Virus record (IMG/VR): IMGVR_UViG_3300025133_005019
DNA length: 57,478 nt
Source of the DNA: an uncultured virus (IMG/VR IMGVR_UViG_3300025133_005019)
Taxonomy: Duplodnaviria > Heunggongvirae > Uroviricota > Caudoviricetes
Reading direction: 5' to 3' (one strand)
The notes beneath the pieces were generated by a model. That model searched no databases, had not been told where the DNA came from, and saw only the letters and a program-made list of their open reading frames with translations. The translations under genes and the position numbers were made by a program. Below are positions 1-57,478 of the stretch, piece after piece. The number at the start of each line of letters is the position of its first letter. Positions within the stretch are counted from its first letter, which is position 1.

Positions 1-2
1 AA

Positions 3-200
3 TACTTTGGAACGCATGGAGATGTAAGATGGCATTCTGAATATAAATGGAATAAAAGTACAATGTTTGTTTTTGATGTAAGAAGATGGCATTCATCAAA
101 CTGGTTTGCTAAGGCGGGTCGTGTGACAGAAATTGATTCAGACTACAAAGAAGCGTTAATTGGATTTGGAAGTATTGATGTCCCGAGGAATTTAACTTAA
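3..200 (+). CDS. Partial CDS (3' end), possibly 2OG-Fe(II) oxygenase-like
   Basis: Open frame YFGTHGDVRWHSEYKWNKSTMFVFDVRRWHSS...NLT* ending 4 nt before the next ATG; W..FD...H pattern. Confidence 0.45.
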   Translation, partial: YFGTHGDVRWHSEYKWNKSTMFVFDVRRWHSSNWFAKAGRVTEIDSDYKEALIGFGSIDVPRNLT

Positions 201-204
201 AATT

Positions 205-1407
205 ATGTTCACTGGAATCAATCACACTCGCAAAGAAGAGTTTAGTGTAGTATGGGACTTAGGTCGCAGATGCACCTATGCGTGTAGCTATTGCGGCCCA
301 CATCATAGTAATAAAAATAGTCCTCTAGTTGAGATTGATAAACTTAAACACACATTAGATGGTATCGTTAAATATTCGCAGTTAATGGACTTATATAGAA
401 AAGAGCCTCTTAAATTAGACATTGGATACACGGGCGGCGAACCAACACTACATCCTGCGTTTTTTGAGTTTGTGAGATATGCTAAAGAAACATATCCATT
501 TATAAGGTCCAACATTACAACAAATGGATGTTATTCAGAGAAACAATGCAGAGAAATAATGGACTGTGTAAACAGTACTACACTAAGTTATCACGCAGAA
601 GGCACACCAGAACAAAAGAAATTAGTAATAGCAAATATAAAATTAATGCACGAAAGTGGTTATAATTTTAGAATCAATCATATGTTTCACAAAGATTACT
701 TTGACGAATGTATTGAGTTGGCAGATTGGTTTGACGAGTTAGGTATAACATACACTAGCAGACCTATAGGTGATAGCACCAACAAATCTGATTTATTAGA
801 TGGAACAGCACACGAGTATACAGAAAAACAATTAGAGTATTTTAAAAACCAATGGACGCAGAAGCCTAAACCAAAACCAAAACCAAAAGCACCTTCTGGT
901 GTAATGCATATGCAAACTACAGAAAATCCCAAAGCGAAAACATCACTTGAGACTATTGGCAGACCTTGTTGTAATGGCAAATGTTTAAGTGTTAAAGTTG
1001 ACGATGAATGGACTAAAAGTTTTAGAGTACCAACAACTAATTTTAAAGGCTGGAACTGTATGATTAACTGGGATTTTCTTTTTATTAACAGCGAACTAGA
1101 TGGTGTATGGCATCATCAGACTTGTCAAGTTGACATGGATGGACAAATTGGTCTAATTGGTAAAGCAAGTGACTTTGCTCCAATAATTGATAAGTTACGT
1201 ACAACATTACGTAGCGGAAAAATGCCTGTCATTAGATGTCCTAAGACACACTGCGGATGTGGACTATGTAGTCCTAAAGCATTAAATGATGAAGATGCTA
1301 AAGAGATTTTCGATAGTCGTACTCAGTACCTTGAGCCAGTATTTCAAGAGGACATAAAGGATATTAGCAAAGATGAAACTATAATTGGAATGTTTAAGGA
1401 GATTTAA
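205..1407 (+). CDS. Radical SAM protein with Cys-rich C-terminal domain
   Basis: CTYACSYC motif, TGGEPTLHP, TNG; C-terminal CPKTHCGCGLC; KPKPKPKPK linker. Confidence 0.9.
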   Translation: MFTGINHTRKEEFSVVWDLGRRCTYACSYCGPHHSNKNSPLVEIDKLKHTLDGIVKYSQLMDLYRKEPLKLDIGYTGGEPTLHPAFFEFVRYAKETYPFIRSNITTNGCYSEKQCREIMDCVNSTTLSYHAEGTPEQKKLVIANIKLMHESGYNFRINHMFHKDYFDECIELADWFDELGITYTSRPIGDSTNKSDLLDGTAHEYTEKQLEYFKNQWTQKPKPKPKPKAPSGVMHMQTTENPKAKTSLETIGRPCCNGKCLSVKVDDEWTKSFRVPTTNFKGWNCMINWDFLFINSELDGVWHHQTCQVDMDGQIGLIGKASDFAPIIDKLRTTLRSGKMPVIRCPKTHCGCGLCSPKALNDEDAKEIFDSRTQYLEPVFQEDIKDISKDETIIGMFKEI

Positions 1408-1423
1408 AATAATTTATTTTGAG

Positions 1424-2206
1424 ATGAAAGATATAGTAAAACAATATGACATGAGACTTAATAAGAGTATATTTGTTGTAGACGGTCTACCCATTTATTT
1501 AGATTATAGACATAGTAACATTTCAGTTGACCTATCGGGCGGTGCTGACTCGGCACTCCTAGCATATCTACTTATTAATGAATTGAATAAAAGAAAACAA
1601 AAGTGTACTGTTCATTTAATAACACATAGAAGGCTTTGGAAAACTAGACCATGGCAAAAAATAATAGCCAAAAATGTCTTTGATTATCTATGTGCCATGA
1701 ATACATTTCTCAAACAACAACCACTTATGAGTAGTCTAATAACGATAGTGAGACATACAAATTTTATACCACCACTATTAGAGTCGGTTCATGTAAAAGG
1801 TATAGATGAAAGTAGAACTGCTGAGAATTTATGTGTTGATGAGTTTAGAGAAGTAGTAATGTTTGATTATGATATTGATATGATATATAACGCAACAACA
1901 TTGAATCCACCTATGCCAATAGAAGGAAGAGTACCATCAAGGGATAAAACAAAAATTGATAAACTTGATTTGTTGAACCGTGATGATAAAGAGTCTAATC
2001 CTTTTTTCTATATAAACAAAGCATGGGTTATAAAACAATACAAAGATAATAACATATTAGATTTATTATATACTACTCGGTCTTGTGAAGGTGGTGACGT
2101 AGAAACGCCTGCTGATTGGAATGGTGAACGTCCAGATGATTGTGGCGAATGTTTTTGGTGTGTTGAACGTCATTGGGCAATGGATGAAAATAATGTCGAA
2201 CACTAA
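1424..2206 (+). CDS. QueC-like PP-loop ATPase
   Basis: LSGGADS PP-loop; C-terminal TRSC...CGECFWCVER Zn motif. Start moved to ATG 1424. Confidence 0.8.
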   Translation: MKDIVKQYDMRLNKSIFVVDGLPIYLDYRHSNISVDLSGGADSALLAYLLINELNKRKQKCTVHLITHRRLWKTRPWQKIIAKNVFDYLCAMNTFLKQQPLMSSLITIVRHTNFIPPLLESVHVKGIDESRTAENLCVDEFREVVMFDYDIDMIYNATTLNPPMPIEGRVPSRDKTKIDKLDLLNRDDKESNPFFYINKAWVIKQYKDNNILDLLYTTRSCEGGDVETPADWNGERPDDCGECFWCVERHWAMDENNVEH

Positions 2207-2372
2207 ACCATTTTGCAAAGCCCCTTGGATAAATCTAAATTATTCTGGAACACTGGGAATAGCACCATGTTGTGAATGGCTTGATAAGAAAAATGACACC
2301 AAATGTGACCAAGCAATTGCGATTATAAATACACACGATTATGATGAGATGGCATTTAAAGAATTCATTTAA
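2193..2372 (+). pseudogene. Remnant of SPASM/twitch radical SAM gene
   Basis: MSNTKPFCKAPW...G.IAPCC resembles a SPASM/twitch N-terminus, but the ORF is only 59 aa and lacks CxxxCxxC. Confidence 0.6.
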
Positions 2373-2581
2373 AATGAAAGAAGCCCTGGAATGTGATGTT
2401 TTAATAACTTTAACACACTATTACGCACCTAACAGTTTATACCACTAGATGTAGTATTTAAAGTTACGTTAAAGGCATGGAAACGACTAGATATTGTGCT
2501 ACTATACTATACCTAACAATAAAAGGAAACAAGACAAAAATGTTGCATAATAATAAAAAACCGAAAATGGAGATTTTACGT

Positions 2582-2824
2582 ATGGCACTTAATACAAAAA
2601 TAAAAAATTATTTATATTCTATAAAGATGCGAGAAGGCGACCCTTATATGGATGGATATGTAACATCAAAAGCAAAACGCGAATTATTTGAAATTTATTG
2701 GTATATTGAAGATATGTTGGAAGATTGTGGCACATATGTAGGTGAAGATGAATGGAAAGCCCAGCGCGAAAAAGATAAAATGTTAAATAAACTATCAGGA
2801 GAAACACGATTTGGAAAAGATTAA
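2582..2824 (+). CDS. Hypothetical phage protein
   Basis: GGAG RBS before ATG 2582; overlaps next gene. Confidence 0.65.
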   Translation: MALNTKIKNYLYSIKMREGDPYMDGYVTSKAKRELFEIYWYIEDMLEDCGTYVGEDEWKAQREKDKMLNKLSGETRFGKD

Positions 2825-3020
2825 TCCTGAGACTACTGGAATGCATCCCCTGCGCCACTCGTTAACTGATGCTGATTGGGAACGTATTAGAGCATATTGT
2901 CTTTATAATAATACGACTGTTATTGTCACTTCTGAAGAACTTGATGCATTTGCTGATTGGATATTTGATGAAATTGCAGCAAAGCAGCAAACAGTTGCAG
3001 GCTCAACTACATTACAATAA
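2811..3020 (+). CDS. Hypothetical protein
   Basis: AGGAG RBS, TTG start, operon packing. Confidence 0.6.
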   Translation: MEKINPETTGMHPLRHSLTDADWERIRAYCLYNNTTVIVTSEELDAFADWIFDEIAAKQQTVAGSTTLQ

Positions 3021-3063
3021 GGAAACAACAGGAATGTTTGTTAGACATTGAAAAGGAGATAAT

Positions 3064-3900
3064 ATGATACCAGATTTTACTCAAGAAAATAGAAATAAAA
3101 TTGACAGTTTTTTTAAGCATTCACAAGAAAATCCATGGGGTAATTTAATTGCAATTAAATGTACAGCCAGTGCCTTAATCGAATGGCGCAACAATGGAAA
3201 GATAAAAAAATTAATCAATGAATCAGTTAGTAAACCAGACTGGGGCAATGAGAATTCCCGTGACTATGCGAGCAGTGTCACTAGTGATCCGCGATTCTTT
3301 TTGTTTAACGTAAATGAGTTATATAATAGTATTAATGACATTGGTGTAAGAATACCAGTACATATACATCGTGTAGCAACAGATAATAAATTTAGCGATT
3401 TACATCCAATTAATAATAAAATTGAAACATTGTGTGAATTTTTTCCAAATAAAATGATTACATGTATCTATCATGATTATGATTATTTGCGAGAATATTG
3501 GCCAGATAAATTAAATGATTGGTATAAGCAATGGGAATATACAATTATTGATAATACTGATGATTATTTAAAATTATTCGGCGCAGATCGAGATAGTAAT
3601 GAAACAAGATTTGGATGGGATCTATGCAAAAATATAATTCAATCTCCAAACAATGTTTGGGACTTCTTAAAGGTTAGTGCGCAGGATTGGCAATATATTG
3701 ACATTACTAAACATTATGGTGACCCATTATTAGAAAATGCACCGTTTTTAACAATGACAGATAGATTTCATCGCAATGCGATGTATGAAAATGAAATAGC
3801 ATTGGGTGACATTTTGATTAAGACTTCTGATGGATTTGTATTTTGTGATAAAGAATTTAAGAACGTCGACCAGGATGATCATGATGAAAGGTGGTATTAA
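3064..3900 (+). CDS. Hypothetical protein (278 aa)
   Basis: Long ORF, AAGGAG RBS. Confidence 0.75.
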   Translation: MIPDFTQENRNKIDSFFKHSQENPWGNLIAIKCTASALIEWRNNGKIKKLINESVSKPDWGNENSRDYASSVTSDPRFFLFNVNELYNSINDIGVRIPVHIHRVATDNKFSDLHPINNKIETLCEFFPNKMITCIYHDYDYLREYWPDKLNDWYKQWEYTIIDNTDDYLKLFGADRDSNETRFGWDLCKNIIQSPNNVWDFLKVSAQDWQYIDITKHYGDPLLENAPFLTMTDRFHRNAMYENEIALGDILIKTSDGFVFCDKEFKNVDQDDHDERWY

Positions 3901-3901
3901 C

Positions 3902-4354
3902 ATGATTAAAAAATTTAAAGATACGCCGTTTGAAAAATATGACCAAAAAAGTGAAATCGACGCAGAGTTTTATAAAGTATACCCAGATTCCTGGCCAGCA
4001 TGTGACGGTCATGTATTGTTTGTACCAAAACAAAATACATTGGAGTTTATTACTCATACATTAAGTGCAGTAGTTGAATATGGAGACAAATTAGTAGCAG
4101 AAGGCAATATTGATGGATATCATTTTGGAATGAATATGGGCGAAGCCGCAGGCCAAACTGTTATGTGGCCACATGTACATTTCTTACCTAGAATTAAAGG
4201 TGACGTTGAAGGGTTTCCAGGAAGTGTTAGACTAGCTCATAGAGGACATCGTGGGTTTGATTATTATGCAAATCATCCAGAAATAGGTCCCGAATATCGA
4301 AAAAGACATGAACACGTTAAACACCATTTACCAAAAAATAAAACTGGAAATTAG
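3902..4354 (+). CDS. HIT-family nucleotide hydrolase
   Basis: GHVLFVPK, NMGEAAGQTVMWPHVHF. Confidence 0.88.
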   Translation: MIKKFKDTPFEKYDQKSEIDAEFYKVYPDSWPACDGHVLFVPKQNTLEFITHTLSAVVEYGDKLVAEGNIDGYHFGMNMGEAAGQTVMWPHVHFLPRIKGDVEGFPGSVRLAHRGHRGFDYYANHPEIGPEYRKRHEHVKHHLPKNKTGN

Positions 4355-5530
4355 ATGACTAATAAAGCAGATTTAAAATGGAGTGCATATGATTTCAAAT
4401 CTATTCCATATGATAATATTACTAGAGTAGGCCAGCGTTCAATGCTGTACCGCGATTTGTTCACAGTGAGCTGGCTATTAGGAAGATTCTGTAACTACAG
4501 ATGTTCATATTGTTGGCCTTATGCTCGTTCGGATCGCAAAGACCATCGTCCTACTAAACTATGTGTCAAAACAATCGACGAAATAAAGAGGCAAGCACGT
4601 GATAACGGTTTTAATAGTTTCCATTTTAGTTTATCTGGTGGCGAACCGACCTTCCATCCTGGATACTTGGATATCATGGAGCATCTCGCGAAAGATGTTG
4701 ATAATACTAATTATACTAGCGTTCATATGACAACTAATATGAGCCGTCCTTTAAAATGGTTCAACAAGTATGTAGAATATGCATCTAAGTTCCATCGAGC
4801 AAGCATTACAGCAAGTCTGCATACTGAGCATGTAAATACACCCGAGAAAATGCAAGAGCTTGCAGATAAGCTTATATTGTGCCAAGAGCATGATGTACAA
4901 GTAACTGTTAATCAAGTAATGGTTCCAGACTGGTTTGAGCGTGATTGGGATAATGCATTATTTTTTCATAACCAAGGTATTAATGTTACACTTAAACCAA
5001 TGAGTGATCCAACAGCAAGCAAAGTTGTAGACGGTTACACAGACAGCATGTTAGAGCGTTTGCATAACGGTATGCCACAGCGTGGCTATACTGAAGAAAA
5101 AGCAGCGTTAGCCAAGCTTGTCGAGCGTCCTAAGCCCACATTTAAAAAGACAAGTGACCCGATATACTGGAAAGAAAACGAAGGTATTCCGCAACATTTT
5201 CAAGTTGAATTTCGTGACCAAGAAGGTAAATTTTGGTATATGGATCAAGCAGAACGTTTTAATGCATTTGGTTTTAATAAATTTGAAGGGTGGGAATGTA
5301 GTTCAGGATATCGTAGTATTATTATTCGTGAACCAGATGGTAGTGTAAAGCGTAGTTATAGCTGTCATGACCAGCCATTGGGTAACGTAGAAACAGGGTT
5401 TAAGCTGTTTGATGGACCTAAAGTGTGTACAACCGGTGCCTGTGTAAGTAGCGCAGACAGCAAGATTCCTAAGCGCAAACCTGGAATTAAACTGCCATTA
5501 TGGCCAGGAGATGAAACTTGGAAAACATAA
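4355..5530 (+). CDS. Radical SAM protein
   Basis: CNYRCSYC, SGGEPTFHP, TTN; C-terminal Cys residues; paralog-like to 205..1407. Confidence 0.9.
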   Translation: MTNKADLKWSAYDFKSIPYDNITRVGQRSMLYRDLFTVSWLLGRFCNYRCSYCWPYARSDRKDHRPTKLCVKTIDEIKRQARDNGFNSFHFSLSGGEPTFHPGYLDIMEHLAKDVDNTNYTSVHMTTNMSRPLKWFNKYVEYASKFHRASITASLHTEHVNTPEKMQELADKLILCQEHDVQVTVNQVMVPDWFERDWDNALFFHNQGINVTLKPMSDPTASKVVDGYTDSMLERLHNGMPQRGYTEEKAALAKLVERPKPTFKKTSDPIYWKENEGIPQHFQVEFRDQEGKFWYMDQAERFNAFGFNKFEGWECSSGYRSIIIREPDGSVKRSYSCHDQPLGNVETGFKLFDGPKVCTTGACVSSADSKIPKRKPGIKLPLWPGDETWKT

Positions 5531-6177
5531 CAGTATGTGGTGTAGATATAGAAATTCCTAATGGTCCGGTTGGAATAAGTGTTAGTGGTGGAGCAGATAG
5601 TGTTGCACTACTATATATTTTATTAAACTATTTCCCGGACAAAGAATTTCATGTTTATACTGCTATTGAAAACTTAGAAGATTTTAGAGTAGCTGCTGGG
5701 CCTTGTGTAAGTACTATTATAGCGAGAATCCAACAGCAAATAGGTTATCGCAATGTGCAACATCATATAACGCAATATAATAATGTTAGCGCCGAATTTA
5801 ACCCATCAACTATATATGAAAAGGCAATTAAAGATATAGATAGAGGAATTATAAGATCTGTGTTTTCTGGTCTCACTGCATCACCACCGTTACATATTGC
5901 AAAAGATTGGACGTCAGATCCTGTAATGTTTAATGAGATGACCTCACGATTGCCCGGTCGGAACTTACCAACTAAAAAACGTAATCGGTATGTGCCGCTG
6001 CGTAATCATGATAAACTAAAAATTGCTGAAATATACGAAACATATGAACTATTAGATTGGTTGTTTCCGTTGACATTTAGTTGTGAAGATACAGACAACC
6101 AACTACACAATTTAAAACATTGTGGTGAATGTTGGTGGTGTAAAGAAAGGGAATGGGCGTTTGGACGGTTAGTTTAA
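5518..6177 (+). CDS. QueC-like PP-loop ATPase
   Basis: VSGGADS; TFSCE...HCGECWWCKEREWAFG. Confidence 0.82.
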   Translation: MENITVCGVDIEIPNGPVGISVSGGADSVALLYILLNYFPDKEFHVYTAIENLEDFRVAAGPCVSTIIARIQQQIGYRNVQHHITQYNNVSAEFNPSTIYEKAIKDIDRGIIRSVFSGLTASPPLHIAKDWTSDPVMFNEMTSRLPGRNLPTKKRNRYVPLRNHDKLKIAEIYETYELLDWLFPLTFSCEDTDNQLHNLKHCGECWWCKEREWAFGRLV

Positions 6178-6699
6178 GCAGAGCTCGCTAAAAATTTTAT
6201 TAAAGAATTCTTCTTTATCTTGTAATTCACGAAAATGTTCATATAATGCACGTTCTAATCCATAAGCTTCTCGCTCCCATGGAAAAGCAAAATATTCACT
6301 GCGAGAAAATTTAACACCCTCGTATGGAATACATTCTAAATTATTATCTAATTTATCATTCCAAATAAATGAACCATTTTCTTGATAAAGTCTGCCCTCT
6401 GCATGTTGATACACATGCACCATTTCATGGGCGATTGCGGTAAGGATAACAGAATGTTCTTGCTCCAATAATGATCGACTGACACGAATTTCAAAATCTC
6501 GTGGCCACATTCCTTCATTAGCATCTACGCTTTCAACACAAGCTTCATAGCCAGTGGAGTTATCAAGAATAATCTCAACAGTAATATCACTAATGCTTTC
6601 GTTAAGATAATTGCCAGTTTCATTAATAAGATGTTCAACATCTTTAACGAGTTCTTTCTGCATGAAAAATACAGAGTTACAAAAAGTTACATCAATCAT
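6169..6699 (-). CDS. HEXXH zinc metallopeptidase-like protein
   Basis: AIAHEMVHVYQ and PWEREAY. Confidence 0.75.
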   Translation of the reverse strand: MIDVTFCNSVFFMQKELVKDVEHLINETGNYLNESISDITVEIILDNSTGYEACVESVDANEGMWPRDFEIRVSRSLLEQEHSVILTAIAHEMVHVYQHAEGRLYQENGSFIWNDKLDNNLECIPYEGVKFSRSEYFAFPWEREAYGLERALYEHFRELQDKEEFFNKIFSELCLN

Positions 6700-6700
6700 A

Positions 6701-6946
6701 TTATTTTAACTCTTTTAGCAGCTTAACTAATTCAGGTTTAGCGTCAACAACAAACATTGCAAACATACCAGGAATGTTAACACCCTTAGATGCCTCTGTA
6801 TATGGCATGAACGGCTCAAGTCTAATCCCACATTCAGAGCCATCTTTAATAACACTATAGCCATCACTGATGTAGATTGAGTCATCTTGCCAACGTTCGA
6901 CGTTTCCAACAATCTCTTCACCTGATGTTAACCTCACTAGATTCAT
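6701..6946 (-). CDS. Small conserved T4-like phage protein (Sm-like)
   Basis: LVRLTSGEEIVG...PFMPY pattern; AGGA RBS. Confidence 0.65.
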   Translation of the reverse strand: MNLVRLTSGEEIVGNVERWQDDSIYISDGYSVIKDGSECGIRLEPFMPYTEASKGVNIPGMFAMFVVDAKPELVKLLKELK

Positions 6947-6957
6947 TACTAATTTCC

Positions 6958-7047
6958 TTAATTTAATAATTTAAAGGCTGCTGCAACGGTAACAATAAAC
7001 CAAATGGCTAACAATATTTGCCCTTGTCTATCATTAAATAAATTCAT
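6958..7047 (-). CDS. 29-aa single-TM peptide
   Basis: MNLFNDRQGQILLAIWFIVTVAAAFKLLN*; GAGGG RBS; first ORF after the boxed promoter. Confidence 0.5.
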   Translation of the reverse strand: MNLFNDRQGQILLAIWFIVTVAAAFKLLN

Positions 7048-7081
7048 ATTAAACACCCTCAACTTTTCTAACTATACATAT

Positions 7082-7110
7082 ATGATAGCACCAATACGTC
7101 TTGATGTCAA
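7082..7110 (-). promoter_or_regulatory. Boxed sigma70 promoter (box inverted)
   Basis: TTGACA-17 bp-TATCAT; spacer reads gcaccaatacgtcttga on +. Confidence 0.8.
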
Positions 7111-7112
7111 GA

Positions 7113-7141
7113 AAAAACGCAAGAAACAATTCTTGCGTTTT
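7113..7141. terminator. Hairpin / probable intrinsic terminator
   Basis: aaaacgcaagaa-acaa-ttcttgcgtttt inverted repeat with A/T tails. Confidence 0.65.
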
Positions 7142-7166
7142 CAATGGGTTATAAAATAATTTAATA

Positions 7167-7835
7167 TTATTTGTAAATTTTTACTGCATTGTATATTCTT
7201 TTGGCTACTTCGATATGACCCTCATTATTGAAATGAAATAGATCCTGATTAAATTTAGAATCAAAGTTATCACTGTTAATTTTAACTATTGTAGTGTCAC
7301 TAGGAACGTGATAACCACGATGATGTACATAATTCCATGCGTCAAGAAATATATAATTAAAGTCGTGTGATTGTAGCATGTGTATAAAGTTATAGTGATT
7401 ATTAACAAAAATTTCAGCATCATACTCTGCATTTGTATGTTCATTTTCAACTAGTTTAAAAAATTCAGAATCTGATTTTGACCATTGCCATTCATGGCTA
7501 CCGGATTTAAACCTAATTAGTTCACCATCATCGTATTCATCTCGCAGGTTTATTCCATGAACAATCTGGACGCCGTCAATGAAATTAGATGTCCAAAATT
7601 CTTTCCTATTAACACATGTATACTGTATTACAATTAATGTGTTTTTGTCTATTTCACCTAGGCGTATTTTTGTAGTAATTGTTCTCCAGATTCTAAAATT
7701 TGATCCACATCCCGCGCCTTGATGATCATATTCACAATCCAACATTTCAGCTAATTTGTCACCATAACAAAAATCTACATTACCACGGTCACTAACGCTA
7801 CACCCTGCAACAACTAATTTATTATATTTTTTCAT
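7167..7835 (-). CDS. SGNH/GDSL-like protein
   Basis: VAGCSVS, GAGCGSN, DLFHFNNEGH. Confidence 0.65.
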   Translation of the reverse strand: MKKYNKLVVAGCSVSDRGNVDFCYGDKLAEMLDCEYDHQGAGCGSNFRIWRTITTKIRLGEIDKNTLIVIQYTCVNRKEFWTSNFIDGVQIVHGINLRDEYDDGELIRFKSGSHEWQWSKSDSEFFKLVENEHTNAEYDAEIFVNNHYNFIHMLQSHDFNYIFLDAWNYVHHRGYHVPSDTTIVKINSDNFDSKFNQDLFHFNNEGHIEVAKRIYNAVKIYK

Positions 7836-7851
7836 ACATGTATTTAGTCAA

Positions 7852-8085
7852 TTAAAAATTACAAACTAATTTTTTAAGACTTACTATTAAGTTAACTATA
7901 GTATAATGTATAATTAAGCCAAATATGCCGACCCAAACTAATGGGCCACTTAATAATAAAAACAATACAAAAAATTTATCTGGGGATAGGCCATATCGTA
8001 TTTCTAGTTTAGTCAACCAAAATAATCCAACGATTGTCCAGGTAATTATAACCGCAGCAAATATTGTAATAAAAAACATATTCAT
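7852..8085 (-). CDS. Small membrane protein
   Basis: Two hydrophobic segments. Confidence 0.5.
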   Translation of the reverse strand: MNMFFITIFAAVIITWTIVGLFWLTKLEIRYGLSPDKFFVLFLLLSGPLVWVGIFGLIIHYTIVNLIVSLKKLVCNF

Positions 8086-8184
8086 TGTATTAATCTATAA
8101 AATTGTTTAATCTTTTTTGATTTAATACAAGGGTGGCGCATTGTAGTACAACCATAACATTTACACATTTTTATATTTCCTTTT

Positions 8185-8490
8185 TTACGTTAATAAAACT
8201 ATTAGGATTATTACAACTAATCCAACTTTAAAGATTATATTTCCTAATTTTTTGGTTTTTTTCGTCACATTTTCCATTATTTCATTTTGTTCTTTAACCA
8301 ATTGACGATGTATAGCACTTGCTTCTTGACGAATAGCTAGTGGTAATTCTTTATTTCTTAAATAATCATTATATTTAAATTCTTCACCACATTTATCATT
8401 CAAATCATCAATTAAAAAAGCAACGGGCGTAAGATTCATTTCTGATATATCATCTAATAATTTCTTAGTATTTCTATAATCATAATTCAT
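8185..8490 (-). CDS. Hypothetical protein with C-terminal TM
   Basis: ORF track; hydrophobic tail. Confidence 0.6.
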   Translation of the reverse strand: MNYDYRNTKKLLDDISEMNLTPVAFLIDDLNDKCGEEFKYNDYLRNKELPLAIRQEASAIHRQLVKEQNEIMENVTKKTKKLGNIIFKVGLVVIILIVLLT

Positions 8491-8493
8491 ATT

Positions 8494-8646
8494 TTAGCCT
8501 GTGTTATTTTTACGTTTACCTTCTTCTAATCGACCGCTGTTTAATTGTTTTTTAATTATGTCATCGATTTCTTTGACCCATTTTGGATTAAGTGCAATAA
8601 TCTCTTCTAATACATTATCCAATTCTTCTAAGCTTCGTTTCTTCAT
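8494..8646 (-). CDS. 50-aa hypothetical protein
   Basis: MKKRSLEELDNVLEEII...; ATGA overlap with upstream stop. Confidence 0.5.
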   Translation of the reverse strand: MKKRSLEELDNVLEEIIALNPKWVKEIDDIIKKQLNSGRLEEGKRKNNTG

Positions 8647-9188
8647 GCTATTTTGTACCATTTAGGTGCTCCTCGTTTAGTCCACTTTGCAAGATGTTGC
8701 TTGTACGTCACATAGTATTGCTTGTAAGAAACAATAGAACATAAGTCTTTGACATCATCAGGCATTGCTGGTGTTGGTTGTGTGAATTTACCATCAGCTA
8801 TATTAGTTGGTGGCGTAGCAAGTACCTTATGTAACTTGCGATAACTTTCATGCGGGTCATTTTTGTTGTAACGATACATAAATTCTGTATTCAATTCAGT
8901 CCACATACGATATAACCACATGTAATTTTCTTTGTTTTTACGAACCCAAATACCACTGGGATGATTAATGTGTGATGCTTTGTATAGAACATGCTCAAGG
9001 TTTGAATCCAAGCGCCAACGTTTAATTTTACGATTGTTTTTAGTTCGATCAGTCCACTCTGTACCATCAAGATATCGATGTGCAGTTGACATTAGTTGTG
9101 CGTATTCAATAATCATCTTACTGCAATGCCTATCGACATGCATTTTTGCACAAACATCTTCATCTTTGTGTAGATAAAATACGTTAAT
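8643..9188 (-). CDS. Pyrimidine-dimer DNA glycosylase (DenV-related), probable ATT start
   Basis: KMIIEYAQLMSTAH, YKASHINHPS, PTPAMPD, KWTKR; in-frame extension (I)NVFYLHKD after GGGAG RBS. Confidence 0.8.
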   Translation of the reverse strand: MNVFYLHKDEDVCAKMHVDRHCSKMIIEYAQLMSTAHRYLDGTEWTDRTKNNRKIKRWRLDSNLEHVLYKASHINHPSGIWVRKNKENYMWLYRMWTELNTEFMYRYNKNDPHESYRKLHKVLATPPTNIADGKFTQPTPAMPDDVKDLCSIVSYKQYYVTYKQHLAKWTKRGAPKWYKIA

Positions 9189-9201
9189 AGTATATCTCCC
9201 T

Positions 9202-9546
9202 TTAAACCTTTAGTTTCTTACCAATTGCATATCCTGCTGCTAATGTACCAGCTGCGATTGCTGCTCGTTTTGTCTTAGTTCGTCCCCGACGCCCACCACG
9301 GTGGTCATCATCATCATCATCATCATCATCACGTCGACGCTTGTCCTGCGCCTTGTCCCGATTGCATGATGCTGCTGAATTAATACCCCATATCAGTGCT
9401 ACAATAAAGGAAATGACATACATTTTCGGTCCACCGTCAAACAGCCATACAAGCACTGCAAAACAAATAAAAGGAACACCCACTAATATAGCCACTCCTA
9501 CAAATACATTGTCATCTATATATTTCGTTGGTTCATTGTTTTTCAT
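9202..9546 (-). CDS. Membrane protein with poly-Asp and basic tail
   Basis: Two TMs, GAT-repeat run, AAGGA RBS. Confidence 0.65.
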   Translation of the reverse strand: MKNNEPTKYIDDNVFVGVAILVGVPFICFAVLVWLFDGGPKMYVISFIVALIWGINSAASCNRDKAQDKRRRDDDDDDDDDHRGGRRGRTKTKRAAIAAGTLAAGYAIGKKLKV

Positions 9547-9575
9547 TATTGTATTCCTTTAATTAACTTACTTAT

Positions 9576-9604
9576 ACTATACAGTAAGACGTATTGGTTG
9601 TCAA
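9576..9604 (-). promoter_or_regulatory. Boxed sigma70 promoter
   Basis: TTGACA-17-TATAGT; spacer cagtaagacgtattggt; -35 overlaps the IOR stop codon. Confidence 0.8.
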
Positions 9605-12600
9605 CCCCAAGTTTGTTTTATTAATTCATCAATTTCACTTAATTCACTAACTACCTGATCATATTCAGCATTAGATAAGTTTGCATTATATTTCATTATT
9701 TTTGCTATTGTATTATCTCGCAATTCTTTTTCTTGCTGACGTGATTTTGACATCATTAACGGATCAAATGCAGTATCACGTAGCACCTTGCCGTGTTGTA
9801 ACAATTTAAATATATTAATTATCCACCAGCCTGATACTTTTGACTTTTTCTTGTTCTTTCGATTCCATGGCATATTTAAATACAAATAAACATTTGCTAG
9901 ATCTGCCATCGTATCAGTTTTATGCGTATTATAATAGTCTACCCATAATCTAGCAACTTCATATTCATCTTTATATGCCATTACGTTAAATAAGTTATGC
10001 ATTACTACATCTGAATATTCGGTCCTATTCAAAGATTTATCTATTAGGATTGCCTCTTGAACCAATTTCTTATACTCATCTGCATATTTGACAGATTTAT
10101 ACTTCTTTAATATTTCATATCTATATAAGAACGGATCATCAGTATGTTGCTTTTCACTAATATGATAATCTATTTCACTTCTTAGTTCGTCTATTGCATA
10201 TGCACGACCACAGTGCCATGCATATTGATTATCATCCACTGCTGCACCATTAATTTCAATTGCTTTTAACATACTTTCTTCAGTAATAGGCAGCCATCCC
10301 ATTTGATATGCATAACCATACATAAATGATGTTCCTGTTATCGACGATCCCAATAACTTATTGACAATTTTCTTGACTGGGATAGGAGCTAATGTGCGCG
10401 AGTTAGACTTTGCAATATCGAGACTCAATGTATCATCAAATTTCCAATCACGATTTGTAATTAGTTCTGACGATGAACTTGAATTGGTATTAAAAACAAT
10501 ATTTGTATGGTCACCCATTAATTGTACACTTGTTGTATTAGTAACAACTTGTGGATCAATGCCTATAATTAAATTAGCAGTGCCTTTATATATTTGACCC
10601 ATTGCATGTTCGCCTATGCTGATTTCACTTGTCACAGCACCGTATTTCTGTGCCAATCCAGTTGAATCAATTGCACTAACTTTATGTCCGTCTAATGAAG
10701 CTGCTACTGCTAACATCTGACTAGAGCTAACAATACCAGTTCCACCAATGCCACTTAATAGAACATTATATCTCTTGAAATTTGTATCTAGTTCTGGTTT
10801 AGGGATATCAAATGACAACCGATCTTTAAGATCATACTGTTCAACATAACCATCAACTGTCATAAATGATGGACAAAATCCTTTCAAGCAAGATAAATCT
10901 ATATTACAATTATCGTAATCTATAGTTCTTTTTGTTCCAAGCGGAGTATCTAGTGATACTATACTTAGGCAAGTAGACTTAGTGCTACAATCACCGCACC
11001 CTACGCATATTTCTGGATTAATAAATGGCTTAGTGTCTATACCTTCTTGCAAACCTCGTTTTATTTTTCGGCGTCTTTCTGTGGCACATTGCTTTTCGTG
11101 AATAATTACAGAAACACCTTTTTTATGTTTAAATTCTTCTTGTACTTCCATTAATGAATCCAGTGGTTCGGTACGAATTGCATGTGTAAACTTATCAGAC
11201 ACAATGCAGACATCATTGATGTCAATACCTTCAGCTAACACTTGATTCACTACCATATCAACTGTCAACTTACCGTCAACAGGTTGGCCGCCAGTCATTG
11301 CCACTGCATCATTGTACAATATTTTATATGTCATATTGGCGCCAACGGCAACGGCTTGTCTAATTGCTAATAATCCTGAATGGAAATAAGTACCATCACC
11401 CAAGTTAACAAATACATGTTCCGCTGAATCATATAAATGTTGCCCGCACCACATTGATCCTTCTCCGCCCATTGGAGAAAGAGATACATGATCTCTATCT
11501 TGCATTCCTCGTACCATAATATGGCAACCAACACCAGCTAGTCCAACTGAACCTTCAGGTAGCTTTGTACCAACATTATGAGGACAACCTGAACAGAAGT
11601 GAGGGACACGGCCTTCACTAGTTATGTTTGATGCTACAGGAATTTTTACTGCTTTACGTAATACAGTTTCATTAAACACTTCTGTTATTTTTACTGCATC
11701 AAAATCTAATTCTTGTGGGAAATGGGATTTGCCTACTAACGGGGTAGTAATCCCCATATCATATAATTTTGCCTTTAATTGATCTTCTACAAACCCTCGT
11801 TTTTCTTCAATAACAATAATCTTATCTCTATCTTTCGCGAAATCTATTAAGTCTTGGGTAATAGGATAAGACATGCCTACTTTCATAATATCAATGCCGT
11901 ATGCTTCTATGTCAATGCCATTAACATTTATTGCATTAATTAGATCAACATAATTTTTGCCAACTGCATAAACTGCAATCTTACCTTTTTTAGATTTATG
12001 GGTGACTTCATTGAATGGATTAAGTTTAACAAATTCTTCTATTGCTGGAAATTTTTGTTGGATCATTCGTGCTTCTTGAGAATCACCGTCATCTGGCCAT
12101 CTAACTGAAACATCAAACTCTTTTTCTGGAATAGTAGGAGCCCATGCATCTAAATTTACATCGACTGACTGATAAGCATCTGCAATATTACTTACTATCT
12201 TTACTGAACACCAAAGGCCACTGTAACGTGATAATGCTACAGCGTTAATACCTAAACGTAATATATCCTCTACACCAGACGGTGTGATGCTTGGAATACT
12301 CCAACTGGCTAATGTTGAGCAAGTTTCATGTGGCAATGCTGAACTTTTTTTAGGATGATCATCACCAGCAAACATAACAACACCACCTGTAGCAGAGGTG
12401 CCAAATAAATTACAATGTCGTAACTGGTCACCTGCTCTATCTACACCAGGCCCCTTGGCGTACCAAAATGCAAATGTTCCATCATATAACTTATCACCAA
12501 CTAGTCCAGCGTTTTGCGTACCTTGTACCATTCCCGCAGCAAGATCTTCGTTAACTCCAGGTATGAATGTTATACCAGCAGCATCTGTTATGTGTTTCTG

Positions 12601-12786
12601 TTTAACAAATTCAACATCAACGCCGCCCAATGGACTGCCTCTATAACCAGAAACAAACCCGGCGGTATTAAGACCGTTGCGTTTATCTAGTTCTTTCTGC
12701 AACAACGCAAGTTTTAGTATTGACTGTGAGCCAGACATAACGAATACACCATCATTCGATAAATATCTATTCTCTAATTCGCCCAT
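9601..12786 (-). CDS. ior: Indolepyruvate:ferredoxin oxidoreductase family protein, fused alpha/beta
   Basis: SGYRGSPLGG, NEDLAA, KGPGVDR, FCSGCPHN, TPP motif GDGTYFHSG, CVGCGDC/CLKGFCPSF, GIGGTG, GLAQK, YKDEYEVARL. Confidence 0.93.
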   Translation of the reverse strand: MGELENRYLSNDGVFVMSGSQSILKLALLQKELDKRNGLNTAGFVSGYRGSPLGGVDVEFVKQKHITDAAGITFIPGVNEDLAAGMVQGTQNAGLVGDKLYDGTFAFWYAKGPGVDRAGDQLRHCNLFGTSATGGVVMFAGDDHPKKSSALPHETCSTLASWSIPSITPSGVEDILRLGINAVALSRYSGLWCSVKIVSNIADAYQSVDVNLDAWAPTIPEKEFDVSVRWPDDGDSQEARMIQQKFPAIEEFVKLNPFNEVTHKSKKGKIAVYAVGKNYVDLINAINVNGIDIEAYGIDIMKVGMSYPITQDLIDFAKDRDKIIVIEEKRGFVEDQLKAKLYDMGITTPLVGKSHFPQELDFDAVKITEVFNETVLRKAVKIPVASNITSEGRVPHFCSGCPHNVGTKLPEGSVGLAGVGCHIMVRGMQDRDHVSLSPMGGEGSMWCGQHLYDSAEHVFVNLGDGTYFHSGLLAIRQAVAVGANMTYKILYNDAVAMTGGQPVDGKLTVDMVVNQVLAEGIDINDVCIVSDKFTHAIRTEPLDSLMEVQEEFKHKKGVSVIIHEKQCATERRRKIKRGLQEGIDTKPFINPEICVGCGDCSTKSTCLSIVSLDTPLGTKRTIDYDNCNIDLSCLKGFCPSFMTVDGYVEQYDLKDRLSFDIPKPELDTNFKRYNVLLSGIGGTGIVSSSQMLAVAASLDGHKVSAIDSTGLAQKYGAVTSEISIGEHAMGQIYKGTANLIIGIDPQVVTNTTSVQLMGDHTNIVFNTNSSSSSELITNRDWKFDDTLSLDIAKSNSRTLAPIPVKKIVNKLLGSSITGTSFMYGYAYQMGWLPITEESMLKAIEINGAAVDDNQYAWHCGRAYAIDELRSEIDYHISEKQHTDDPFLYRYEILKKYKSVKYADEYKKLVQEAILIDKSLNRTEYSDVVMHNLFNVMAYKDEYEVARLWVDYYNTHKTDTMADLANVYLYLNMPWNRKNKKKSKVSGWWIINIFKLLQHGKVLRDTAFDPLMMSKSRQQEKELRDNTIAKIMKYNANLSNAEYDQVVSELSEIDELIKQTWG

Positions 12787-12803
12787 GTATTTTCTCCTAC
12801 ATT

Positions 12804-13220
12804 TTATGGTGCCGCGTCCCTTTCATCCCACGGTCCCATTTCATAACAAGGCTGGGGCATTATATCTTTATATATGATAAGAACTTCAGTTCCGGTTGCT
12901 GTGGTTTTTGAAGTTATTGTTTCGACCCCTTGTTCCCTTGGCTTACCAAAACATCTATTGTTGCTTTGGCCTGGATATCTATAACGCGGATTGTGCGCTA
13001 GAAAATCAATTAATTCTTTAAGATGTTCTTCTTCTGTTTTTATAATATATGAATCATGACATGATGCTGGTATATTAAAGTCAAAAGTGTTAAAATGTTC
13101 CTTTGTATAGTTACTCTTTAATAAACACATCTTTAAAATATTATTGGATTCAGATGCATCAGCCGCTGGTAAAAAGCCAAGCGTGGTTAAAATAACTAAC
13201 ATCATTACTACATCCCGCAT
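12804..13220 (-). CDS. Hypothetical exported protein
   Basis: Signal-peptide-like N-terminus; 4 Cys. Confidence 0.65.
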   Translation of the reverse strand: MRDVVMMLVILTTLGFLPAADASESNNILKMCLLKSNYTKEHFNTFDFNIPASCHDSYIIKTEEEHLKELIDFLAHNPRYRYPGQSNNRCFGKPREQGVETITSKTTATGTEVLIIYKDIMPQPCYEMGPWDERDAAP

Positions 13221-13224
13221 AATT

Positions 13225-13725
13225 TTATGTCTCTACTTTATTTACTGTGATTCCAGACTTGTGCAAGAAATCCGTGCCAGCTGTACTGCGATAATCATGT
13301 TTATAGTATACATTGGTTATACCACTTTGATAAATTAATTTAGCACAGTTTATACATGGCGAGTGTGTACAAAATAATGTAGCATCCTTTCCACTTTCAT
13401 GGCTACCTGCAAGTTTAGTTAGTGCATTAGCTTCTGCATGCAATACTTCTGGTTTAGTTACAAGTCGATAGCGATTACCTTTCTCATCTTGATATGGCCA
13501 TTGATCCTCAACTGTTGAGGTATTTAACCAACATCCTGCATCATTGTCCATATACTCTCTATGTTCGCAATCATTGTCCCAACCCATTGGCATGCCATTA
13601 TAGCCAATACTAATAATACGATTATCCTTAATAACGATGCTGCCTACTTTTAGTCGTTCAGCATATGATAGTTCTGCAAATCGCTCAGCTACATCCATAA
13701 ATGCGTGTATATATTTTTCTTTCAT
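13225..13725 (-). CDS. cd: dCMP deaminase
   Basis: IGYNG, LHAEANA, HSPCINC. Confidence 0.93.
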   Translation of the reverse strand: MKEKYIHAFMDVAERFAELSYAERLKVGSIVIKDNRIISIGYNGMPMGWDNDCEHREYMDNDAGCWLNTSTVEDQWPYQDEKGNRYRLVTKPEVLHAEANALTKLAGSHESGKDATLFCTHSPCINCAKLIYQSGITNVYYKHDYRSTAGTDFLHKSGITVNKVET

Positions 13726-14078
13726 TTTAGGCTCTTGACTTTTCTAGGCGTATATCGACTGGTCCGTTTACAATGTCAGCAGCAATTGCCTTAGCATCAT
13801 CTACCATTTTTAAAACCTCTTGAACCGTTTCTCTTGGTAAATCCCCAAATGTTGCCTGAAACGTGAAGTCATAGTTTTTATCGTATTCGATATCCACATC
13901 AAGCCTCTGAATTATATATTCAATCTGAGGATTGGACTTCTGAAGTTGATATCTCAAGCGATGAATTTCAGTGGTCTTCTCAAGCAAAACCTTTGCCTTT
14001 TTATGCAGCTCGTCTATACTATGATACATCTTCATGATCTCCCTTATCCATAAATGCGTGTATATATTTTTCTTTCAT
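13693..14078. repeat. 33-bp perfect direct repeat (13693-13725 and 14046-14078)
   Basis: atccataaatgcgtgtatatatttttctttcat at both positions. Confidence 0.92.
13727..14035 (-). CDS. Hypothetical protein between the 33-bp repeats
   Basis: 102 aa ORF with AAGGGAG RBS. Confidence 0.7.
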   Translation of the reverse strand: MKMYHSIDELHKKAKVLLEKTTEIHRLRYQLQKSNPQIEYIIQRLDVDIEYDKNYDFTFQATFGDLPRETVQEVLKMVDDAKAIAADIVNGPVDIRLEKSRA

Positions 14079-14524
14079 ATTAGATTTTGATTACTTGGTG
14101 TTAGGTGGTCGCCATTCTCGATGGTCTTAATATTATGGCAATTGTGACATAATGTCTGTAAATTGGATGGATCATTGTTTTCATGATTACCATCAATATG
14201 GTCCACGCTTAATGAACTACGTACCATTGAATTAAATAATTTTGGGTCACTTTTTTTGTATTTGTTAACCCTAGGCAGTTTAGCAGGTTGAAAATTACAT
14301 TCTTCACAATAGTCTAATCGATGTTGACTGTATACTTTTTCTGCCGTTGCTAATCCACCAAACTGTTTAAAGTTGCGTTGGTGTTCATCACAATAGTCCT
14401 TCTCACCTGGCCCCTTCCATAATGTAAGATGCTTATCACATCCAGGAACCTTGCACTTATTTGATAATGCTATACGCATTTCATTTGTGCTTTTGCGTTG
14501 ACGGTCTGTAGCTTCGCGGATCAT
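14075..14524 (-). CDS. HNH endonuclease
   Basis: CEEC...SVDHIDGNHENNDPSNLQTLCHNCHNIKT. Confidence 0.88.
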   Translation of the reverse strand: MIREATDRQRKSTNEMRIALSNKCKVPGCDKHLTLWKGPGEKDYCDEHQRNFKQFGGLATAEKVYSQHRLDYCEECNFQPAKLPRVNKYKKSDPKLFNSMVRSSLSVDHIDGNHENNDPSNLQTLCHNCHNIKTIENGDHLTPSNQNLI

Positions 14525-15711
14525 GCTACCTCCATTGTTTTAAAATTATAACTCTCTGCAAATGATGGTAAATCAAATTCGAAGTTATTTTGTGCAAGGA
14601 CTCGGGCAATCCATGGTGGAGCAACTTTTGTTTGGTTACATCGATAAGTTTTACCATCAATTAATCGACCCGCAGCCTTTTCAGCGTCTACATATGTTTG
14701 ATATGCATCCTGTACAAGCTTATGTTTTTTACTGCCTACTACCCATGTATTTTCAGTAACACGGCTCATAATTTTTGCAATAGCGTTAAGATAGTCGTCT
14801 GTAATTTGAATACCATCATTTAAACATTGACGTATAAACACACTCATATTATCTATTTCTAGTGATACAAATGGCTTGTCTGCATTTGTAATTGAATGGT
14901 AATACATAACACGTTCAAAAATCTCAACTGGGAAATTACGATTAAAGACTTCTGTCATACGTGACCACGCGCCAGCATTCTTTTCATCACCAAACTTTTC
15001 ATCAGTGGCAAAGTATGAATACTTCTCAAAATAGCTCTGCATAGTAAAGCATCTGATATTCCAAAAATCTTCACAGTTATCATGACGCATACCAGCAACA
15101 TACTGTTTATACAAATCAATATTATCCAATTGTTTGCTAGTTTTACCACTATTAAATTCTACAAATCGACGTCGAATTGCTGCTCGATCATCTCCAGGAT
15201 ATTCATCAACTGGAATTAAGATATCTTCAGGATCAGCCCCAAAGCCAAATGTACCAATAATCCATAATGCTATCGCAGTATGTTGGCCATCCCATGCAAC
15301 TTGTCGATCTATTAAGCCGTCTTTGCGATGACTGTCGCGGTATGTACGGATACGGTTAACATAGCTTGGATCAAATTCACCAACAATGTTTAGTAAATTT
15401 TCTCGATCTGGCCAACGTTGCATAGTATCGTTAATGTCAAGAACAATACTTGAATAATATTCAATCTTACCCATGCCTACCATGTCTTGGATCATATCAC
15501 TGTATGTTTCATAACCCATAGCAGCAACCATTCCTTGGGCAAGTGATTCAAACATTGTTGGTAATATCGGGTCTTTTTGGTACAATTCTTGTAATCGTTC
15601 ACCAATGGTGACAAATTTATCTTCATCACTGTGATATGATTCATTGATACGATTAGCATATTCATCAACTAACTTAATCATTGGGGCTGCCTTCTTTTTA
15701 GTTGCTGTCAC
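14521..15711 (-). CDS. ParB/Srx-like (DGQH) domain protein
   Basis: MQRWPD...AWDGQHT...FVEFN; GTG start; ATGA-coupled to the HNH gene. Confidence 0.6.
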   Translation of the reverse strand: MTATKKKAAPMIKLVDEYANRINESYHSDEDKFVTIGERLQELYQKDPILPTMFESLAQGMVAAMGYETYSDMIQDMVGMGKIEYYSSIVLDINDTMQRWPDRENLLNIVGEFDPSYVNRIRTYRDSHRKDGLIDRQVAWDGQHTAIALWIIGTFGFGADPEDILIPVDEYPGDDRAAIRRRFVEFNSGKTSKQLDNIDLYKQYVAGMRHDNCEDFWNIRCFTMQSYFEKYSYFATDEKFGDEKNAGAWSRMTEVFNRNFPVEIFERVMYYHSITNADKPFVSLEIDNMSVFIRQCLNDGIQITDDYLNAIAKIMSRVTENTWVVGSKKHKLVQDAYQTYVDAEKAAGRLIDGKTYRCNQTKVAPPWIARVLAQNNFEFDLPSFAESYNFKTMEVA

Positions 15712-15716
15712 AATTA

Positions 15717-16136
15717 TTATCCCTCTTTGATTTCCTGAAATTCGCCATCGCGTACAATTGCCATAACGCTACCACCTGAACAACGAACATAGTTACGACC
15801 TCCATCAATCATATTGCCATTTTCAAACTTTTTATAGCTATGATGGCCTTCACTATATTCAAATAAATTATCATCATTCAGTACCATACCGAATGTAAAA
15901 TCTTCAATAATGTCAGCATTTGTAATCATGGTGTCAAATGTTATTGGATCTTTATATAATCCAAAATAACGATTGCCAAATTTTGGGTGTGGTGTCGCTC
16001 TGAAAAATACATCAATATGAACATCTGATATGGCTATATCAGTAGTACATACATATTTTACAGGTACTCCGTCCTTTTTAGAAAAATGCTTGACCACTTT
16101 ATTGTCATCAAATTTTGGATTATGTTTAATATTCAT
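15717..16136 (-). CDS. Hypothetical phage protein
   Basis: PHPKFGNRYFG, MIDGGRNY. Confidence 0.7.
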   Translation of the reverse strand: MNIKHNPKFDDNKVVKHFSKKDGVPVKYVCTTDIAISDVHIDVFFRATPHPKFGNRYFGLYKDPITFDTMITNADIIEDFTFGMVLNDDNLFEYSEGHHSYKKFENGNMIDGGRNYVRCSGGSVMAIVRDGEFQEIKEG

Positions 16137-16140
16137 AATA

Positions 16141-16497
16141 TTATTTAGGCTCCCGCGCCCAGGCTGCTAATTGATCAAAACCAGCATGGGCAACAATATG
16201 TTTTGTACCGTCACTAGCTTCAATAATATCTCCGACGCTAACTGAACGCATTTGTGCCACACGATCAATGTTTTCTTCTGGACCCATGTTACCTATATGA
16301 AATACTTCATCAAGTGTAGCAGCAGTAATAGTAGCAACATGCTCATGATATGAATCTGATTTAACTCTACCAAAACTAGCATCTAAATATGCTTGAATGC
16401 GTGGCTCATTGTTAGCGGCTTCTGTCCAACCATTATCATTTACATAATCACTATCGCTATCAGTTAAACTAATTTGGTATACTTTAAATTGCGCCAT
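16141..16497 (-). CDS. YodL-like domain protein
   Basis: KVYQI...LDEVFHIGN...MRSVSVGDII. Confidence 0.6.
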   Translation of the reverse strand: MAQFKVYQISLTDSDSDYVNDNGWTEAANNEPRIQAYLDASFGRVKSDSYHEHVATITAATLDEVFHIGNMGPEENIDRVAQMRSVSVGDIIEASDGTKHIVAHAGFDQLAAWAREPK

Positions 16498-16555
16498 GTT
16501 GTTTGCTCCTAAATCTCAGTTCGTACATAAATTATAACACACGGAAATAACTATG

Positions 16556-16630
16556 TCAAATAAATCCTATCCAATGCGTAACATCATCACATGGGTCATC
16601 AACACGACTCCAGCCATTTTCGTTTTGCAT
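16556..16630 (-). CDS. 24-aa peptide
   Basis: MQNENGWSRVDDPCDDVTHWIGFI*; AAGGTG RBS; directly after a boxed promoter. Confidence 0.5.
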   Translation of the reverse strand: MQNENGWSRVDDPCDDVTHWIGFI

Positions 16631-16661
16631 AATGTCACCTTTTTGTTTAACTTATACTTAT

Positions 16662-16690
16662 ATATTACAGCAAGCCGTATTGGTTGTCAA
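16662..16690 (-). promoter_or_regulatory. Boxed sigma70 promoter
   Basis: TTGACA-17-TAATAT; spacer cagcaagccgtattggt. Confidence 0.75.
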
Positions 16691-16747
16691 GAAAAAGCCA
16701 AAGAATAAAATCCTTGGCCTTCAAGTAGTTATAAATTATTTTTAAAA

Positions 16748-17806
16748 TTATGGTGTATATATAAATGTGGATGGGAATAATTGAATCCAGTTTGTTCCGT
16801 CATATCCTTCAAACATTTTTGTTGATGTATTAAAGAACATCATACCTTCTACTGGAGAAGTTGGTCTTTGATGTGCTGCTCCTTTAGGCAATACAAATGT
16901 AGTTGTTACTTCAACATTACCAGTAACATCACCATCCAAGTCTGCGTGAACAATAGGACCCGGTGTTGCATCGTCTTCAATAATAAGTGTGCCACCAGTT
17001 CTATCATAAACTGCACCGTTCCAATTACCTAAGGTAGTTGTTCCAGTAAAGTCTGCCATACCGCCAGTAAATGTAGCAGTGCCACTAATATTAGTGGTGC
17101 CTGCATTTAATGTTGTTGTGTTTGCGGTATCAACTGTTAAAGAGGAATCTAAATTACCAGTTCCGCTTTCTAAAATTTTATCGGCACCTGTTGGATTATA
17201 AACATCACCATAAGTGTTGCCCATTAGTCCGCCAGTAAATGTAGTGCTTGTGCTTGATACATCAACAATAACTGTGCCACTGTTGTTTATAACATCACCG
17301 CGATATGTTGCTGGTGTTGCTGCGTTACCTGGATCCAATACAATTGAGGTTGTATCAGTTTGATCTGCTAAATTGTATCCAACTTTTGTTGCGTATGAAT
17401 AGTCTGTATCAGTAAAGCTAATAACACCCGTTGAACTATCATAAGACAAACTACCACTTGCCGAAATGGCTGCTCTTGCATCTGCATCTGTATATTGTGT
17501 TGGTAAATTACCTGCAACAATTGTATCTGCTGTAAGTGTTCTTACTGACAAGTCACCTTTAATTAATGTCTGATTACTGGCATCGATATCATTGACCGTG
17601 TCGCTACCTAAGGTTATATCATTAATTAATAGAAAGCTATCAGTCTGTGCATCCTTAATAAGTCCAGCATAATTTACTGCACCTATCTTCCCCAACCAGC
17701 CAATATCAGTTGGGCTAGCGCCAGACTTATTTAGTAGTATTATCGGATCTGTAAATGCAGTATCCGAACTAATTAAGTTCTTTGTATTAATTTTTCTAAA
17801 TGTCAC
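16748..17806 (-). CDS. Virion structural protein (tail fibre-like)
   Basis: T/G/D-rich; YTDADARAAIS, SYDSSTGVISF, C-terminal GMMFFNTSTKMFEGYDGTNW. Confidence 0.75.
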   Translation of the reverse strand: MTFRKINTKNLISSDTAFTDPIILLNKSGASPTDIGWLGKIGAVNYAGLIKDAQTDSFLLINDITLGSDTVNDIDASNQTLIKGDLSVRTLTADTIVAGNLPTQYTDADARAAISASGSLSYDSSTGVISFTDTDYSYATKVGYNLADQTDTTSIVLDPGNAATPATYRGDVINNSGTVIVDVSSTSTTFTGGLMGNTYGDVYNPTGADKILESGTGNLDSSLTVDTANTTTLNAGTTNISGTATFTGGMADFTGTTTLGNWNGAVYDRTGGTLIIEDDATPGPIVHADLDGDVTGNVEVTTTFVLPKGAAHQRPTSPVEGMMFFNTSTKMFEGYDGTNWIQLFPSTFIYTP

Positions 17807-17870
17807 CGTAAGCTCCTGGTCGTTTGGTATATAAAATCGATGTATATCCTTATTTATATTAAATGCTTAT

Positions 17871-19262
17871 TTAATATTTCATATTTTCATCGATTTTATA
17901 GTTACGGGTACCATTATTTGCGACAAGATTGAATAATGTAGCCACCCCAAAGCCAGTAGCACCGTAAGGAACAATTTCAGTACCTGATTCACTCCATGCC
18001 ATACCAGCAATATCTAAGTGCGCCCAACTACGACCCTCATCAACAAATCGATATAAAAACTCTGCGGCTGTGGTTGAGCCACCATATGGTCCACCAATAT
18101 TTTGCATATCAGCAATCTTAGAATCAATCATCTTATTCCAGTTTTTGCCCATTGGCATCCGCCAAAATTCTTCACCTAGCTTTGATCCATCTGCTTGAAT
18201 GGTTTCGCTTAATTCACTAGAGTTAGTAAATAGTCCTGCCATTTCATGACCAAGCGATACTAGTATAGCACCAGTTAAAGTAGCTACGTCAATAATTACA
18301 TGCGGGTCGTAGGTTTGCACATATGTTAAAATATCAGCTAACACTAGTCGGCCTTCTGCATCTGTATTAAGATTTTCAACCGTTTGTCCACTCATTGATG
18401 TAACAATATCACCAGGCTTAATAGCTTTACCATCAGGCATGTTTTCAACTAATCCAACAATCCCAACCACATTGTGGTTTACTTTGTTGCTGCCAATAGC
18501 ATGCATTGCTCCAACTACTGCGGCACTCCCGCCCATATCAAACTTCATATCCGCCATGCCTTTGCCTGGCTTTAGTGAAATACCACCAGAATCAAATGTA
18601 ACACCTTTACCTACTAAAGCAATGGGTTTGGCATCTGCATCAGGATCATTCATGTATTCCATCACAACAACAAAGCTATCTTTTTCACTACCTTGTCCTA
18701 CACTTAGAAGCAAATCAAAACCCAGGGTTTCTAATTGTGATTGGTGTAAAATTTTAACAGTTACACCTACTGCATTTAATGCTGACTCGATTCGATATGC
18801 ATAGTTTTGCGGGAATAGTTTATTGCCGGGTTCAGAAACAAGAGTGCGAGCTAGCTCTATGCTTTCACTTAGTAGATTATTTTTTAATCCATGAATAGCT
18901 AATTGTGTTGATTTTTTATCTGTCTTATATTTGTTAAATTCATAGTTTGCAAGCCGAGCACCATCAGCTAGATGTTCATTTCCTAGTTCAAAATAGATAT
19001 TGTCTACATCTTTGCGTTTACGATATTCTTTAACAAGCTGCCCGCCAAGTTTTAACCATTCATTTGGCGTATCCTCACTCATTATAATAACACGTACAAA
19101 ATCGATATCAGCGCCAGGGTATTGCACTTCGACATCTTTTGTTTTTTTAATATAATTGCGATTACAAACTTCGTCTAACTTCTTCTTTAGAGATTTGTTT
19201 AATTTTTTATATGCGGCGCTGTTATGTTCAACAATTACAACACTTTTGCTGTTATAATCCAT
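17871..19262 (-). CDS. pepA: M17 leucyl aminopeptidase
   Basis: VGKGVTFDSGG, MKFDMGG, NTDAEGRL, ATLTGA, HLDIAG. Confidence 0.95.
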   Translation of the reverse strand: MDYNSKSVVIVEHNSAAYKKLNKSLKKKLDEVCNRNYIKKTKDVEVQYPGADIDFVRVIIMSEDTPNEWLKLGGQLVKEYRKRKDVDNIYFELGNEHLADGARLANYEFNKYKTDKKSTQLAIHGLKNNLLSESIELARTLVSEPGNKLFPQNYAYRIESALNAVGVTVKILHQSQLETLGFDLLLSVGQGSEKDSFVVVMEYMNDPDADAKPIALVGKGVTFDSGGISLKPGKGMADMKFDMGGSAAVVGAMHAIGSNKVNHNVVGIVGLVENMPDGKAIKPGDIVTSMSGQTVENLNTDAEGRLVLADILTYVQTYDPHVIIDVATLTGAILVSLGHEMAGLFTNSSELSETIQADGSKLGEEFWRMPMGKNWNKMIDSKIADMQNIGGPYGGSTTAAEFLYRFVDEGRSWAHLDIAGMAWSESGTEIVPYGATGFGVATLFNLVANNGTRNYKIDENMKY

Positions 19263-19488
19263 AATTGTATCCTTTGTTTTTAATTTCAGTTGGGTCAATA
19301 GTAAATTCCAAACCAGCCATTTTAGCAACAAACAGGTTCTTTTTTTCTTTATGGAAATGCAAAACTACATCCTGCATGTTAACACGTATAACATCTTGTC
19401 GTTGGTCTACAATGATACCGTCGATTTTCTTGCCATTGTCAGTACAGGTTACTGTAATTTCTTGCATATCCGAGATATAATATCCCAT
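19252..19488 (-). CDS. Small hypothetical protein
   Basis: GGAG RBS; overlaps pepA start. Confidence 0.65.
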   Translation of the reverse strand: MGYYISDMQEITVTCTDNGKKIDGIIVDQRQDVIRVNMQDVVLHFHKEKKNLFVAKMAGLEFTIDPTEIKNKGYNYGL

Positions 19489-19512
19489 TGTTGTTCTCCA
19501 TTAGCTGTTCAT

Positions 19513-19541
19513 AAAAAAGCGAAGCCTGTTATAGGCTCCGC
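19513..19541 (-). terminator. Rho-independent terminator after sbmA
   Basis: GCGGAGCCT-ATAAC-AGGCTTCGC-TTTTTT on the minus strand. Confidence 0.85.
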
Positions 19542-19548
19542 AGTAGGG

Positions 19549-20586
19549 TTATGCTTTCGCTTCTTCTTCCGCTGCATCTAGCACACGGTTAAATTCACGC
19601 AAACGTTTAATGACTGATTGGAAGTCAACAATCGTTGTCCATCGATCAATAAAGTAAGTTAATGCGCCTTCGACTCTACCAAATGCATTTAGTACCTGAA
19701 TAAGTACACCAAATGTAATTAGCTGTGCGAAATAACTAGGTGCAAGTACAATAAGAGCCACGTTACCTGCAATTAGACTAAAGCCAGTTTGCCATACACC
19801 AAAGCCCATATACCAGTTAAACAAGCGGTAATAGTTGCGCTTAACACTCGCAAACATTGGGAATAGATCTGCGCTAACACGTTCACTAAAGTCATCTTCA
19901 CTGTGAACAAGTTTTTTACGAAACTTAGCTTCAACAACCTGGTTACGGTATTCCAATCCAGGAAGTTTCATACCTAGTAGGAATGATAGTGCGGTGCCGC
20001 CTAAGCTCATTGTTAGTGCTACCCAAACTAAGAAGCCTGGAATAATTTGGCCATTCCATACTGGTAAGCCTTCACTTAGTTGCCATAATACTGGTAAAAA
20101 TGCACTTAAAATAAAGATTTTGTTAACAAATCCCGTAAACAATGATTGCAATGTTTTACCGAAAATCATCAAATCTTCTTGAATACGTTGTGATCCACCT
20201 TCAATAACAGCGGTAGATTCTTCCCATCGCATTAGATAGTGATGCGTATTCGCTTCTCTCCAGCGGAATGTGTACCGTTGAGTTTGCCAAGTAGCATAGG
20301 TTGCCATTGGTACATATATAATTAATATTTCTAGAAAACTTGGTACTGTGGTTTTTTCATCCATATTAAACGAAATAAAATCAATCATCCGTAATGAATC
20401 AAAACTCCAAAACAATTGCCAAAACCTATCTTCTTGAAGGGTTTGGATTGCATCGTAGAACTCTCGGTTCCATGAGTTATAGTAAACCAAAATTTGAACA
20501 TTGTACCAACCTATGAACAGTAGCCAAGCCAGCATTAGCCAGGCGTACGGAGCATTCTTTGACGTCCAAAAGAAACTTTTAAGCAT
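19549..20586 (-). CDS. sbmA: SbmA/BacA-like peptide transporter
   Basis: WNREFYDAIQ, FRWRE, IEGGSQRIQED, LPGLEYRNQVVEAKFRKKLV; multiple TMs. Confidence 0.9.
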   Translation of the reverse strand: MLKSFFWTSKNAPYAWLMLAWLLFIGWYNVQILVYYNSWNREFYDAIQTLQEDRFWQLFWSFDSLRMIDFISFNMDEKTTVPSFLEILIIYVPMATYATWQTQRYTFRWREANTHHYLMRWEESTAVIEGGSQRIQEDLMIFGKTLQSLFTGFVNKIFILSAFLPVLWQLSEGLPVWNGQIIPGFLVWVALTMSLGGTALSFLLGMKLPGLEYRNQVVEAKFRKKLVHSEDDFSERVSADLFPMFASVKRNYYRLFNWYMGFGVWQTGFSLIAGNVALIVLAPSYFAQLITFGVLIQVLNAFGRVEGALTYFIDRWTTIVDFQSVIKRLREFNRVLDAAEEEAKA

Positions 20587-20604
20587 GTTATGCCTCCATT
20601 TATT

Positions 20605-21474
20605 TTACTTTAAACCAGCGTCAGGCGCACTGCCGCTGAAGCCCCAGAAATTCCTATAGTTTGTTGCAAGTTCAATTAAGCCTTTGCGTAAAGGAAAGTC
20701 ATTTGGTTTCAGCCAATACATTGACGAATTTGGTATCTTAATAAACAGAAGTCTCAAGTCTGGACTTTCAACACCTAATGATTGTAATAATTGCATCAAG
20801 TTCGCAGCGGTTCTAAAACTACTAGATTCTAACTGCCTTCTGTTTAAATTATTAATAGCACCTTCTGGTGTGCCAGGGCCATGTATGCCAAGCCACACGT
20901 CACCAATAAGGTACCGTTGGTCACCACCTAAAAACATAAGACTACATGCACTAGCACACATTGTTTTGCCAGCCATATAGTTATCATCTTCTGGGATAGT
21001 TCCTGGGGTATAAATTATTTCCCCGTTTTCATTCATTACAGTCGTATCTCGTACAACTGTAACAACATCTCGTAATTTTAAATGAGCTGCTAAACAGCTT
21101 CCTTCAGCTAGGTTTCCGCCTGGTGATTCAAGTATCACAGTAAATGCCTGTGGCATGTCTGGTATAATACGTTCGCAATCTCCGTCGCCTACACTACCTG
21201 TCAAAGTATAAAGGTTATCACCAATTAATTTAAATTCTAAATGATCGTTTGGGTCATCAGCTTCGTCTGCTGCTTTTTCATCATTTAAATCATGATACAT
21301 AACCATGAAATCATCGTAATACATATGGCCTTGATTAACTACTAGTACAGTACACAGTATTGTTAACCCGCCCAAAAATGTATTTTGGAATAATTTATTA
21401 ATAGCCCGATAAACAAAAGTTTCTTTTGACTTTTGCACTAATACCTTGACTATGTTTTTCAGAAAATTTAACAT
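20605..21474 (-). CDS. Membrane-anchored ClpP/crotonase-fold protease-like protein
   Basis: N-terminal TM; LESPGG, CASACSLMFLGG, LGIHG. Confidence 0.7.
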   Translation of the reverse strand: MLNFLKNIVKVLVQKSKETFVYRAINKLFQNTFLGGLTILCTVLVVNQGHMYYDDFMVMYHDLNDEKAADEADDPNDHLEFKLIGDNLYTLTGSVGDGDCERIIPDMPQAFTVILESPGGNLAEGSCLAAHLKLRDVVTVVRDTTVMNENGEIIYTPGTIPEDDNYMAGKTMCASACSLMFLGGDQRYLIGDVWLGIHGPGTPEGAINNLNRRQLESSSFRTAANLMQLLQSLGVESPDLRLLFIKIPNSSMYWLKPNDFPLRKGLIELATNYRNFWGFSGSAPDAGLK

Positions 21475-21544
21475 GTGGATCTCCGTTTGTTTTTACGCTT
21501 CTGTACTAGTATTTAGTTGAGTCCAAAAGGCGTAGATCATCCAT

Positions 21545-21853
21545 TTATTTTTCTTCTGTATCTGATTGCTCAGATTCTGAATCAGTTTGCTCAGCTTCAT
21601 TTGCTTGTTGCTGTCTAGCAGCCATCGCCGCAGCAAAATCAGTTTCAGTCATACATTGTGCTTGCTTAATTAATGTATATTCAGTACTGATTGGAAATTG
21701 ACCCTGTACCTTTTCAACATATTGATGACATATCTCCATATTGGGATATGGTACAAATTGAAATACTGGATTTCCTAATTGAAATTGGAAAACACTTACA
21801 ATAAAATGTCCTACAATTAATATTGCGCCTACTGTGCCTGTTGCTGGTTCCAT
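21545..21853 (-). CDS. Small exported/membrane protein
   Basis: Hydrophobic N-terminus, two Cys, acidic tail. Confidence 0.65.
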   Translation of the reverse strand: MEPATGTVGAILIVGHFIVSVFQFQLGNPVFQFVPYPNMEICHQYVEKVQGQFPISTEYTLIKQAQCMTETDFAAAMAARQQQANEAEQTDSESEQSDTEEK

Positions 21854-21865
21854 GATGAACCCTCC

Positions 21866-22366
21866 TTATTTTGCGAAGTCATCGCCTCGCGGTTGAAAAT
21901 CGTATACGGCATATTCTCCACCTTGCGTTTGGCCTTTGCCGCTCTTATCGCCTTTTTGTTTTATTTGCTGAGGTACGCCTTGTTCGGTTTTGTTTTGTGC
22001 TTCTTCCATTGCTTCTTGATTTTCTTCAGTGTTATCAATCAAATAACAACGAGCACCACGACTTGAACTTCGCTCACGTTCAGCTTCAGTCTCAATCAAA
22101 TAAACTCTAGCTTCAATTTTTTCATCATCATATGTTGGAACATGACTCTGGTATACTGCATCGTCTGGTATTACACCTGACGTACAATAACCTAGATTAT
22201 CGTCAATTGTTCTATACATTACTATAACTGTCATTAATGTTAATGGAATTAAGGCAAATAATACTACCCAATTTCGCATTAACTTGATCATAGTATACAA
22301 TAATACAGACATTAGTATTACTAATGATATTAATACTGGTAATAATTCTAAACTTATGTAATTCAT
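21866..22366 (-). CDS. Two-TM protein with soluble C-terminal domain
   Basis: Two hydrophobic helices then a charged domain. Confidence 0.7.
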   Translation of the reverse strand: MNYISLELLPVLISLVILMSVLLYTMIKLMRNWVVLFALIPLTLMTVIVMYRTIDDNLGYCTSGVIPDDAVYQSHVPTYDDEKIEARVYLIETEAERERSSSRGARCYLIDNTEENQEAMEEAQNKTEQGVPQQIKQKGDKSGKGQTQGGEYAVYDFQPRGDDFAK

Positions 22367-22375
22367 AAATTATCC

Positions 22376-23089
22376 TTATGGTATGTTCGCTGATGATGGT
22401 TGGTCAACTGCTGGTGGTGGTGTTGGGAGATTTCTGTTGTTTATTTTTGATCCCATTATGAAATTACTTTTACGTTCATCATAACTCGTTACGTTGCCGT
22501 CTTCATCAAGTTCAAAGTTAAAGAGTGTAACTATTTGGCCTTTTCTAGAATATAATTTTTCTACCAAATATGCTTCACCATACGGATTAATTTTAACTAA
22601 TGAAGCGCGAACCCAAGACTCTTCTGTTAGATATTGAGAACTGCCGATGTCTTTATCTGCCCTATAGGTCATTTTTCGAGAATAAACATGAAATGCTACT
22701 TCATATCTTCCTGGAACAATGCCACGCATAGTTACAACTTCACGATTAATTGGTAATACCATTAAATCGCCAGTTACTGGATTTCTATATGAATCATTGC
22801 TTGCGCCAAGATCATCTTTTTCCAAATGTAGCAAGCCACCCATTTTATTTCGGAAACTAACTACGGTTGCATTTGGATCTTTGACCCATAAATCAATGTC
22901 ATCATCTAATGCAGTATTCCATTCGATAATAATTAAGTACTCGGCTTTCTTTGGAGCGTCTGCTTCTTTGGTTGGGGGATTAATTAAGATAAACGCAATA
23001 ACAAAAAGAAAAACAAAGCCCACAAGTAAGTTAAATAGCAAATCTTGAAATGCATATGTGCTACGAAACTTACTTCTATCAGCGCTCAT
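22376..23089 (-). CDS. MotB/ExbD-like single-TM protein
   Basis: AFQDLLFNLLVGF (Asp at TM start); soluble domain DDIDLWVKDP, LEKDDLG, NREVVT. Confidence 0.65.
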   Translation of the reverse strand: MSADRSKFRSTYAFQDLLFNLLVGFVFLFVIAFILINPPTKEADAPKKAEYLIIIEWNTALDDDIDLWVKDPNATVVSFRNKMGGLLHLEKDDLGASNDSYRNPVTGDLMVLPINREVVTMRGIVPGRYEVAFHVYSRKMTYRADKDIGSSQYLTEESWVRASLVKINPYGEAYLVEKLYSRKGQIVTLFNFELDEDGNVTSYDERKSNFIMGSKINNRNLPTPPPAVDQPSSANIP

Positions 23090-23541
23090 TATTCTGTAAT
23101 CTCGATATTAACTAATTGAACTTTAAACAACTGACTACAAATTAATCCAACTAGTGTAGTATATAAGGCGGTACTCATCCCCAACGCCATTGCTGTTAAA
23201 GCTTCTTTAAGACTAGATTGGTTGCTAACATCAATGGTTTCAAAGCTGCTTCCCAGCATTAAAATAAAACCTGCGACAGTACCAATCATACCAAGTGCCA
23301 GCATAGATTCTGCCATAAACCATCCGGTATCTATTCTTGCAGAAACTTGTTTACCTTTGGATTTATGATAAGTTGCAGTACCTATCATGACACTGCCGGC
23401 CAAATATAAAGCCATGATTACAAAACTTAGCTTGGTGCTATCCTTTGCATATACTTCATCCATAAAACCTAAGTAATATCCGATATATGCAAATAAAAGG
23501 CTTAAGCAAAATATAAGCCACCATTTTAAAAATTTATTCAT
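23089..23541 (-). CDS. MotA/TolQ/ExbB proton-channel family protein
   Basis: LGMIGTVAGF...GMSTALYTTLVGL. Confidence 0.82.
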   Translation of the reverse strand: MNKFLKWWLIFCLSLLFAYIGYYLGFMDEVYAKDSTKLSFVIMALYLAGSVMIGTATYHKSKGKQVSARIDTGWFMAESMLALGMIGTVAGFILMLGSSFETIDVSNQSSLKEALTAMALGMSTALYTTLVGLICSQLFKVQLVNIEITE

Positions 23542-23586
23542 AACAACTGTTTTCCTTTTATCGTTTGTTATAGGTATTTATCATAA

Positions 23587-24507
23587 TCAATCTAAGGCGC
23601 GACTGATCTCTATCATTGTTGCTGAAAGGTTAATTTCAACATCTGCGACCTGTGTATGCTTTACTAATCCATTCCTAATAGCAAGAACACATTCGTCATA
23701 TTGATCATTGTTGTCTGTGTATAAGTCTAAATTGCGATAAAGCCAGGTATAGATGTCATTATATTCATCAGCCCTAGCTTTATTAATAATTAATTTGCGA
23801 GCATCGACAATCTTTTTTGCTTTGAACAAATCAACCATGCCAATGCGCCATTCTGCACTGGAACCTTCATCTTGTGGTTGTTGTAGCTGATTATCAACGA
23901 CACTCATTTGTACTGTATTGATTGTTTTGCGTAGATCTGGATAGTTAGCACGAACCATTGCATCAATAGTTTCTAAATCAAAAGTGCAACTTTCTCCAAT
24001 AAGAATTTCTGCTATACGAGCAGTAAACTCAGTTTGATCAAGTTGTTCGATATGAAATCCTTGGCACCTACTATGCAATGCAGGAATAATCATATTAGGA
24101 TAATTACATGTTAGAATAAAACGTACACTAGCATGATATTGCTCCATAACACCGCGCAATGCTGCTTGTCCTTCTGGACTAATGTGGTCAGCCTCATCTA
24201 GCAATACTACTTTAAAATTACCCCATGGCATTGTTTCGCTAAATGCAGTAATCTTTTTACGAATCATTTCAACGCCGTTGTCTCTACTAGCGTTAATGTA
24301 TAATACATCTGCCTTTTCTACACTTAATTCTTCAATAAGAACTTTGGCAAGTGTAGTTTTACCTGTGCCTGGAGAACCACTAAACAATAGATGTGGAATG
24401 CCTTGGTCATCAATCCAATTCTGTACCTGCGCACGTTGAGCATCATCTTTGAATACATATTCAGCAATGCTACTTGGCCTGTACTTCTCCACCCAAAGTT
24501 CTTTCAT
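23587..24507 (-). CDS. Clamp loader AAA+ subunit (T4 gp44/RFC-like)
   Basis: LWVEKYRP, GSPGTGKT, LDEAD, SRC. Confidence 0.93.
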   Translation of the reverse strand: MKELWVEKYRPSSIAEYVFKDDAQRAQVQNWIDDQGIPHLLFSGSPGTGKTTLAKVLIEELSVEKADVLYINASRDNGVEMIRKKITAFSETMPWGNFKVVLLDEADHISPEGQAALRGVMEQYHASVRFILTCNYPNMIIPALHSRCQGFHIEQLDQTEFTARIAEILIGESCTFDLETIDAMVRANYPDLRKTINTVQMSVVDNQLQQPQDEGSSAEWRIGMVDLFKAKKIVDARKLIINKARADEYNDIYTWLYRNLDLYTDNNDQYDECVLAIRNGLVKHTQVADVEINLSATMIEISRALD

Positions 24508-24565
24508 ATTTTATCCTTTATTTTAATTACGTTAATAACTATTATATATGAGTTTTGATGATATG

Positions 24566-24844
24566 TCAAACATTGATTGCATTGACATTAGTTAATTTAT
24601 CCCAACGAAATGAGCGCCAACCTTCTGCGTTAATGTCAAATACACTGCATACATCTGGGTTCTGTTTGCGAACTTTTTTTGGCTTATTAGTGCTTTCATT
24701 AACTTTGACTTCAGGCAATTTATCTGCTTTTAAAGTACAAGTCATTATTCGTTGATCACCATTCACTTTATTGAATGTAACTTCAACAATGCCTGCTTTA
24801 AGTTGATCGATTACTTGTTCTTTCTGTTCATCAGTGTTATACAT
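24566..24844 (-). CDS. SH3/WYL-like phage protein
   Basis: VTFNKVNGDQRIMTCTL...FDINAEGWRSFR. Confidence 0.75.
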   Translation of the reverse strand: MYNTDEQKEQVIDQLKAGIVEVTFNKVNGDQRIMTCTLKADKLPEVKVNESTNKPKKVRKQNPDVCSVFDINAEGWRSFRWDKLTNVNAINV

Positions 24845-24857
24845 TTTATAGTGTTCC

Positions 24858-25178
24858 TTAATTAGATAATGAATCTATCATTAAAATTTTACCAAGTTCT
24901 TCGGTAAGATCTGCACCATCACTAATAACATACAGCCGGGTGTCATGGTCATAGCCACTACGCCCAGCAACGGTAGTTAATGTTGTGGTTCTGCATTCAA
25001 TAATTCGTCCACCATTTGCACTATATACTCGAATATTATAAGACGGATCTACATCTGGTCGCCATGACACCTTGTTATCATCATGGATTATATAATCGTC
25101 TAACGATGGGTCTTGAAAGTCATGGTATGACTTGTCTATCAAATATTTGCCTAACCAGGTATGCAGTCTTCTTAACAT
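24858..25178 (-). CDS. Hypothetical phage protein
   Basis: ANGGRIIE...LYVI...ELGKI. Confidence 0.65.
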   Translation of the reverse strand: MLRRLHTWLGKYLIDKSYHDFQDPSLDDYIIHDDNKVSWRPDVDPSYNIRVYSANGGRIIECRTTTLTTVAGRSGYDHDTRLYVISDGADLTEELGKILMIDSLSN

Positions 25179-25187
25179 ATAAACCTC

Positions 25188-25847
25188 TTAGTATGTAGTG
25201 ATGATCTTGTCAGCCACACCATGCTTTAACACTTCTTCAGGCGTTAACCAAACGTCCTCAGCAGGAAGAAGATGCTGACGAATGTATTTCTCGTTTTTAC
25301 CAGTACACTTCTTATAGTGCTCAACCATGTTATGTGATGTCTGTTCAAATGATTTCATACGAGCATAAAGATCAAATTCTTTACCACCACTACCTGCACT
25401 ATATACATGACTCATAACACTAGTATTCTGTGTCACGTAGCGATGACCTTTCTCGCCCGCCATTAATAGTAAGCAACCACATGATGCAGCCATACCCATA
25501 GCATATGTGTACACTGGAATGCGGCTCTGCTTAATAGTATCAATCAAATGCCAGGCACTGGCAACCATACCACCAGGGCTGTTGATATACAGATGAATAA
25601 TCTCGGGTTTCTTATCATCAGGCATCAAGTTATATTCTAAAATCATCTTAACCAATGGCATGCAGTTCTCTTGATTAAACTCTTTATCCATAAACAGCAC
25701 ACCATTATCACGCAAATATTCACCTGGCATTTTTGGCGGCGCAGGTGGCGCTGGCATTGGCGGCATTGGTGGTGCATCTGGGACCTGTCTTGGTACTGGT
25801 ATTACTGTTGGGTTTTGCTTTTTTGGTTCTGTCTTTTTCTTAGCCAC
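25188..25847 (-). CDS. clpP: ClpP protease subunit with Pro-rich N-terminus
   Basis: LYINSPGG, MAASCG, MSH, EDVWL. Confidence 0.9.
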   Translation of the reverse strand: MAKKKTEPKKQNPTVIPVPRQVPDAPPMPPMPAPPAPPKMPGEYLRDNGVLFMDKEFNQENCMPLVKMILEYNLMPDDKKPEIIHLYINSPGGMVASAWHLIDTIKQSRIPVYTYAMGMAASCGCLLLMAGEKGHRYVTQNTSVMSHVYSAGSGGKEFDLYARMKSFEQTSHNMVEHYKKCTGKNEKYIRQHLLPAEDVWLTPEEVLKHGVADKIITTY

Positions 25848-25876
25848 AATAAATTTCCTTTTATTAGTTTTTTAAC

Positions 25877-26197
25877 TTAGACGGTAATTCCATCTTTAAT
25901 TGGGTTAGTATCAGAAGTAATTAAACATTCTTCATTATCCAATAACCAAACCTTAGTATCATCATTTACTCGAAGAGCATTACTCCAACGACCGTGGGAT
26001 ACCAATACATATTCATCTTTCTTAATCCAATCAACCTTTGGCCCAACACTATATACTTGGAACCAACGAGGTCTAATTGCCTCGGGGGTTGCATCCTTAT
26101 CAGCAATAAAAATACCACCTTGTGTTTTTTTATAATCGCCTGGCGCATCAATCATTACTGCCAAAACCTTATCGCCAAATGCTTTTACTGATTTCAT
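25877..26197 (-). CDS. groES: GroES-like co-chaperonin
   Basis: DKVL...KTQGGIF...VYSVGP. Confidence 0.8.
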   Translation of the reverse strand: MKSVKAFGDKVLAVMIDAPGDYKKTQGGIFIADKDATPEAIRPRWFQVYSVGPKVDWIKKDEYVLVSHGRWSNALRVNDDTKVWLLDNEECLITSDTNPIKDGITV

Positions 26198-26586
26198 TTT
26201 TTGTCTACCTCTACTTCTTTCATACTTCCATCATTATATTCAACTTCAATATACTGTGATCCATCTGGGCGCTCACGCAATTGTCGGTTAACTTCTGTTA
26301 GCTTTTTCTTTTTCTTTTTTCTTTTTTCTTCGTGCAACTCTTGCACTTCATCAACTATTATTTGGTCATCTTTAATACTTGCTGCTTTAGCAGTAGCATC
26401 TGGACTTGCTGCTTTATATATTTCACGAGTGACTTCTTCACGGGTTATTTTTACATTACCACGATTATCAATAATATCACCGCGGGCATTCATAGATACA
26501 TTACCTACTGCCCTGTCTGTTTCATGCTTCGCAGCAATTGCGACCATATTAACTTCACGCCCGCGGGCCGATATAATTCTTCTCAT
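26194..26586 (-). CDS. Hypothetical phage protein
   Basis: SARGREVNM...AVGNVSMNARGD; ATGA overlaps. Confidence 0.7.
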   Translation of the reverse strand: MRRIISARGREVNMVAIAAKHETDRAVGNVSMNARGDIIDNRGNVKITREEVTREIYKAASPDATAKAASIKDDQIIVDEVQELHEEKRKKKKKKLTEVNRQLRERPDGSQYIEVEYNDGSMKEVEVDKK

Positions 26587-27089
26587 TTTAAAAACTCCTT
26601 AATGTCAAGTTCATACTTAATACTGTCTACTTTATGGATGCCAAGCAAGAATAATACATAACTTGCTACACTTGAACCACGACCAACACCCAAAACAATG
26701 TCATTTTCTTTACACACATCAACCAAATATACTAAAAAATTAAGAACTGGTATCATACCACGTTCACGAAATAATTGTATTTCTTCATGTACTCGTGCTC
26801 GTTGTTGGTATGTTAGTGTTCTATTATTTATAAATCTGACAACATCAATTTCTTTATAATATTCTGGCATATACCAATGCTCTAAGCAATGTTGAAAGTA
26901 CTCTAGGTCTGTATTTTCTGTATGTGCTTCAATTTTATGATCTATGTCATACTGATTGCACCAATTATTGTAGATATTAATGGGTTCAACACTATCTACA
27001 ATAGCTGATCCTATATCTATATTATTTAACCAAGAAACAACTATATCCTGGTCAGTCAATATTATCTGATGATTGTTGTTTTTCCTCAC
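26583..27089 (-). CDS. Stand-alone DnaE (Pol III alpha)-like fragment
   Basis: RVHEEIQLF...GVGRGSSVASYVLFLLGIHKVDSIKY. Confidence 0.82.
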   Translation of the reverse strand: MRKNNNHQIILTDQDIVVSWLNNIDIGSAIVDSVEPINIYNNWCNQYDIDHKIEAHTENTDLEYFQHCLEHWYMPEYYKEIDVVRFINNRTLTYQQRARVHEEIQLFRERGMIPVLNFLVYLVDVCKENDIVLGVGRGSSVASYVLFLLGIHKVDSIKYELDIKEFLK

Positions 27090-27330
27090 CGATCAATAGT
27101 CCTTGTTCGTTATCGTTACTATTTTGTTTCTTGGAACTTTCCACAAATTCAGCAATCTTTTCCTGTTTGTGGAATCTAATTTCATTTAAAAAATTATTCA
27201 ATTGATCAATAATGCTGTCACTCATTCCAGCATTGCTAGCAGTCAAGACACGCTTTAACACCATTTTCTCAAATTCTATGGATTCTTCCATAGTTAGATC
27301 TTCAAGTGGTTTATCTTGGAATTTTAGCAT
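27052..27330 (-). CDS. Hypothetical protein
   Basis: Operon-packed ORF. Confidence 0.65.
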   Translation of the reverse strand: MLKFQDKPLEDLTMEESIEFEKMVLKRVLTASNAGMSDSIIDQLNNFLNEIRFHKQEKIAEFVESSKKQNSNDNEQGLLIGEEKQQSSDNID

Positions 27331-27743
27331 TAGAGATCGCCTTCTTGCCTGTTTTCACTATAGAACGCATCAAACTCTCCACCTGGATAGCGTGATTCTA
27401 ACTTGTTCACGTTCTCTGCGATAACATCATTGGGGTCTAGATTTAATGCTCGGCAAGCATTCATCCAATACCACATAATGTCACCTAATTCACGCTTCAT
27501 ATGAAAGATGGTATCTTTGTGCATATGTTTGCCTTGGAACGCAACTTTCTTTGGAATCTCTGCAAATTCACCGCCTTCAGCAGCCATGCCAATAGCCGCT
27601 GTCAAAAGCAATGACATATTCACACCACTATCATTTTCTACTTCACGCAAACGTTCAGTAAATACATCAGTATTGTTAGATGCATCGCTTGTTACTTCTT
27701 TTACAAAGCCTTTGTACTTGTTTAAATCAATGTTGTTGGTCAT
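27330..27743 (-). CDS. mazG: MazG-like NTP pyrophosphohydrolase
   Basis: AEGGEFAE, KRELGDIMWY, NVNKLESRYP. Confidence 0.9.
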   Translation of the reverse strand: MTNNIDLNKYKGFVKEVTSDASNNTDVFTERLREVENDSGVNMSLLLTAAIGMAAEGGEFAEIPKKVAFQGKHMHKDTIFHMKRELGDIMWYWMNACRALNLDPNDVIAENVNKLESRYPGGEFDAFYSENRQEGDL

Positions 27744-27804
27744 TTAATTTTCCTTTAGATTACAATCAGTTTAACATATCGACAATGGTATGTCAAATGC
27801 TATT

Positions 27805-28146
27805 TTATAGCCCGCAACTTTTTATAGATGCGTTACTTGGGCACCCGCCACATTCGTCTGACTGTGGATTCGATACTTCTAACGTAGACCCAAATTCGTC
27901 TTTTTCGATGGTTATAGTTGCGCCATATAGATACATAAAGCTTACATCATCTATTACTAACTTACAGCCATTCTCTAGATCAATAACTTCATCACCTGGG
28001 ACCAAATTATCTGGGTCGGCAAAATACCATCCATATTGATATCCAGAACAGCCTGCACCTATAATTGCTAACCGTGGATATTGATTGTCATTTTCTTGAC
28101 TTGATTTTAATAAATGCTCTTTCGCTTCTTGTGCAACATTAATCAT
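27805..28146 (-). CDS. HesB/IscA-family Fe-S carrier
   Basis: GAGCSGYQY, IDDVSFMYLYG, NPQSDECGGC. Confidence 0.88.
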   Translation of the reverse strand: MINVAQEAKEHLLKSSQENDNQYPRLAIIGAGCSGYQYGWYFADPDNLVPGDEVIDLENGCKLVIDDVSFMYLYGATITIEKDEFGSTLEVSNPQSDECGGCPSNASIKSCGL

Positions 28147-28158
28147 ATATTTTATCTC

Positions 28159-28872
28159 CTAGTGATAACAGACCATTGGTCTAATTTTACAATACCAGTC
28201 TGGCATGTCTGATGGGTTAACAGTATGAAAGAATACTTCTTCAAGCTCTTGCCACCCTTGCCATAAGAAGTAAATTCCTAAAAATATCATTGCAAATTTA
28301 CTAATAGTAAAGAATAATTTGACTGGTATTTGCAACATTACTCGTTTAAGTATAATATATAGAATAAATAATGCAACTAACGCCACCACGCCACCTGTTA
28401 TAATAACATCTGATTGTTCAATATCACTTAGGAATAATGCATTGTAAAACAATACAATTTCAAATCCCTCGCGTAAAATGGCAAACATTACCGTTGCTGA
28501 TAAAGCCAATGCAGTACCAGTTGATACATTCTGTTCAATACCATGTTTAATATGCTGTTCAGGTCCGTGACACCACCACGCTACATAAAATAGCATTAAT
28601 GCAGCAATAATCATGGTAATACCTTCGAACAGTTCTTCATGCTCATGCGTGGCTTCTGCTATTACGCTAAATCCAGTAGCTACTAGTATACTCAACAAGA
28701 TTCCAGAAAACACACCATACCAGACATATCTATTTTTATCACGCACATTAAGAATTTCCAGATATGAAAAAACTAACATAACAATTAGCATTGCTTCTAA
28801 TCCTTCGCGGAATATAATAAAAAATGAGCCTATAAAGGCCAGTACTTCTGCATTTGTTAAAAGATCAGTCAT
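28159..28872 (-). CDS. FTR1-family iron permease
   Basis: Two REGxE motifs, REGLE and REGFE; multiple TMs. Confidence 0.9.
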   Translation of the reverse strand: MTDLLTNAEVLAFIGSFFIIFREGLEAMLIVMLVFSYLEILNVRDKNRYVWYGVFSGILLSILVATGFSVIAEATHEHEELFEGITMIIAALMLFYVAWWCHGPEQHIKHGIEQNVSTGTALALSATVMFAILREGFEIVLFYNALFLSDIEQSDVIITGGVVALVALFILYIILKRVMLQIPVKLFFTISKFAMIFLGIYFLWQGWQELEEVFFHTVNPSDMPDWYCKIRPMVCYH

Positions 28873-29146
28873 TTGTTTTCTCCATATTAATTTTCACTAC
28901 AACGGGGTCTAAGATGGTCCCAATGTCTTTTGATTGTAACATATCCCTTAGTTTAAAAGAGAATTGTAATAGTTCATCATGGGTTTTGAATTTGTCTAAG
29001 AATTGTATATTCTCACCACGCCTGAGCATTTTAATATAATCTATAAAACCTGAATCAACCCATTGATAAGGTGAATAAAGTCCCATTGTAAAATATTCCA
29101 GTGAACTAATTTTTTCGTCATTTGTCATTTTATTAATCACCATCAC
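28865..29146 (-). CDS. Hypothetical protein
   Basis: Operon-packed ORF. Confidence 0.5.
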
Positions 29147-29483
29147 CAGGTCTTTCGTCTAGTAACTTGATTTTATTACCACCAGCATATCCTAACACTG
29201 GATTCATTTTATCTGAATCTGGCAGCGGATCTTTCCGTGCTGTGATTACTGGCCAAAGTCTACTATATTTGTCATTAAAGTCGACCCATGACGCCCCTTC
29301 TTTAGTTGTGTCAGGTAAAATAGCACCTGTCGGGCATTCAGGCTCGCAAACACCACAATCAATACATTCATTTGGACGAATTACTAATGTATTTGCTCCT
29401 TCATAAAAGCAGTCTACTGGACAAACTTCTACACAATCGGTATATTTGCATTTAATGCATGCATCATTAACTATATATGTCAT
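29133..29483 (-). CDS. fdxA: FdxA-type dicluster ferredoxin
   Basis: [21 protein letters not shown]...[12 protein letters not shown]. Confidence 0.95.
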
Positions 29484-29986
29484 TCGATTAAGTTCTCATT
29501 CCATTCTCTATGGCCTTCACGATACGCTACATTGCTCTGTGTTTCACGTACTTCAACTTTAAAGCACCATAACCGCTCGGCTTCTGCTTCACCCCACATA
29601 TCTGGAATATAAACACCATTGATATATCGATATAGCATATCAGCAAGTCCTTCGCACCCTAACTTAGGTAGAATGGTTAGTTTAGCAATACCACGCTCTT
29701 GCATTGTTTTGTATAGTTCTAACTCTGGATCATCTTCTGACACTAACAAGGTATGATCAAAAAAATCTTTAAGTACACTTTTTAGTTCTTTTAATCCGCC
29801 ATAATCAGCAGCCCAATTACGAACATCAAGTTCATTAGTACCAAAATAAAATTTCATACTAAATGCATAACCATGGATTAGGTTACAATGGGAGTCAGCT
29901 TTCCACTGACGATATGCTACAGGAAAAGCATCTACATATTCTTTTGTAGACACATATTTATACGCTACTGGTACAATTTCATTCAT
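29480..29986 (-). CDS. queD: 6-carboxytetrahydropterin synthase (QueD/PTPS family)
   Basis: [27 protein letters not shown]. Confidence 0.88.
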
Positions 29987-29992
29987 AATTTA

Positions 29993-30052
29993 TCCTTATG
30001 TTGTTGTAAGGAGCGGAGTATTTTAAGAGGGGCGATCCTAGATTAGTCCTCT
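29993..30052 (-). ncRNA. Candidate preQ1-I-like riboswitch with anti-SD hairpin in the queD leader
   Basis: AGAGG-17 nt-CCUCU-UAAAAUAC, then UCCUUA-8 nt-UAAGGA pairing over the SD. Confidence 0.55.
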
Positions 30053-30070
30053 GAATATTTACGTTAAATT

Positions 30071-30099
30071 ATTATAGACTATATAGTGTTGGAAGTCAA
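30071..30099 (-). promoter_or_regulatory. sigma70 promoter for the queD-fdxA-FTR1-iscA operon
   Basis: TTGACT-17 bp-TATAAT. Confidence 0.8.
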
Positions 30100-30151
30100 G
30101 CGCCATAGTTTTTAATTTGCATAAATATTTATGTTAAAAGGAAAAACTAAT

Positions 30152-30799
30152 ATGAAACTAACATATAATCATTTTTTCCAATTTGGCGATCATATTCGAC
30201 TTACCCAATCTATAGACACAGCACGATTTGCACAAGATTTGGAAGAATTTGATAACGACTGGAATCAATATAATGAATTTAAACCACACATTAGACGAGA
30301 AGGTCTTTGTATATTAAACGAAGATGGCATTATCAAACGAGGACCTGCAATTAGTAGTATACTTGAATGGAACAAAACATATGGAACATCATGGTCTGAA
30401 GACGATTTTGTCGTTCCAACTCCAGTATATCATAAAAGTATAGATATGCAAAATCTATTAGGGCCAATATTGCCATATATTTGCAGAACTCATATATTAA
30501 AAATTAAGCCTGGTGGATTTTTTCCGCCGCATCGTGATGCATATTATAGGGGTGGAATAGAATGCAGGACTTTTCGATTACTGATGCCGTTATATAATAC
30601 AGAGGCACCATGGTTTCGATTTATGGTTGGCGATGCAACATTACCCTGGGCAAATGGTGACCTATATGCTGTCAATACACAGAAAGAACATACACTGTTT
30701 AATACTAGTATTGATAAAGATAGTTACTGGATTGTAATTAATGCGAAAGTATGTGAAGAAATGTTTAACTATGTAACTTCAAATTTATCAGTTCGTTAA
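30152..30799 (+). CDS. 2OG-Fe(II) oxygenase (Asp/Asn beta-hydroxylase-like)
   Basis: PGGFFPPHRD, FRLLMPL, NTQKEHTLFN. Confidence 0.8.
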   Translation: MKLTYNHFFQFGDHIRLTQSIDTARFAQDLEEFDNDWNQYNEFKPHIRREGLCILNEDGIIKRGPAISSILEWNKTYGTSWSEDDFVVPTPVYHKSIDMQNLLGPILPYICRTHILKIKPGGFFPPHRDAYYRGGIECRTFRLLMPLYNTEAPWFRFMVGDATLPWANGDLYAVNTQKEHTLFNTSIDKDSYWIVINAKVCEEMFNYVTSNLSVR

Positions 30800-31470
30800 T
30801 GTAAATATTCCCACAGATCAACAGCACAATCACGCCATTCTGACTTATATGTAGAAAACGGCATGCCTTCGGAATATCGCAAAAATTCCCAATCATTGAC
30901 AATGTATTCTGGACTGATTACTGGATTCCATTCTGCGTCGCGCTCTTTTGCATGCGAACTAAATGCAGGATAAGTCATAAAATCAATAGTAGGAATTTCG
31001 CCAAAACATAATTCAGCTACAATATCTTCTAGATCTAGGTTTGTTAAATTGATGTGTCTTGGTAAGCCATAGTCTGGCGCATTAAAATAAATGTAGATTC
31101 CAGGTATTGGATCATTATTACGTCTGCATAATACGTCATATCGGCCGCTGCCAGGATGGGCACGCCAGCGATTATCCCAAGGCTCGTGCAACACTTGTGG
31201 TAAAAATTTTATAGTTTGTCTTTCTAAATAGAAAATTTTACATGCATCTTCTAATAGAGTTCTGTCTGACATTGAGTTATCAAAAGTGTTTGTTACTATA
31301 AACTGTTCGGCTTGCTCTAAACTTATATTTTGTTTAAAATCATTGTATAATTTCTTTGTGGCAGTAGGATCATGATGAACATATTCGCGTATATTCGGTA
31401 TTTTGCATAATCGCCCGCCATTTATACGATGATATTCAAGCCAATTGTATAATACTTCGTAATTAATCAT
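30796..31470 (-). CDS. Hypothetical protein
   Basis: 224 aa ORF; AHPGSGR motif. Confidence 0.7.
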   Translation of the reverse strand: MINYEVLYNWLEYHRINGGRLCKIPNIREYVHHDPTATKKLYNDFKQNISLEQAEQFIVTNTFDNSMSDRTLLEDACKIFYLERQTIKFLPQVLHEPWDNRWRAHPGSGRYDVLCRRNNDPIPGIYIYFNAPDYGLPRHINLTNLDLEDIVAELCFGEIPTIDFMTYPAFSSHAKERDAEWNPVISPEYIVNDWEFLRYSEGMPFSTYKSEWRDCAVDLWEYLH

Positions 31471-31642
31471 AATAATTTTGCTATGCTATTGTGCCATCCT
31501 TGACCAGGATGTATATCGTCACGAGCTCTTGGCGGATCAGCTGCCAATTCCATTTCAAAGGATTCCTGGCGATTGGCGATTCTTTACCTTTTGGAAATGT
31601 ATTTGGACAATATAAATTTGTACTGTTGGATAGCAAATTCAC
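31467..31642 (-). pseudogene. Internally deleted SGNH-like gene remnant
   Basis: GTG-started N-terminus joined out of frame to ...PPRARDDIHPGQGWHNSIAKLL*. Confidence 0.6.
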
Positions 31643-32269
31643 TTAATCCCACCGATAAAATATATGTGCTCCAATACGACCAACTAAATTCATATTTTTA
31701 CTATTCTGCCAATAAGGTGCTACATATGTTGCATGGTAATGAGTAGAACCTTCTGTAAGTCCACGGTGGGCACCACCATGCATCATTTCCCAAGCAACTG
31801 TTTGTGCTTTTACCCAATTCTCACTGCCCATTGGAATGTCATCTGCCTTTCCGTCACAATACCAGCTGAACTGACACTTATTGCGTATTGGAATATATAT
31901 ACGTTCTTCTGGATTTAAATCTGGATATTGTTTTGTTTTCCAACTTTCTTTTAGTTTTGCATCTTTAACAACACCACAAACGGTATTAGGATAACGAGCA
32001 TCTTGGACACGATTTAAAGTAACATCAGCAACGGCAATCATGCCTGCTTTATTATCTACGCTAGCCTCAAAGAAAATATTTTGTGCTAAACAAAATTCTT
32101 GTTTGTAATCTTGTGGACTATAAAGAAAAAACTCTTTATCATCTCGGTCAAAATGTACTATGGGGGCTGTAGCGGCAGAATTGCTAGCACTTGCATTAGC
32201 TTCTACAATAGCATATGCGCTGCCTAAACCAATGGCAATAACAAGACCTAATGCATCAGTTACATTCAT
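31643..32269 (-). CDS. SleB-like cell wall hydrolase
   Basis: CLAQNIFFEA, NRVQDARYPNTVCGVV, CQFSW, THYHATYVAPYW, IGAHIFY. Confidence 0.92.
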   Translation of the reverse strand: MNVTDALGLVIAIGLGSAYAIVEANASASNSAATAPIVHFDRDDKEFFLYSPQDYKQEFCLAQNIFFEASVDNKAGMIAVADVTLNRVQDARYPNTVCGVVKDAKLKESWKTKQYPDLNPEERIYIPIRNKCQFSWYCDGKADDIPMGSENWVKAQTVAWEMMHGGAHRGLTEGSTHYHATYVAPYWQNSKNMNLVGRIGAHIFYRWD

Positions 32270-32298
32270 AATATAGTTCCTTTTTACTGGTTATATCC

Positions 32299-32327
32299 AT
32301 TATAAGGTAAGACGTATTGAATGTCAA
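32299..32327 (-). promoter_or_regulatory. Boxed sigma70 promoter
   Basis: TTGACA-17-TATAAT; spacer aggtaagacgtattgaa. Confidence 0.8.
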
Positions 32328-33046
32328 GTATTGGAATACTTATTTTTTAATATGTTTGCGGTATGTACGTGACTTTTTACATGATGTACCTTGCCACGTT
32401 TGTTAATTTGAATACTATGTGCAATACTAAAATCATTGCCGTTGATGTCACAGCGATCACCGAAAAATATCAACTCGTCGTAATCATCAAAATCTTTTAA
32501 TATTTGTGATTTATCACAGCCAACTGGAAATATATCAAGCCCCGTTTCACCACCAACAGATGATATAATACCGTGATGTTTATATAATGAATTAAATTGT
32601 TCTGCTATGTTCTCACGCTCGCAATGTTTACGATCCCACAGCACATATTGTTGCCTTTCAACTAGTGATATTCCTCGTCCAGGAATACTAAAATTTAACA
32701 TGCCTGGACGAATTTCAAAATGCTCGCCATTTTTGTTTTTAAATTTGCTTTGATTTAGCTCATGGCGTAGAAAGTTCATTGGAGCAGACGGCAACTCCCA
32801 TGTATTACTATATACATTATTATCTTTTTCCCATACGTCATTGCCACTACAATTATAAACACGTTGGCAGCTATTGTAAATAACTTCACCAATTTGTTCA
32901 ATTGTTTTTGGTCGATCACTGCCTGTTACTAGATATACATCGTTTGCATTACAAAACGCCTTAAACCAAACAGCAAACTTTTTATCCATTGATTGTCTGC
33001 TTGGTGTTAAGGTTCCGTCTACATCAAATATATATGCAGTTGCCAT
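32324..33046 (-). CDS. HAD-IIB hydrolase, phosphomannomutase-like
   Basis: FDVDGTLT, VTGSD, MLNFS, FFGD...GND. Confidence 0.88.
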   Translation of the reverse strand: MATAYIFDVDGTLTPSRQSMDKKFAVWFKAFCNANDVYLVTGSDRPKTIEQIGEVIYNSCQRVYNCSGNDVWEKDNNVYSNTWELPSAPMNFLRHELNQSKFKNKNGEHFEIRPGMLNFSIPGRGISLVERQQYVLWDRKHCERENIAEQFNSLYKHHGIISSVGGETGLDIFPVGCDKSQILKDFDDYDELIFFGDRCDINGNDFSIAHSIQINKRGKVHHVKSHVHTANILKNKYSNT

Positions 33047-33048
33047 AT

Positions 33049-33345
33049 TTAATCGCTGCCCAATTTGTCAAGAAAGGCTTGTTGTTCTTTCTTATATTTC
33101 TTCCATTTATCTCTAAATATATCAACAATCACGTCACCCCACATTAACATTGCAATAGTAAGGATACTAAATATTTTCCGTTCTTTGTCAAGATCTTCAG
33201 CCGCGGGCCATTCAAATAAACCAGTTAGCGGATATACAGCAATGCCAATACAAACATATATAAATAATCGTTTTTGCCATGGAGTTATTTTTGACCATGC
33301 AAAATTCCATTTGAGGAATCCTATAATGTCTTTAATTCGGCCCAT
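33049..33345 (-). CDS. Membrane protein
   Basis: Two TM segments. Confidence 0.6.
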   Translation of the reverse strand: MGRIKDIIGFLKWNFAWSKITPWQKRLFIYVCIGIAVYPLTGLFEWPAAEDLDKERKIFSILTIAMLMWGDVIVDIFRDKWKKYKKEQQAFLDKLGSD

Positions 33346-33347
33346 GT

Positions 33348-33614
33348 CTAATCAGCCTGGTTATTAGTTTTAGATTCTTCGTCGAAACGTACAAGAACCT
33401 CATCATACGTGCCAGTTTGCTCATTGAACACTTGTGAAGTTTTAATGTAGCCTTCATCAATCATCATGTTTACCCATGCTCCAGCTAAGTCTTCACTAAG
33501 TATAATTTGATCAGTTCGACCCTTTAGTCGACCCAAGTAAAATAAGATAAAACCGAGGCCTACCCCGATCCATCCTTGTGCATTAAAAATATAATCCCAA
33601 TCCATATTAAACAC
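33348..33614 (-). CDS. Single-TM hypothetical protein
   Basis: ORF track; hydrophobic N-terminal segment. Confidence 0.6.
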   Translation of the reverse strand: MFNMDWDYIFNAQGWIGVGLGFILFYLGRLKGRTDQIILSEDLAGAWVNMMIDEGYIKTSQVFNEQTGTYDEVLVRFDEESKTNNQAD

Positions 33615-33879
33615 CTCTAATTAAATAATAGTTAGCACCAGAACGTAATAGTGACCAATCAGTACTAGCAGGTTGTTTACTAGTACTAAGTTTTTTCATT
33701 TCTAGCTTTGTGAATTTACGTCCTGATTTATAAAAAGTCTTTGGTTTGATAAAAGTCTTAATATCAATATCGCCTGCTTTGCGGAAGGCAAATAATTTGC
33801 CATCATCATTGATAATATATGTGTGGCGTTTGAATTCACCACCAGTCGTTTCTAACAATGCTTGCATAGTAATTCCCAT
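33607..33879 (-). CDS. Hypothetical phage protein
   Basis: LLETT...HTYI...FYKSGRKF. Confidence 0.65.
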   Translation of the reverse strand: MGITMQALLETTGGEFKRHTYIINDDGKLFAFRKAGDIDIKTFIKPKTFYKSGRKFTKLEMKKLSTSKQPASTDWSLLRSGANYYLIRGV

Positions 33880-33901
33880 TTGAATTTCTATTATAATAGG
33901 G

Positions 33902-33949
33902 TGATTCCGAATGCCCAGTGGAAAAGATGAACAAGGACACTCGGAATCA
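33902..33949 (-). other. Intergenic 15-bp RNA stem-loop with G-U pairs
   Basis: UGAUUCCGAGUGUCC / GGGCAUUCGGAAUCA, 18-nt loop. Confidence 0.7.
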
Positions 33950-33952
33950 TGT

Positions 33953-34303
33953 TTAGTCTAAACGTGATCCAGCATGCGCTGCAAAACCATATTTATTAAG
34001 CACCTCGGCATATGCCCTAGCACCTACTTCTTTAATATCAACGTTTTGGCCACCGTAATTACTTGGATTCCACACACTAAATGCTCTCGTCCAGTCTTGC
34101 TTAATACCAAGCTTCTTAAGAGTGCGGCCAACTTTAGTATTACCTTTGATTTTTTGACCGTCAAGCATATAGATGTTAACCCATGCAAAACCACAACAAC
34201 CCTTCCCATCAGTACCATACTGATTATATAGGTCATTTGAAGCTTTTTCTGCCGCTACTGATGCTTCGTCTAAAATTACTTGAATTTGGTTTGCAGTATA
34301 CAT
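33953..34303 (-). CDS. Hypothetical phage protein
   Basis: CGFAWV...Q..DIKE.GA.AYAEVL...SRLD; GAGGAG RBS. Confidence 0.75.
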   Translation of the reverse strand: MYTANQIQVILDEASVAAEKASNDLYNQYGTDGKGCCGFAWVNIYMLDGQKIKGNTKVGRTLKKLGIKQDWTRAFSVWNPSNYGGQNVDIKEVGARAYAEVLNKYGFAAHAGSRLD

Positions 34304-34315
34304 AATAATCTCCTC

Positions 34316-34609
34316 TTATTTTGCATTAGCCAAATCTTGTTTCATCGCTTCAAGGTTAGCCCTTTGCTTTAGCTTGAGGGCACGTTCATCTAAGACCCGC
34401 ATCAAGTCCCACTTGCTTGAACCTGATACTATCACTCCCTGACGGGTTTGGGCCGTCAGTGTTCCTATACCATGGTTTTCGACCACAGAATACCATTTCT
34501 GATCAGCCTTCCAAGCATAAAGATTGCGGGCCATTATTCTACCGGTTTCTACATGTACATACTCTTGGTCACCAAACTCATTAATGCCGTTCTTTTCAAA
34601 TATTTTCAT
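34316..34609 (-). CDS. Hypothetical protein (probably early)
   Basis: First ORF after a boxed promoter. Confidence 0.65.
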   Translation of the reverse strand: MKIFEKNGINEFGDQEYVHVETGRIMARNLYAWKADQKWYSVVENHGIGTLTAQTRQGVIVSGSSKWDLMRVLDERALKLKQRANLEAMKQDLANAK

Positions 34610-34640
34610 AATCTTGGTCTCGTGGTTAACTTATACTTAT

Positions 34641-34669
34641 ATGATACAGTAAGACGTATTGGTTGTCAA
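34641..34669 (-). promoter_or_regulatory. Boxed sigma70 promoter
   Basis: TTGACA-17-TATCAT; spacer cagtaagacgtattggt. Confidence 0.85.
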
Positions 34670-34682
34670 CCTTTTTTTAGAT

Positions 34683-35654
34683 TTATTTTAACCTATCATT
34701 TGCTATTTGTTCTGCGGCATGCTGTATTGGCATTCCTTCATCTGATGCTATATTAAATATGCTATCTATTCGTACAGTTAGTTCGTGCGTTAATGCATCC
34801 TTATAATCTTTTTTCTCAAAATCTAATGCGGCGGCGACCACACCACCACAGTTAGCAACGAAATCTGGAACATACTTGATGCCCATATTGTGTGCCGTGA
34901 TAATATCGTTACGAGTGCCAAATACGTTATTTGCACTACCACATACATATTTTGATTTGATTAATTGGAGTGATGATTCATTTAGCGCACCACCTAATGC
35001 ACAAGGAACATAAAATTCGCCTTGTAGCAATGCAGTTTCTTCTATATGAGTAACACCTTCTAAACTATCGACAAATGGATCATAAGCTTCTATTTTACCA
35101 TCTAGCATTTTGATTAAATGTTTGCCAACTTTGCCAAGTCCCTGTACTGCAAATGTCTGATCTTTTATTTCTAGTCCATCTTGCTTGAGCAATGTTTTAA
35201 TACTAGTATGTACTCCTAATGCTGTTGGTAGACTAGTATCTAATGTTATGCCTGTCACATATGATGTTGTATCATTCACTCTATATAGATCGTCAACTCC
35301 TGTACCGACATCACCAGCACATATATATGCGCCGTCGTGAAGATTTACGGCTTTACCAAGCATTTGATATGCTAAGTCTCTGTCTTTAATTTTGAGTGCA
35401 TTTATAGTAGTTTTGGCGCCACCATGATTTAATCCTGATGCCGCATTTTTGAATGTCATGCCTTCACTAAGGCGTAATGCGTCTGTTAGTTGTGATTCGA
35501 AAGTTTCATAGTTATAACATCTAATTCCGCCAATGGCTGGTCCTAATTTTGTGCTATGTATAGCAATTATTGCATCCAAGCCCGACTCAAGATGTTCAAC
35601 ATGTAATACTCTTTCGTATCCATCAATAGACATTTCGGTTCGTTTAATTAACAT
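34683..35654 (-). CDS. Glu/Leu/Phe/Val amino-acid dehydrogenase
   Basis: IAIHSTKLGPAIGGIR, LSEGMTFKNA, GGAK, QGLGKVG, PCALG, GSANN, PDFVANCGG. Confidence 0.93.
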   Translation of the reverse strand: MLIKRTEMSIDGYERVLHVEHLESGLDAIIAIHSTKLGPAIGGIRCYNYETFESQLTDALRLSEGMTFKNAASGLNHGGAKTTINALKIKDRDLAYQMLGKAVNLHDGAYICAGDVGTGVDDLYRVNDTTSYVTGITLDTSLPTALGVHTSIKTLLKQDGLEIKDQTFAVQGLGKVGKHLIKMLDGKIEAYDPFVDSLEGVTHIEETALLQGEFYVPCALGGALNESSLQLIKSKYVCGSANNVFGTRNDIITAHNMGIKYVPDFVANCGGVVAAALDFEKKDYKDALTHELTVRIDSIFNIASDEGMPIQHAAEQIANDRLK

Positions 35655-35685
35655 TTTTTTCTCCTAGTAGGATAACTATGTTACA

Positions 35686-36402
35686 TTAATATTTATCCTG
35701 GGTACTCGAATCATGCCACTTACATACATCTTCTGGTGTGTTTATTTCAATGCCATCAAAATCTACTTTATAAGAATGCATTATTCTGCCGTGATGTAAC
35801 CATCGCAATTGTTCAAGTCCTTCTATGCTTTCTTCTGGCGATGGATCCATTTCATTATAATTAGTAAGCGATTCCCATTCATATCCATAAATGCCTAAAT
35901 GATGGTGGCCGTATGTAAAGCCTCTGCCACACCATTGAACTTCGTTAAATCTATTTAAAATTATCTTAACTGTATTAGAATCATGGATAGCGTGGTCTGG
36001 CAATGCAGTATGCAATGTAACTAATTCGCAACCGTCATAATACAGCCCTGCATGAATTTTATTGATCATATTAACATTAACATCTGGCATATCGCCCTGG
36101 ACATTAATAAAATAGTCATACTTGAGCATTCTGTCATCATTCAATGCCATAGAACAACGCCCAGTTCCATTTGTTATTTCTTTATTGTCATCAAAAATAA
36201 CCATTGATGGATCAAACAAACTAGCAATTCGATCATCATCAGTTAACACATATGTATCAAGTCCACTCATTTTACAGTTGAATGCAACTATTTTTATCAT
36301 TTCAACGTTATTAAGTTTAACAAGTGGTTTGCCTGGTAGCCGTGAACTATTGTAACGTGCTGGAATTAATATTGCCGGATCTTTTGATTTAATAAATGAC
36401 AT
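35686..36402 (-). CDS. kdsB: CMP-Kdo synthetase
   Basis: IPARYNSSRLPGKPL, NVQGDMP, HLGIYGY, EGLEQLRWL. Confidence 0.92.
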   Translation of the reverse strand: MSFIKSKDPAILIPARYNSSRLPGKPLVKLNNVEMIKIVAFNCKMSGLDTYVLTDDDRIASLFDPSMVIFDDNKEITNGTGRCSMALNDDRMLKYDYFINVQGDMPDVNVNMINKIHAGLYYDGCELVTLHTALPDHAIHDSNTVKIILNRFNEVQWCGRGFTYGHHHLGIYGYEWESLTNYNEMDPSPEESIEGLEQLRWLHHGRIMHSYKVDFDGIEINTPEDVCKWHDSSTQDKY

Positions 36403-37171
36403 TGCTAATCTGCACTATGTCTGATACTACTTTTTCAAAATCCTTTAGGTATAACATGTTAGGCCCGTCACTTGGTGCTAAATCAGGTTCAGGATGGACT
36501 TCCAAGAAAAAGCTTCTAATCCCAATAGCAGCCCCGCCACAAGCCAGCCTAGGCACGTAATTACGAGAACCGCCTGAGCTAGTTCCCTGTCTGCCTGGTT
36601 TTTGGGCAGAGTGTGTAACATCAAAAATAATATCACTGTTAAAATTGTCGAGCATATACATAAGACCAGTATAGTCAACGATAAGATTGTTGTAACCAAA
36701 ACTTGTTCCTCTCTCTGTTATCCAGACATCTTTTGCACCTGATGTTTTAGATAGGATGCCTGCCACATCCCATGGTGCAAGAAATTGTCCTTTCTTTATA
36801 TTTACTATTTTGTTTGTAGCACATGCAGCCTTAATTAGATCAGTTTGTCTACACAAAAAAGCAGGTATTTGTATTACATCTACAGCATCAAACCAGAGGG
36901 CTGAACAACGCCAACTGTGTATATCAAATGCACTGTGAAAGTCGGTAACTATGTTTACACCAAGTTCTTCCTTTAGTGCTACAAAGTCATTCATTGTATC
37001 TCGCAAACCAAGTCCGCGTTCTCCAGATATGCTTGTGCGGTTTGCTTTATCATAACTTGCTTTGAAATAATATTCGACGCCATATTCATCACATACACGC
37101 TTGCATTCTGTTGCAATCTCTAAGCTTTGCTCTAGTGACTCATGTTGGCAAGGCCCTGCTATAATTCTCAT
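36389..37171 (-). CDS. kdsA: Kdo 8-phosphate synthase
   Basis: IAGPC, KASYDKANRTS, QIPAFLCRQTDL, KKGQFL, ERG, DVTHS, SDG. Confidence 0.95.
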   Translation of the reverse strand: MRIIAGPCQHESLEQSLEIATECKRVCDEYGVEYYFKASYDKANRTSISGERGLGLRDTMNDFVALKEELGVNIVTDFHSAFDIHSWRCSALWFDAVDVIQIPAFLCRQTDLIKAACATNKIVNIKKGQFLAPWDVAGILSKTSGAKDVWITERGTSFGYNNLIVDYTGLMYMLDNFNSDIIFDVTHSAQKPGRQGTSSGGSRNYVPRLACGGAAIGIRSFFLEVHPEPDLAPSDGPNMLYLKDFEKVVSDIVQISNVIY

Positions 37172-37428
37172 TTTTGCTTTTTGCTCCATTTATAAAGTCC
37201 GTAGATACTAATAGCCGCCCAAAAAATTTCAAGTGTAATATTAGCTAATACAGGTTTAAAGTATAAATTCACAAATAGTAAGATTGCGACCATTAAATTA
37301 TTAAAACTATACCAGAATCCCTTTGCATCGATTTTATCGGCCTGCAATAACAAATAGGTAGAAACTAAAAGCAATACTCCAGCATTACCAAAAATGTCAC
37401 TCCAATGTAATGCGTAATAATTAGTCAA
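37168..37428 (-). CDS. Small 3-TM membrane protein
   Basis: YLLLQ...YSFNN...LEIFWAAISIYGL. Confidence 0.7.
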   Translation of the reverse strand: MTNYYALHWSDIFGNAGVLLLVSTYLLLQADKIDAKGFWYSFNNLMVAILLFVNLYFKPVLANITLEIFWAAISIYGLYKWSKKQK

Positions 37429-37438
37429 CTATATACTC

Positions 37439-38086
37439 CTATAATAAAATTTGATGTACTTGTTGTTTTAAAAAGTTTAAATCTTTTGTATTTGATATCT
37501 TTTGATCAAAATCCCAACCAGCCCAACTCCATTCGCTAGGATGAACATCTGGAAATGCTACCTCCATATGGTGGCCTTGATCATGAATATGATATTCTAA
37601 CTCTTTTGGCGTAGTATTTGTGATTACTGCGGTGTCCCACCAACTTGGTTCATTGTCACGCCAAACTACTGCGGTGGTTCCGCCCAACCGCCTAATAACA
37701 TTTAACTCATTAAAAAATCTACAATCTGAGATAACAACATTGTCATCAGTCATTTCTATTTGACGTTCTGCGGCGGCTACCCAGATGTCTGGATGAAAAT
37801 GCTGTCTAAAAACATTAGTGCCAATATATTGCAATGCAAATCTTGGTGTAAAATTTGGAATGTCTAAGCGTTTCGCCCACCATTCGTCAACGGTCTCCCG
37901 CCACACTCTGCTTTCAGATGTATTACCTTCAAGTAGAATTCTATCCCAACTAAAAATATTGGCACACGCATCTTTAAGAACTCCAGCAAAACTAATACGA
38001 CGAAAGCCTTCTTGAATAAGAAAGCCGGCAGCAGTGTCTTTGCCGTGTCCAATAAGTCCACATATTCCTACTATTTTTTTACTCAT
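37439..38086 (-). CDS. Deoxynucleoside monophosphate kinase (T4 gp1-like)
   Basis: GLIGHGKDT, SFAGVLK, TPRFALQYIGT, ISDCRFFNE, HPSE. Confidence 0.9.
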   Translation of the reverse strand: MSKKIVGICGLIGHGKDTAAGFLIQEGFRRISFAGVLKDACANIFSWDRILLEGNTSESRVWRETVDEWWAKRLDIPNFTPRFALQYIGTNVFRQHFHPDIWVAAAERQIEMTDDNVVISDCRFFNELNVIRRLGGTTAVVWRDNEPSWWDTAVITNTTPKELEYHIHDQGHHMEVAFPDVHPSEWSWAGWDFDQKISNTKDLNFLKQQVHQILL

Positions 38087-38089
38087 TTA

Positions 38090-38215
38090 TTACTGTTCCT
38101 GTCTACACTTGCCAGTTAACGTGATTCTTACACCTGTCCAAATTTCCCCATCAGCTTGCATGTTGCCGTTGTGCTTATCAATAATTATTATGTTTTTCTT
38201 ATATGTGAATATCAT
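38090..38215 (-). pseudogene. 41-aa mini-ORF, possible internally deleted oxygenase remnant
   Basis: MIFTYKKNIIIIDKHNGNMQADGEIWTGVRITLTGKCRQEQ*. Confidence 0.35.
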
Positions 38216-39225
38216 AATTTTCTTTGACGCATTTTTCTTGGCACACATCGATGTTATGCATATTATCTTCTATCCATTTAAATATGGGACCATTAATTAT
38301 TTCTTCCATAGAATAATATTTGATATTGTGATATTTTTTATCTATGCCCGAATCTCCCCACAATTTAGTTATGTGTTTTTGAACTCCATACCAACAACAT
38401 GGATATACATATCCCTTTGCAGAGATATATATGTTACCCATAGTCTTGTGGAAATTGTCGCCACCATTTCCTACCTGTGCTTTACACTTAGGCTCTATTG
38501 TGAATGTTTTTTTAATTTCTGTTTTTGGTTGCACTTCGTTCATAATCTTCTGGTATTTCTATATTTTTTATTTTTTCGTCTTCGCCTCTAACGCTTTGTA
38601 CAATATGAAATCTGTTGAAGTTTTCACTTTTGGAATAACTTTTAACTTCATTCACCTGATGTTTATTCCAATTGAACACTATAAACTGCCATTTCGCTCT
38701 GCCACCAGCAGATATATAAGCACGCCAGTTTTCTCGTAGTCTACTCCATTCAACATTCTTTCTATATAAATGGTTCGTATCTTCTAATCCATCAATTCCC
38801 CACACAACTATCAATCGTTCATTCATACTTGCTGATAACTCTCCGAGTTCTTTCCAAAATTCGATTGAGCGAATGCCACCGTTTGTTGCAATATGCATTT
38901 TTATATTCGGTGCTAGTGTGTCCATATATTTTATAATTTCTATTATATCTGGATTAATAACAGGTTCATCAACATTGCCACAATAATGTATATCATCTAA
39001 ATGTTTCCAACGACCCTTTACAAACGTTTCTTTAATTTGTTTTAAAGATATGTAAGTATCGTTAAGCGATAAATCAAAACATGCAATCTCATCCCATCTA
39101 TTTTCGGACTTCATGTCACTTATCTCTTTTATTTTGAATCTTTCACATTGAGGACATGCGGCATTACAATAGTTTGTAAGTTCTATTTGTATTCTACCAA
39201 TGTCTGATTCCTGTGCCCAAGTCAT
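38199..39225 (-). CDS. Radical SAM + SPASM protein split into two overlapping frames (38512..39225 and 38199..38543)
   Basis: CNAACPQC, TNG, GIDGLEDTNHLYR in the first frame; GYVYPCCW...CQEKC in the second. Confidence 0.8.
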
Positions 39226-39860
39226 TAGATAATCCTACCAAACCCATACCAACGTTCTAAACAAAAAAAGCACGTTTCACAATGAATAGGATATCCATCT
39301 TCATCTTCTCCACTGGGAGATTCACACGAACAAGTATTAGGATATAGTTCATCTAATACTTTTTCTTCTTTATAAACCATAGCCACATCTCTCTTAGACA
39401 ATAGGGCAAATGGAGCACCCTTTCTAGCAGATGATACAGGCAATAAGTCTCGTTCTTTATCTCTTTTATCTATATGAAACTTGACTTCTTCCAAATTTAA
39501 ATTATGATTATGTTCAAAATATTCTAACATATCATCTATAGGTGGATTGGATGATATTCCCGAATATATATCTTCTACTTTATATTCGTTACGAAGAATG
39601 TCAGCCATATCTTCCTGACCAGTGACATAGCCTTCGTCACTATGTTCAATGAAATTAGTTATATGTTTGACTGGTCTAACTCCTGTCAATTTGTATACTA
39701 TTTCTACAACACGTTTTGCTAACATTGGATAATATGGTTTTTCATCAGTTCCCAATGTAAGAATGTATATCTCTGCATCGGGAAATTCCTTACACAATTT
39801 ATAATAGACAATTGCCGAATCTGCGCCACCTGATAACTTCATTCCTATTTTCTTTTTCAT
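39225..39860 (-). CDS. QueC-like PP-loop ATPase
   Basis: LSGGADS; TCSCE...HCETCFFCLERWYGFG. Confidence 0.82.
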   Translation of the reverse strand: MKKKIGMKLSGGADSAIVYYKLCKEFPDAEIYILTLGTDEKPYYPMLAKRVVEIVYKLTGVRPVKHITNFIEHSDEGYVTGQEDMADILRNEYKVEDIYSGISSNPPIDDMLEYFEHNHNLNLEEVKFHIDKRDKERDLLPVSSARKGAPFALLSKRDVAMVYKEEKVLDELYPNTCSCESPSGEDEDGYPIHCETCFFCLERWYGFGRII

Positions 39861-39889
39861 ATGTTCTCATTTATGATTTGTAGTGCTTC

Positions 39890-40297
39890 TTAGATGACAT
39901 CGTCTTCAACCCGTGTAACTAAACCAATCTCGCCTGATATCTTCATCATCATTCGATCACCAGTACTAGGTTGTTCTTTGGTTGTATATAAACGTCTGCG
40001 GCTTTTGAAATACCATTTTTCAATAACAGGACCATTCTCATCTTCGTCCACTACAACATAAGCTACAGTTTTACGCACCAATGCTTTGCGATAACCGCAA
40101 TCTATTCCATTAGATGAGTCGCGAACCCAAACTAAATGTGGGTATTCTATAGCTCGGCCAGTCGTTGGATCATTGAACATGTCAAAGTCTGGGTTCATGC
40201 TGTATTCAAAAATGTTGCCTAGATCTTTTTCAATGAAGTAACCCTGGATCGATCCGTCACCTGTATTAAAATATGTAGAACCTGGTGCAAAGGCCAT
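39890..40297 (-). CDS. Hypothetical phage protein
   Basis: GGAGG RBS; VRKTVAYVVVDED...EKW. Confidence 0.7.
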   Translation of the reverse strand: MAFAPGSTYFNTGDGSIQGYFIEKDLGNIFEYSMNPDFDMFNDPTTGRAIEYPHLVWVRDSSNGIDCGYRKALVRKTVAYVVVDEDENGPVIEKWYFKSRRRLYTTKEQPSTGDRMMMKISGEIGLVTRVEDDVI

Positions 40298-40298
40298 C

Positions 40299-40664
40299 CT
40301 ATTCCTCCAACATGCCTTGTTCTTTAGCGGCAGCAATTATAATCGGTGTAAACTTTGCTTCAACCAACTCGTTCACCTGATCCCAGCTACCTCCAAGATA
40401 ACCATACTCTTTGGTGTGTACTGGAAGGTACAATTCGCTTTTACGAAGACCGTCAAGAGCAAAACGACAATCATAAGCACGGTTAATAAGTAAATTATTA
40501 AAAATATCATATACAACATTATGTGCTTTACGATACTTTTCCAACGCAGGATTTTTCTTTGGATTCTCTACTGATCCTGTCGGTGGGATTAATGCGTCTA
40601 GGTCACGGCTTAACTTATAGGTCTTGTCTGTTACGCCCCAGTTAGCTTTTTTTGGATTAAACAT
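40299..40664 (-). CDS. Hypothetical protein (probably early)
   Basis: GGAG RBS; first ORF after a boxed promoter. Confidence 0.7.
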   Translation of the reverse strand: MFNPKKANWGVTDKTYKLSRDLDALIPPTGSVENPKKNPALEKYRKAHNVVYDIFNNLLINRAYDCRFALDGLRKSELYLPVHTKEYGYLGGSWDQVNELVEAKFTPIIIAAAKEQGMLEE

Positions 40665-40700
40665 CTGATATCTCCGGTAATTAATTTAACTTATAATAAT

Positions 40701-40729
40701 ATTATAGCACCAAGACGTATTGGTGTCAA
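40701..40729 (-). promoter_or_regulatory. Boxed sigma70 promoter (near-perfect palindrome)
   Basis: TTGACA-17-TATAAT; caccaagacgtattggtg. Confidence 0.85.
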
Positions 40730-41253
40730 GTATTATTTTTATAATAATCGTTACTAATTTCTTTGGCTTTATTCCAAATTGGCGTATTATGAACTTTAGT
40801 CATAGAATCAAGAAGCAGTGCTTTTTCTTCCATATACACTACTGCGAATTTTTTATCGTTTTTAATAATACATTCAGTATTATGTATTAGGTCTGCACAT
40901 TTTATAAATTGCGCTTCTTGTGAAGCTTTCTGTATGTGCTTTCGGTCAATAGCTTTGCGTGTTGCTCTGTTACCATCTTCTGGTTTGCTCGTATCCGTGA
41001 GCCAGTCAACAAGATCAGCAATGGTATCACCAAAATGCTCCCTAATAATATCAATTGTAACATTTGTATCCTCCACAACATCGTGTAACAATGCTGCTTG
41101 TATTTGTTCGGCATTGCCGCCGTATTCTTCTACAATACTAGCTACTGCCACTGGATGTGTATAATATGGCTGCCCAGAATATTTTCTTTTCTGGCCGACA
41201 GCTTCGTGGGCGGCGATTGCAAATAGTTTTGCATTAGTATTGTTATTATCCAT
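40726..41253 (-). CDS. HD-domain (p)ppGpp hydrolase-like protein (Mesh1/SAH type)
   Basis: AHEAVGQKRKYSGQPYYTHP, ALLHDVVEDT, IKCADLIHN. Confidence 0.88.
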   Translation of the reverse strand: MDNNNTNAKLFAIAAHEAVGQKRKYSGQPYYTHPVAVASIVEEYGGNAEQIQAALLHDVVEDTNVTIDIIREHFGDTIADLVDWLTDTSKPEDGNRATRKAIDRKHIQKASQEAQFIKCADLIHNTECIIKNDKKFAVVYMEEKALLLDSMTKVHNTPIWNKAKEISNDYYKNNT

Positions 41254-41270
41254 AATTATAGTCCGTATAA

Positions 41271-41474
41271 TTAAAAGTTGGCGGTTTGTCCAGTAGTTGG
41301 ATTGCGTAATTCAAGAATTACATAATTTACATTTGGATTATATGTAACATCCAGTGCCCAATTATATGCGCTATCCCAATCAACAAAACGCATAGTTTCA
41401 GTTAATGTCAGTCCTTCAGCAATGCCAGATAACATATATTTGTCAAATTCTACTTTGAGTATTGTGGTTGTCAT
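41271..41474 (-). CDS. Hypothetical protein (probably early)
   Basis: First ORF after a boxed promoter. Confidence 0.65.
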   Translation of the reverse strand: MTTTILKVEFDKYMLSGIAEGLTLTETMRFVDWDSAYNWALDVTYNPNVNYVILELRNPTTGQTANF

Positions 41475-41507
41475 GTTTATATTCTCTTTAATTAACTTTA
41501 TACTTAT

Positions 41508-41536
41508 ATGATACAGTAAGACGTATTGGTTGTCAA
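41508..41536 (-). promoter_or_regulatory. Boxed sigma70 promoter
   Basis: TTGACA-17-TATCAT; identical to the 34641 copy. Confidence 0.85.
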
Positions 41537-41557
41537 CCTTTTTTGGCTTGTTGCAAA

Positions 41558-44236
41558 TTAAAAGTCAAATAAATCTGAAAATGTATTTTTATCTTCTGCC
41601 ATAGTTAAATCCCAATTCAACACACCCAGCAAATTGTCCAGCTTTTTAGTAATAATAGTTTCTTCCATAAGATCATCATCAAACGGTAGTTCTTTAAACC
41701 AGTCTGGAATACGCTTTACATCAGTTGGATACCCGATGCTTTTTATTCCTAATGCATTAGGTTTTAGCTTGCATACGATAGTTTTCATACCATCAGTAAT
41801 ATCACCACTATATGCATCGCTATTCATTTCTTTAAGTCTATTCCAGTTAATAGCTGCCAATACATGACCAATCCCACACTTGCCAGTCTTTTTCCATACA
41901 TTAGTATGATGTGTTAATTTATTAACTCGTTTAGGCGTACCTTTTTCCCACGACTGCATCTCACGAAACTTCTTACGGAATTTTTTAATATCCTCAATGA
42001 TAGAATCTTCACTAGCACCAGTGAGCACTTTCATAAGAACTTCGCCCAAATAATCTTGCATAAATGGCGGGGTATCACTACGCTTCAAGTCTAAGCCCAT
42101 TGCTTTAACTTTACCCACTTTACCATCAGTATCTTCACGCTTGCCTTCGTTATCATACACTAATGCTGCATAACGTTTCTTAGTAATAAAGATTCCAGCT
42201 TGCGCTGAAATCTCTCTACCTGCTGCAATAATTGTACCTAAGTCTAACGTTGTGTGGAATGAATTATTCATAAAGCTAGGAAACGTATTGTTTACTTCAT
42301 CACAAACTGCTTCATAGTATGCAGTAATAGTATCCTTATCCCATTGAATCTCGTTTTTGTCAATTTGTTCTTTAAGCATTGGATATGCACTAAAATATAC
42401 TGAGTCAGTATCACCATATACAATGCCATCACCTACGTGATTATACTCGCCTGCGATAACTTCATTTGCTTTGGCTGCCATATGACGCGCAATACAGCGA
42501 CCAGTTAGTGTAGTACTTTGTCCTAGACGCGGATCATTAAATCTACTTCCTGGATTAAGTAACGCACCATACAAACTGTTCAAGTTAATCTTCTTAACCA
42601 ACTGTCGCTTATCCCAAAATGCAAACTTATCACCACCCTCATCACGTGCTGCACGTGCTTTAGCTTGTAATTCTTTACGTTCAGCATACCAGCGTTCTAG
42701 CAATCCTGGAATAATACCAGTTCGCTCATATGTAAAGATTGTACCGTTAGCACTAATAAGCCAAGGTTGTCCGCTATTGAATACAATTTCATAAATCTCT
42801 GCGCCTGTAGCTTCAATGCTTTCGCCATCTTCAAAATCCAGCATCAAGCGTACATCAGTATCTTTAGCCATTACTAGCTCATATTCAGCAGCAGCAAATT
42901 TGCCCTCCCAATAACGTGCTACTGGACTTTCTTTGTACTTTGCAAAGCATTCTTCAATACCAAGCGATGTAATAGTATGCCGCACTTGGCCTACAATAGT
43001 TTCAGTGCTCATATTGCAACTACGCAAGATACTAGGATATAGACTGTTTAAATCCATGCTGCCAATCCATTCATGCATACCTTTTTTAGGTGTTGCAACA
43101 TAGGCGCCAGCAGCCTGTACTTTGCGCTGATATGATGGTTGAAAAAAATCGCCACGTTTTTTATCTGGAACAATTAATCCAAGACTATGCGCATGGTTAA
43201 CAATAGCTTGGTCTGTTTGCGCGACCGCACCCATTGTTGTTTGTAGCAATACAGTGTTAGAGTGTGCCAACACGTTTGCCAAGTCAATAAACTGTAGTTT
43301 AGCGTCTAGTCTTACTAGCAAGTCAACGTCTTGCCTGTTATACGCAATGAATTTTTCATAGTCATTGTTGTATAGTTGATCCAATGTACCTTCATAATCT
43401 ACTTTGCGTTCATTAAGTTCATATTCGCCAATGGCGTCTAGGCTATAACTATGCATTTCATGATATGTATACTTGCGATACAATTCAAGCATATCCAAAT
43501 GTACACGGCCAGCTAGATCATATGTTTCACTTTCTTTGCCAAACTTAACAATAGTTTTAGCTTTTGGGAATTTATCCCATAAACAAAATTTACGTGTGTG
43601 ACTTTTGCTTAGTATCCGTGAAATACGATTAACAATATATGGGATATCGAAGCCTTCACTATTCCAACCGGTGAATACATCAACATCATCAGATAACTCA
43701 AGGAAGGCGCCTAGCAGTTCTTCTTCAGTATCAAATAATATTGTATCATCAAATTTTTCACATATAGCTTGTGCTTCTTCTTTAGATAATGTGTCAGGTT
43801 TAATAGTTAAACATATAGTACGGTTTAACCAACTTAAATGTAACGCAATGGCAGTGATTGCATTGAATGGATCTTCAGGTGGAGCAAACCCTTTGTTTTT
43901 ATTAAAATCAACCTCGATATCGAAAAAGCCAATATGTAATTCAGGTGCTTCAGCATCCATATAATTGTCAGCCAAGCACCTGAATACTGGATTGATGTCA
44001 CTCTCAAACAATCCTTTATGGCCATGCATTTTCTTTTCAGTATTGAATCTTCTACCGCTGTTACATACAACCCGATCCAACTTGTCGCCGAAGATGCTAG
44101 TAAATGCACCGCGGTCATCAGGATAATACATTGTATATTTTGCAGGGTATTCTCGATATTGGCGTTCGCCGTTCACACGTTCAACTACGTGTATAATATC
44201 TCGATCTCGATCTAAAAAGCTGTCTACATAACTCAA
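41558..44236 (-). CDS. Family B DNA polymerase (T4 gp43-like)
   Basis: FDIEV, WNSEGFDIPY, YNRQD, DLNSLYPS, KINLNSLYG, YGDTDS, KKRYA; TTG start. Confidence 0.97.
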   Translation of the reverse strand: MSYVDSFLDRDRDIIHVVERVNGERQYREYPAKYTMYYPDDRGAFTSIFGDKLDRVVCNSGRRFNTEKKMHGHKGLFESDINPVFRCLADNYMDAEAPELHIGFFDIEVDFNKNKGFAPPEDPFNAITAIALHLSWLNRTICLTIKPDTLSKEEAQAICEKFDDTILFDTEEELLGAFLELSDDVDVFTGWNSEGFDIPYIVNRISRILSKSHTRKFCLWDKFPKAKTIVKFGKESETYDLAGRVHLDMLELYRKYTYHEMHSYSLDAIGEYELNERKVDYEGTLDQLYNNDYEKFIAYNRQDVDLLVRLDAKLQFIDLANVLAHSNTVLLQTTMGAVAQTDQAIVNHAHSLGLIVPDKKRGDFFQPSYQRKVQAAGAYVATPKKGMHEWIGSMDLNSLYPSILRSCNMSTETIVGQVRHTITSLGIEECFAKYKESPVARYWEGKFAAAEYELVMAKDTDVRLMLDFEDGESIEATGAEIYEIVFNSGQPWLISANGTIFTYERTGIIPGLLERWYAERKELQAKARAARDEGGDKFAFWDKRQLVKKINLNSLYGALLNPGSRFNDPRLGQSTTLTGRCIARHMAAKANEVIAGEYNHVGDGIVYGDTDSVYFSAYPMLKEQIDKNEIQWDKDTITAYYEAVCDEVNNTFPSFMNNSFHTTLDLGTIIAAGREISAQAGIFITKKRYAALVYDNEGKREDTDGKVGKVKAMGLDLKRSDTPPFMQDYLGEVLMKVLTGASEDSIIEDIKKFRKKFREMQSWEKGTPKRVNKLTHHTNVWKKTGKCGIGHVLAAINWNRLKEMNSDAYSGDITDGMKTIVCKLKPNALGIKSIGYPTDVKRIPDWFKELPFDDDLMEETIITKKLDNLLGVLNWDLTMAEDKNTFSDLFDF

Positions 44237-44251
44237 TTTTAAATTCCTTAT

Positions 44252-44506
44252 TTAAATATCGCGGCCAGTAACTTCTAGGATTGTTTCAAGTTCTTCAAAT
44301 TCTTCTCGATTTTTACCAGCTTCTGCCTTATGGGCAATGCGGATAGCTTTATTAAGAATTGACGGTTTAACATCTAATTCTTCAGCAATTGCTTTTACAG
44401 TGTCACGAAGACCTTCTTTGAGTACTGTAATTTCTTCGGTTGTATGAATGCCTTCTTTAATAAGGCTTTTTAGTTTTGTGATATCGTTTGGTGAAAAATG
44501 GGCCAT
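44252..44506 (-). CDS. Small helical DNA-binding protein (T4 DsbA-like)
   Basis: LRDTVKAIAEELDVKPSILNKAIRIAHK; AGGAG RBS; upstream TTGACT-17-TATCAT. Confidence 0.65.
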   Translation of the reverse strand: MAHFSPNDITKLKSLIKEGIHTTEEITVLKEGLRDTVKAIAEELDVKPSILNKAIRIAHKAEAGKNREEFEELETILEVTGRDI

Positions 44507-44583
44507 AAATTATCTCCTGTTTATGTAATAAAAATTTATTATAGCTTGTTAATGATACACAGAAATGATAGGAAAGTCAATGA

Positions 44584-44874
44584 TTATTTGTGCTTTTTAT
44601 CTTCTAATTTTTTAATACGTACTTCTAATTCTTCTATTTTCTTTGTAAGTTTTGGATTGGCGGCTTTCCATGCGTCTGGGTTATGTTTAAACCAAGTCCA
44701 ACCCCAACGATTGACTAGGAAGTCTAGTATAGCTTCCCATTTGGTTAATGCCCAAAAGGCAATATATGTATCTTTGATCCAGTAAACAAATAATGCACCA
44801 AATATACTACCTACTAGTGCGGTGTAAATCCACAATCTGTCACTAGCCATTTGTTCGATCATTTCCCAAATCAT
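44584..44874 (-). CDS. Small membrane protein
   Basis: TM segment plus coiled-coil tail. Confidence 0.65.
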   Translation of the reverse strand: MIWEMIEQMASDRLWIYTALVGSIFGALFVYWIKDTYIAFWALTKWEAILDFLVNRWGWTWFKHNPDAWKAANPKLTKKIEELEVRIKKLEDKKHK

Positions 44875-46232
44875 TTTAGTTTAAATCCTATACGACCTTT
44901 TTGTCCAGTTGCAAAATATGATTTGTTTACAAGCTGTGGTGACCCAGCAAACACAGCTGGAAACTTAGTATAATAACTTAGTGCAAGGTCTTGTCCTTGT
45001 TTACTTCCTTTAGTTATCAATTGTATATACTGATTATTATTCAAAGCTGCTAACATTGCTGCCTTGAAATCAGCATTTTGATTAACTACTGGCATCATTG
45101 CATTAACTATTGCAGTTAGTGCATGATAAAATACACGATAGTCATTTCGTTCAAGTGTTCCTGGTTGTACAGGTTGCGCTTGGACCATTGCTCGTAACTT
45201 GTCATCTGTAATATCACCGATATTGCGTGACGCTCTGTCTAATGATTCTAATGCTGCTACTGCGTTTTTGTCAATAATTCCCAAGTCAAATGCTACTTGC
45301 ACTGGGCCACTTACTGCTGATTTAGTTGCTAGTATTTCTATAATCTTGACACCAGTTTGAAATTCATTACGTTGTTCGTCAGTTATTTGTTTATATACGC
45401 CACTTAAACTACTGGCAGCACCACCAGCTTTACTTATTTTACTGCTTATTTGTAAGTCTATGCCATCTGAAGTGCGTACAACACTGTCTATAAGTTCCAT
45501 GCCAGTATCTTGTGGGAACATAACGGTACTGCCAGCTAAATTAGTTAACCCAAAATGCTTCAATACTTCTGATGTGTTGCCGCCTACACTGCTAGTTGCG
45601 TCAATCAGTGCCAGTGGTCCTAAATATTCACCACCGTATTTCTGTAATACACCGCTATATTCATGTGCATTAGAAATATATGTTGACTTACCAGTTCTAG
45701 CTTGTTCAACAGCCTGTTCCATTATTGGGGCAAAATCTTCGTGTCCTGTGCCTGCCATCTGCGAATGGATATTATCTAAGATTGCATTAGCTAGTTGATC
45801 TGTAGATCTATAATTTTCATCACTAACTAAGTCACTTGGCTTAATTGGTAAACTTTCTTGTTTATGGCCCTTACCATATTTGTATCCGCGTAATGTTTTC
45901 CATAACCCGTGAATGCCGCCTGGCGGTATTTGTTTTAAATATCGTATCCAATATTGTGATTGATTATTAGCATCAGTTACATGTGCAATTACTGCTGCTA
46001 GTGTACCGTTGTTTTTAGCATTGTCATCAATACGCCTTGCATCTAGTGGAATAAGTGCATCTAGTGCTGATTCAAGATTTTCAAGATTTTCAAAACTAGC
46101 AACATCTTGTGGTATTGGTATAATTTCTTGTATAGTTAATATATCTGCAGGATCTGAAACACTGACATATGTTTCTCCTTGGTCTCGTGCTGTTACACCG
46201 CGAGATTCAAATATTATTTGTTCTGCTCTCAT
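44871..46232 (-). CDS. Putative internal head protein with possible PD-(D/E)xK-like nuclease motif
   Basis: MRAEQIIFE N-terminus; YGGE...FP...LIDS...ISSK. Confidence 0.55.
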   Translation of the reverse strand: MRAEQIIFESRGVTARDQGETYVSVSDPADILTIQEIIPIPQDVASFENLENLESALDALIPLDARRIDDNAKNNGTLAAVIAHVTDANNQSQYWIRYLKQIPPGGIHGLWKTLRGYKYGKGHKQESLPIKPSDLVSDENYRSTDQLANAILDNIHSQMAGTGHEDFAPIMEQAVEQARTGKSTYISNAHEYSGVLQKYGGEYLGPLALIDATSSVGGNTSEVLKHFGLTNLAGSTVMFPQDTGMELIDSVVRTSDGIDLQISSKISKAGGAASSLSGVYKQITDEQRNEFQTGVKIIEILATKSAVSGPVQVAFDLGIIDKNAVAALESLDRASRNIGDITDDKLRAMVQAQPVQPGTLERNDYRVFYHALTAIVNAMMPVVNQNADFKAAMLAALNNNQYIQLITKGSKQGQDLALSYYTKFPAVFAGSPQLVNKSYFATGQKGRIGFKLK

Positions 46233-46493
46233 TTAATGATCCTCATTGCACTTGGTGCATTCGTATATATTGTTATCAGAATCATCGGCATTAATTTTAA
46301 CATAATCCAAAGTAATAGTTCCACATGACACACATTCTACACCGTGGCAGTGTATGCATCTACAACTATCACAAATGACAAGAAATTTGTCTGTGGGTAT
46401 TTTATTTAATCCAAATGATTGAGTATTTTGTAACTTAGTACCGCAATGACTTGGGCGGCCACAATTACTACAAGTTTGGCCACCGATAATCAT
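46233..46493 (-). CDS. Cys-rich zinc-finger protein
   Basis: CSNC, CDSCRCIHC, CVSC, CTKC. Confidence 0.65.
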   Translation of the reverse strand: MIIGGQTCSNCGRPSHCGTKLQNTQSFGLNKIPTDKFLVICDSCRCIHCHGVECVSCGTITLDYVKINADDSDNNIYECTKCNEDH

Positions 46494-47272
46494 TACTTAA
46501 ATCCTTTTTTAATAAGTGCTATGTCGTTGGCACTCAATCCTGCACTAGCTGCTTTTGCTACCATGTCATCACTATCAGTACCAGAACCAGCAATGCCCAA
46601 ATCCTTAGCAAATTGTGTTGGAGCATCATCACCACCAAAGTCGCCTACATCTTTGCCACGCTTGCCTTTGCCTCTAACCATTCGTTTAAGGCCACCTGTT
46701 GCTTTGCGCATTCCGGCGATAGCTCCGCGTTTTAATGCTTGGCCTGCTGCTGATCTTGCTGCATAGCCTAAGGCTGCTCGAGCTGCCATACCACCTAATG
46801 CTGCTAATGGTACTACTTCATCGAGGCGGTCTTCAGTAAGCTCGCCACTCTCCAGTTGTTCGTACACTTCCATCAATTGATTATGCTGATCGATAAGATG
46901 CGTTCGGTGTTCAGGTATTAAATCTTTAGTGAATATATCAGACTGATAACTAATTAATACACACTCAAGAACATCTTTACTAACGCCAGCTTCTTGTTCA
47001 GCTAGGTTAGGTTGAGAAATAGTTTCGTCAATTTTATGAATAATGTTATATCCATCATTTTGTGTAATAGTATATGTATCGCTATGTACTGATATACGAC
47101 GATTTTTCTTACCAACAACAATACTACGGTCATCTTTATCTAAGTTGACTGCTTTAACTTCATCTGCTTGGCCATTGTTTGAAAAATATACAGGCTCACC
47201 ACGATTTAGCAAATCATCTATTTGCTGTGTTAACGGCATACTTTCAAATTCTGCTAATTGTGATAATCTCAT
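46493..47272 (-). CDS. Putative internal head protein
   Basis: MRLSQL start; LAE/LTE/LDE sites followed by an A/G/K-rich tail. Confidence 0.65.
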   Translation of the reverse strand: MRLSQLAEFESMPLTQQIDDLLNRGEPVYFSNNGQADEVKAVNLDKDDRSIVVGKKNRRISVHSDTYTITQNDGYNIIHKIDETISQPNLAEQEAGVSKDVLECVLISYQSDIFTKDLIPEHRTHLIDQHNQLMEVYEQLESGELTEDRLDEVVPLAALGGMAARAALGYAARSAAGQALKRGAIAGMRKATGGLKRMVRGKGKRGKDVGDFGGDDAPTQFAKDLGIAGSGTDSDDMVAKAASAGLSANDIALIKKGFK

Positions 47273-48642
47273 TTCTTTCGTGCCTTTAATGATTTCTTTG
47301 CAGCATCTTTGGCATGCTTAAACATATCGTTAGCTACATTTTCTAATGCATCGTTACGCTTATCATCAAACGCCATGCCTTCGTCTACGTTCTTTTTATC
47401 ATCTCTTTCTCTAGCTTTAATTTTATCACGTGCCTTTATAATTGCACCAGCTCGCTTCTGAGATTTCTTCTTAAATTTAGGCTTATTTTCTTTATCATAG
47501 CCATAATCAACTGGTACTTGAGCTTGTGACTTAGTATCCAATTCGTCGCGAGAAACACGTGCCTTCTTGACATATTTTTTCAATGTGTCACTTGAAACTT
47601 CGTTTGTCATATCACTATAGTCATCATCGTATCTGCGGAATTCGTCATATGACATATACATATCTGTATCTGGATCGTAGTAACTACCTTCTTTTGGATC
47701 GTAATAAACAACTTTACCACCTCGTGTACTAAATGGACCTTCTAAACCATCACGTGGCTGATATTTGTCGTCCATTGGAGGCAAAATTTTGTAACCTTCA
47801 TCAACGTCATCAACTTTCTTAAACATCGTTTTAATTCGCTTAGAGTGTTGCTTGTGTGCTTCATCATCACGTTCACCCTTTAGTTTCTTGCCATGTGCTT
47901 TTAGTTCATCAGTACTTAGGTCACTAGCAATACTTTTTGCCTTGTCCTTAACCCAATCACTGATTCCTTCATTATAAGATGCAAGAACCTTTTTCGCGGC
48001 GCGTTTTCTTTCCCATTCAGCATCAGCTGGAAGATTTACTGACTTAGCGGCTGACTTGATCCCTTCAATATCAACATTCGGCTTATGCATTTTATAATTT
48101 GTATGCTTATCGCCTGGAATCTTACGATATTCTTCTAACTCGTTGTCAACTGCTACTGGTGCGGTTGGTTCAACTTCTGGGTTCATGGCATTGTATTCAG
48201 TGTAACGACGCACTGCTTCCATATCTCCACTTGCTGCAATAATCTTTGCTTGTATCCATGGCTGCAAATCATCACGATCATCAATCATGCCATGTAATGC
48301 AATTGCATCTTTAGCTAAGAAGTATAATTGGCTGCGGGCCATAAAGCCATCTTCATCATCACCGTCAAGAACTCCTTCAGTTAAATTATTAGCGTCTAAG
48401 GATTGACTTTCATCCTGTTCTCCATATAAATCTAGATGTGCTACAGCACCCATATGCCCGTCTTCTAACAGCGCATATAGATCATCAAATGATTCGTTAA
48501 TCTTGTTAAGCCAAGAAATATCTCCGCCTACCTCTATAATAGCCTTTTCTAAATTCTTACCTGGCTTGAAAGCCTTTTGTAATCTGATTATTTCATCCAT
48601 TGCTCGATGGAAAGTGTTTTGAATTTTATTCTCTGTGCTCAT
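47269..48642 (-). CDS. Putative internal head polyprotein
   Basis: Repeated INE/LTE/LEE/YNE/VDE/TNE sites separating charged segments. Confidence 0.7.
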   Translation of the reverse strand: MSTENKIQNTFHRAMDEIIRLQKAFKPGKNLEKAIIEVGGDISWLNKINESFDDLYALLEDGHMGAVAHLDLYGEQDESQSLDANNLTEGVLDGDDEDGFMARSQLYFLAKDAIALHGMIDDRDDLQPWIQAKIIAASGDMEAVRRYTEYNAMNPEVEPTAPVAVDNELEEYRKIPGDKHTNYKMHKPNVDIEGIKSAAKSVNLPADAEWERKRAAKKVLASYNEGISDWVKDKAKSIASDLSTDELKAHGKKLKGERDDEAHKQHSKRIKTMFKKVDDVDEGYKILPPMDDKYQPRDGLEGPFSTRGGKVVYYDPKEGSYYDPDTDMYMSYDEFRRYDDDYSDMTNEVSSDTLKKYVKKARVSRDELDTKSQAQVPVDYGYDKENKPKFKKKSQKRAGAIIKARDKIKARERDDKKNVDEGMAFDDKRNDALENVANDMFKHAKDAAKKSLKARKK

Positions 48643-48647
48643 AGTCG

Positions 48648-48947
48648 TTACCTTTTTTCAATGCCACGACTGTTCTTACCGCCGCGTTTTCTAATCGTTT
48701 CTAATTCGTCGTACGTATCTGATATTGCTTTTAAAAGTACTTGCACCAGACCTTTGTTAAGGTCATATTGAACACTTTCCCAATCTCCACGATTTGAACG
48801 TTCTGCAAGTTCTGCAAACATCTTAGCTACTTTAGCTTCAATTTGCTTTAATTTTAATCTACCATAACCTTGTACTAATACTTCAGGGTTATTTGGCTCA
48901 TTTGGGTCCATTTCATAAATTGATTCAGTAATATACTCTATTCTCAT
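48648..48947 (-). CDS. Putative internal head protein
   Basis: MRIEYITE start. Confidence 0.65.
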   Translation of the reverse strand: MRIEYITESIYEMDPNEPNNPEVLVQGYGRLKLKQIEAKVAKMFAELAERSNRGDWESVQYDLNKGLVQVLLKAISDTYDELETIRKRGGKNSRGIEKR

Positions 48948-49141
48948 TTTATTTTAACCTCTTTGTTGTATCCAGTTGGTTGCTTTTTACGTTTGCCATT
49001 GCCTAGATATCCCTTAGGATCAACCGCACGCCTAATCATTTTTTCTTTGCCGAATAAAGGAAAACTAACACTAGCAACATTGCCAGCCATTGAAGTTCCT
49101 GCGTCGGCATCTTCATGTAATATTATATCAGATATTTTCAT
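48944..49141 (-). CDS. Putative internal head protein
   Basis: MKISDIILHED start; TAAATAC just upstream. Confidence 0.65.
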   Translation of the reverse strand: MKISDIILHEDADAGTSMAGNVASVSFPLFGKEKMIRRAVDPKGYLGNGKRKKQPTGYNKEVKIK

Positions 49142-49171
49142 ACTTGTATTTAGCACTTTATGCTATTTTAT

Positions 49172-49423
49172 CTAGCTTGTGCCTGCTCCCTTTCCCTTAT
49201 CGTCATCAATATTCTTTAATATTGCCTTGTTTAATCTTCTATCAGCTTTTTTGCTACTAGTTTTAATTTTTTGCTTCTTAGCTCTAACTCGACGTTCCTT
49301 GTGAATATCTAGCTCCCTGCTTTCGTCTACATTTGCATACACACGGGCATCTTCAGTTGCAACATCATTCATTGGACCTTCTAATTCTTCAAGGTCATGT
49401 GGATCAAAGTTTTTTCTTGCCAT
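49172..49423 (-). CDS. Small basic hypothetical protein
   Basis: TAAATAC upstream; K/R-rich. Confidence 0.6.
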   Translation of the reverse strand: MARKNFDPHDLEELEGPMNDVATEDARVYANVDESRELDIHKERRVRAKKQKIKTSSKKADRRLNKAILKNIDDDKGKGAGTS

Positions 49424-49431
49424 AATAGTAT

Positions 49432-49827
49432 TTATTGATTATTGTGATATACTATTCGCATATTAGCCTTTTCAGCTACACGCAAACTAGCACGGTTTTG
49501 TGGATTGATGAAGCACCATAGTTGCTTATCACTAAATTTTTCTTTAATTAATTGCATTGCAAATGTAGCAACACCAGCATTGCGCCAATTCTTATGTACT
49601 ACATATGCGGTTTCTTGGTCTTCTTTAATTTCAATTGCACCAATTAATGAACCTGGACAGTCGCCACCAGTCCAAATCCCCCAAGTATTATAATTGTTTA
49701 TGAAATTTGTGGCTATCTCTCTAGTGAATGGCCATTCAATATTCGCAGCCATTGCAGTTTCTTTGTCCATAACTGCTGTTAGTTTATATAGATCTCTTAT
49801 TTCTAAACGCTTGACTTCAATATGCAT
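49432..49827 (-). CDS. GNAT acetyltransferase (RimJ/RimL-like)
   Basis: WRNAGVAT, NPQNRASLRVAEK. Confidence 0.82.
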   Translation of the reverse strand: MHIEVKRLEIRDLYKLTAVMDKETAMAANIEWPFTREIATNFINNYNTWGIWTGGDCPGSLIGAIEIKEDQETAYVVHKNWRNAGVATFAMQLIKEKFSDKQLWCFINPQNRASLRVAEKANMRIVYHNNQ

Positions 49828-49841
49828 ATTAAGTTTATCTG

Positions 49842-50057
49842 CTATTTTATTGTTTTCTTGAGCCATAAGTAAATTGCATATACGGATAACAGATATATTG
49901 TTGCAATACCTACATCTACAATATGCTCACGCATGTGATAAATAAATTCTATTCCCGCTTGAACATCACCTTCAGGTCCTGCACTTTCAACTATTACTGT
50001 TTTAGTAAAGTCTCCACCTACATCACCAACTGTTTGTTCCATATTTAATCCGTTCAT
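49842..50057 (-). CDS. Small membrane protein
   Basis: C-terminal TM. Confidence 0.55.
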   Translation of the reverse strand: MNGLNMEQTVGDVGGDFTKTVIVESAGPEGDVQAGIEFIYHMREHIVDVGIATIYLLSVYAIYLWLKKTIK

Positions 50058-50061
50058 AATG

Positions 50062-51117
50062 TTATTTGCTCTTCTGTTCTGCGGTAGCAACTAATCTAAT
50101 ATCTTTACCATGTGCATGTGATAATTGATCTATTTCTGCTGCCTTGGCCTTGGCCATCTTTATTAGATTCTTATGTTGTTCATCACCATCGTATTCACCC
50201 TTACGCAATGCTAAATTTATTTTGAATAATTCACTCTGTAACTTGGTATTTTGCTCTGTGTCAAAATATACATCTTCATCGGGATCAGCCGCTGGGTCCC
50301 ATTGAAAAAACTCGTCAGTCTTTGGATTCCAGGCATACACAAATACACCAGGTATTTTTGCTAACTTTGCCCACAACATCTTGCTGCCTGTTGATTGTTG
50401 GTAGTCACTTACAATTGTTTTTTTCCATTTTTTAATTGCAAATTCATACAATCTTGGACCCATGCCCAATCCTTGTATTTCTTTATCAAAGAACACTGTA
50501 CTCTTGTGTGTTCCTGTATTTGAATCATGTTGCAATCTAAATTCGCCTAAGAATCCTTCGCTATTCGGGTCTTTTATTAATAGTACAAAGTCATCATTAT
50601 CATCTTCAATAACCCAAATTTCATATTTGCCTATTCGTTCACCAGATGGCTCAGCAGCACCGATCATGCTATCAAAATCATATCTATCAGCGTCATCTTT
50701 TTTAACACCTTGCCCGCCGGCATTTTCAATTTCATTTAGTTGTGCTATTGCAATACTGACATCTTCTTTAGTGATTTCATATCGTTTGCCATGCGCTTTA
50801 ATTTGTCGTCCTACTAGCAATCTAAGCATATTATTTAATTTATTAATATCTCTTTCTTGATCCAAATAATCAGCAAGTATATCTTTAATATACGGAATAA
50901 TATTAGCTCTAGTTAATACTAGATTAGATGATTCAGTTAATCCCAAATTAAATGCTTGATTGGGTGTTGCGCCAGGCACACCAATAGGCTTTGGTTTACC
51001 GTTACCACCAAAAAACTTTTTAGCTTCTTTCTCAGTTTGTCCCAACTTAACATCTACTGTAGTATTAACACCAGGAACGATAACACCATCTTCATTTAAA
51101 ATTTCATTTATTTTCAT
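50062..51117 (-). CDS. Putative internal head protein with GNAT domain
   Basis: MKINEILNEDG start; IQGLGMGPRLY...SDYQQSTGSKMLW. Confidence 0.7.
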   Translation of the reverse strand: MKINEILNEDGVIVPGVNTTVDVKLGQTEKEAKKFFGGNGKPKPIGVPGATPNQAFNLGLTESSNLVLTRANIIPYIKDILADYLDQERDINKLNNMLRLLVGRQIKAHGKRYEITKEDVSIAIAQLNEIENAGGQGVKKDDADRYDFDSMIGAAEPSGERIGKYEIWVIEDDNDDFVLLIKDPNSEGFLGEFRLQHDSNTGTHKSTVFFDKEIQGLGMGPRLYEFAIKKWKKTIVSDYQQSTGSKMLWAKLAKIPGVFVYAWNPKTDEFFQWDPAADPDEDVYFDTEQNTKLQSELFKINLALRKGEYDGDEQHKNLIKMAKAKAAEIDQLSHAHGKDIRLVATAEQKSK

Positions 51118-51467
51118 TTCCACTTATCCCATACTTCTTGTGCTCTGCCCTGTTTGATTAAATCGTATTCATTTGGATATTCAGACTTAAATCTATCTCG
51201 AATGTTATAGATTGCATCAAATTCTTTATTGTCTAGATAGGCTGGCTTAAACATTTTCGCCATCCATTTGGGCGTATTAATATATTTTCCTAAATCAAGA
51301 TGCTGTGGATTACGATCAAAAAATCTTGTTACTGATGCATCATCATCTGGATCATAACCATGTTTTCTTAGGAATGGTTCAATATCATCTATTTGCGTTC
51401 TAGCCTGATTATAAAATTGTTTCCAATTTTGTTCCTCGGTTAAATCTGTAATTTCATTAATTCTCAT
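51114..51467 (-). CDS. Putative internal head protein
   Basis: MRINEITDLTEE start. Confidence 0.65.
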   Translation of the reverse strand: MRINEITDLTEEQNWKQFYNQARTQIDDIEPFLRKHGYDPDDDASVTRFFDRNPQHLDLGKYINTPKWMAKMFKPAYLDNKEFDAIYNIRDRFKSEYPNEYDLIKQGRAQEVWDKWK

Positions 51468-51660
51468 TTTTCTTATCAATCAATTTTACTATTCTTGGTT
51501 TGAATAGTTTTTGATCGCCTTTGGTTGTTTTTAACACTGGCTGATTATTCTCATCTGTTGCAAACCCTGTAACTACTGCTTTACGGTTTTTAAATTTGCC
51601 TACTAATATTTCATCTCCGATTTCAATATCAGGCAATTTCAATATATCTTTAATTTTCAT
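51457..51660 (-). CDS. Small SH3-like protein
   Basis: MKIKDIL; IEIGDEILVGKFKN...NNQP. Confidence 0.65.
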   Translation of the reverse strand: MKIKDILKLPDIEIGDEILVGKFKNRKAVVTGFATDENNQPVLKTTKGDQKLFKPRIVKLIDKKNEN

Positions 51661-51666
51661 CGTCAG

Positions 51667-51882
51667 TTAATTCCCGGTCCAGTTATACTCTTTGCATTCT
51701 ACGGTATATGATGCAATTTTGTTTGGTAAATCATCTTCATAACTTTCCATTGTTTTTTCTAAAAATGCTTTTCGTTGTTCACATACTTCCAAGCTTTGTT
51801 GTTGTGTTGGGTGCCAACCGTCAATATATATTTCTTCACCATTATGAGTTGTAAATAAGATAACTAGCAACCAAAACTTCAT
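51667..51882 (-). CDS. Small exported protein
   Basis: Hydrophobic N-terminus, two Cys. Confidence 0.6.
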   Translation of the reverse strand: MKFWLLVILFTTHNGEEIYIDGWHPTQQQSLEVCEQRKAFLEKTMESYEDDLPNKIASYTVECKEYNWTGN

Positions 51883-53102
51883 ATATATTCTCCAAGTTCC
51901 TCAGGCACACCAATATCTTGTACAACATGATTTGTTGCGAAGTCCGTAAATATTTTAGTCTGTACGTCTGGACTATAAGTTTTCTTTACTGCATCAACTA
52001 ATGTTTCAAGACTATACAAAGCATCTGCGCTTCCTAAATTTAAAATTTCAGCAATTTCATCTGCTGTTTTCCATGGCCCTTGAATAATTTTGTTATTATT
52101 TTTCTTAGTATATCCACCACCACTCTTTTTGGGTACTGGAGTACGTTCTACACGAATAAGACCATCAGATGGGCTCCACATAAAACGTTCAAGTTTAACA
52201 GGGCGACCATCATCTATTTGTTCTGGGCTAGCTACTACGTCTTTATTTCCAGCAATGCATGATAACATAATGTTACGGAATACGCCCTTATACTTACTAT
52301 GTTTGCCATCATCTCTCAATCCTTTTTCATGAGGTGAATGGTAATACGTTTTCATCCATCCTGGCTCACCAGGCATAAAATCTACTTGTACTAAGCCAGT
52401 CCGTGCAACACCATTTTGTGGTTGATACTTACCGTCATAATTTTGAATAGGTACTACTGTCATAAACACGCTGCTTTTTTTAACTTCTCGTATACTTGGC
52501 GCCGCTTCTAATTTCTTACCAAATTCTGCTAAATCTTCTGGATCAATATTAATTGCTACATCAATGTCACCACTAAACTTCTTTTTGCCTACACTGCCCA
52601 ATACATTATTGCGTAAATCTATACCTAATTCTTGTTCTAATTTCATTAATGTTGGTACAATTTCAGCAATGTGTATAGGGCCAACGCCTGGCATTGCACC
52701 ACCTTCCATTATGGTTGATTCAACAGCAAATTCTCTATTGGATGTTTTAAAGTTTTTCTTGCGCATAATTGTTTTGGCAATTAAATCTAATTCGTTGTTT
52801 CTGCTATCCCATCGCAATGCAAACGGCAAGTTAATATCAGTTGCCATATCTTTCATTACTGCTTCTGCATCTGGTCCTAACTGTGCAATTGGTTTACCCC
52901 AGCGTTTGAATTCTTGTTTGAATAATCGTGTTAACTCTGACATTGTAATTTGCCTTACATTACGTTCATCATTTACACGATCCAAGAAATGACGAGTAAA
53001 TTCTATATCAATTCCTACTTTTGCAAATAACTTGTCTGCAAAACGTTCTAATTGCTGCATGTCAGCATTGGTTACTTTGTTGTCTACTTCATTTATTCTC
53101 AT
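51879..53102 (-). CDS. Two-domain putative head protein: RelE/BECR-like domain plus Pol-beta nucleotidyltransferase
   Basis: MRINEV; FTRHFLDR...AKTIMRK; AVE/IME junction; LGSVGKKKFSGDIDVA...VQVDFM. Confidence 0.7.
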   Translation of the reverse strand: MRINEVDNKVTNADMQQLERFADKLFAKVGIDIEFTRHFLDRVNDERNVRQITMSELTRLFKQEFKRWGKPIAQLGPDAEAVMKDMATDINLPFALRWDSRNNELDLIAKTIMRKKNFKTSNREFAVESTIMEGGAMPGVGPIHIAEIVPTLMKLEQELGIDLRNNVLGSVGKKKFSGDIDVAINIDPEDLAEFGKKLEAAPSIREVKKSSVFMTVVPIQNYDGKYQPQNGVARTGLVQVDFMPGEPGWMKTYYHSPHEKGLRDDGKHSKYKGVFRNIMLSCIAGNKDVVASPEQIDDGRPVKLERFMWSPSDGLIRVERTPVPKKSGGGYTKKNNNKIIQGPWKTADEIAEILNLGSADALYSLETLVDAVKKTYSPDVQTKIFTDFATNHVVQDIGVPEELGEYI

Positions 53103-53105
53103 TTC

Positions 53106-53330
53106 TTAATCCTGTTTTGGCGTCGGGTTTTCACCTGTTATCTTTGGCTTTGCAAACCAAAGTTTAAACCACTCATCTGTGCCTGGCTTGATTTTGTGCT
53201 TTCGTTGATACTCGCCTTTATCACTAGCAACTATACTAATATTGGATTCGTCATCATCATTGACTTCATTGCCCTCGCGGTCAATAATACCAGCAAGGCG
53301 CTTTAATTTGTATATTTCATCCATGCGCAT
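53106..53330 (-). CDS. Small phage protein
   Basis: LKRLAGI...IKPGTDEWFKLWF; TATAAATAC upstream. Confidence 0.7.
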   Translation of the reverse strand: MRMDEIYKLKRLAGIIDREGNEVNDDDESNISIVASDKGEYQRKHKIKPGTDEWFKLWFAKPKITGENPTPKQD

Positions 53331-53370
53331 TTAAATACCCTCTTATAGAGTATTTATACAAAAACTTATT

Positions 53371-53775
53371 TTAATTATTGGATTTGGTAAGTTGCAGTTC
53401 TAAATTTAAAATAAAATTTTCAACAAGTAACCGTGTAATAGTACTCATTAAAATAATATCTCGATTGCTTCCAGATTGAGTTGTATATAATTCTAAAACG
53501 TGGCTTGCCATTAATTTATATGATGTCATTTCATCTAAATTCAGGCCACTAAAATCAAGTGGTTCGTCACTTGATGCTTGTGCAAGTTCGGCTAATTCAG
53601 TTACTGATGGCATGAGATTCATCCTTATTTTATTTTTGGTTGTTTTGGGTTGGTATATATTAATACCGTTTCCTTCTGAAGACTGTCTTGGAAGGACTGT
53701 TTTGATATTGGCTGTACCTTTACGTTTTGCGTCGTTGCCGTCACACTTGATATCTTGCCAATCTTCATAGTCCAT
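53371..53775 (-). CDS. Hypothetical protein
   Basis: ORF track. Confidence 0.6.
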   Translation of the reverse strand: MDYEDWQDIKCDGNDAKRKGTANIKTVLPRQSSEGNGINIYQPKTTKNKIRMNLMPSVTELAELAQASSDEPLDFSGLNLDEMTSYKLMASHVLELYTTQSGSNRDIILMSTITRLLVENFILNLELQLTKSNN

Positions 53776-53815
53776 GTGCTTGGTGATATTCGCATAATAT
53801 TTACACTCCTTTATA

Positions 53816-54106
53816 CTACTTAACTATCTTAGATTTATTTAGATGGCCAAATTTTAATTCATATGTCATTGCATTTAACTTATTAAAATCAGCATATATG
53901 TTCATTTCAATCTCATATAAATTTGTTTTAATTACATTCCAAAATATGTATTCGGCATTTTCTTCTACCCAGTTGCCAGGCTGTGTTTGTAAAAACTCTT
54001 CCATTGGAAGAAGTTTAATAGGAGTTTGAAAAAGATCACCTAGCGTTGAAGTCTTTAATGTCCACACTACTCTGCGTTCAAATTGACTTTCATCTAGGGA
54101 GTTCAT
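53816..54106 (-). CDS. Hypothetical protein
   Basis: ORF track. Confidence 0.6.
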   Translation of the reverse strand: MNSLDESQFERRVVWTLKTSTLGDLFQTPIKLLPMEEFLQTQPGNWVEENAEYIFWNVIKTNLYEIEMNIYADFNKLNAMTYELKFGHLNKSKIVK

Positions 54107-54208
54107 TGATTATTACCAGAACTTGCGTTCAAGCATAAACAAAACTACTATTACTATTGAAATTACTATATATGTTATATTATCACTCATTGTTAACTCC
54201 TTAAATTT

Positions 54209-55192
54209 TTATTTATATCCTATTAACATAAACCTTGTATAGTTGGCTAATTTTATTTCTAGTTCTCCTTTATATAATATATCCATTGGCGCTGATGCAA
54301 CAAACTCTTTAAGGTCTTTAACACAATTAATATGTTCTTCTACTTCATAATAATTATTGCTTTGTAGTATAACTAGTTTACCATCTGGTATTAGTTCATA
54401 CCATTTTGCAAAGTTCTCAATATGTTCGCAACTTGTATTGATAATTGTATTTGGAATATCTGTAATTGGATAGCTCATTCTATTATTAGCGTTACTCCAG
54501 TATTGCCAAGTATGTTCATTGTAATCTATGTCCATAATATCTTGTGTTAAAGACTTAAACTGCCAATCGTTTTTGAACCAGGGCTTATTAAATACTTCTG
54601 CAATGTCTACACATGTATCGTCAATGTCAAAAGATCTAACTTTATCTATGTTAATGTTACTCTCAAATAACATTGTAGCAAGTGTTGCATACCATCCTGC
54701 GCACAAAAATACAGTTCCTAAATCAACTTTAGTTTTTTGTAATTCTTCTACTAACCATAGTTTGCTTTCTAATTGACCACGACTAAAACAATCATCCCAT
54801 ATTTTTGTTTCATTAACAAAAAAGTTTTTAAATGCCACAACAAATTGTGTGTCAATATATCTGTCAAGAATAGGCCAAAGTTTCCATGTATTATCTTCTA
54901 ATACAAGTTTTCGCAAATCTTCGTCATCAACTAACCTAAAAATACTGTGCAAGTTTTCTTCAATAACTGCTTTTCTTAAATCTTCAATGTCACCAGTCAC
55001 ATTGCCTTGTATTAATCTAAAAATACTATGCAAGTTTTTTTCAATAACTGCTTTGCGCAATTCTTCGTCGCCGTTAGTTAATCTAAACAAACTACTTAGA
55101 TCGTTATCAATATAAAATCTACGTAAATCAGATAGATTGCTGTTGTCAGCATACAACAATTCTAGTCTATCTAATAATTCAAACGTCTGCAT
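54209..55192 (-). CDS. Class I SAM methyltransferase-like protein with N-terminal repeats
   Basis: GQLESKLWL, CAGWY, SFDID, INTSCEH, LQSNNY; repeated LRKAVIExNLHSIFRL. Confidence 0.78.
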   Translation of the reverse strand: MQTFELLDRLELLYADNSNLSDLRRFYIDNDLSSLFRLTNGDEELRKAVIEKNLHSIFRLIQGNVTGDIEDLRKAVIEENLHSIFRLVDDEDLRKLVLEDNTWKLWPILDRYIDTQFVVAFKNFFVNETKIWDDCFSRGQLESKLWLVEELQKTKVDLGTVFLCAGWYATLATMLFESNINIDKVRSFDIDDTCVDIAEVFNKPWFKNDWQFKSLTQDIMDIDYNEHTWQYWSNANNRMSYPITDIPNTIINTSCEHIENFAKWYELIPDGKLVILQSNNYYEVEEHINCVKDLKEFVASAPMDILYKGELEIKLANYTRFMLIGYK

Positions 55193-55220
55193 CAAATTGT
55201 TCCTGTTCCCATTAATTCTC

Positions 55221-55850
55221 TCATTTTATGTTTAAAAACTTACCAGATTTAATCATTTTTACTATATCTTCAAACTTATCATACATGCTTACTTGAAGAT
55301 AAACTCTAATTCGATTGTCATTCCTAACTCCATGAACTCTTTTCCCGCAGTCCATTAGTGTAGGATGAATAGTTGAATATTGGCAAGTTCCTAGATAGAA
55401 TTCATCATCATGCCCAGGAGCATTTGCTTGTTGGTCTGTGTGGACTAGATGTGCATTTTCACCTAGTATCTCTTCAGAATAGAAGTCTATTCCTACCCCA
55501 CCATCTTCTGGTAGTATAGGAAACATTATTACAGCGTTACGAGAAAAATCTGTGTGTGGTTGAAATTGAAAACCAGGTTGATAAATTGCTAATGCTAAGT
55601 TTCCACTTTCAAGAGTTTTAACAACTGGATTAAACATATCCATTATATTTTTTATTACTGGAAAGTCATGGAACTCTTGGTTTTCATAATCATCACCTGC
55701 TAGTGTTACAGAAGTAAATAAACCGCTGATTGCGTTTTCTCTACTTTCCGAATAATCTAGTGCTAGATGCTTGACTGAATTATAGAAATCTAATAATTCT
55801 AATCGATCGTAAGTTATCTCTTTAATTTCGTAGATTCTATCTTCAAACAT
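55221..55850 (-). CDS. 2OG-Fe(II) oxygenase-like protein
   Basis: PHTD...VHGVRN...R. Confidence 0.7.
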   Translation of the reverse strand: MFEDRIYEIKEITYDRLELLDFYNSVKHLALDYSESRENAISGLFTSVTLAGDDYENQEFHDFPVIKNIMDMFNPVVKTLESGNLALAIYQPGFQFQPHTDFSRNAVIMFPILPEDGGVGIDFYSEEILGENAHLVHTDQQANAPGHDDEFYLGTCQYSTIHPTLMDCGKRVHGVRNDNRIRVYLQVSMYDKFEDIVKMIKSGKFLNIK

Positions 55851-55986
55851 TTAATTTAATCCCTCTAAGAATGTTTCTGCATCTCCTCCCACTGTTGTCC
55901 AAATTCGTAATCTTTAAATTTGCCGGGTATAATATTTCAAATCTGTCTAATAGTTTGAATAGCGAGATTGCTAATTGTGATGACAT
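55851..55986 (-). pseudogene. Remnant resembling the N-terminus of 54209..55192
   Basis: FKLLDRFEILY versus FELLDRLELLY; followed out of frame by WTTVGGDAETFLEGLN*. Confidence 0.55.
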
Positions 55987-56062
55987 GACTTATATGCTGT
56001 ATGTTTATACTGTGATTTATAAGTGTATTATACTATACTGCTACCTAATTGTCAATATAGGA

Positions 56063-56623
56063 TTACATATTATTCAGAACCCATTTTAAGATTTCTTTAT
56101 TTGAGAATTCAGGTGATCGACGATGACTTTCAGTTAAACTATCCCAGTCTCGCAATGCTGGATGTGTCTTTGATGTACTGTTAAAATATGAGCCATAGCG
56201 CCACCCTTCATTGATTTTTTGTTCATACCAACGATTGTGCTGCCATTTCTGCATTTCAGTTATAGCCTGGTTACGGACGTCCTCATCAATATCTATCATA
56301 TTGTTATCAATGTCGCCCATCATACCAGCATCAAAATTACTACTAAGTTCAATATCAAAATCACCGTCATAAAGATATTCCCATGCTTGTAAAATAAATT
56401 GTGTTTCTGATGCTGTATAATCTCTGGTTAATGGTATAACATATGTATGCTGAAATTCACAATCTGCACATATGCCATATTCTACTGCAACAAAACTATC
56501 GCCTTGCTGATAATTATATATTGTATTTGGTGGGCCAAATTGTTCAACGGTTTGATACCATTGGGTAGCAAACTGCGTATCCAATGGTTCTGGTGTTTTT
56601 AATTGAATATGATGTTGATGCAT
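56063..56623 (-). CDS. RyR-domain protein
   Basis: HNRWYEQKINEGWRYG...KTHPALRDWDSL. Confidence 0.8.
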   Translation of the reverse strand: MHQHHIQLKTPEPLDTQFATQWYQTVEQFGPPNTIYNYQQGDSFVAVEYGICADCEFQHTYVIPLTRDYTASETQFILQAWEYLYDGDFDIELSSNFDAGMMGDIDNNMIDIDEDVRNQAITEMQKWQHNRWYEQKINEGWRYGSYFNSTSKTHPALRDWDSLTESHRRSPEFSNKEILKWVLNNM

Positions 56624-56634
56624 AATTAATCCTC

Positions 56635-57009
56635 TTATTTTGCTGCTGCGGCTGCTTCTTTCTTTTCAAGACCACGAGTCCAAGAAGCTACTCCAAGAAT
56701 TGCGCCAAATGCGATGTGAAATAGTCCACCACCCATTAGTGTTAATGATTGCCATTGGCTTTTACTGTGCAATATCTCTAATGATTGTGTTTGTTGATCT
56801 ATAGGCATCTGTAATACATATTCAAAAATATGTGATAAGTCTGTAGCCATATGCATTTGCGTAAGATATGGTGCAACAATAAAATCAAATATACAAATGC
56901 TTAAATATACCACTGCTGCTAATGGACGCCAATAATTACGAATTTTTTCCCAAAAGCCAATGTGTAAATCTTTAGATTCTTTAGATGTTGTTGTTTTCTT
57001 AGTTGCCAT
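56635..57009 (-). CDS. Holin-like membrane protein
   Basis: YWRP...FDFIVAP...LTLMGGGLFHIAFGAILGVASWTRGLEK. Confidence 0.7.
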   Translation of the reverse strand: MATKKTTTSKESKDLHIGFWEKIRNYWRPLAAVVYLSICIFDFIVAPYLTQMHMATDLSHIFEYVLQMPIDQQTQSLEILHSKSQWQSLTLMGGGLFHIAFGAILGVASWTRGLEKKEAAAAAK

Positions 57010-57041
57010 TTTACCGCCCTTTCTTTTATTTATCAATTCAG

Positions 57042-57070
57042 AAAAAAACCAGTGTAAGAACACTGGTTTT
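57042..57070 (-). terminator. Rho-independent terminator
   Basis: AAAACCAGTG-TTCTTA-CACTGGTTTTTTT on the minus strand. Confidence 0.85.
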
Positions 57071-57088
57071 ATTATTCAAATTAATGAA

Positions 57089-57391
57089 TTAAGCTACTGT
57101 GCAAGTTGTAAAGTTTCCGCCAAGTGCTCTAAGAGCTACTTGAACTGCTGCTGCATCAGCCCATGAACTGTTTTCTAGTGTTACAGTAAATACTGTTCCA
57201 CCAGTTGCGTGATCTGAAAGACCCATCCATGTACCATGTTGTGTCAATGCTTCCATTACTTTTTCCATTTCTTCGCCTGGGTTTACTTCACCTGATACGT
57301 CAGCGTCTGCTGTTACTGTGAAAGATGTCATAGTAGCACCGTAGTTCCATGTGCCCCATGCAATTACGTTTGCTGGATTTCTTGTTGCCAT
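57089..57391 (-). CDS. Small structural-type protein
   Basis: A/T/G/V-rich, AGGAG RBS, TAAATAC upstream at 57440-57446, own terminator. Confidence 0.6.
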   Translation of the reverse strand: MATRNPANVIAWGTWNYGATMTSFTVTADADVSGEVNPGEEMEKVMEALTQHGTWMGLSDHATGGTVFTVTLENSSWADAAAVQVALRALGGNFTTCTVA

Positions 57392-57478
57392 TTTTAATTT
57401 CTCCTAAAAATATATTCTCTGCGCTTCTTTGCGCTACTTGTATTTAGTCTTTTTTGTTAAAAATTTAACGTTTTGCCT

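What the first reader, a model, noticed from the sequence alone, without database searches (positions are those of the whole stretch)
9601..35654. Apparent phage-encoded peptide-to-energy pathway: protease, SbmA importer, aminopeptidase, amino-acid dehydrogenase, 2-oxoacid:ferredoxin oxidoreductase, ferredoxin
Seen: motif-intact genes for a membrane-anchored ClpP/crotonase-fold protease-like protein (20605-21474), SbmA/BacA (19549-20586), M17 aminopeptidase (17871-19262), Leu/Phe/Val dehydrogenase (34683-35654), fused IOR (9601-12786) and FdxA (29133-29483), all interspersed with phage core genes. Known: these activities are consecutive steps, from peptide import to amino acid, 2-oxoacid plus NADH and NH3, then acyl-CoA plus reduced ferredoxin. 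Inference: the phage installs a route to harvest peptides or host proteins (it also has ClpP) for energy, reductant and nitrogen. I do not know of this full chain being described in a phage.
Basis: partly seen in the sequence, partly recalled or inferred. Interest (0 to 1): 0.9.

Follow-up and report, generated by a model that had tools for sequence, protein, structure and literature searches.

The report
Jumbo phage peptide-to-ferredoxin gene set
A giant marine phage carries intact genes for a peptide importer with its own protease, an aminopeptidase, a leucine-type dehydrogenase, a ferredoxin-linked 2-oxoacid oxidoreductase and a ferredoxin; on paper these turn peptides into reducing power, but they are inherited as separate modules rather than as one pathway.

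Summary
All six genes are present and look intact. Five pass curated HMMs. The sixth (20605-21474) has no family hit, but it folds as ClpP and its family keeps an invariant Ser/His pair. The genes belong to the phage. Phage-specific promoters abut IOR and the dehydrogenase, and contigs from three independent marine studies bridge them to phage core genes.

The single-pathway reading is only partly supported.

For it:
- In cellular contigs an ELFV dehydrogenase lies directly after the fused IOR in 5 of 55 loci.
- A second, distant phage contig carries IOR plus a non-orthologous dehydrogenase.
- A 92%-complete relative has five of the six genes.

Against it:
- That relative lacks IOR.
- FdxA is lineage core, present in 12 of 23 PolB-chosen relatives, none of which has IOR.
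- The genes lie in separate variable islands and transcription units.
- No gene in the window turns acyl-CoA into ATP.

Best reading: several modules. These are a periplasmic peptidase with an SbmA-like importer, M17, a dehydrogenase with IOR, and FdxA with an Fe-S carrier. They probably supply amino acids, ammonium and low-potential electrons rather than energy. Phage IORs form their own clade, and my literature searches found no description of them.

The parts
9601..12786 (-). Fused IOR-family 2-oxoacid:ferredoxin oxidoreductase (1061 aa), a member of a phage-specific clade
   Evidence: NF009589 scores 1020.6 bits against cut-off 816. Pfam finds POR, TPP_enzyme_C and DUF6537. The TPP motif and Cys clusters are invariant. 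A viral clade of 19 rows has support 100.
9576..9604 (-). Phage early-type sigma-70-like promoter, a 29-mer family, overlapping the last bases of the IOR gene
   Evidence: One mismatch to the 29-mer found at 34641 and 41508; sequence read.
16531..16690 (-). Two tandem TTGACA-N17-TATAAT/TAATAT promoters after a hairpin-plus-T-run; probable start of the unit that runs down to IOR
17871..19262 (-). M17 leucyl aminopeptidase (PepA-like), cytosolic
   Evidence: NF002077 scores 505.7 bits against cut-off 471; Peptidase_M17 E 5e-118 plus the N-terminal domain. ATG start read.
19252..19488 (-). Small ORF (78 aa) with its own ribosome-binding site, between the terminator and M17
   Evidence: no family hit.
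19519..19541 (-). Intrinsic-terminator-like hairpin (9 pairs, 6 G-C) plus T-run, directly after the SbmA stop codon
   Evidence: A 2,534-nt contig from an RNA library ends at 19543; this is a weak hint only.
19549..20586 (-). Short-form SbmA/BacA-like inner-membrane transporter (345 aa)
   Evidence: PF05992 scores 260.8 bits. 77% and 81% identical in G006 and G029. All 120 listed metagenome clusters are 57-99% identical.
20605..21474 (-). Membrane-anchored ClpP-fold Ser/His peptidase-like protein. It has an N-terminal transmembrane helix. I infer that the catalytic domain faces the periplasm.
   Evidence: The N-terminus before the hydrophobic stretch is Lys/Arg-rich, the linker after it is acidic, and four cysteines are invariant (read).
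21545..21853 (-). Small single-pass membrane protein that keeps its place beside the protease and SbmA
   Evidence: 42% identical in G006 and 58% in G029, in the same position; sequence.
25188..25847 (-). ClpP homologue with an intact Ser/His/Asp triad; a core gene of the lineage
   Evidence: CLP_protease scores 114 bits. Alignment to 3q7h. 53-64% identical in six relatives and 89% in G029.
27805..28146 (-). ErpA/IscA-like Fe-S cluster carrier; lineage core
   Evidence: Fe-S_biosyn scores 35.5 bits against cut-off 26.3. The ErpA model scores 63 bits, below its cut-off of 117. Present in 6 relatives plus G029.
28159..29146 (-). FTR1/EfeU-like iron permease plus a 93-aa ORF, inserted between the Fe-S carrier and FdxA. 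None of the 11 compared relatives has it.
   Evidence: FTR1 scores 77.8 bits. No homologue in the other ten records (G001 is the window's own phage) or in G029.
29133..29483 (-). FdxA-type 7Fe ferredoxin; lineage core
   Evidence: NF045490 scores 148.1 bits against cut-off 135. Present in 13 of 28 and 2 of 5 related records.
34683..35654 (-). Short (323 aa) leucine-dehydrogenase-like ELFV amino-acid dehydrogenase, probably NAD-dependent
   Evidence: All 120 listed metagenome clusters are 54-100% identical, on contigs up to 369 kb.
34641..34669 (-). Phage 29-mer promoter directly after the dehydrogenase stop codon, identical to the copy after PolB at 41508-41536

Best explanation
The window is part of a marine jumbo myovirus of roughly 350 kb. 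Its replication genes are T4-like and it is distant kin of the Phosso, Atu_ph07 and RaK2 phages. Its variable islands carry real, phage-adapted auxiliary genes for handling peptides and amino acids. I read them as at least four separately inherited modules, not one operon-like pathway.

1. A three-gene membrane cassette: a small membrane protein, a ClpP-fold Ser/His peptidase, and an SbmA/BacA-like proton-driven importer. I infer that the peptidase domain faces the periplasm, where it cuts envelope or external polypeptides, and that the importer takes up the products.
2. A cytosolic M17 leucyl aminopeptidase that releases N-terminal amino acids, leucine above all.
3. A leucine-dehydrogenase-like enzyme that converts branched-chain or similar amino acids to 2-oxoacids plus NADH and ammonium. 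It is coupled in this phage to a fused IOR-family oxidoreductase, which would convert the 2-oxoacid and CoA to acyl-CoA, CO2 and reduced ferredoxin.
4. The lineage-core FdxA ferredoxin and ErpA-like Fe-S carrier, joined here by an FTR1-like iron permease.

I think the pay-off is free amino acids, ammonium, NADH and low-potential electrons for the phage's many Fe-S and radical-SAM enzymes, not ATP.

Shown: gene identities, fold, conserved residues, phage residence and distribution. Inferred: topology, substrates, reaction direction, electron partners and physiological pay-off.
For: - Identities and intact motifs.
- Phage residence: GC is 0.32-0.385 throughout. The same 29-mer promoter follows IOR, the dehydrogenase and PolB. 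In DNA runs from three studies, contigs cover all 30 bins and bridge IOR to dCMP deaminase and HNH, and M17 to the clamp loader.
- Modularity: in the 11-record matrix the core block (ExbB-like, clamp loader, ClpP, MazG, ErpA-like, FdxA, QueD, PolB) is syntenic, while the auxiliary genes sit in islands at 6.1-22.4 kb, 28.2-29.1 kb and 32.3-40.7 kb.
- Cassette 1: the order small protein, protease, SbmA is kept in G001, G006 and G029. SbmA is 77-81% identical where PolB is 55-69%.
- Couple 3: an ELFV dehydrogenase lies directly downstream of fused IOR in 5 of 55 cellular loci, 3 with a divergent Lrp/AsnC regulator. G019 carries viral-clade IOR plus a dehydrogenase only 30% identical to the window's and closer to the IOR-linked cellular ones.
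- FdxA does not depend on IOR: 12 of 23 PolB-chosen relatives have FdxA and none has IOR.
- Fe-S demand: three radical-SAM plus PP-loop gene pairs lie in the window. One radical-SAM protein is 74-81% identical across relatives.
- G029, G002, G006 and G020 encode an FNR-type flavoprotein. In G029 it lies one small ORF upstream of the dehydrogenase. That points to ferredoxin reduction as a theme of the lineage.
Against: - The chain was picked after the fact from a window with more than 20 other annotated auxiliary genes.
- G029 was chosen because it has the dehydrogenase. It shares 37 of 91 window proteins. On that background, finding four of the other five genes has a chance of about 0.09 (my arithmetic).
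- IOR is missing from the only near-complete relative.
- No FdxA lies near IOR in 80 cellular loci.
- No SbmA lies near distant cellular relatives of the protease in 51 loci.
- The known substrates of SbmA/BacA are specialised peptides and antibiotics, not nutritional peptides (established knowledge, recalled).
- The protease has no conserved third catalytic residue, and its activity and topology are untested.
- Both the dehydrogenase and the oxidoreductase catalyse reversible reactions.
Confidence: 0.45

Rival explanations
1. One reading: one integrated, selected route that harvests peptides or host proteins and carries them through all six steps to yield energy, reductant and nitrogen.
For: The six activities are consecutive on paper. 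Protease, SbmA and M17 are consecutive genes. IOR with a dehydrogenase is a cellular cassette. Five of the six recur in G029.
Against: IOR is absent from the 92%-complete G029. FdxA is core and independent of IOR. A terminator separates SbmA from M17, and promoters split the stretch into several units. The window has no acyl-CoA-to-ATP enzyme. The genes lie in three different variable islands.
Confidence: 0.15
2. Unconnected auxiliary genes, each serving a different need. FdxA, ErpA-like, FTR1 and IOR would support phage Fe-S and radical-SAM enzymes. M17 and ClpP would handle general protein turnover. The dehydrogenase would serve nitrogen or redox balance. The SbmA-protease cassette would import a specific peptide, cofactor or signal, or exclude superinfection.
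For: The distribution is patchy and largely independent in 33 records. The lineage encodes FdxA, an Fe-S carrier and often an FNR-type reductase without IOR. M17 moves about and sits beside FdxA in G004, G008 and G027. SbmA-like and dehydrogenase clades are each abundant on their own in marine metagenomes.
Against: The cellular IOR-dehydrogenase cassette and the second phage with both genes argue for at least that link. The gene order protease, SbmA, M17 in this phage is suggestive.
Confidence: 0.27
3. The biosynthetic direction: IOR carboxylates acyl-CoA reductively with reduced ferredoxin, and the dehydrogenase aminates the 2-oxoacid, making branched-chain or aromatic amino acids for virion proteins.
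For: Both enzyme classes are reversible, which is established biochemistry; the review PMC13768988 (passages seen) treats carboxylation by the related pyruvate enzymes. The lineage has ferredoxin-reducing equipment, FNR-type proteins.
Against: The cellular cassette sits beside an Lrp/AsnC regulator. In one Acinetobacter contig IOR lies beside leucine-catabolic genes. Both point to catabolism. An importer and an aminopeptidase supply amino acids, which makes synthesis redundant.
Confidence: 0.07
4. Artefact: host genes joined to phage DNA by misassembly.
For: The metabolic genes have mostly cellular homologues.
Against: GC and strand are uniform. Phage promoters abut the genes. Contigs from three independent studies bridge the junctions. 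IOR belongs to a viral clade found on other IMG/VR contigs beside phage genes.
Confidence: 0.01

Closest known systems
Peptide fermentation of Thermococcales (peptides to amino acids to 2-oxoacids, then IOR/VOR/POR/KGOR to acyl-CoA, then ADP-forming acyl-CoA synthetase); recalled, with the 1994 Mai and Adams IOR paper seen only as a reference in PMC13768988
   Same: The same order of steps, with ferredoxin as the electron acceptor of the 2-oxoacid step.
   Different: It is cellular, not viral. It uses aminotransferases plus glutamate dehydrogenase rather than a Leu-type dehydrogenase. Its IOR has two subunits. It ends in an ATP-yielding acyl-CoA synthetase, which is absent here.
Cellular Lrp/AsnC, fused IOR, ELFV dehydrogenase cassette in proteobacterial metagenome contigs (found here: L103, L124, L164, plus IOR-dehydrogenase alone in L133 and L167)
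   Same: The same two enzyme families, with IOR of the fused NF009589 type.
   Different: In cells the two genes are adjacent and regulated. In the phage they lie 22 kb apart in different units. The phage IOR belongs to a separate viral clade and is about 60-130 aa shorter. The phage dehydrogenase is only 32-36% identical to the cassette ones.
SbmA/BacA peptide transporters (E. coli SbmA, Sinorhizobium BacA)
   Same: The Pfam SbmA_BacA domain is matched over nearly its full length (positions 8-314 of 315).
   Different: It is a short form lacking about the first 85 residues of the E. coli-type model (aligned to positions 88-401 of 413), and it scores below both NCBIfam equivalog cut-offs. It is paired with a ClpP-fold protease, a pairing not seen in 51 cellular loci.
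ClpP, SppA and NfeD self-compartmentalising and membrane serine peptidases (ClpP/crotonase fold)
   Same: The fold, the SPGG turn, and a Ser and a His spaced 23 residues apart. A spacing of about 25 in ClpP is recalled.
   Different: No Pfam membership. It has a single-pass anchor, four invariant cysteines and no conserved Asp. The family is small: 90 representatives at E up to 1e-3 among 1.84 billion.
Phage auxiliary metabolic genes for electron carriers, such as cyanophage ferredoxins (recalled)
   Same: A phage-encoded ferredoxin expressed to redirect host electron flow.
   Different: This is a 7Fe FdxA type rather than a plant-type 2Fe-2S ferredoxin. It comes with an Fe-S carrier, an iron permease and, in this phage, its own candidate ferredoxin-reducing enzyme.

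Membership tests
Fused IOR-family 2-oxoacid:ferredoxin oxidoreductase (NCBIfam NF009589) | Whole-protein score above the curated cut-off | tested here: met
   1020.6 bits against 816.
Fused IOR-family 2-oxoacid:ferredoxin oxidoreductase (NCBIfam NF009589) | Thiamine-diphosphate binding motif and Fe-S cysteine clusters | tested here: met
   GDG at 463-465 followed by N492, and Cys at 398/401/421, 594/597/600/606 and 627/633/638, are invariant in A1. Assigning them to cofactors is an inference; no solved relative was found.
Fused IOR-family 2-oxoacid:ferredoxin oxidoreductase (NCBIfam NF009589) | Activity on indolepyruvate, arylpyruvate or branched-chain 2-oxoacids with ferredoxin | not testable with these tools
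   Needs an enzyme assay.
M17 leucyl aminopeptidase | Catalytic and N-terminal domains, with an equivalog score above the cut-off | tested here: met
   NF002077 scores 505.7 bits against 471; PF00883 E 5e-118; PF02789 present.
SbmA/BacA transporter | SbmA_BacA domain over its full length | tested here: met
   260.8 bits, profile positions 8-314 of 315.
SbmA/BacA transporter | Equivalog of E. coli SbmA (NF008306) or of the short PRK12369 family | tested here: not met
   236.2 bits against 492, and 289.6 bits against 385. It is a divergent short form.
SbmA/BacA transporter | Peptide uptake | not testable with these tools
   Needs a transport or sensitivity assay.
ClpP-fold serine peptidase (for 20605-21474) | ClpP/crotonase fold | tested here: met
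   pLDDT 88.5. Every Foldseek row printed is ClpP, E 6.7e-7 and upwards. A profile search of solved structures lists only ClpP among the 60 shown of 90 matches, best E 6.6e-4.
ClpP-fold serine peptidase (for 20605-21474) | Catalytic Ser and His conserved | tested here: met
   S175 and H198 are invariant in 42 sequences.
ClpP-fold serine peptidase (for 20605-21474) | Membership of Pfam CLP_protease | tested here: not met
   The protein itself has no hit; 1 of 42 family members hits at 1.2e-5.
ClpP-fold serine peptidase (for 20605-21474) | Third catalytic residue (Asp) as in ClpP | tested here: not met
   No invariant Asp in A2 or A3.
Leucine/phenylalanine/valine-type ELFV dehydrogenase | Both ELFV domains and the catalytic lysines | tested here: met
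   PF02812 and PF00208. Alignment to LeuDH 8hpe keeps K in FKNA, K in GGAK and D in AGDVGT.
Leucine/phenylalanine/valine-type ELFV dehydrogenase | Substrate specificity | tested here: inconclusive
   Solved leucine dehydrogenases score best (188 bits), ahead of tryptophan (147) and phenylalanine (110) dehydrogenases. One residue that I recall as lining the pocket is Ala where leucine dehydrogenases have Val. The protein is about 40 aa shorter than those enzymes.
FdxA 7Fe ferredoxin | Equivalog score above the cut-off | tested here: met
   148.1 bits against 135.
Single co-inherited pathway (operon-like auxiliary gene set) | The genes travel together across related genomes | tested here: not met
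   Only the window's own phage has all six. G029 has five and lacks IOR. Among 23 PolB-chosen relatives: IOR 0, dehydrogenase 0, protease 1, SbmA 3, M17 6, FdxA 12. All but one record are fragments.

The most novel reading that the evidence does not exclude
An abundant lineage of marine jumbo phages runs its own amino-acid-fuelled supply of low-potential electrons. A periplasmic ClpP-fold peptidase and an SbmA-like importer bring in peptides. M17 frees leucine-type residues. A phage dehydrogenase and a phage-specific clade of fused IOR oxidise these and charge the phage FdxA, with an FNR-type reductase doing that job in relatives that lack IOR. The reduced ferredoxin then drives the phage's radical-SAM and Fe-S enzymes, independently of the host's failing central metabolism.
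Probability: 0.2. Interest if true: 0.85.

Novelty: new variant of a known kind. Interest (0 to 1): 0.62.

Why it matters
Phage auxiliary metabolic genes are well known, but mostly from photosynthesis, nucleotide and sulfur or phosphate metabolism. This window shows three things I could not find described. The paper searches were made; I saw only listings and the starts of abstracts, and supplements were not consulted.

- A clade of fused IOR-type 2-oxoacid:ferredoxin oxidoreductases that has diversified inside phages.
- A short leucine-dehydrogenase-like enzyme. All 120 listed metagenome clusters are 54-100% identical, and they sit on contigs of jumbo-phage size.
- A conserved cassette that pairs an SbmA-like importer with a ClpP-fold peptidase I infer to be periplasmic.

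If even the two-enzyme couple works as proposed, phages would reroute amino-acid carbon and nitrogen and make their own reduced ferredoxin during infection. That bears on how marine viral infection alters dissolved organic nitrogen and on how phages power oxygen-sensitive radical chemistry. Each step is directly testable by cloning the gene.

Tried and rejected
- Chimeric contig: rejected.
- A single-protein scan of viral contigs for IOR found nothing. An alignment was needed, and it gave 9 loci.
- The metagenome scan with the IOR alignment kept 80 loci, all 34-42% identical, which I take to be cellular; it returned no large phage contigs.
- Sequence and profile searches of solved structures with IOR found nothing. 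The protease protein alone also found nothing.
- Does FdxA lie beside IOR in cells? No, in 0 of 80 loci.
- Does SbmA lie beside distant cellular relatives of the protease? No, in 0 of 51 loci. The pairing looks phage-specific.
- Is an FNR-type gene next to the dehydrogenase as a general rule? No, only in G029 and G030, which look like the same phage (a 274-residue protein is 100% identical).
- Complex prediction on SbmA plus the protease gave no verdict, scores 0.00 and 0.00. This is not evidence either way.
- The RNA library X16 had no contig over IOR (9601-13578) and covered 23 of 30 bins. The absence is not evidence, and DNA carry-over cannot be excluded for the covered parts.
- tblastn against 50,697 GenBank phage records gave no record above 50% identity for any of the four genes. 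Counts: IOR 5 records, dehydrogenase 5, SbmA 4, M17 12. I inspected only the best IOR hit, 'Acinetobacter phage MD-2021a', whose surroundings are bacterial catabolic genes. I did not inspect the weaker hits.
- Lenient Pfam scans of 16 unknown neighbours gave nothing usable.
- The window's own assembly and the earlier-findings store were unavailable.
- My recollection that GapMind lists fused branched-chain and phenylpyruvate ferredoxin oxidoreductases could not be confirmed in the library. It stays a recollection.

Full report
WHAT THE WINDOW IS

The 57.5-kb window has an even GC content of 0.32-0.385 and no tRNA genes. From 6.2 kb onward almost every gene is on the minus strand. PHROGs and Pfam identify T4-type replication genes: PolB (phrog_262, E 1.6e-194), clamp loader (phrog_168), dCMP deaminase, dNMP kinase, MazG and a DsbA-like regulator. 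The nearest isolated phages by PolB are jumbo phages:
- Sinorhizobium phage Phosso, 50.8% identity
- Agrobacterium phage Atu_ph07, 46.8%
- RaK2-like phages, about 44%

The window's own assembly is not held. A 61.8-kb IMG/VR record, G001, which CheckV rates 17% complete, matches 11,874 bases of the window at 100% identity. PolB relatives at 58-80% identity are very common in IMG/VR: at least 599 stretches matched and 80 loci were kept.

Five of the six genes pass curated models:
- Fused IOR: NF009589 scores 1020.6 bits against a cut-off of 816.
- M17 leucyl aminopeptidase: 505.7 against 471.
- SbmA_BacA: Pfam scores 260.8 bits, but the protein is below both NCBIfam equivalog cut-offs.
- FdxA: 148.1 against 135.
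- The dehydrogenase: both ELFV domains are present.

The IOR keeps its GDG...N motif and three cysteine clusters. These are invariant across 14 related proteins.

The dehydrogenase aligns best with solved leucine dehydrogenases (E 2.4e-54). The two lysines, the Asp of AGDVGT, the GLGKVG motif and the acidic residue that suggests NAD use are all in place. It is about 40 residues shorter than those enzymes.

- An exhaustive search found a small family: 90 representatives at E up to 1e-3, 21 of them at 1e-10 or better.
- Across 42 members, S117-P-G-G, C173-A-S175-A-C177, R187 and H198 are invariant or nearly so.
- The model has pLDDT 88.5, and every Foldseek row printed is ClpP.
- A family profile matches only ClpP among the solved structures listed.

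The protein starts with a Lys/Arg-rich stretch. A hydrophobic helix follows, then an acidic linker. Four cysteines are invariant in the closer family. From these features I infer an N-in anchor with the peptidase domain in the periplasm. This is an inference, not a test.

The separate ClpP at 25188-25847 is a true ClpP homologue with its triad aligned.

THE GENES BELONG TO THE PHAGE

Strict sigma-70-type promoters occur 11 times, all on the minus strand, against 1.36 expected by chance. One phage-specific 29-mer version sits at the very end of the IOR gene (9576-9604). The same version sits directly after the dehydrogenase (34641-34669) and after PolB (41508-41536).

The stretch 9601-19600 is held by marine DNA runs from 13 studies. 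Twelve rows hold half of its sampled words or more. In three runs from three studies, contigs cover all 30 bins of 9601-29483. They bridge IOR to dCMP deaminase and HNH (X8 record 17) and M17 to the clamp loader (X8 record 20; X5 record 13). Misassembly is therefore excluded.

HOW THE GENES ARE DISTRIBUTED

I searched 28 related IMG/VR records. Twenty-three were chosen by PolB, three because they carry IOR, and one because it carries the dehydrogenase; the last is G001 itself.

| Gene | Records with it, of 28 | Among the 23 chosen by PolB |
|---|---|---|
| IOR | 4 | 0 |
| SbmA | 4 | 3 |
| M17 | 7 | 6 |
| Dehydrogenase | 3 | 0 |
| Protease | 2 | 1 |
| FdxA | 13 | 12 |

All of these records are fragments, 1-56% complete, so an absence is weak evidence.

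A protein-by-protein matrix against 11 fetched records shows a syntenic core. It comprises an unknown protein, an ExbB-like protein, the clamp loader, ClpP, MazG, the ErpA-like carrier, FdxA, QueD, a cell-wall hydrolase and PolB. FdxA, ClpP and the Fe-S carrier are therefore lineage core, and the rest are accessory.

A scan with a dehydrogenase alignment then found G029: 342 kb, 92% complete, PolB 58% identical. G029 carries:
- the dehydrogenase, 59% identical;
- the cassette of small membrane protein, protease (53%) and SbmA (81%), in the same order;
- M17 (57%) and FdxA (63%);
- but no IOR.

G029 shares 37 of 91 window proteins. It was selected for the dehydrogenase. On that background, finding four of the other five has a chance of about 0.09 by my arithmetic. 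That is suggestive, not significant.

WHICH LINKS IN THE CHAIN HAVE INDEPENDENT SUPPORT

IOR and the dehydrogenase.
- I fetched 80 IOR loci from metagenomes, all 34-42% identical and so presumably cellular. Of the 55 with at least 1,300 bases downstream, 5 have an ELFV dehydrogenase starting within about 250 bases after IOR on the same strand.
- Three of those five have a divergent Lrp/AsnC regulator upstream. This looks like an amino-acid-responsive catabolic cassette.
- In one Acinetobacter contig, filed in GenBank as a phage, the fused IOR sits beside genes annotated as isovaleryl-CoA dehydrogenase, acetyl-CoA carboxylase and enoyl-CoA hydratase.
- A second phage contig, G019, carries IOR and a dehydrogenase 72 kb apart. 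It is 111 kb long, its PolB contains an intein, and structural genes lie nearby.
- The G019 dehydrogenase is 30% identical to the window's and closer to the cassette type, at 33-38%. The two phages therefore recruited different dehydrogenases alongside IOR.

Protease and SbmA.
- They are adjacent, with the same small membrane protein, in G001, G006 and G029.
- SbmA is better conserved (77-81%) than PolB (55-69%).
- The pairing was not seen in 51 cellular loci that hold distant relatives of the protease.

M17.
- In this phage it follows SbmA, but it lies behind a strong terminator-like hairpin (19541-19519) and a small ORF.
- Elsewhere it sits beside FdxA (G004, G008, G027) or a HIT-like gene (G029).

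IOR IN PHAGES

Phage IORs form one clade of 19 rows with support 100, set against 33 cellular rows. The clade holds the window's protein, 13 metagenome proteins, five IMG/VR proteins (L012-L014, L016, L019), and these are 36-49% identical to the window's. The window and L019 sit on long branches. Two IMG/VR contigs, L017 and L020, fall among the cellular rows (FastTree, SH-like support).

The contigs that carry clade members also carry homologues of the window's dNMP kinase, a radical-SAM protein and other phage genes. So IOR has a history inside phages and is not a recent capture.

The short dehydrogenase and the SbmA-like protein are both abundant in marine metagenomes. All 120 clusters listed for each are 54-100% identical and almost all are unnamed. 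They sit on contigs up to 369 kb and 280 kb respectively.

WHAT IT MOST LIKELY DOES

The steps from peptide to amino acid to 2-oxoacid to acyl-CoA plus reduced ferredoxin follow from established knowledge of the families. Substrates, direction, topology and the electron partner are inferences.

I doubt the 'energy' part, because nothing in the window converts acyl-CoA to ATP. A pay-off in amino acids, ammonium, NADH and low-potential electrons fits the surroundings better:
- The window holds three radical-SAM plus PP-loop gene pairs. One radical-SAM protein is 74-81% identical across relatives.
- It also holds an Fe-S carrier and a unique FTR1-type iron permease beside FdxA.
- Relatives encode an FNR-type flavoprotein (G002, G006, G020, G029). 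In G029 it lies one small ORF upstream of the dehydrogenase.

The rival readings remain open: unconnected auxiliary genes, the fully integrated pathway, and the reverse, biosynthetic direction.

EXPRESSION

One DNase-treated metatranscriptome library holds contigs over 23 of the 30 bins. One of them is a 2,534-nt contig covering SbmA, the protease and the small membrane protein. It ends at 19543, right at the predicted terminator. Contigs cannot prove transcription, transcript ends or co-transcription, so this is only a hint.

LITERATURE

Eight full-text searches found no paper describing a phage-encoded IOR, leucine dehydrogenase or SbmA as auxiliary genes. I saw listings and the starts of abstracts only. 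I read passages of one review, PMC13768988. Supplementary tables of viral auxiliary-gene surveys were not consulted and could list these families.

VERDICT

This is a new variant of a known kind, phage auxiliary metabolism. Its novel parts are a viral IOR clade, an abundant short dehydrogenase, and an importer-peptidase cassette.

Noticed in passing
window 205-2206 (+), 4355-6177 (+), 38199-39860 (-): Three pairs of a radical-SAM protein with a PP-loop (QueC/TilS-like) ATPase. The radical-SAM protein at 4355-5530 is the best conserved protein in the lineage, 74-81% in six relatives and 67% in G029. Their function is unknown; nucleotide or DNA modification is possible, since a QueD-like gene lies at 29480-29986.
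   Followed up: partly
window 38199-38543 and 38512-39225 (-): A radical-SAM core ORF and a SPASM-domain ORF overlap by 32 bases in different frames. This could be one gene split by a frameshift, whether real, programmed or a sequencing error.
   Followed up: no
window 17574-23542: In two independent DNA runs (X5 depth 16.4, X8 depth 14.6), contigs join 17574 to 23542 with only 14-15 other letters between. A co-occurring relative may therefore lack the roughly 6-kb block holding M17, SbmA, the protease and the ExbB-like gene. The reads were laid at 90% likeness, so another phage could be the source.
   Followed up: no
window 13692-14046: One X8 contig skips 353 bases, removing the small ORF 13727-14035 between dCMP deaminase and the HNH gene. 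This is a strain-level indel.
   Followed up: no
window 28159-29146 (-): An FTR1/EfeU-like iron permease and a 93-aa ORF are inserted between the Fe-S carrier and FdxA. They are absent from all 11 compared relatives.
   Followed up: partly
window 22376-23541 (-): A small MotA/ExbB-like protein (150 aa) and an unknown 237-aa protein form a conserved pair next to the clamp loader in six relatives. In G029 the pair sits beside the ErpA-like gene.
   Followed up: partly
window 40726-41253 and 27330-27743 (-): A SpoT-like HD hydrolase domain (TIGR00691, 91.6 bits) and MazG. Both are candidates for lowering (p)ppGpp during infection.
   Followed up: no
window 32324-33046, 35686-37189 (-): A phosphomannomutase-like HAD protein, KdsB and KdsA (Kdo synthesis) lie next to the dehydrogenase. 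KdsA (68%) and KdsB (45%) recur in G020, which also carries the dehydrogenase.
   Followed up: partly
window 9576-9604, 16662-16690, 34641-34669, 41508-41536 and similar: A family of near-identical 29-base sigma-70-like promoters with a conserved spacer (CAATACGTCTT). Related copies recur in G001.
   Followed up: partly
L305:4925-5749 (G029): An FNR-type flavoprotein (FAD_binding_6 plus NAD_binding_1), separated from the G029 dehydrogenase by one small ORF. Homologues occur in G002 (59%), G006 (54%) and G020 (40%). None is present in the window or in G001.
   Followed up: partly
L011 (CAKLQF020000001.1): The GenBank record named 'Acinetobacter phage MD-2021a' is annotated, over the 43 kb inspected, with bacterial catabolic genes and regulators. 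It looks like a bacterial contig filed as a phage.
   Followed up: partly
L019:7194-9113 (G019): The PolB of this distant IOR-bearing phage is split and carries an intein-splicing domain.
   Followed up: no
window 26583-27089 (-): A 168-aa protein matches only a short piece of the DNA polymerase III alpha NTPase domain (phrog_11127). It is conserved in the lineage core.
   Followed up: no

Follow-up and report, generated by a model that had tools for sequence, protein, structure and literature searches.

The 2-oxoacid:ferredoxin oxidoreductases, a group of large enzymes rich in clusters, deliver electrons whose potential is among the lowest found in cells. The order of domains in PFOR differs from that of the fused indolepyruvate oxidoreductases (IORs), and the two-subunit IorA/IorB enzymes of archaea and anaerobes are made of separate subunits without DUF6537. 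The closest described systems to the gene considered here are the fused IORs of Pseudomonadota (NF009589 / PRK13030). EdcC of Sphingomonas sp. KC8, an IOR that has been studied, oxidatively decarboxylates a 2-oxoacid to its CoA ester in an aerobe (PMC12507874). In the full-text literature that we searched, no relevant paper turned up on a phage-borne IOR, or on DUF6537 or K04090 in viruses.

We have analyzed a stretch of 57,478 nucleotides from an uncultured virus of the Caudoviricetes (hereafter the window). The reading that we favor, with a probability of about 0.68, is that the window carries a phage-borne fused IOR whose tail has been swapped for a promoter box while its body was conserved, and which would oxidize 2-oxoacids as part of a phage pathway.

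Domain organization and relatives of the phage enzyme

9601..12786, minus strand: fused IorA-IorB-DUF6537 2-oxoacid:ferredoxin oxidoreductase coding sequence (P0001), 1061 aa, assigned by NF009589 and Pfam
11104..11532, minus strand: TPP-binding (PP) domain, residues 419-561; the GDG...N motif spans 463-492
10219..10746, minus strand: POR / IorB-like (gamma) domain, residues 681-856 (PF01558, 60 bits for a cut-off of 27.4)
9646..10125, minus strand: DUF6537 helical domain, residues 888-1047 (PF20169; helical in models)

By its sequence, this phage gene codes for a 2-oxoacid:ferredoxin oxidoreductase in a single chain, a member of the family of fused indolepyruvate oxidoreductases. The protein scores 1020.6 bits against NCBIfam NF009589 (cut-off 816; residues 3-1053 on profile positions 17-1129 of 1170), Pfam recognizes TPP_enzyme_C, POR and DUF6537, and the IorB/POR domain is fused after the IorA part. 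All invariant columns of a 27-sequence alignment are kept, among them the TPP-binding residues G463-D464-G465...N492 and the Fe-S cluster cysteines C398/C401/C421/C567 and C594/C597/C600/C606/C627/C633/C638, and the CSGCPHN cluster motif (residues 398-404) stands just upstream of the PP domain. The initial annotation had reported a 1061-aa frame ending in ...IDELIKQTWG with intact TPP and Fe-S motifs, and both observations are confirmed. The AF2 model (pLDDT 76.8, pTM 0.73) retrieved the PFOR chains 6cin and 1b0p as top Foldseek matches (E 6e-16 over ~940 aligned columns), in agreement with a common superfamily fold at 9-10% identity and TM 0.33-0.39. By sequence, the only chains of solved structures that matched the protein were gamma subunits (9bt4_E, 3on3_A). 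The two-subunit profiles match it in part: IorA (TIGR03336) over residues 46-613 (E 1e-46, score 159 for a cut-off of 651) and IorB (TIGR03334) over residues 673-846 (E 7e-16, 59 for a cut-off of 206).

The window protein shares its domain order and invariant residues with the fused IORs of Pseudomonadota but is phage-encoded, only 34-41% identical to them and about 100-140 residues shorter. Missing from it are their short N-terminal extension (the match begins at profile position 17), RG[YF]G and the 16-43 residues that follow this motif. While the best of 796 matches among cellular relatives are 34-41% identical, the nearest relatives are five IMG/VR loci (L003-L007; 46-51% identity) on T4-like phage contigs, with genes for T4 gp15, tail sheath and dNMP kinase as neighbors. 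These were found by an alignment-based scan; a single-protein scan of IMG/VR found none. In a tree of 48 rows, the window falls together with 16 rows of phage or metagenome origin in one clade (SH-like support of 100), where its protein has a long branch (0.89, for a median of 0.22); two further IMG/VR loci, L008 and L009, are placed with bacterial sequences, and L010 (36% identity) was omitted because its frame lacks the motif used for extraction. The phage-borne IORs (L003-L007; P0003-P0019, 1082-1117 aa) have the same short N-terminus as the window protein and are likewise carried by T4-like phages of low GC. Their neighbors differ from those in the window; in L006, for instance, the IOR is immediately followed by genes of the VOC/glyoxalase fold and the FAA-hydrolase family. 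The IOR clade is carried by marine T4-like phages, and these are probably jumbo phages. The window polymerase is 44-51% identical to those of myophages of 349-490 kb, and the nearest record, of 61.8 kb, has a completeness rating of 17%.

Loss of the C-terminal tail

9604..9786, minus strand: diverged last 61 residues (1001-1061)

The C-terminus of the window protein falls exactly where the RG[YF]G motif (IRGYGHxK) starts in its homologues. The motif begins 111-132 residues past an upstream anchor in these proteins (median 124), and the window protein stops at 124. The PF20169 match spans profile positions 7-175 of 203, the last 28 being absent, and the complete DUF6537 ending in RG[YF]G, with which members of the NF009589 family close, is not present. 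The motif and at least 16 more residues are kept in 73/73 complete genomic loci (89 were examined, of which 13 were without the anchor and 3 run off the contig) and in 117/117 database homologues with the anchor (119 examined, 2 without it). The truncation is therefore genuine and, to date, found in a single phage population only. The initial annotation had stated that bacterial fused IORs continue here with IRG(Y/F)GHVK, which proved correct, and our alignments contain no cellular homologue ending at the same point. The same annotation had called the gene streamlined: the shortening itself stands, but streamlining does not follow, as the other phage copies keep IRG[YF][GA][HYF]IK and about 13 residues more, and trimming is thus not a general property of the viral clade.

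No trace of the missing tail was detected elsewhere in the window by a six-frame motif scan or by tblastn with five homologue tails, whose best E value was 0.29 and whose matches at 9610-9732 are the IOR gene's own end. Read-through of the TGA codon was rejected as a source of the tail, for it adds 7 codons and then meets TAG. When DUF6537 of the intact relative L005 was modeled as an isolated domain, it reached a pLDDT of 85.7 and its tail 84-92, and the model thus treats the tail as ordered and belonging to the domain, and not as a floppy appendage. Compared with 48,161 chains, this model matched designed helical repeats and generic helical proteins only; the best Z of 8.5 is below the chance level for helical bundles, and the fold search hence gives no lead as to function.

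Probable activity of the truncated enzyme

A motif kept, as this one is, by every homologue examined is normally of importance, and the question arises as to whether the clipped enzyme still works. From the pattern of conservation and polymorphism, we consider that it is probably still functional. Among family-conserved columns, 231 of 262 (88%) are retained in residues 1-1000 as against 6 of 14 (43%) in residues 1001-1061 (Fisher p = 1.3e-4). The LRGT, FDxFGY and ER motifs are degraded as well, by the changes G1004D, G1011M and E1015S. The population SNPs of the coding sequence number 15, of which 11 are synonymous and 4 are not (pN/pS ~0.10, binomial p = 2.5e-5), a ratio that rests on these few sites, was drawn from contigs in which rare variants are hidden, and comes from three runs of different studies dated 2022-2025. 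Loss of the tail need not stop catalysis, given that the tail belongs to the accessory DUF6537, a domain that the two-subunit IORs do not have.

The strongest competing explanation is that loss of the tail leaves the enzyme inactive or impaired, in which case the gene would be a passenger damaged recently and still to decay. The conservation of the lost RG[YF]G in all homologues examined, the confidently ordered tail in the model of the intact relative and the eroded last 61 residues all speak for it, as does the restriction of the truncated form to one near-clonal population; its six full-length variants differ by 1-2 residues only and so offer no independent evolutionary test. A recent truncation could, moreover, leave old signals of purifying selection in place. 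Nonetheless, the frame of 1061 codons is open without any further lesion, the high retention of conserved columns in the first 1000 residues comes despite low overall identity (46-49%) to the nearest relatives, the excess of synonymous SNPs is seen across the runs of three studies, the divergence of the 60 residues that precede the end suggests that the change is not very recent, and two-subunit IORs are known to work without DUF6537. On balance, we regard a crippled enzyme as unlikely.

A repeated promoter box at the 3' end of the gene

9569..9606, minus strand: repeated promoter box, with -35 at 9604-9599, spacer box at 9597-9586 and -10 TATAGT at 9581-9576
34641..34669, minus strand: promoter box, second copy; immediately follows the amino-acid dehydrogenase gene
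41508..41536, minus strand: third copy of the promoter box, after the DNA polymerase gene
16531..16559, minus strand: nearest strong upstream promoter, 12/12 match
9202..9546, minus strand: downstream gene after the predicted promoter, 114 aa, no family match

As had been claimed at the outset, the stop codon of the IOR gene (TGA, 9603..9601) sits inside the -35 hexamer TTGACA (9604..9599) of a predicted promoter, which has a 17-nt spacer, an 11/12 match and a position 30 nt ahead of the next ATG (9546). The box around it occurs in three near-identical copies in the window and in five further matches on IMG/VR contigs, one of which resembles the polymerase copy of the same or a near-identical phage; it is absent from 90 other loci searched, including the phage IOR loci L003-L007. 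Likeness between boxes starts at TTGACA, and other contigs in three DNA runs match 9569-9606 only and then diverge, which sets the repeat boundary at 9604-9606. The polymerase copy remains similar to the IOR box up to the start codon. The further claim that the gene is integrated into phage regulatory sequence also holds, its stop being supplied by a repeated box that stands after the dehydrogenase and polymerase genes as well.

Loose promoter-like matches between 7000 and 16000 are no commoner than chance (46, for 46.2 +/- 6.6 in shuffles). The strong sites (at least 11/12) are clearly non-random: on the minus strand, 10 of 12 fall within the non-coding DNA that makes up a mere 7% of the window, and 7 of the 10 precede a start codon by 30-37 nt; on the plus strand all four lie inside genes. 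The 12-mer of the spacer, a near-palindrome, occurs 14 times at up to 2 mismatches, where 3.8 +/- 2.2 are expected and 0 of 100 shuffles reach 14. The site at 9604 combines the hexamers, the 17-nt spacing, the position before a gene and the above-chance frequency of a predicted sigma-70-type promoter. The 114-aa protein encoded downstream has a hydrophobic N-terminal half and a poly-Asp and Arg/Gly-rich tail. The contigs of one metatranscriptome run (X20) cover 9000-9235 only, a stretch that includes neither the promoter nor the IOR gene. Upstream, the 12/12 site at 16531..16559 is the likely start of the transcription unit, as no equally strong site lies in between; the unit predicted from this site likely includes the dCMP deaminase gene, with the IOR gene as its last member.

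The tail was probably replaced by the box and not lost through point mutation. A copy of the promoter-plus-leader box would have taken the place of the original 3' end of the IOR gene, spanning the DNA between the stop codon, which lies in its -35 hexamer, and a point slightly beyond the -10 hexamer; the last ~60 residues would have drifted afterwards, with the catalytic body staying under purifying selection. A simpler scenario is that an ordinary nonsense or deletion mutation removed the tail and that the promoter merely abuts the gene, the box being uninvolved. Of the 10 intergenic strong promoters, four (9604, 24569, 32327 and 40729) have a TGA inside the -35 TTGACA, so that stop-in-hexamer packing is a habit of this genome, and the family alignment holds up to ...ELIK, four residues before the stop. 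What weighs more heavily is that the box fills 9569-9606, that the resemblance of its polymerase copy reaches the start codon, that at least 20 missing codons have left no remnant in any frame, and that the stop codon lies within a repeat whose boundary in other contigs is at 9604-9606; we hold the simpler scenario to be quite improbable.

Phage origin of the locus

12804..13220, minus strand: upstream gene, 138 aa, no family match; 17-nt gap to the IOR gene

The window carries genes for a T4-type DNA polymerase, clamp loader, dCMP deaminase, dNMP kinase and head protease, and the IOR gene is embedded among such T4-like phage genes on the same strand. Its GC and GC3 (36.1% and 23.3%) match those of the phage DNA polymerase and clamp loader, the GC3 falling within the 23-32% of nine other window genes compared. 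The TAG stop of the upstream gene overlaps the ribosome-binding site of the IOR gene; the upstream frame is unrelated (E 39) to the 138-aa frame that precedes the L005 IOR. No tRNA genes were found in the window. Contigs of three independent runs bridge the 3' junction of the IOR gene with the box (9601) with few differences, and those of two of the three also bridge its 5' end. With phage flanks, phage-like composition and the same junctions in the contigs of three runs, the gene has the marks of a phage auxiliary metabolic gene.

That bacterial DNA was misjoined to a phage contig, by host contamination or chimeric assembly, could be argued from the very largely bacterial make-up of the family, with 796 relatives in genomes of Pseudomonadota and others, from the bacterial look of the sole named "phage" record with a full-length copy and from the merely partial matches (23-25% identity) of three unannotated fecal "Bacteriophage sp." contigs, but phage genes on both sides, translational coupling upstream and the phage box downstream, the GC3, the bridged junctions and nearest relatives on other phage contigs make it exceedingly improbable, and the case first made against host contamination is upheld. 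The named record, "Acinetobacter phage MD-2021a", was rejected as a phage copy, its IOR lying among genes for acetyl-CoA carboxylase, isovaleryl-CoA dehydrogenase and a LysR regulator.

Pathway context

29133..29483, minus strand: FdxA-type ferredoxin (NF045490, 148 bits for a cut-off of 135; Pfam Fer4, DUF3470)
34683..35654, minus strand: Glu/Leu/Phe/Val-family amino-acid dehydrogenase, by profile match
205..1407, plus strand: radical-SAM enzyme
4355..5530, plus strand: radical-SAM enzyme
38512..39225, minus strand: radical-SAM enzyme (PHROG match; Pfam score below cut-off)

Like its relatives, the phage enzyme would use TPP and Fe-S clusters for the oxidative decarboxylation of a 2-oxoacid, giving acyl-CoA, CO2 and reduced ferredoxin; our best guess for the substrate is an aryl-pyruvate or a branched-chain 2-oxoacid. 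The gene content of the window suggests a route from amino acid to reduced ferredoxin, in which the dehydrogenase would supply the 2-oxoacid to the IOR and the phage FdxA would accept its low-potential electrons and pass them on, for example, to the three radical-SAM enzymes. The best NCBIfam match of the dehydrogenase is the tryptophan dehydrogenase ScyB, at 165 bits and below the cut-off of 600. What connects dehydrogenase, IOR, FdxA and radical-SAM enzymes is only their joint presence in one 57-kb window, with the genes 17-22 kb apart. The IOR occurs together with the dehydrogenase or FdxA in 0 of 10 related viral records, all of them fragments rated 1-20% complete (five IOR-bearing records searched for dehydrogenase and FdxA, and three dehydrogenase-bearing and two box-bearing records searched for the IOR).

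It is also worth mentioning that genes for an aminopeptidase and an SbmA/BacA-type importer lie near, and that QueC/QueD/QueE-like genes adjoin the radical-SAM genes. One might go further and imagine a self-contained low-potential electron supply of the phage, running from importer and aminopeptidase through dehydrogenase, clipped IOR and FdxA to the radical-SAM enzymes, in which loss of the tail would be adaptive by releasing the IOR from a partner or control of host type that acts through DUF6537; we regard this extension as doubtful.

Implications

The existence of a whole clade of IORs in marine T4-like phages, one member of which travels with its own ferredoxin and amino-acid dehydrogenase, would mean, if the enzyme is active, that large phages rewire the amino-acid breakdown and redox supply of their hosts with enzymes of their own. 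The clipped IOR may also be used as a deletion experiment made by nature, in which DUF6537, so far uncharacterised, has lost its invariant RG[YF]G motif, and, should the tail indeed have been replaced by the box, it would offer an example of a repeated promoter cassette re-cutting the end of a gene.

A phage-borne gene of the fused IOR family

The IOR gene (window 9601..12786, minus strand) encodes 1061 residues and ends ...IDELIKQTWG. As the initial annotation had claimed, its stop codon lies in a -35 hexamer: the TGA (9603..9601) is enclosed by TTGACA (9604..9599), followed by a 17-nt spacer and TATAGT (9581..9576), and the next ATG stands at 9546, 30 nt further on. On the 5' side, the AGGAG ribosome-binding site of the gene is overlapped by the TAG stop of a 138-aa ORF (12804..13220), with a gap of 17 nt. 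An HNH endonuclease gene (14075-14524, minus strand) probably belongs to the transcription unit common to the dCMP deaminase and IOR genes. The promoter would serve the following gene:

9202-9546, minus strand, 114-aa protein gene downstream of the IOR gene, no family match

In its product the N-terminal half is hydrophobic, and nine consecutive aspartates and a stretch rich in Arg/Gly also occur.

The IOR protein scores 1020.6 bits against NCBIfam NF009589, the fused indolepyruvate ferredoxin oxidoreductase family (cut-off 816); profile positions 17-1129 of 1170 align to residues 3-1053. Matches to the two-subunit models score far under their cut-offs (IOR_alpha at residues 46-613, IOR_beta at 673-846). 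Its Pfam domains are:

Residues 419-561, TPP_enzyme_C domain
Residues 681-856, POR domain
Residues 888-1047, DUF6537 domain (profile positions 7-175 of 203)

Every invariant column of a 27-sequence alignment is kept, TPP motif and cluster cysteines included, and the TPP/Fe-S motifs are thus intact, as first described. The top Foldseek matches of an AF2 model (pLDDT 76.8, pTM 0.73) are the PFOR structures 6cin and 1b0p (E about 1e-15, TM 0.33-0.39), and a sequence search of the PDB returned gamma subunits only.

The window also encodes a T4-type DNA polymerase, clamp loader, dCMP deaminase, dNMP kinase, MazG, head protease and endolysin. Counterparts of this polymerase in myophages of 349-490 kb, e.g. 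Phosso, Atu_ph07 and Vibrio phage 2.275.O, share 44-51% identity with it. The nearest record, in which the IOR is 100% identical, comprises 61.8 kb rated 17% complete, which points to a genome size near 360 kb. The IOR gene has a GC content of 36.1% and a GC3 of 23.3%, like core phage genes; its 3' junction is bridged by contigs of three DNA sequencing runs from different studies, and contigs of two of these runs (X6 and X8) span the whole gene plus its 5' end, showing 9-11 differences over some 4.1 kb. The phage neighbours, the matching GC3 and the junctions bridged in three runs bear out the initial argument against host contamination.

Loss of an invariant C-terminal motif

The C-termini of 36 homologues carry the motif P(E/D)xIRG(Y/F)GH(I/V)K, beyond which the nearest group has about 13 more residues and bacteria have up to about 45. 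Among 89 loci (L003-L091), after exclusion of 13 without a usable anchor and three running off the contig, all 73 remaining retain [RK]G[YF][GA], located 111-132 residues (median 124) after the YKDEYEV-type anchor and 20-47 residues, counted from motif start, before the protein end; so do 117/117 database homologues with an anchor, which was lacking in two of the 119 examined. In the IOR the anchor is followed by 124 residues, and the chain stops exactly at the point where the motif is expected to start. Its alignment to homologues is good through ...ELIK (opposite ...ENIR), and the final four residues, QTWG, are unrelated. The IRG(Y/F)GHVK continuation given in the initial annotation was therefore correct, and its proposal of C-terminal trimming, which would fall if cellular homologues ended at the same point, agrees with a motif retained in all 73 loci and 117 proteins. 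The missing tail is not encoded elsewhere within the 57,478-nt window, and reading through the TGA would lengthen the frame by seven codons only.

The loss exceeds the absent residues alone, for the preceding stretch is also degraded. Of the columns with 90% or higher conservation among the other 26 aligned sequences, 231/262 (88%) are retained in residues 1-1000 vs 6/14 (43%) in 1001-1061 (Fisher p = 1.3e-4); degradation affects the LRGT and FDPxGY...ER motifs, among others (G1004D, G1011M, E1015S). When the intact DUF6537 domain of L005, a phage relative, is modelled (212 aa, pLDDT 85.7), the motif forms a turn linking short helices, at pLDDT 84-92; this predicts that the lost tail makes up an ordered portion of a helical domain. 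This domain model found no informative structural relative, its best match being designed helical repeats (Z 8.5).

A repeated promoter box at the IOR stop codon

A loose scan of 7000-16000 yielded 46 promoter-like sites vs 46.2 +/- 6.6 in shuffles, which is chance level. Under a strict criterion (at least 11/12 positions matched) the promoter type adjoining the IOR gene exceeds chance: the window holds four such sites on the plus strand, all intragenic, and 12 on the minus strand, ten of them intergenic, with non-coding DNA making up only 4068/57478 bases (7%) by our own ORF list. These ten stand 30-37 nt upstream of a start codon in seven cases and 85, 136 and 177 nt upstream in the other three. 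Six strong sigma-70-like promoters have a spacer box in common:

7082-7110, minus strand
9576-9604, minus strand, after the IOR gene
32299-32327, minus strand
34641-34669, minus strand, after the amino-acid dehydrogenase gene
40701-40729, minus strand
41508-41536, minus strand, after the DNA polymerase gene

With two or fewer mismatches, 14 copies of the 12-base spacer motif are present, five of them exact, vs 3.8 +/- 2.2 expected (0/100 shuffles reach 14). At 40729 and 7110 the spacer is an 18-base near-palindrome, which suggests a candidate operator for a dimeric regulator. Since a TGA stop lies within the -35 hexamer at four of the ten intergenic strong promoters (9604, 24569, 32327, 40729), this layout is a genome-wide habit and not specific to the IOR gene.

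A longer element is present in three near-identical copies, namely the box after the IOR gene and those at 34669..34641 and 41536..41508; near-identity spans about 55 nt, leader included, and in the polymerase-gene copy likeness to the IOR box runs to the start codon. At the IOR gene the box covers 9606-9569, starting within the stop codon and ending a little beyond the -10 hexamer, and its boundary in other copies lies at 9604-9606. The 23-base core of the box has five further exact matches on IMG/VR contigs, where likeness begins at TTGACA; one of them, L096, resembles the polymerase copy of the same or a near-identical phage. In the three DNA runs many other contigs align only to 9569-9606 and diverge beyond. 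No tail remnant was found downstream of the IOR stop. With the stop codon contained in a repeated box, a simple nonsense mutation followed by deletion seems an improbable way for the tail to have gone; we infer instead that the original 3' end of the gene gave way to a promoter-plus-leader cassette.

Relatives of the clipped enzyme

An alignment-based scan of IMG/VR found nine IOR loci, of which five (L003-L007) are 46-51% identical to the window IOR. L005 and L006 are flanked by T4 gp15, tail sheath, dNMP kinase, NUDIX and radical-SAM genes. The L006 IOR gene is directly followed by a VOC/glyoxalase-fold gene and then a fumarylacetoacetate-hydrolase-family (FAA) gene (11351-12542), an order that hints at a link with aromatic 2-oxoacid breakdown. 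At least 796 cellular relatives exist in 185,579 species genomes (796 of 800 pattern-matched stretches listed), and the best 80 of them listed are only 34-41% identical.

A FastTree tree was built from 48 rows (the window IOR, 22/120 database proteins and 25/89 loci); L010 was excluded because its frame lacks the CSGCPHN motif used for extraction. The window IOR is sister to 16 phage/metagenome rows with SH-like support of 100, on a long branch (0.89) of the kind about which FastTree warns. As the motif is present in the sister group and in the bacterial outgroup alike, its loss on the window IOR's own branch is the parsimonious reading. Two IMG/VR 'viral' contigs, L008 and L009, carry IORs that cluster with bacterial ones (a Caenimonas protein and an Azospirillum locus) and may be prophage flanks or misclassified contigs. 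The 378-kb 'Acinetobacter phage MD-2021a' (CAKLQF020000001.1, 221731-237039) also has an IOR gene; it was rejected as a phage carrier since it looks bacterial-chromosomal, with the gene amid acetyl-CoA carboxylase, enoyl-CoA hydratase, isovaleryl-CoA dehydrogenase, LysR regulator and MFS transporter genes.

Use and predicted role

The 90% cluster of the IOR holds six full-length variants, all of 1061 aa, which offer no independent evolutionary test because they are only 1-2 residues apart; one has G1061D with TTGACA still intact. Contigs of the three runs (X5, X6, X8) show 15 single-base differences in the coding sequence, 11 synonymous and four nonsynonymous (683 synonymous and 2500 nonsynonymous sites), giving a pN/pS of about 0.10 (binomial p = 2.5e-5) from few SNPs and from contigs that hide rare variants. 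From this pattern and the kept invariant residues, it seems reasonable to argue that the clipped protein is functional, with a probability of roughly 70-75%. Two-subunit IORs have no DUF6537 domain at all, so the chemistry does not require it; in the fused form it could serve stability or partner binding.

By family, the enzyme would catalyse oxidative decarboxylation of a 2-oxoacid to acyl-CoA, with electrons passed to ferredoxin. The window encodes an FdxA ferredoxin (NF045490, 148 bits vs cut-off 135) and a Glu/Leu/Phe/Val-family dehydrogenase nearest to tryptophan dehydrogenase ScyB (165 bits, under the cut-off of 600). Its three radical-SAM enzymes adjoin QueC/QueD/QueE-like genes (family matches):

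205-2206, plus strand, radical-SAM enzyme, then protein with QueC-like C-terminal stretch
4355-6177, plus strand, the same pair
38512-39860, minus strand, the same pair
29480-29986, QueD/PTPS-like gene

These pairs and the QueD/PTPS-like gene may constitute a nucleobase-modification system in three paralogous copies. An unusual auxiliary set is also present (family matches):

17871-19331, minus strand, M17 leucyl aminopeptidase
19549-20586, minus strand, SbmA/BacA-type transporter
28159-28872, minus strand, FTR1 iron permease
35686-36402, minus strand, CMP-KDO synthetase-like cytidylyltransferase
36389-37189, minus strand, DAHP/KDO8P synthase family enzyme

It is tempting to hypothesize that an amino acid would be converted to its oxoacid and then to acyl-CoA, and that the reduced FdxA so formed would supply the radical-SAM enzymes. 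Such a route agrees with the gene set through joint presence in one window, co-occurrence tests in related records having met fragments only. A characterised member of the IOR family in an aerobe, EdcC of Sphingomonas sp. KC8, is described in a review (PMC12507874).

Full-text searches returned no relevant paper on IOR in phages (jumbo phages included), on DUF6537 or on K04090 in viruses, an unrelated salmon paper being the only hit, and a listing among viral AMGs may exist in subscription journals or supplementary tables; the words phage and virus are absent from a 2026 review of PFOR diversity. Of the interpretation first proposed, a phage-integrated auxiliary gene with a real truncation stands; 'streamlined' is not supported. 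The IOR is a phage-clade member of an already known enzyme family, so far unique in the truncation of an otherwise invariant C-terminal motif, which a promoter cassette would have brought about.
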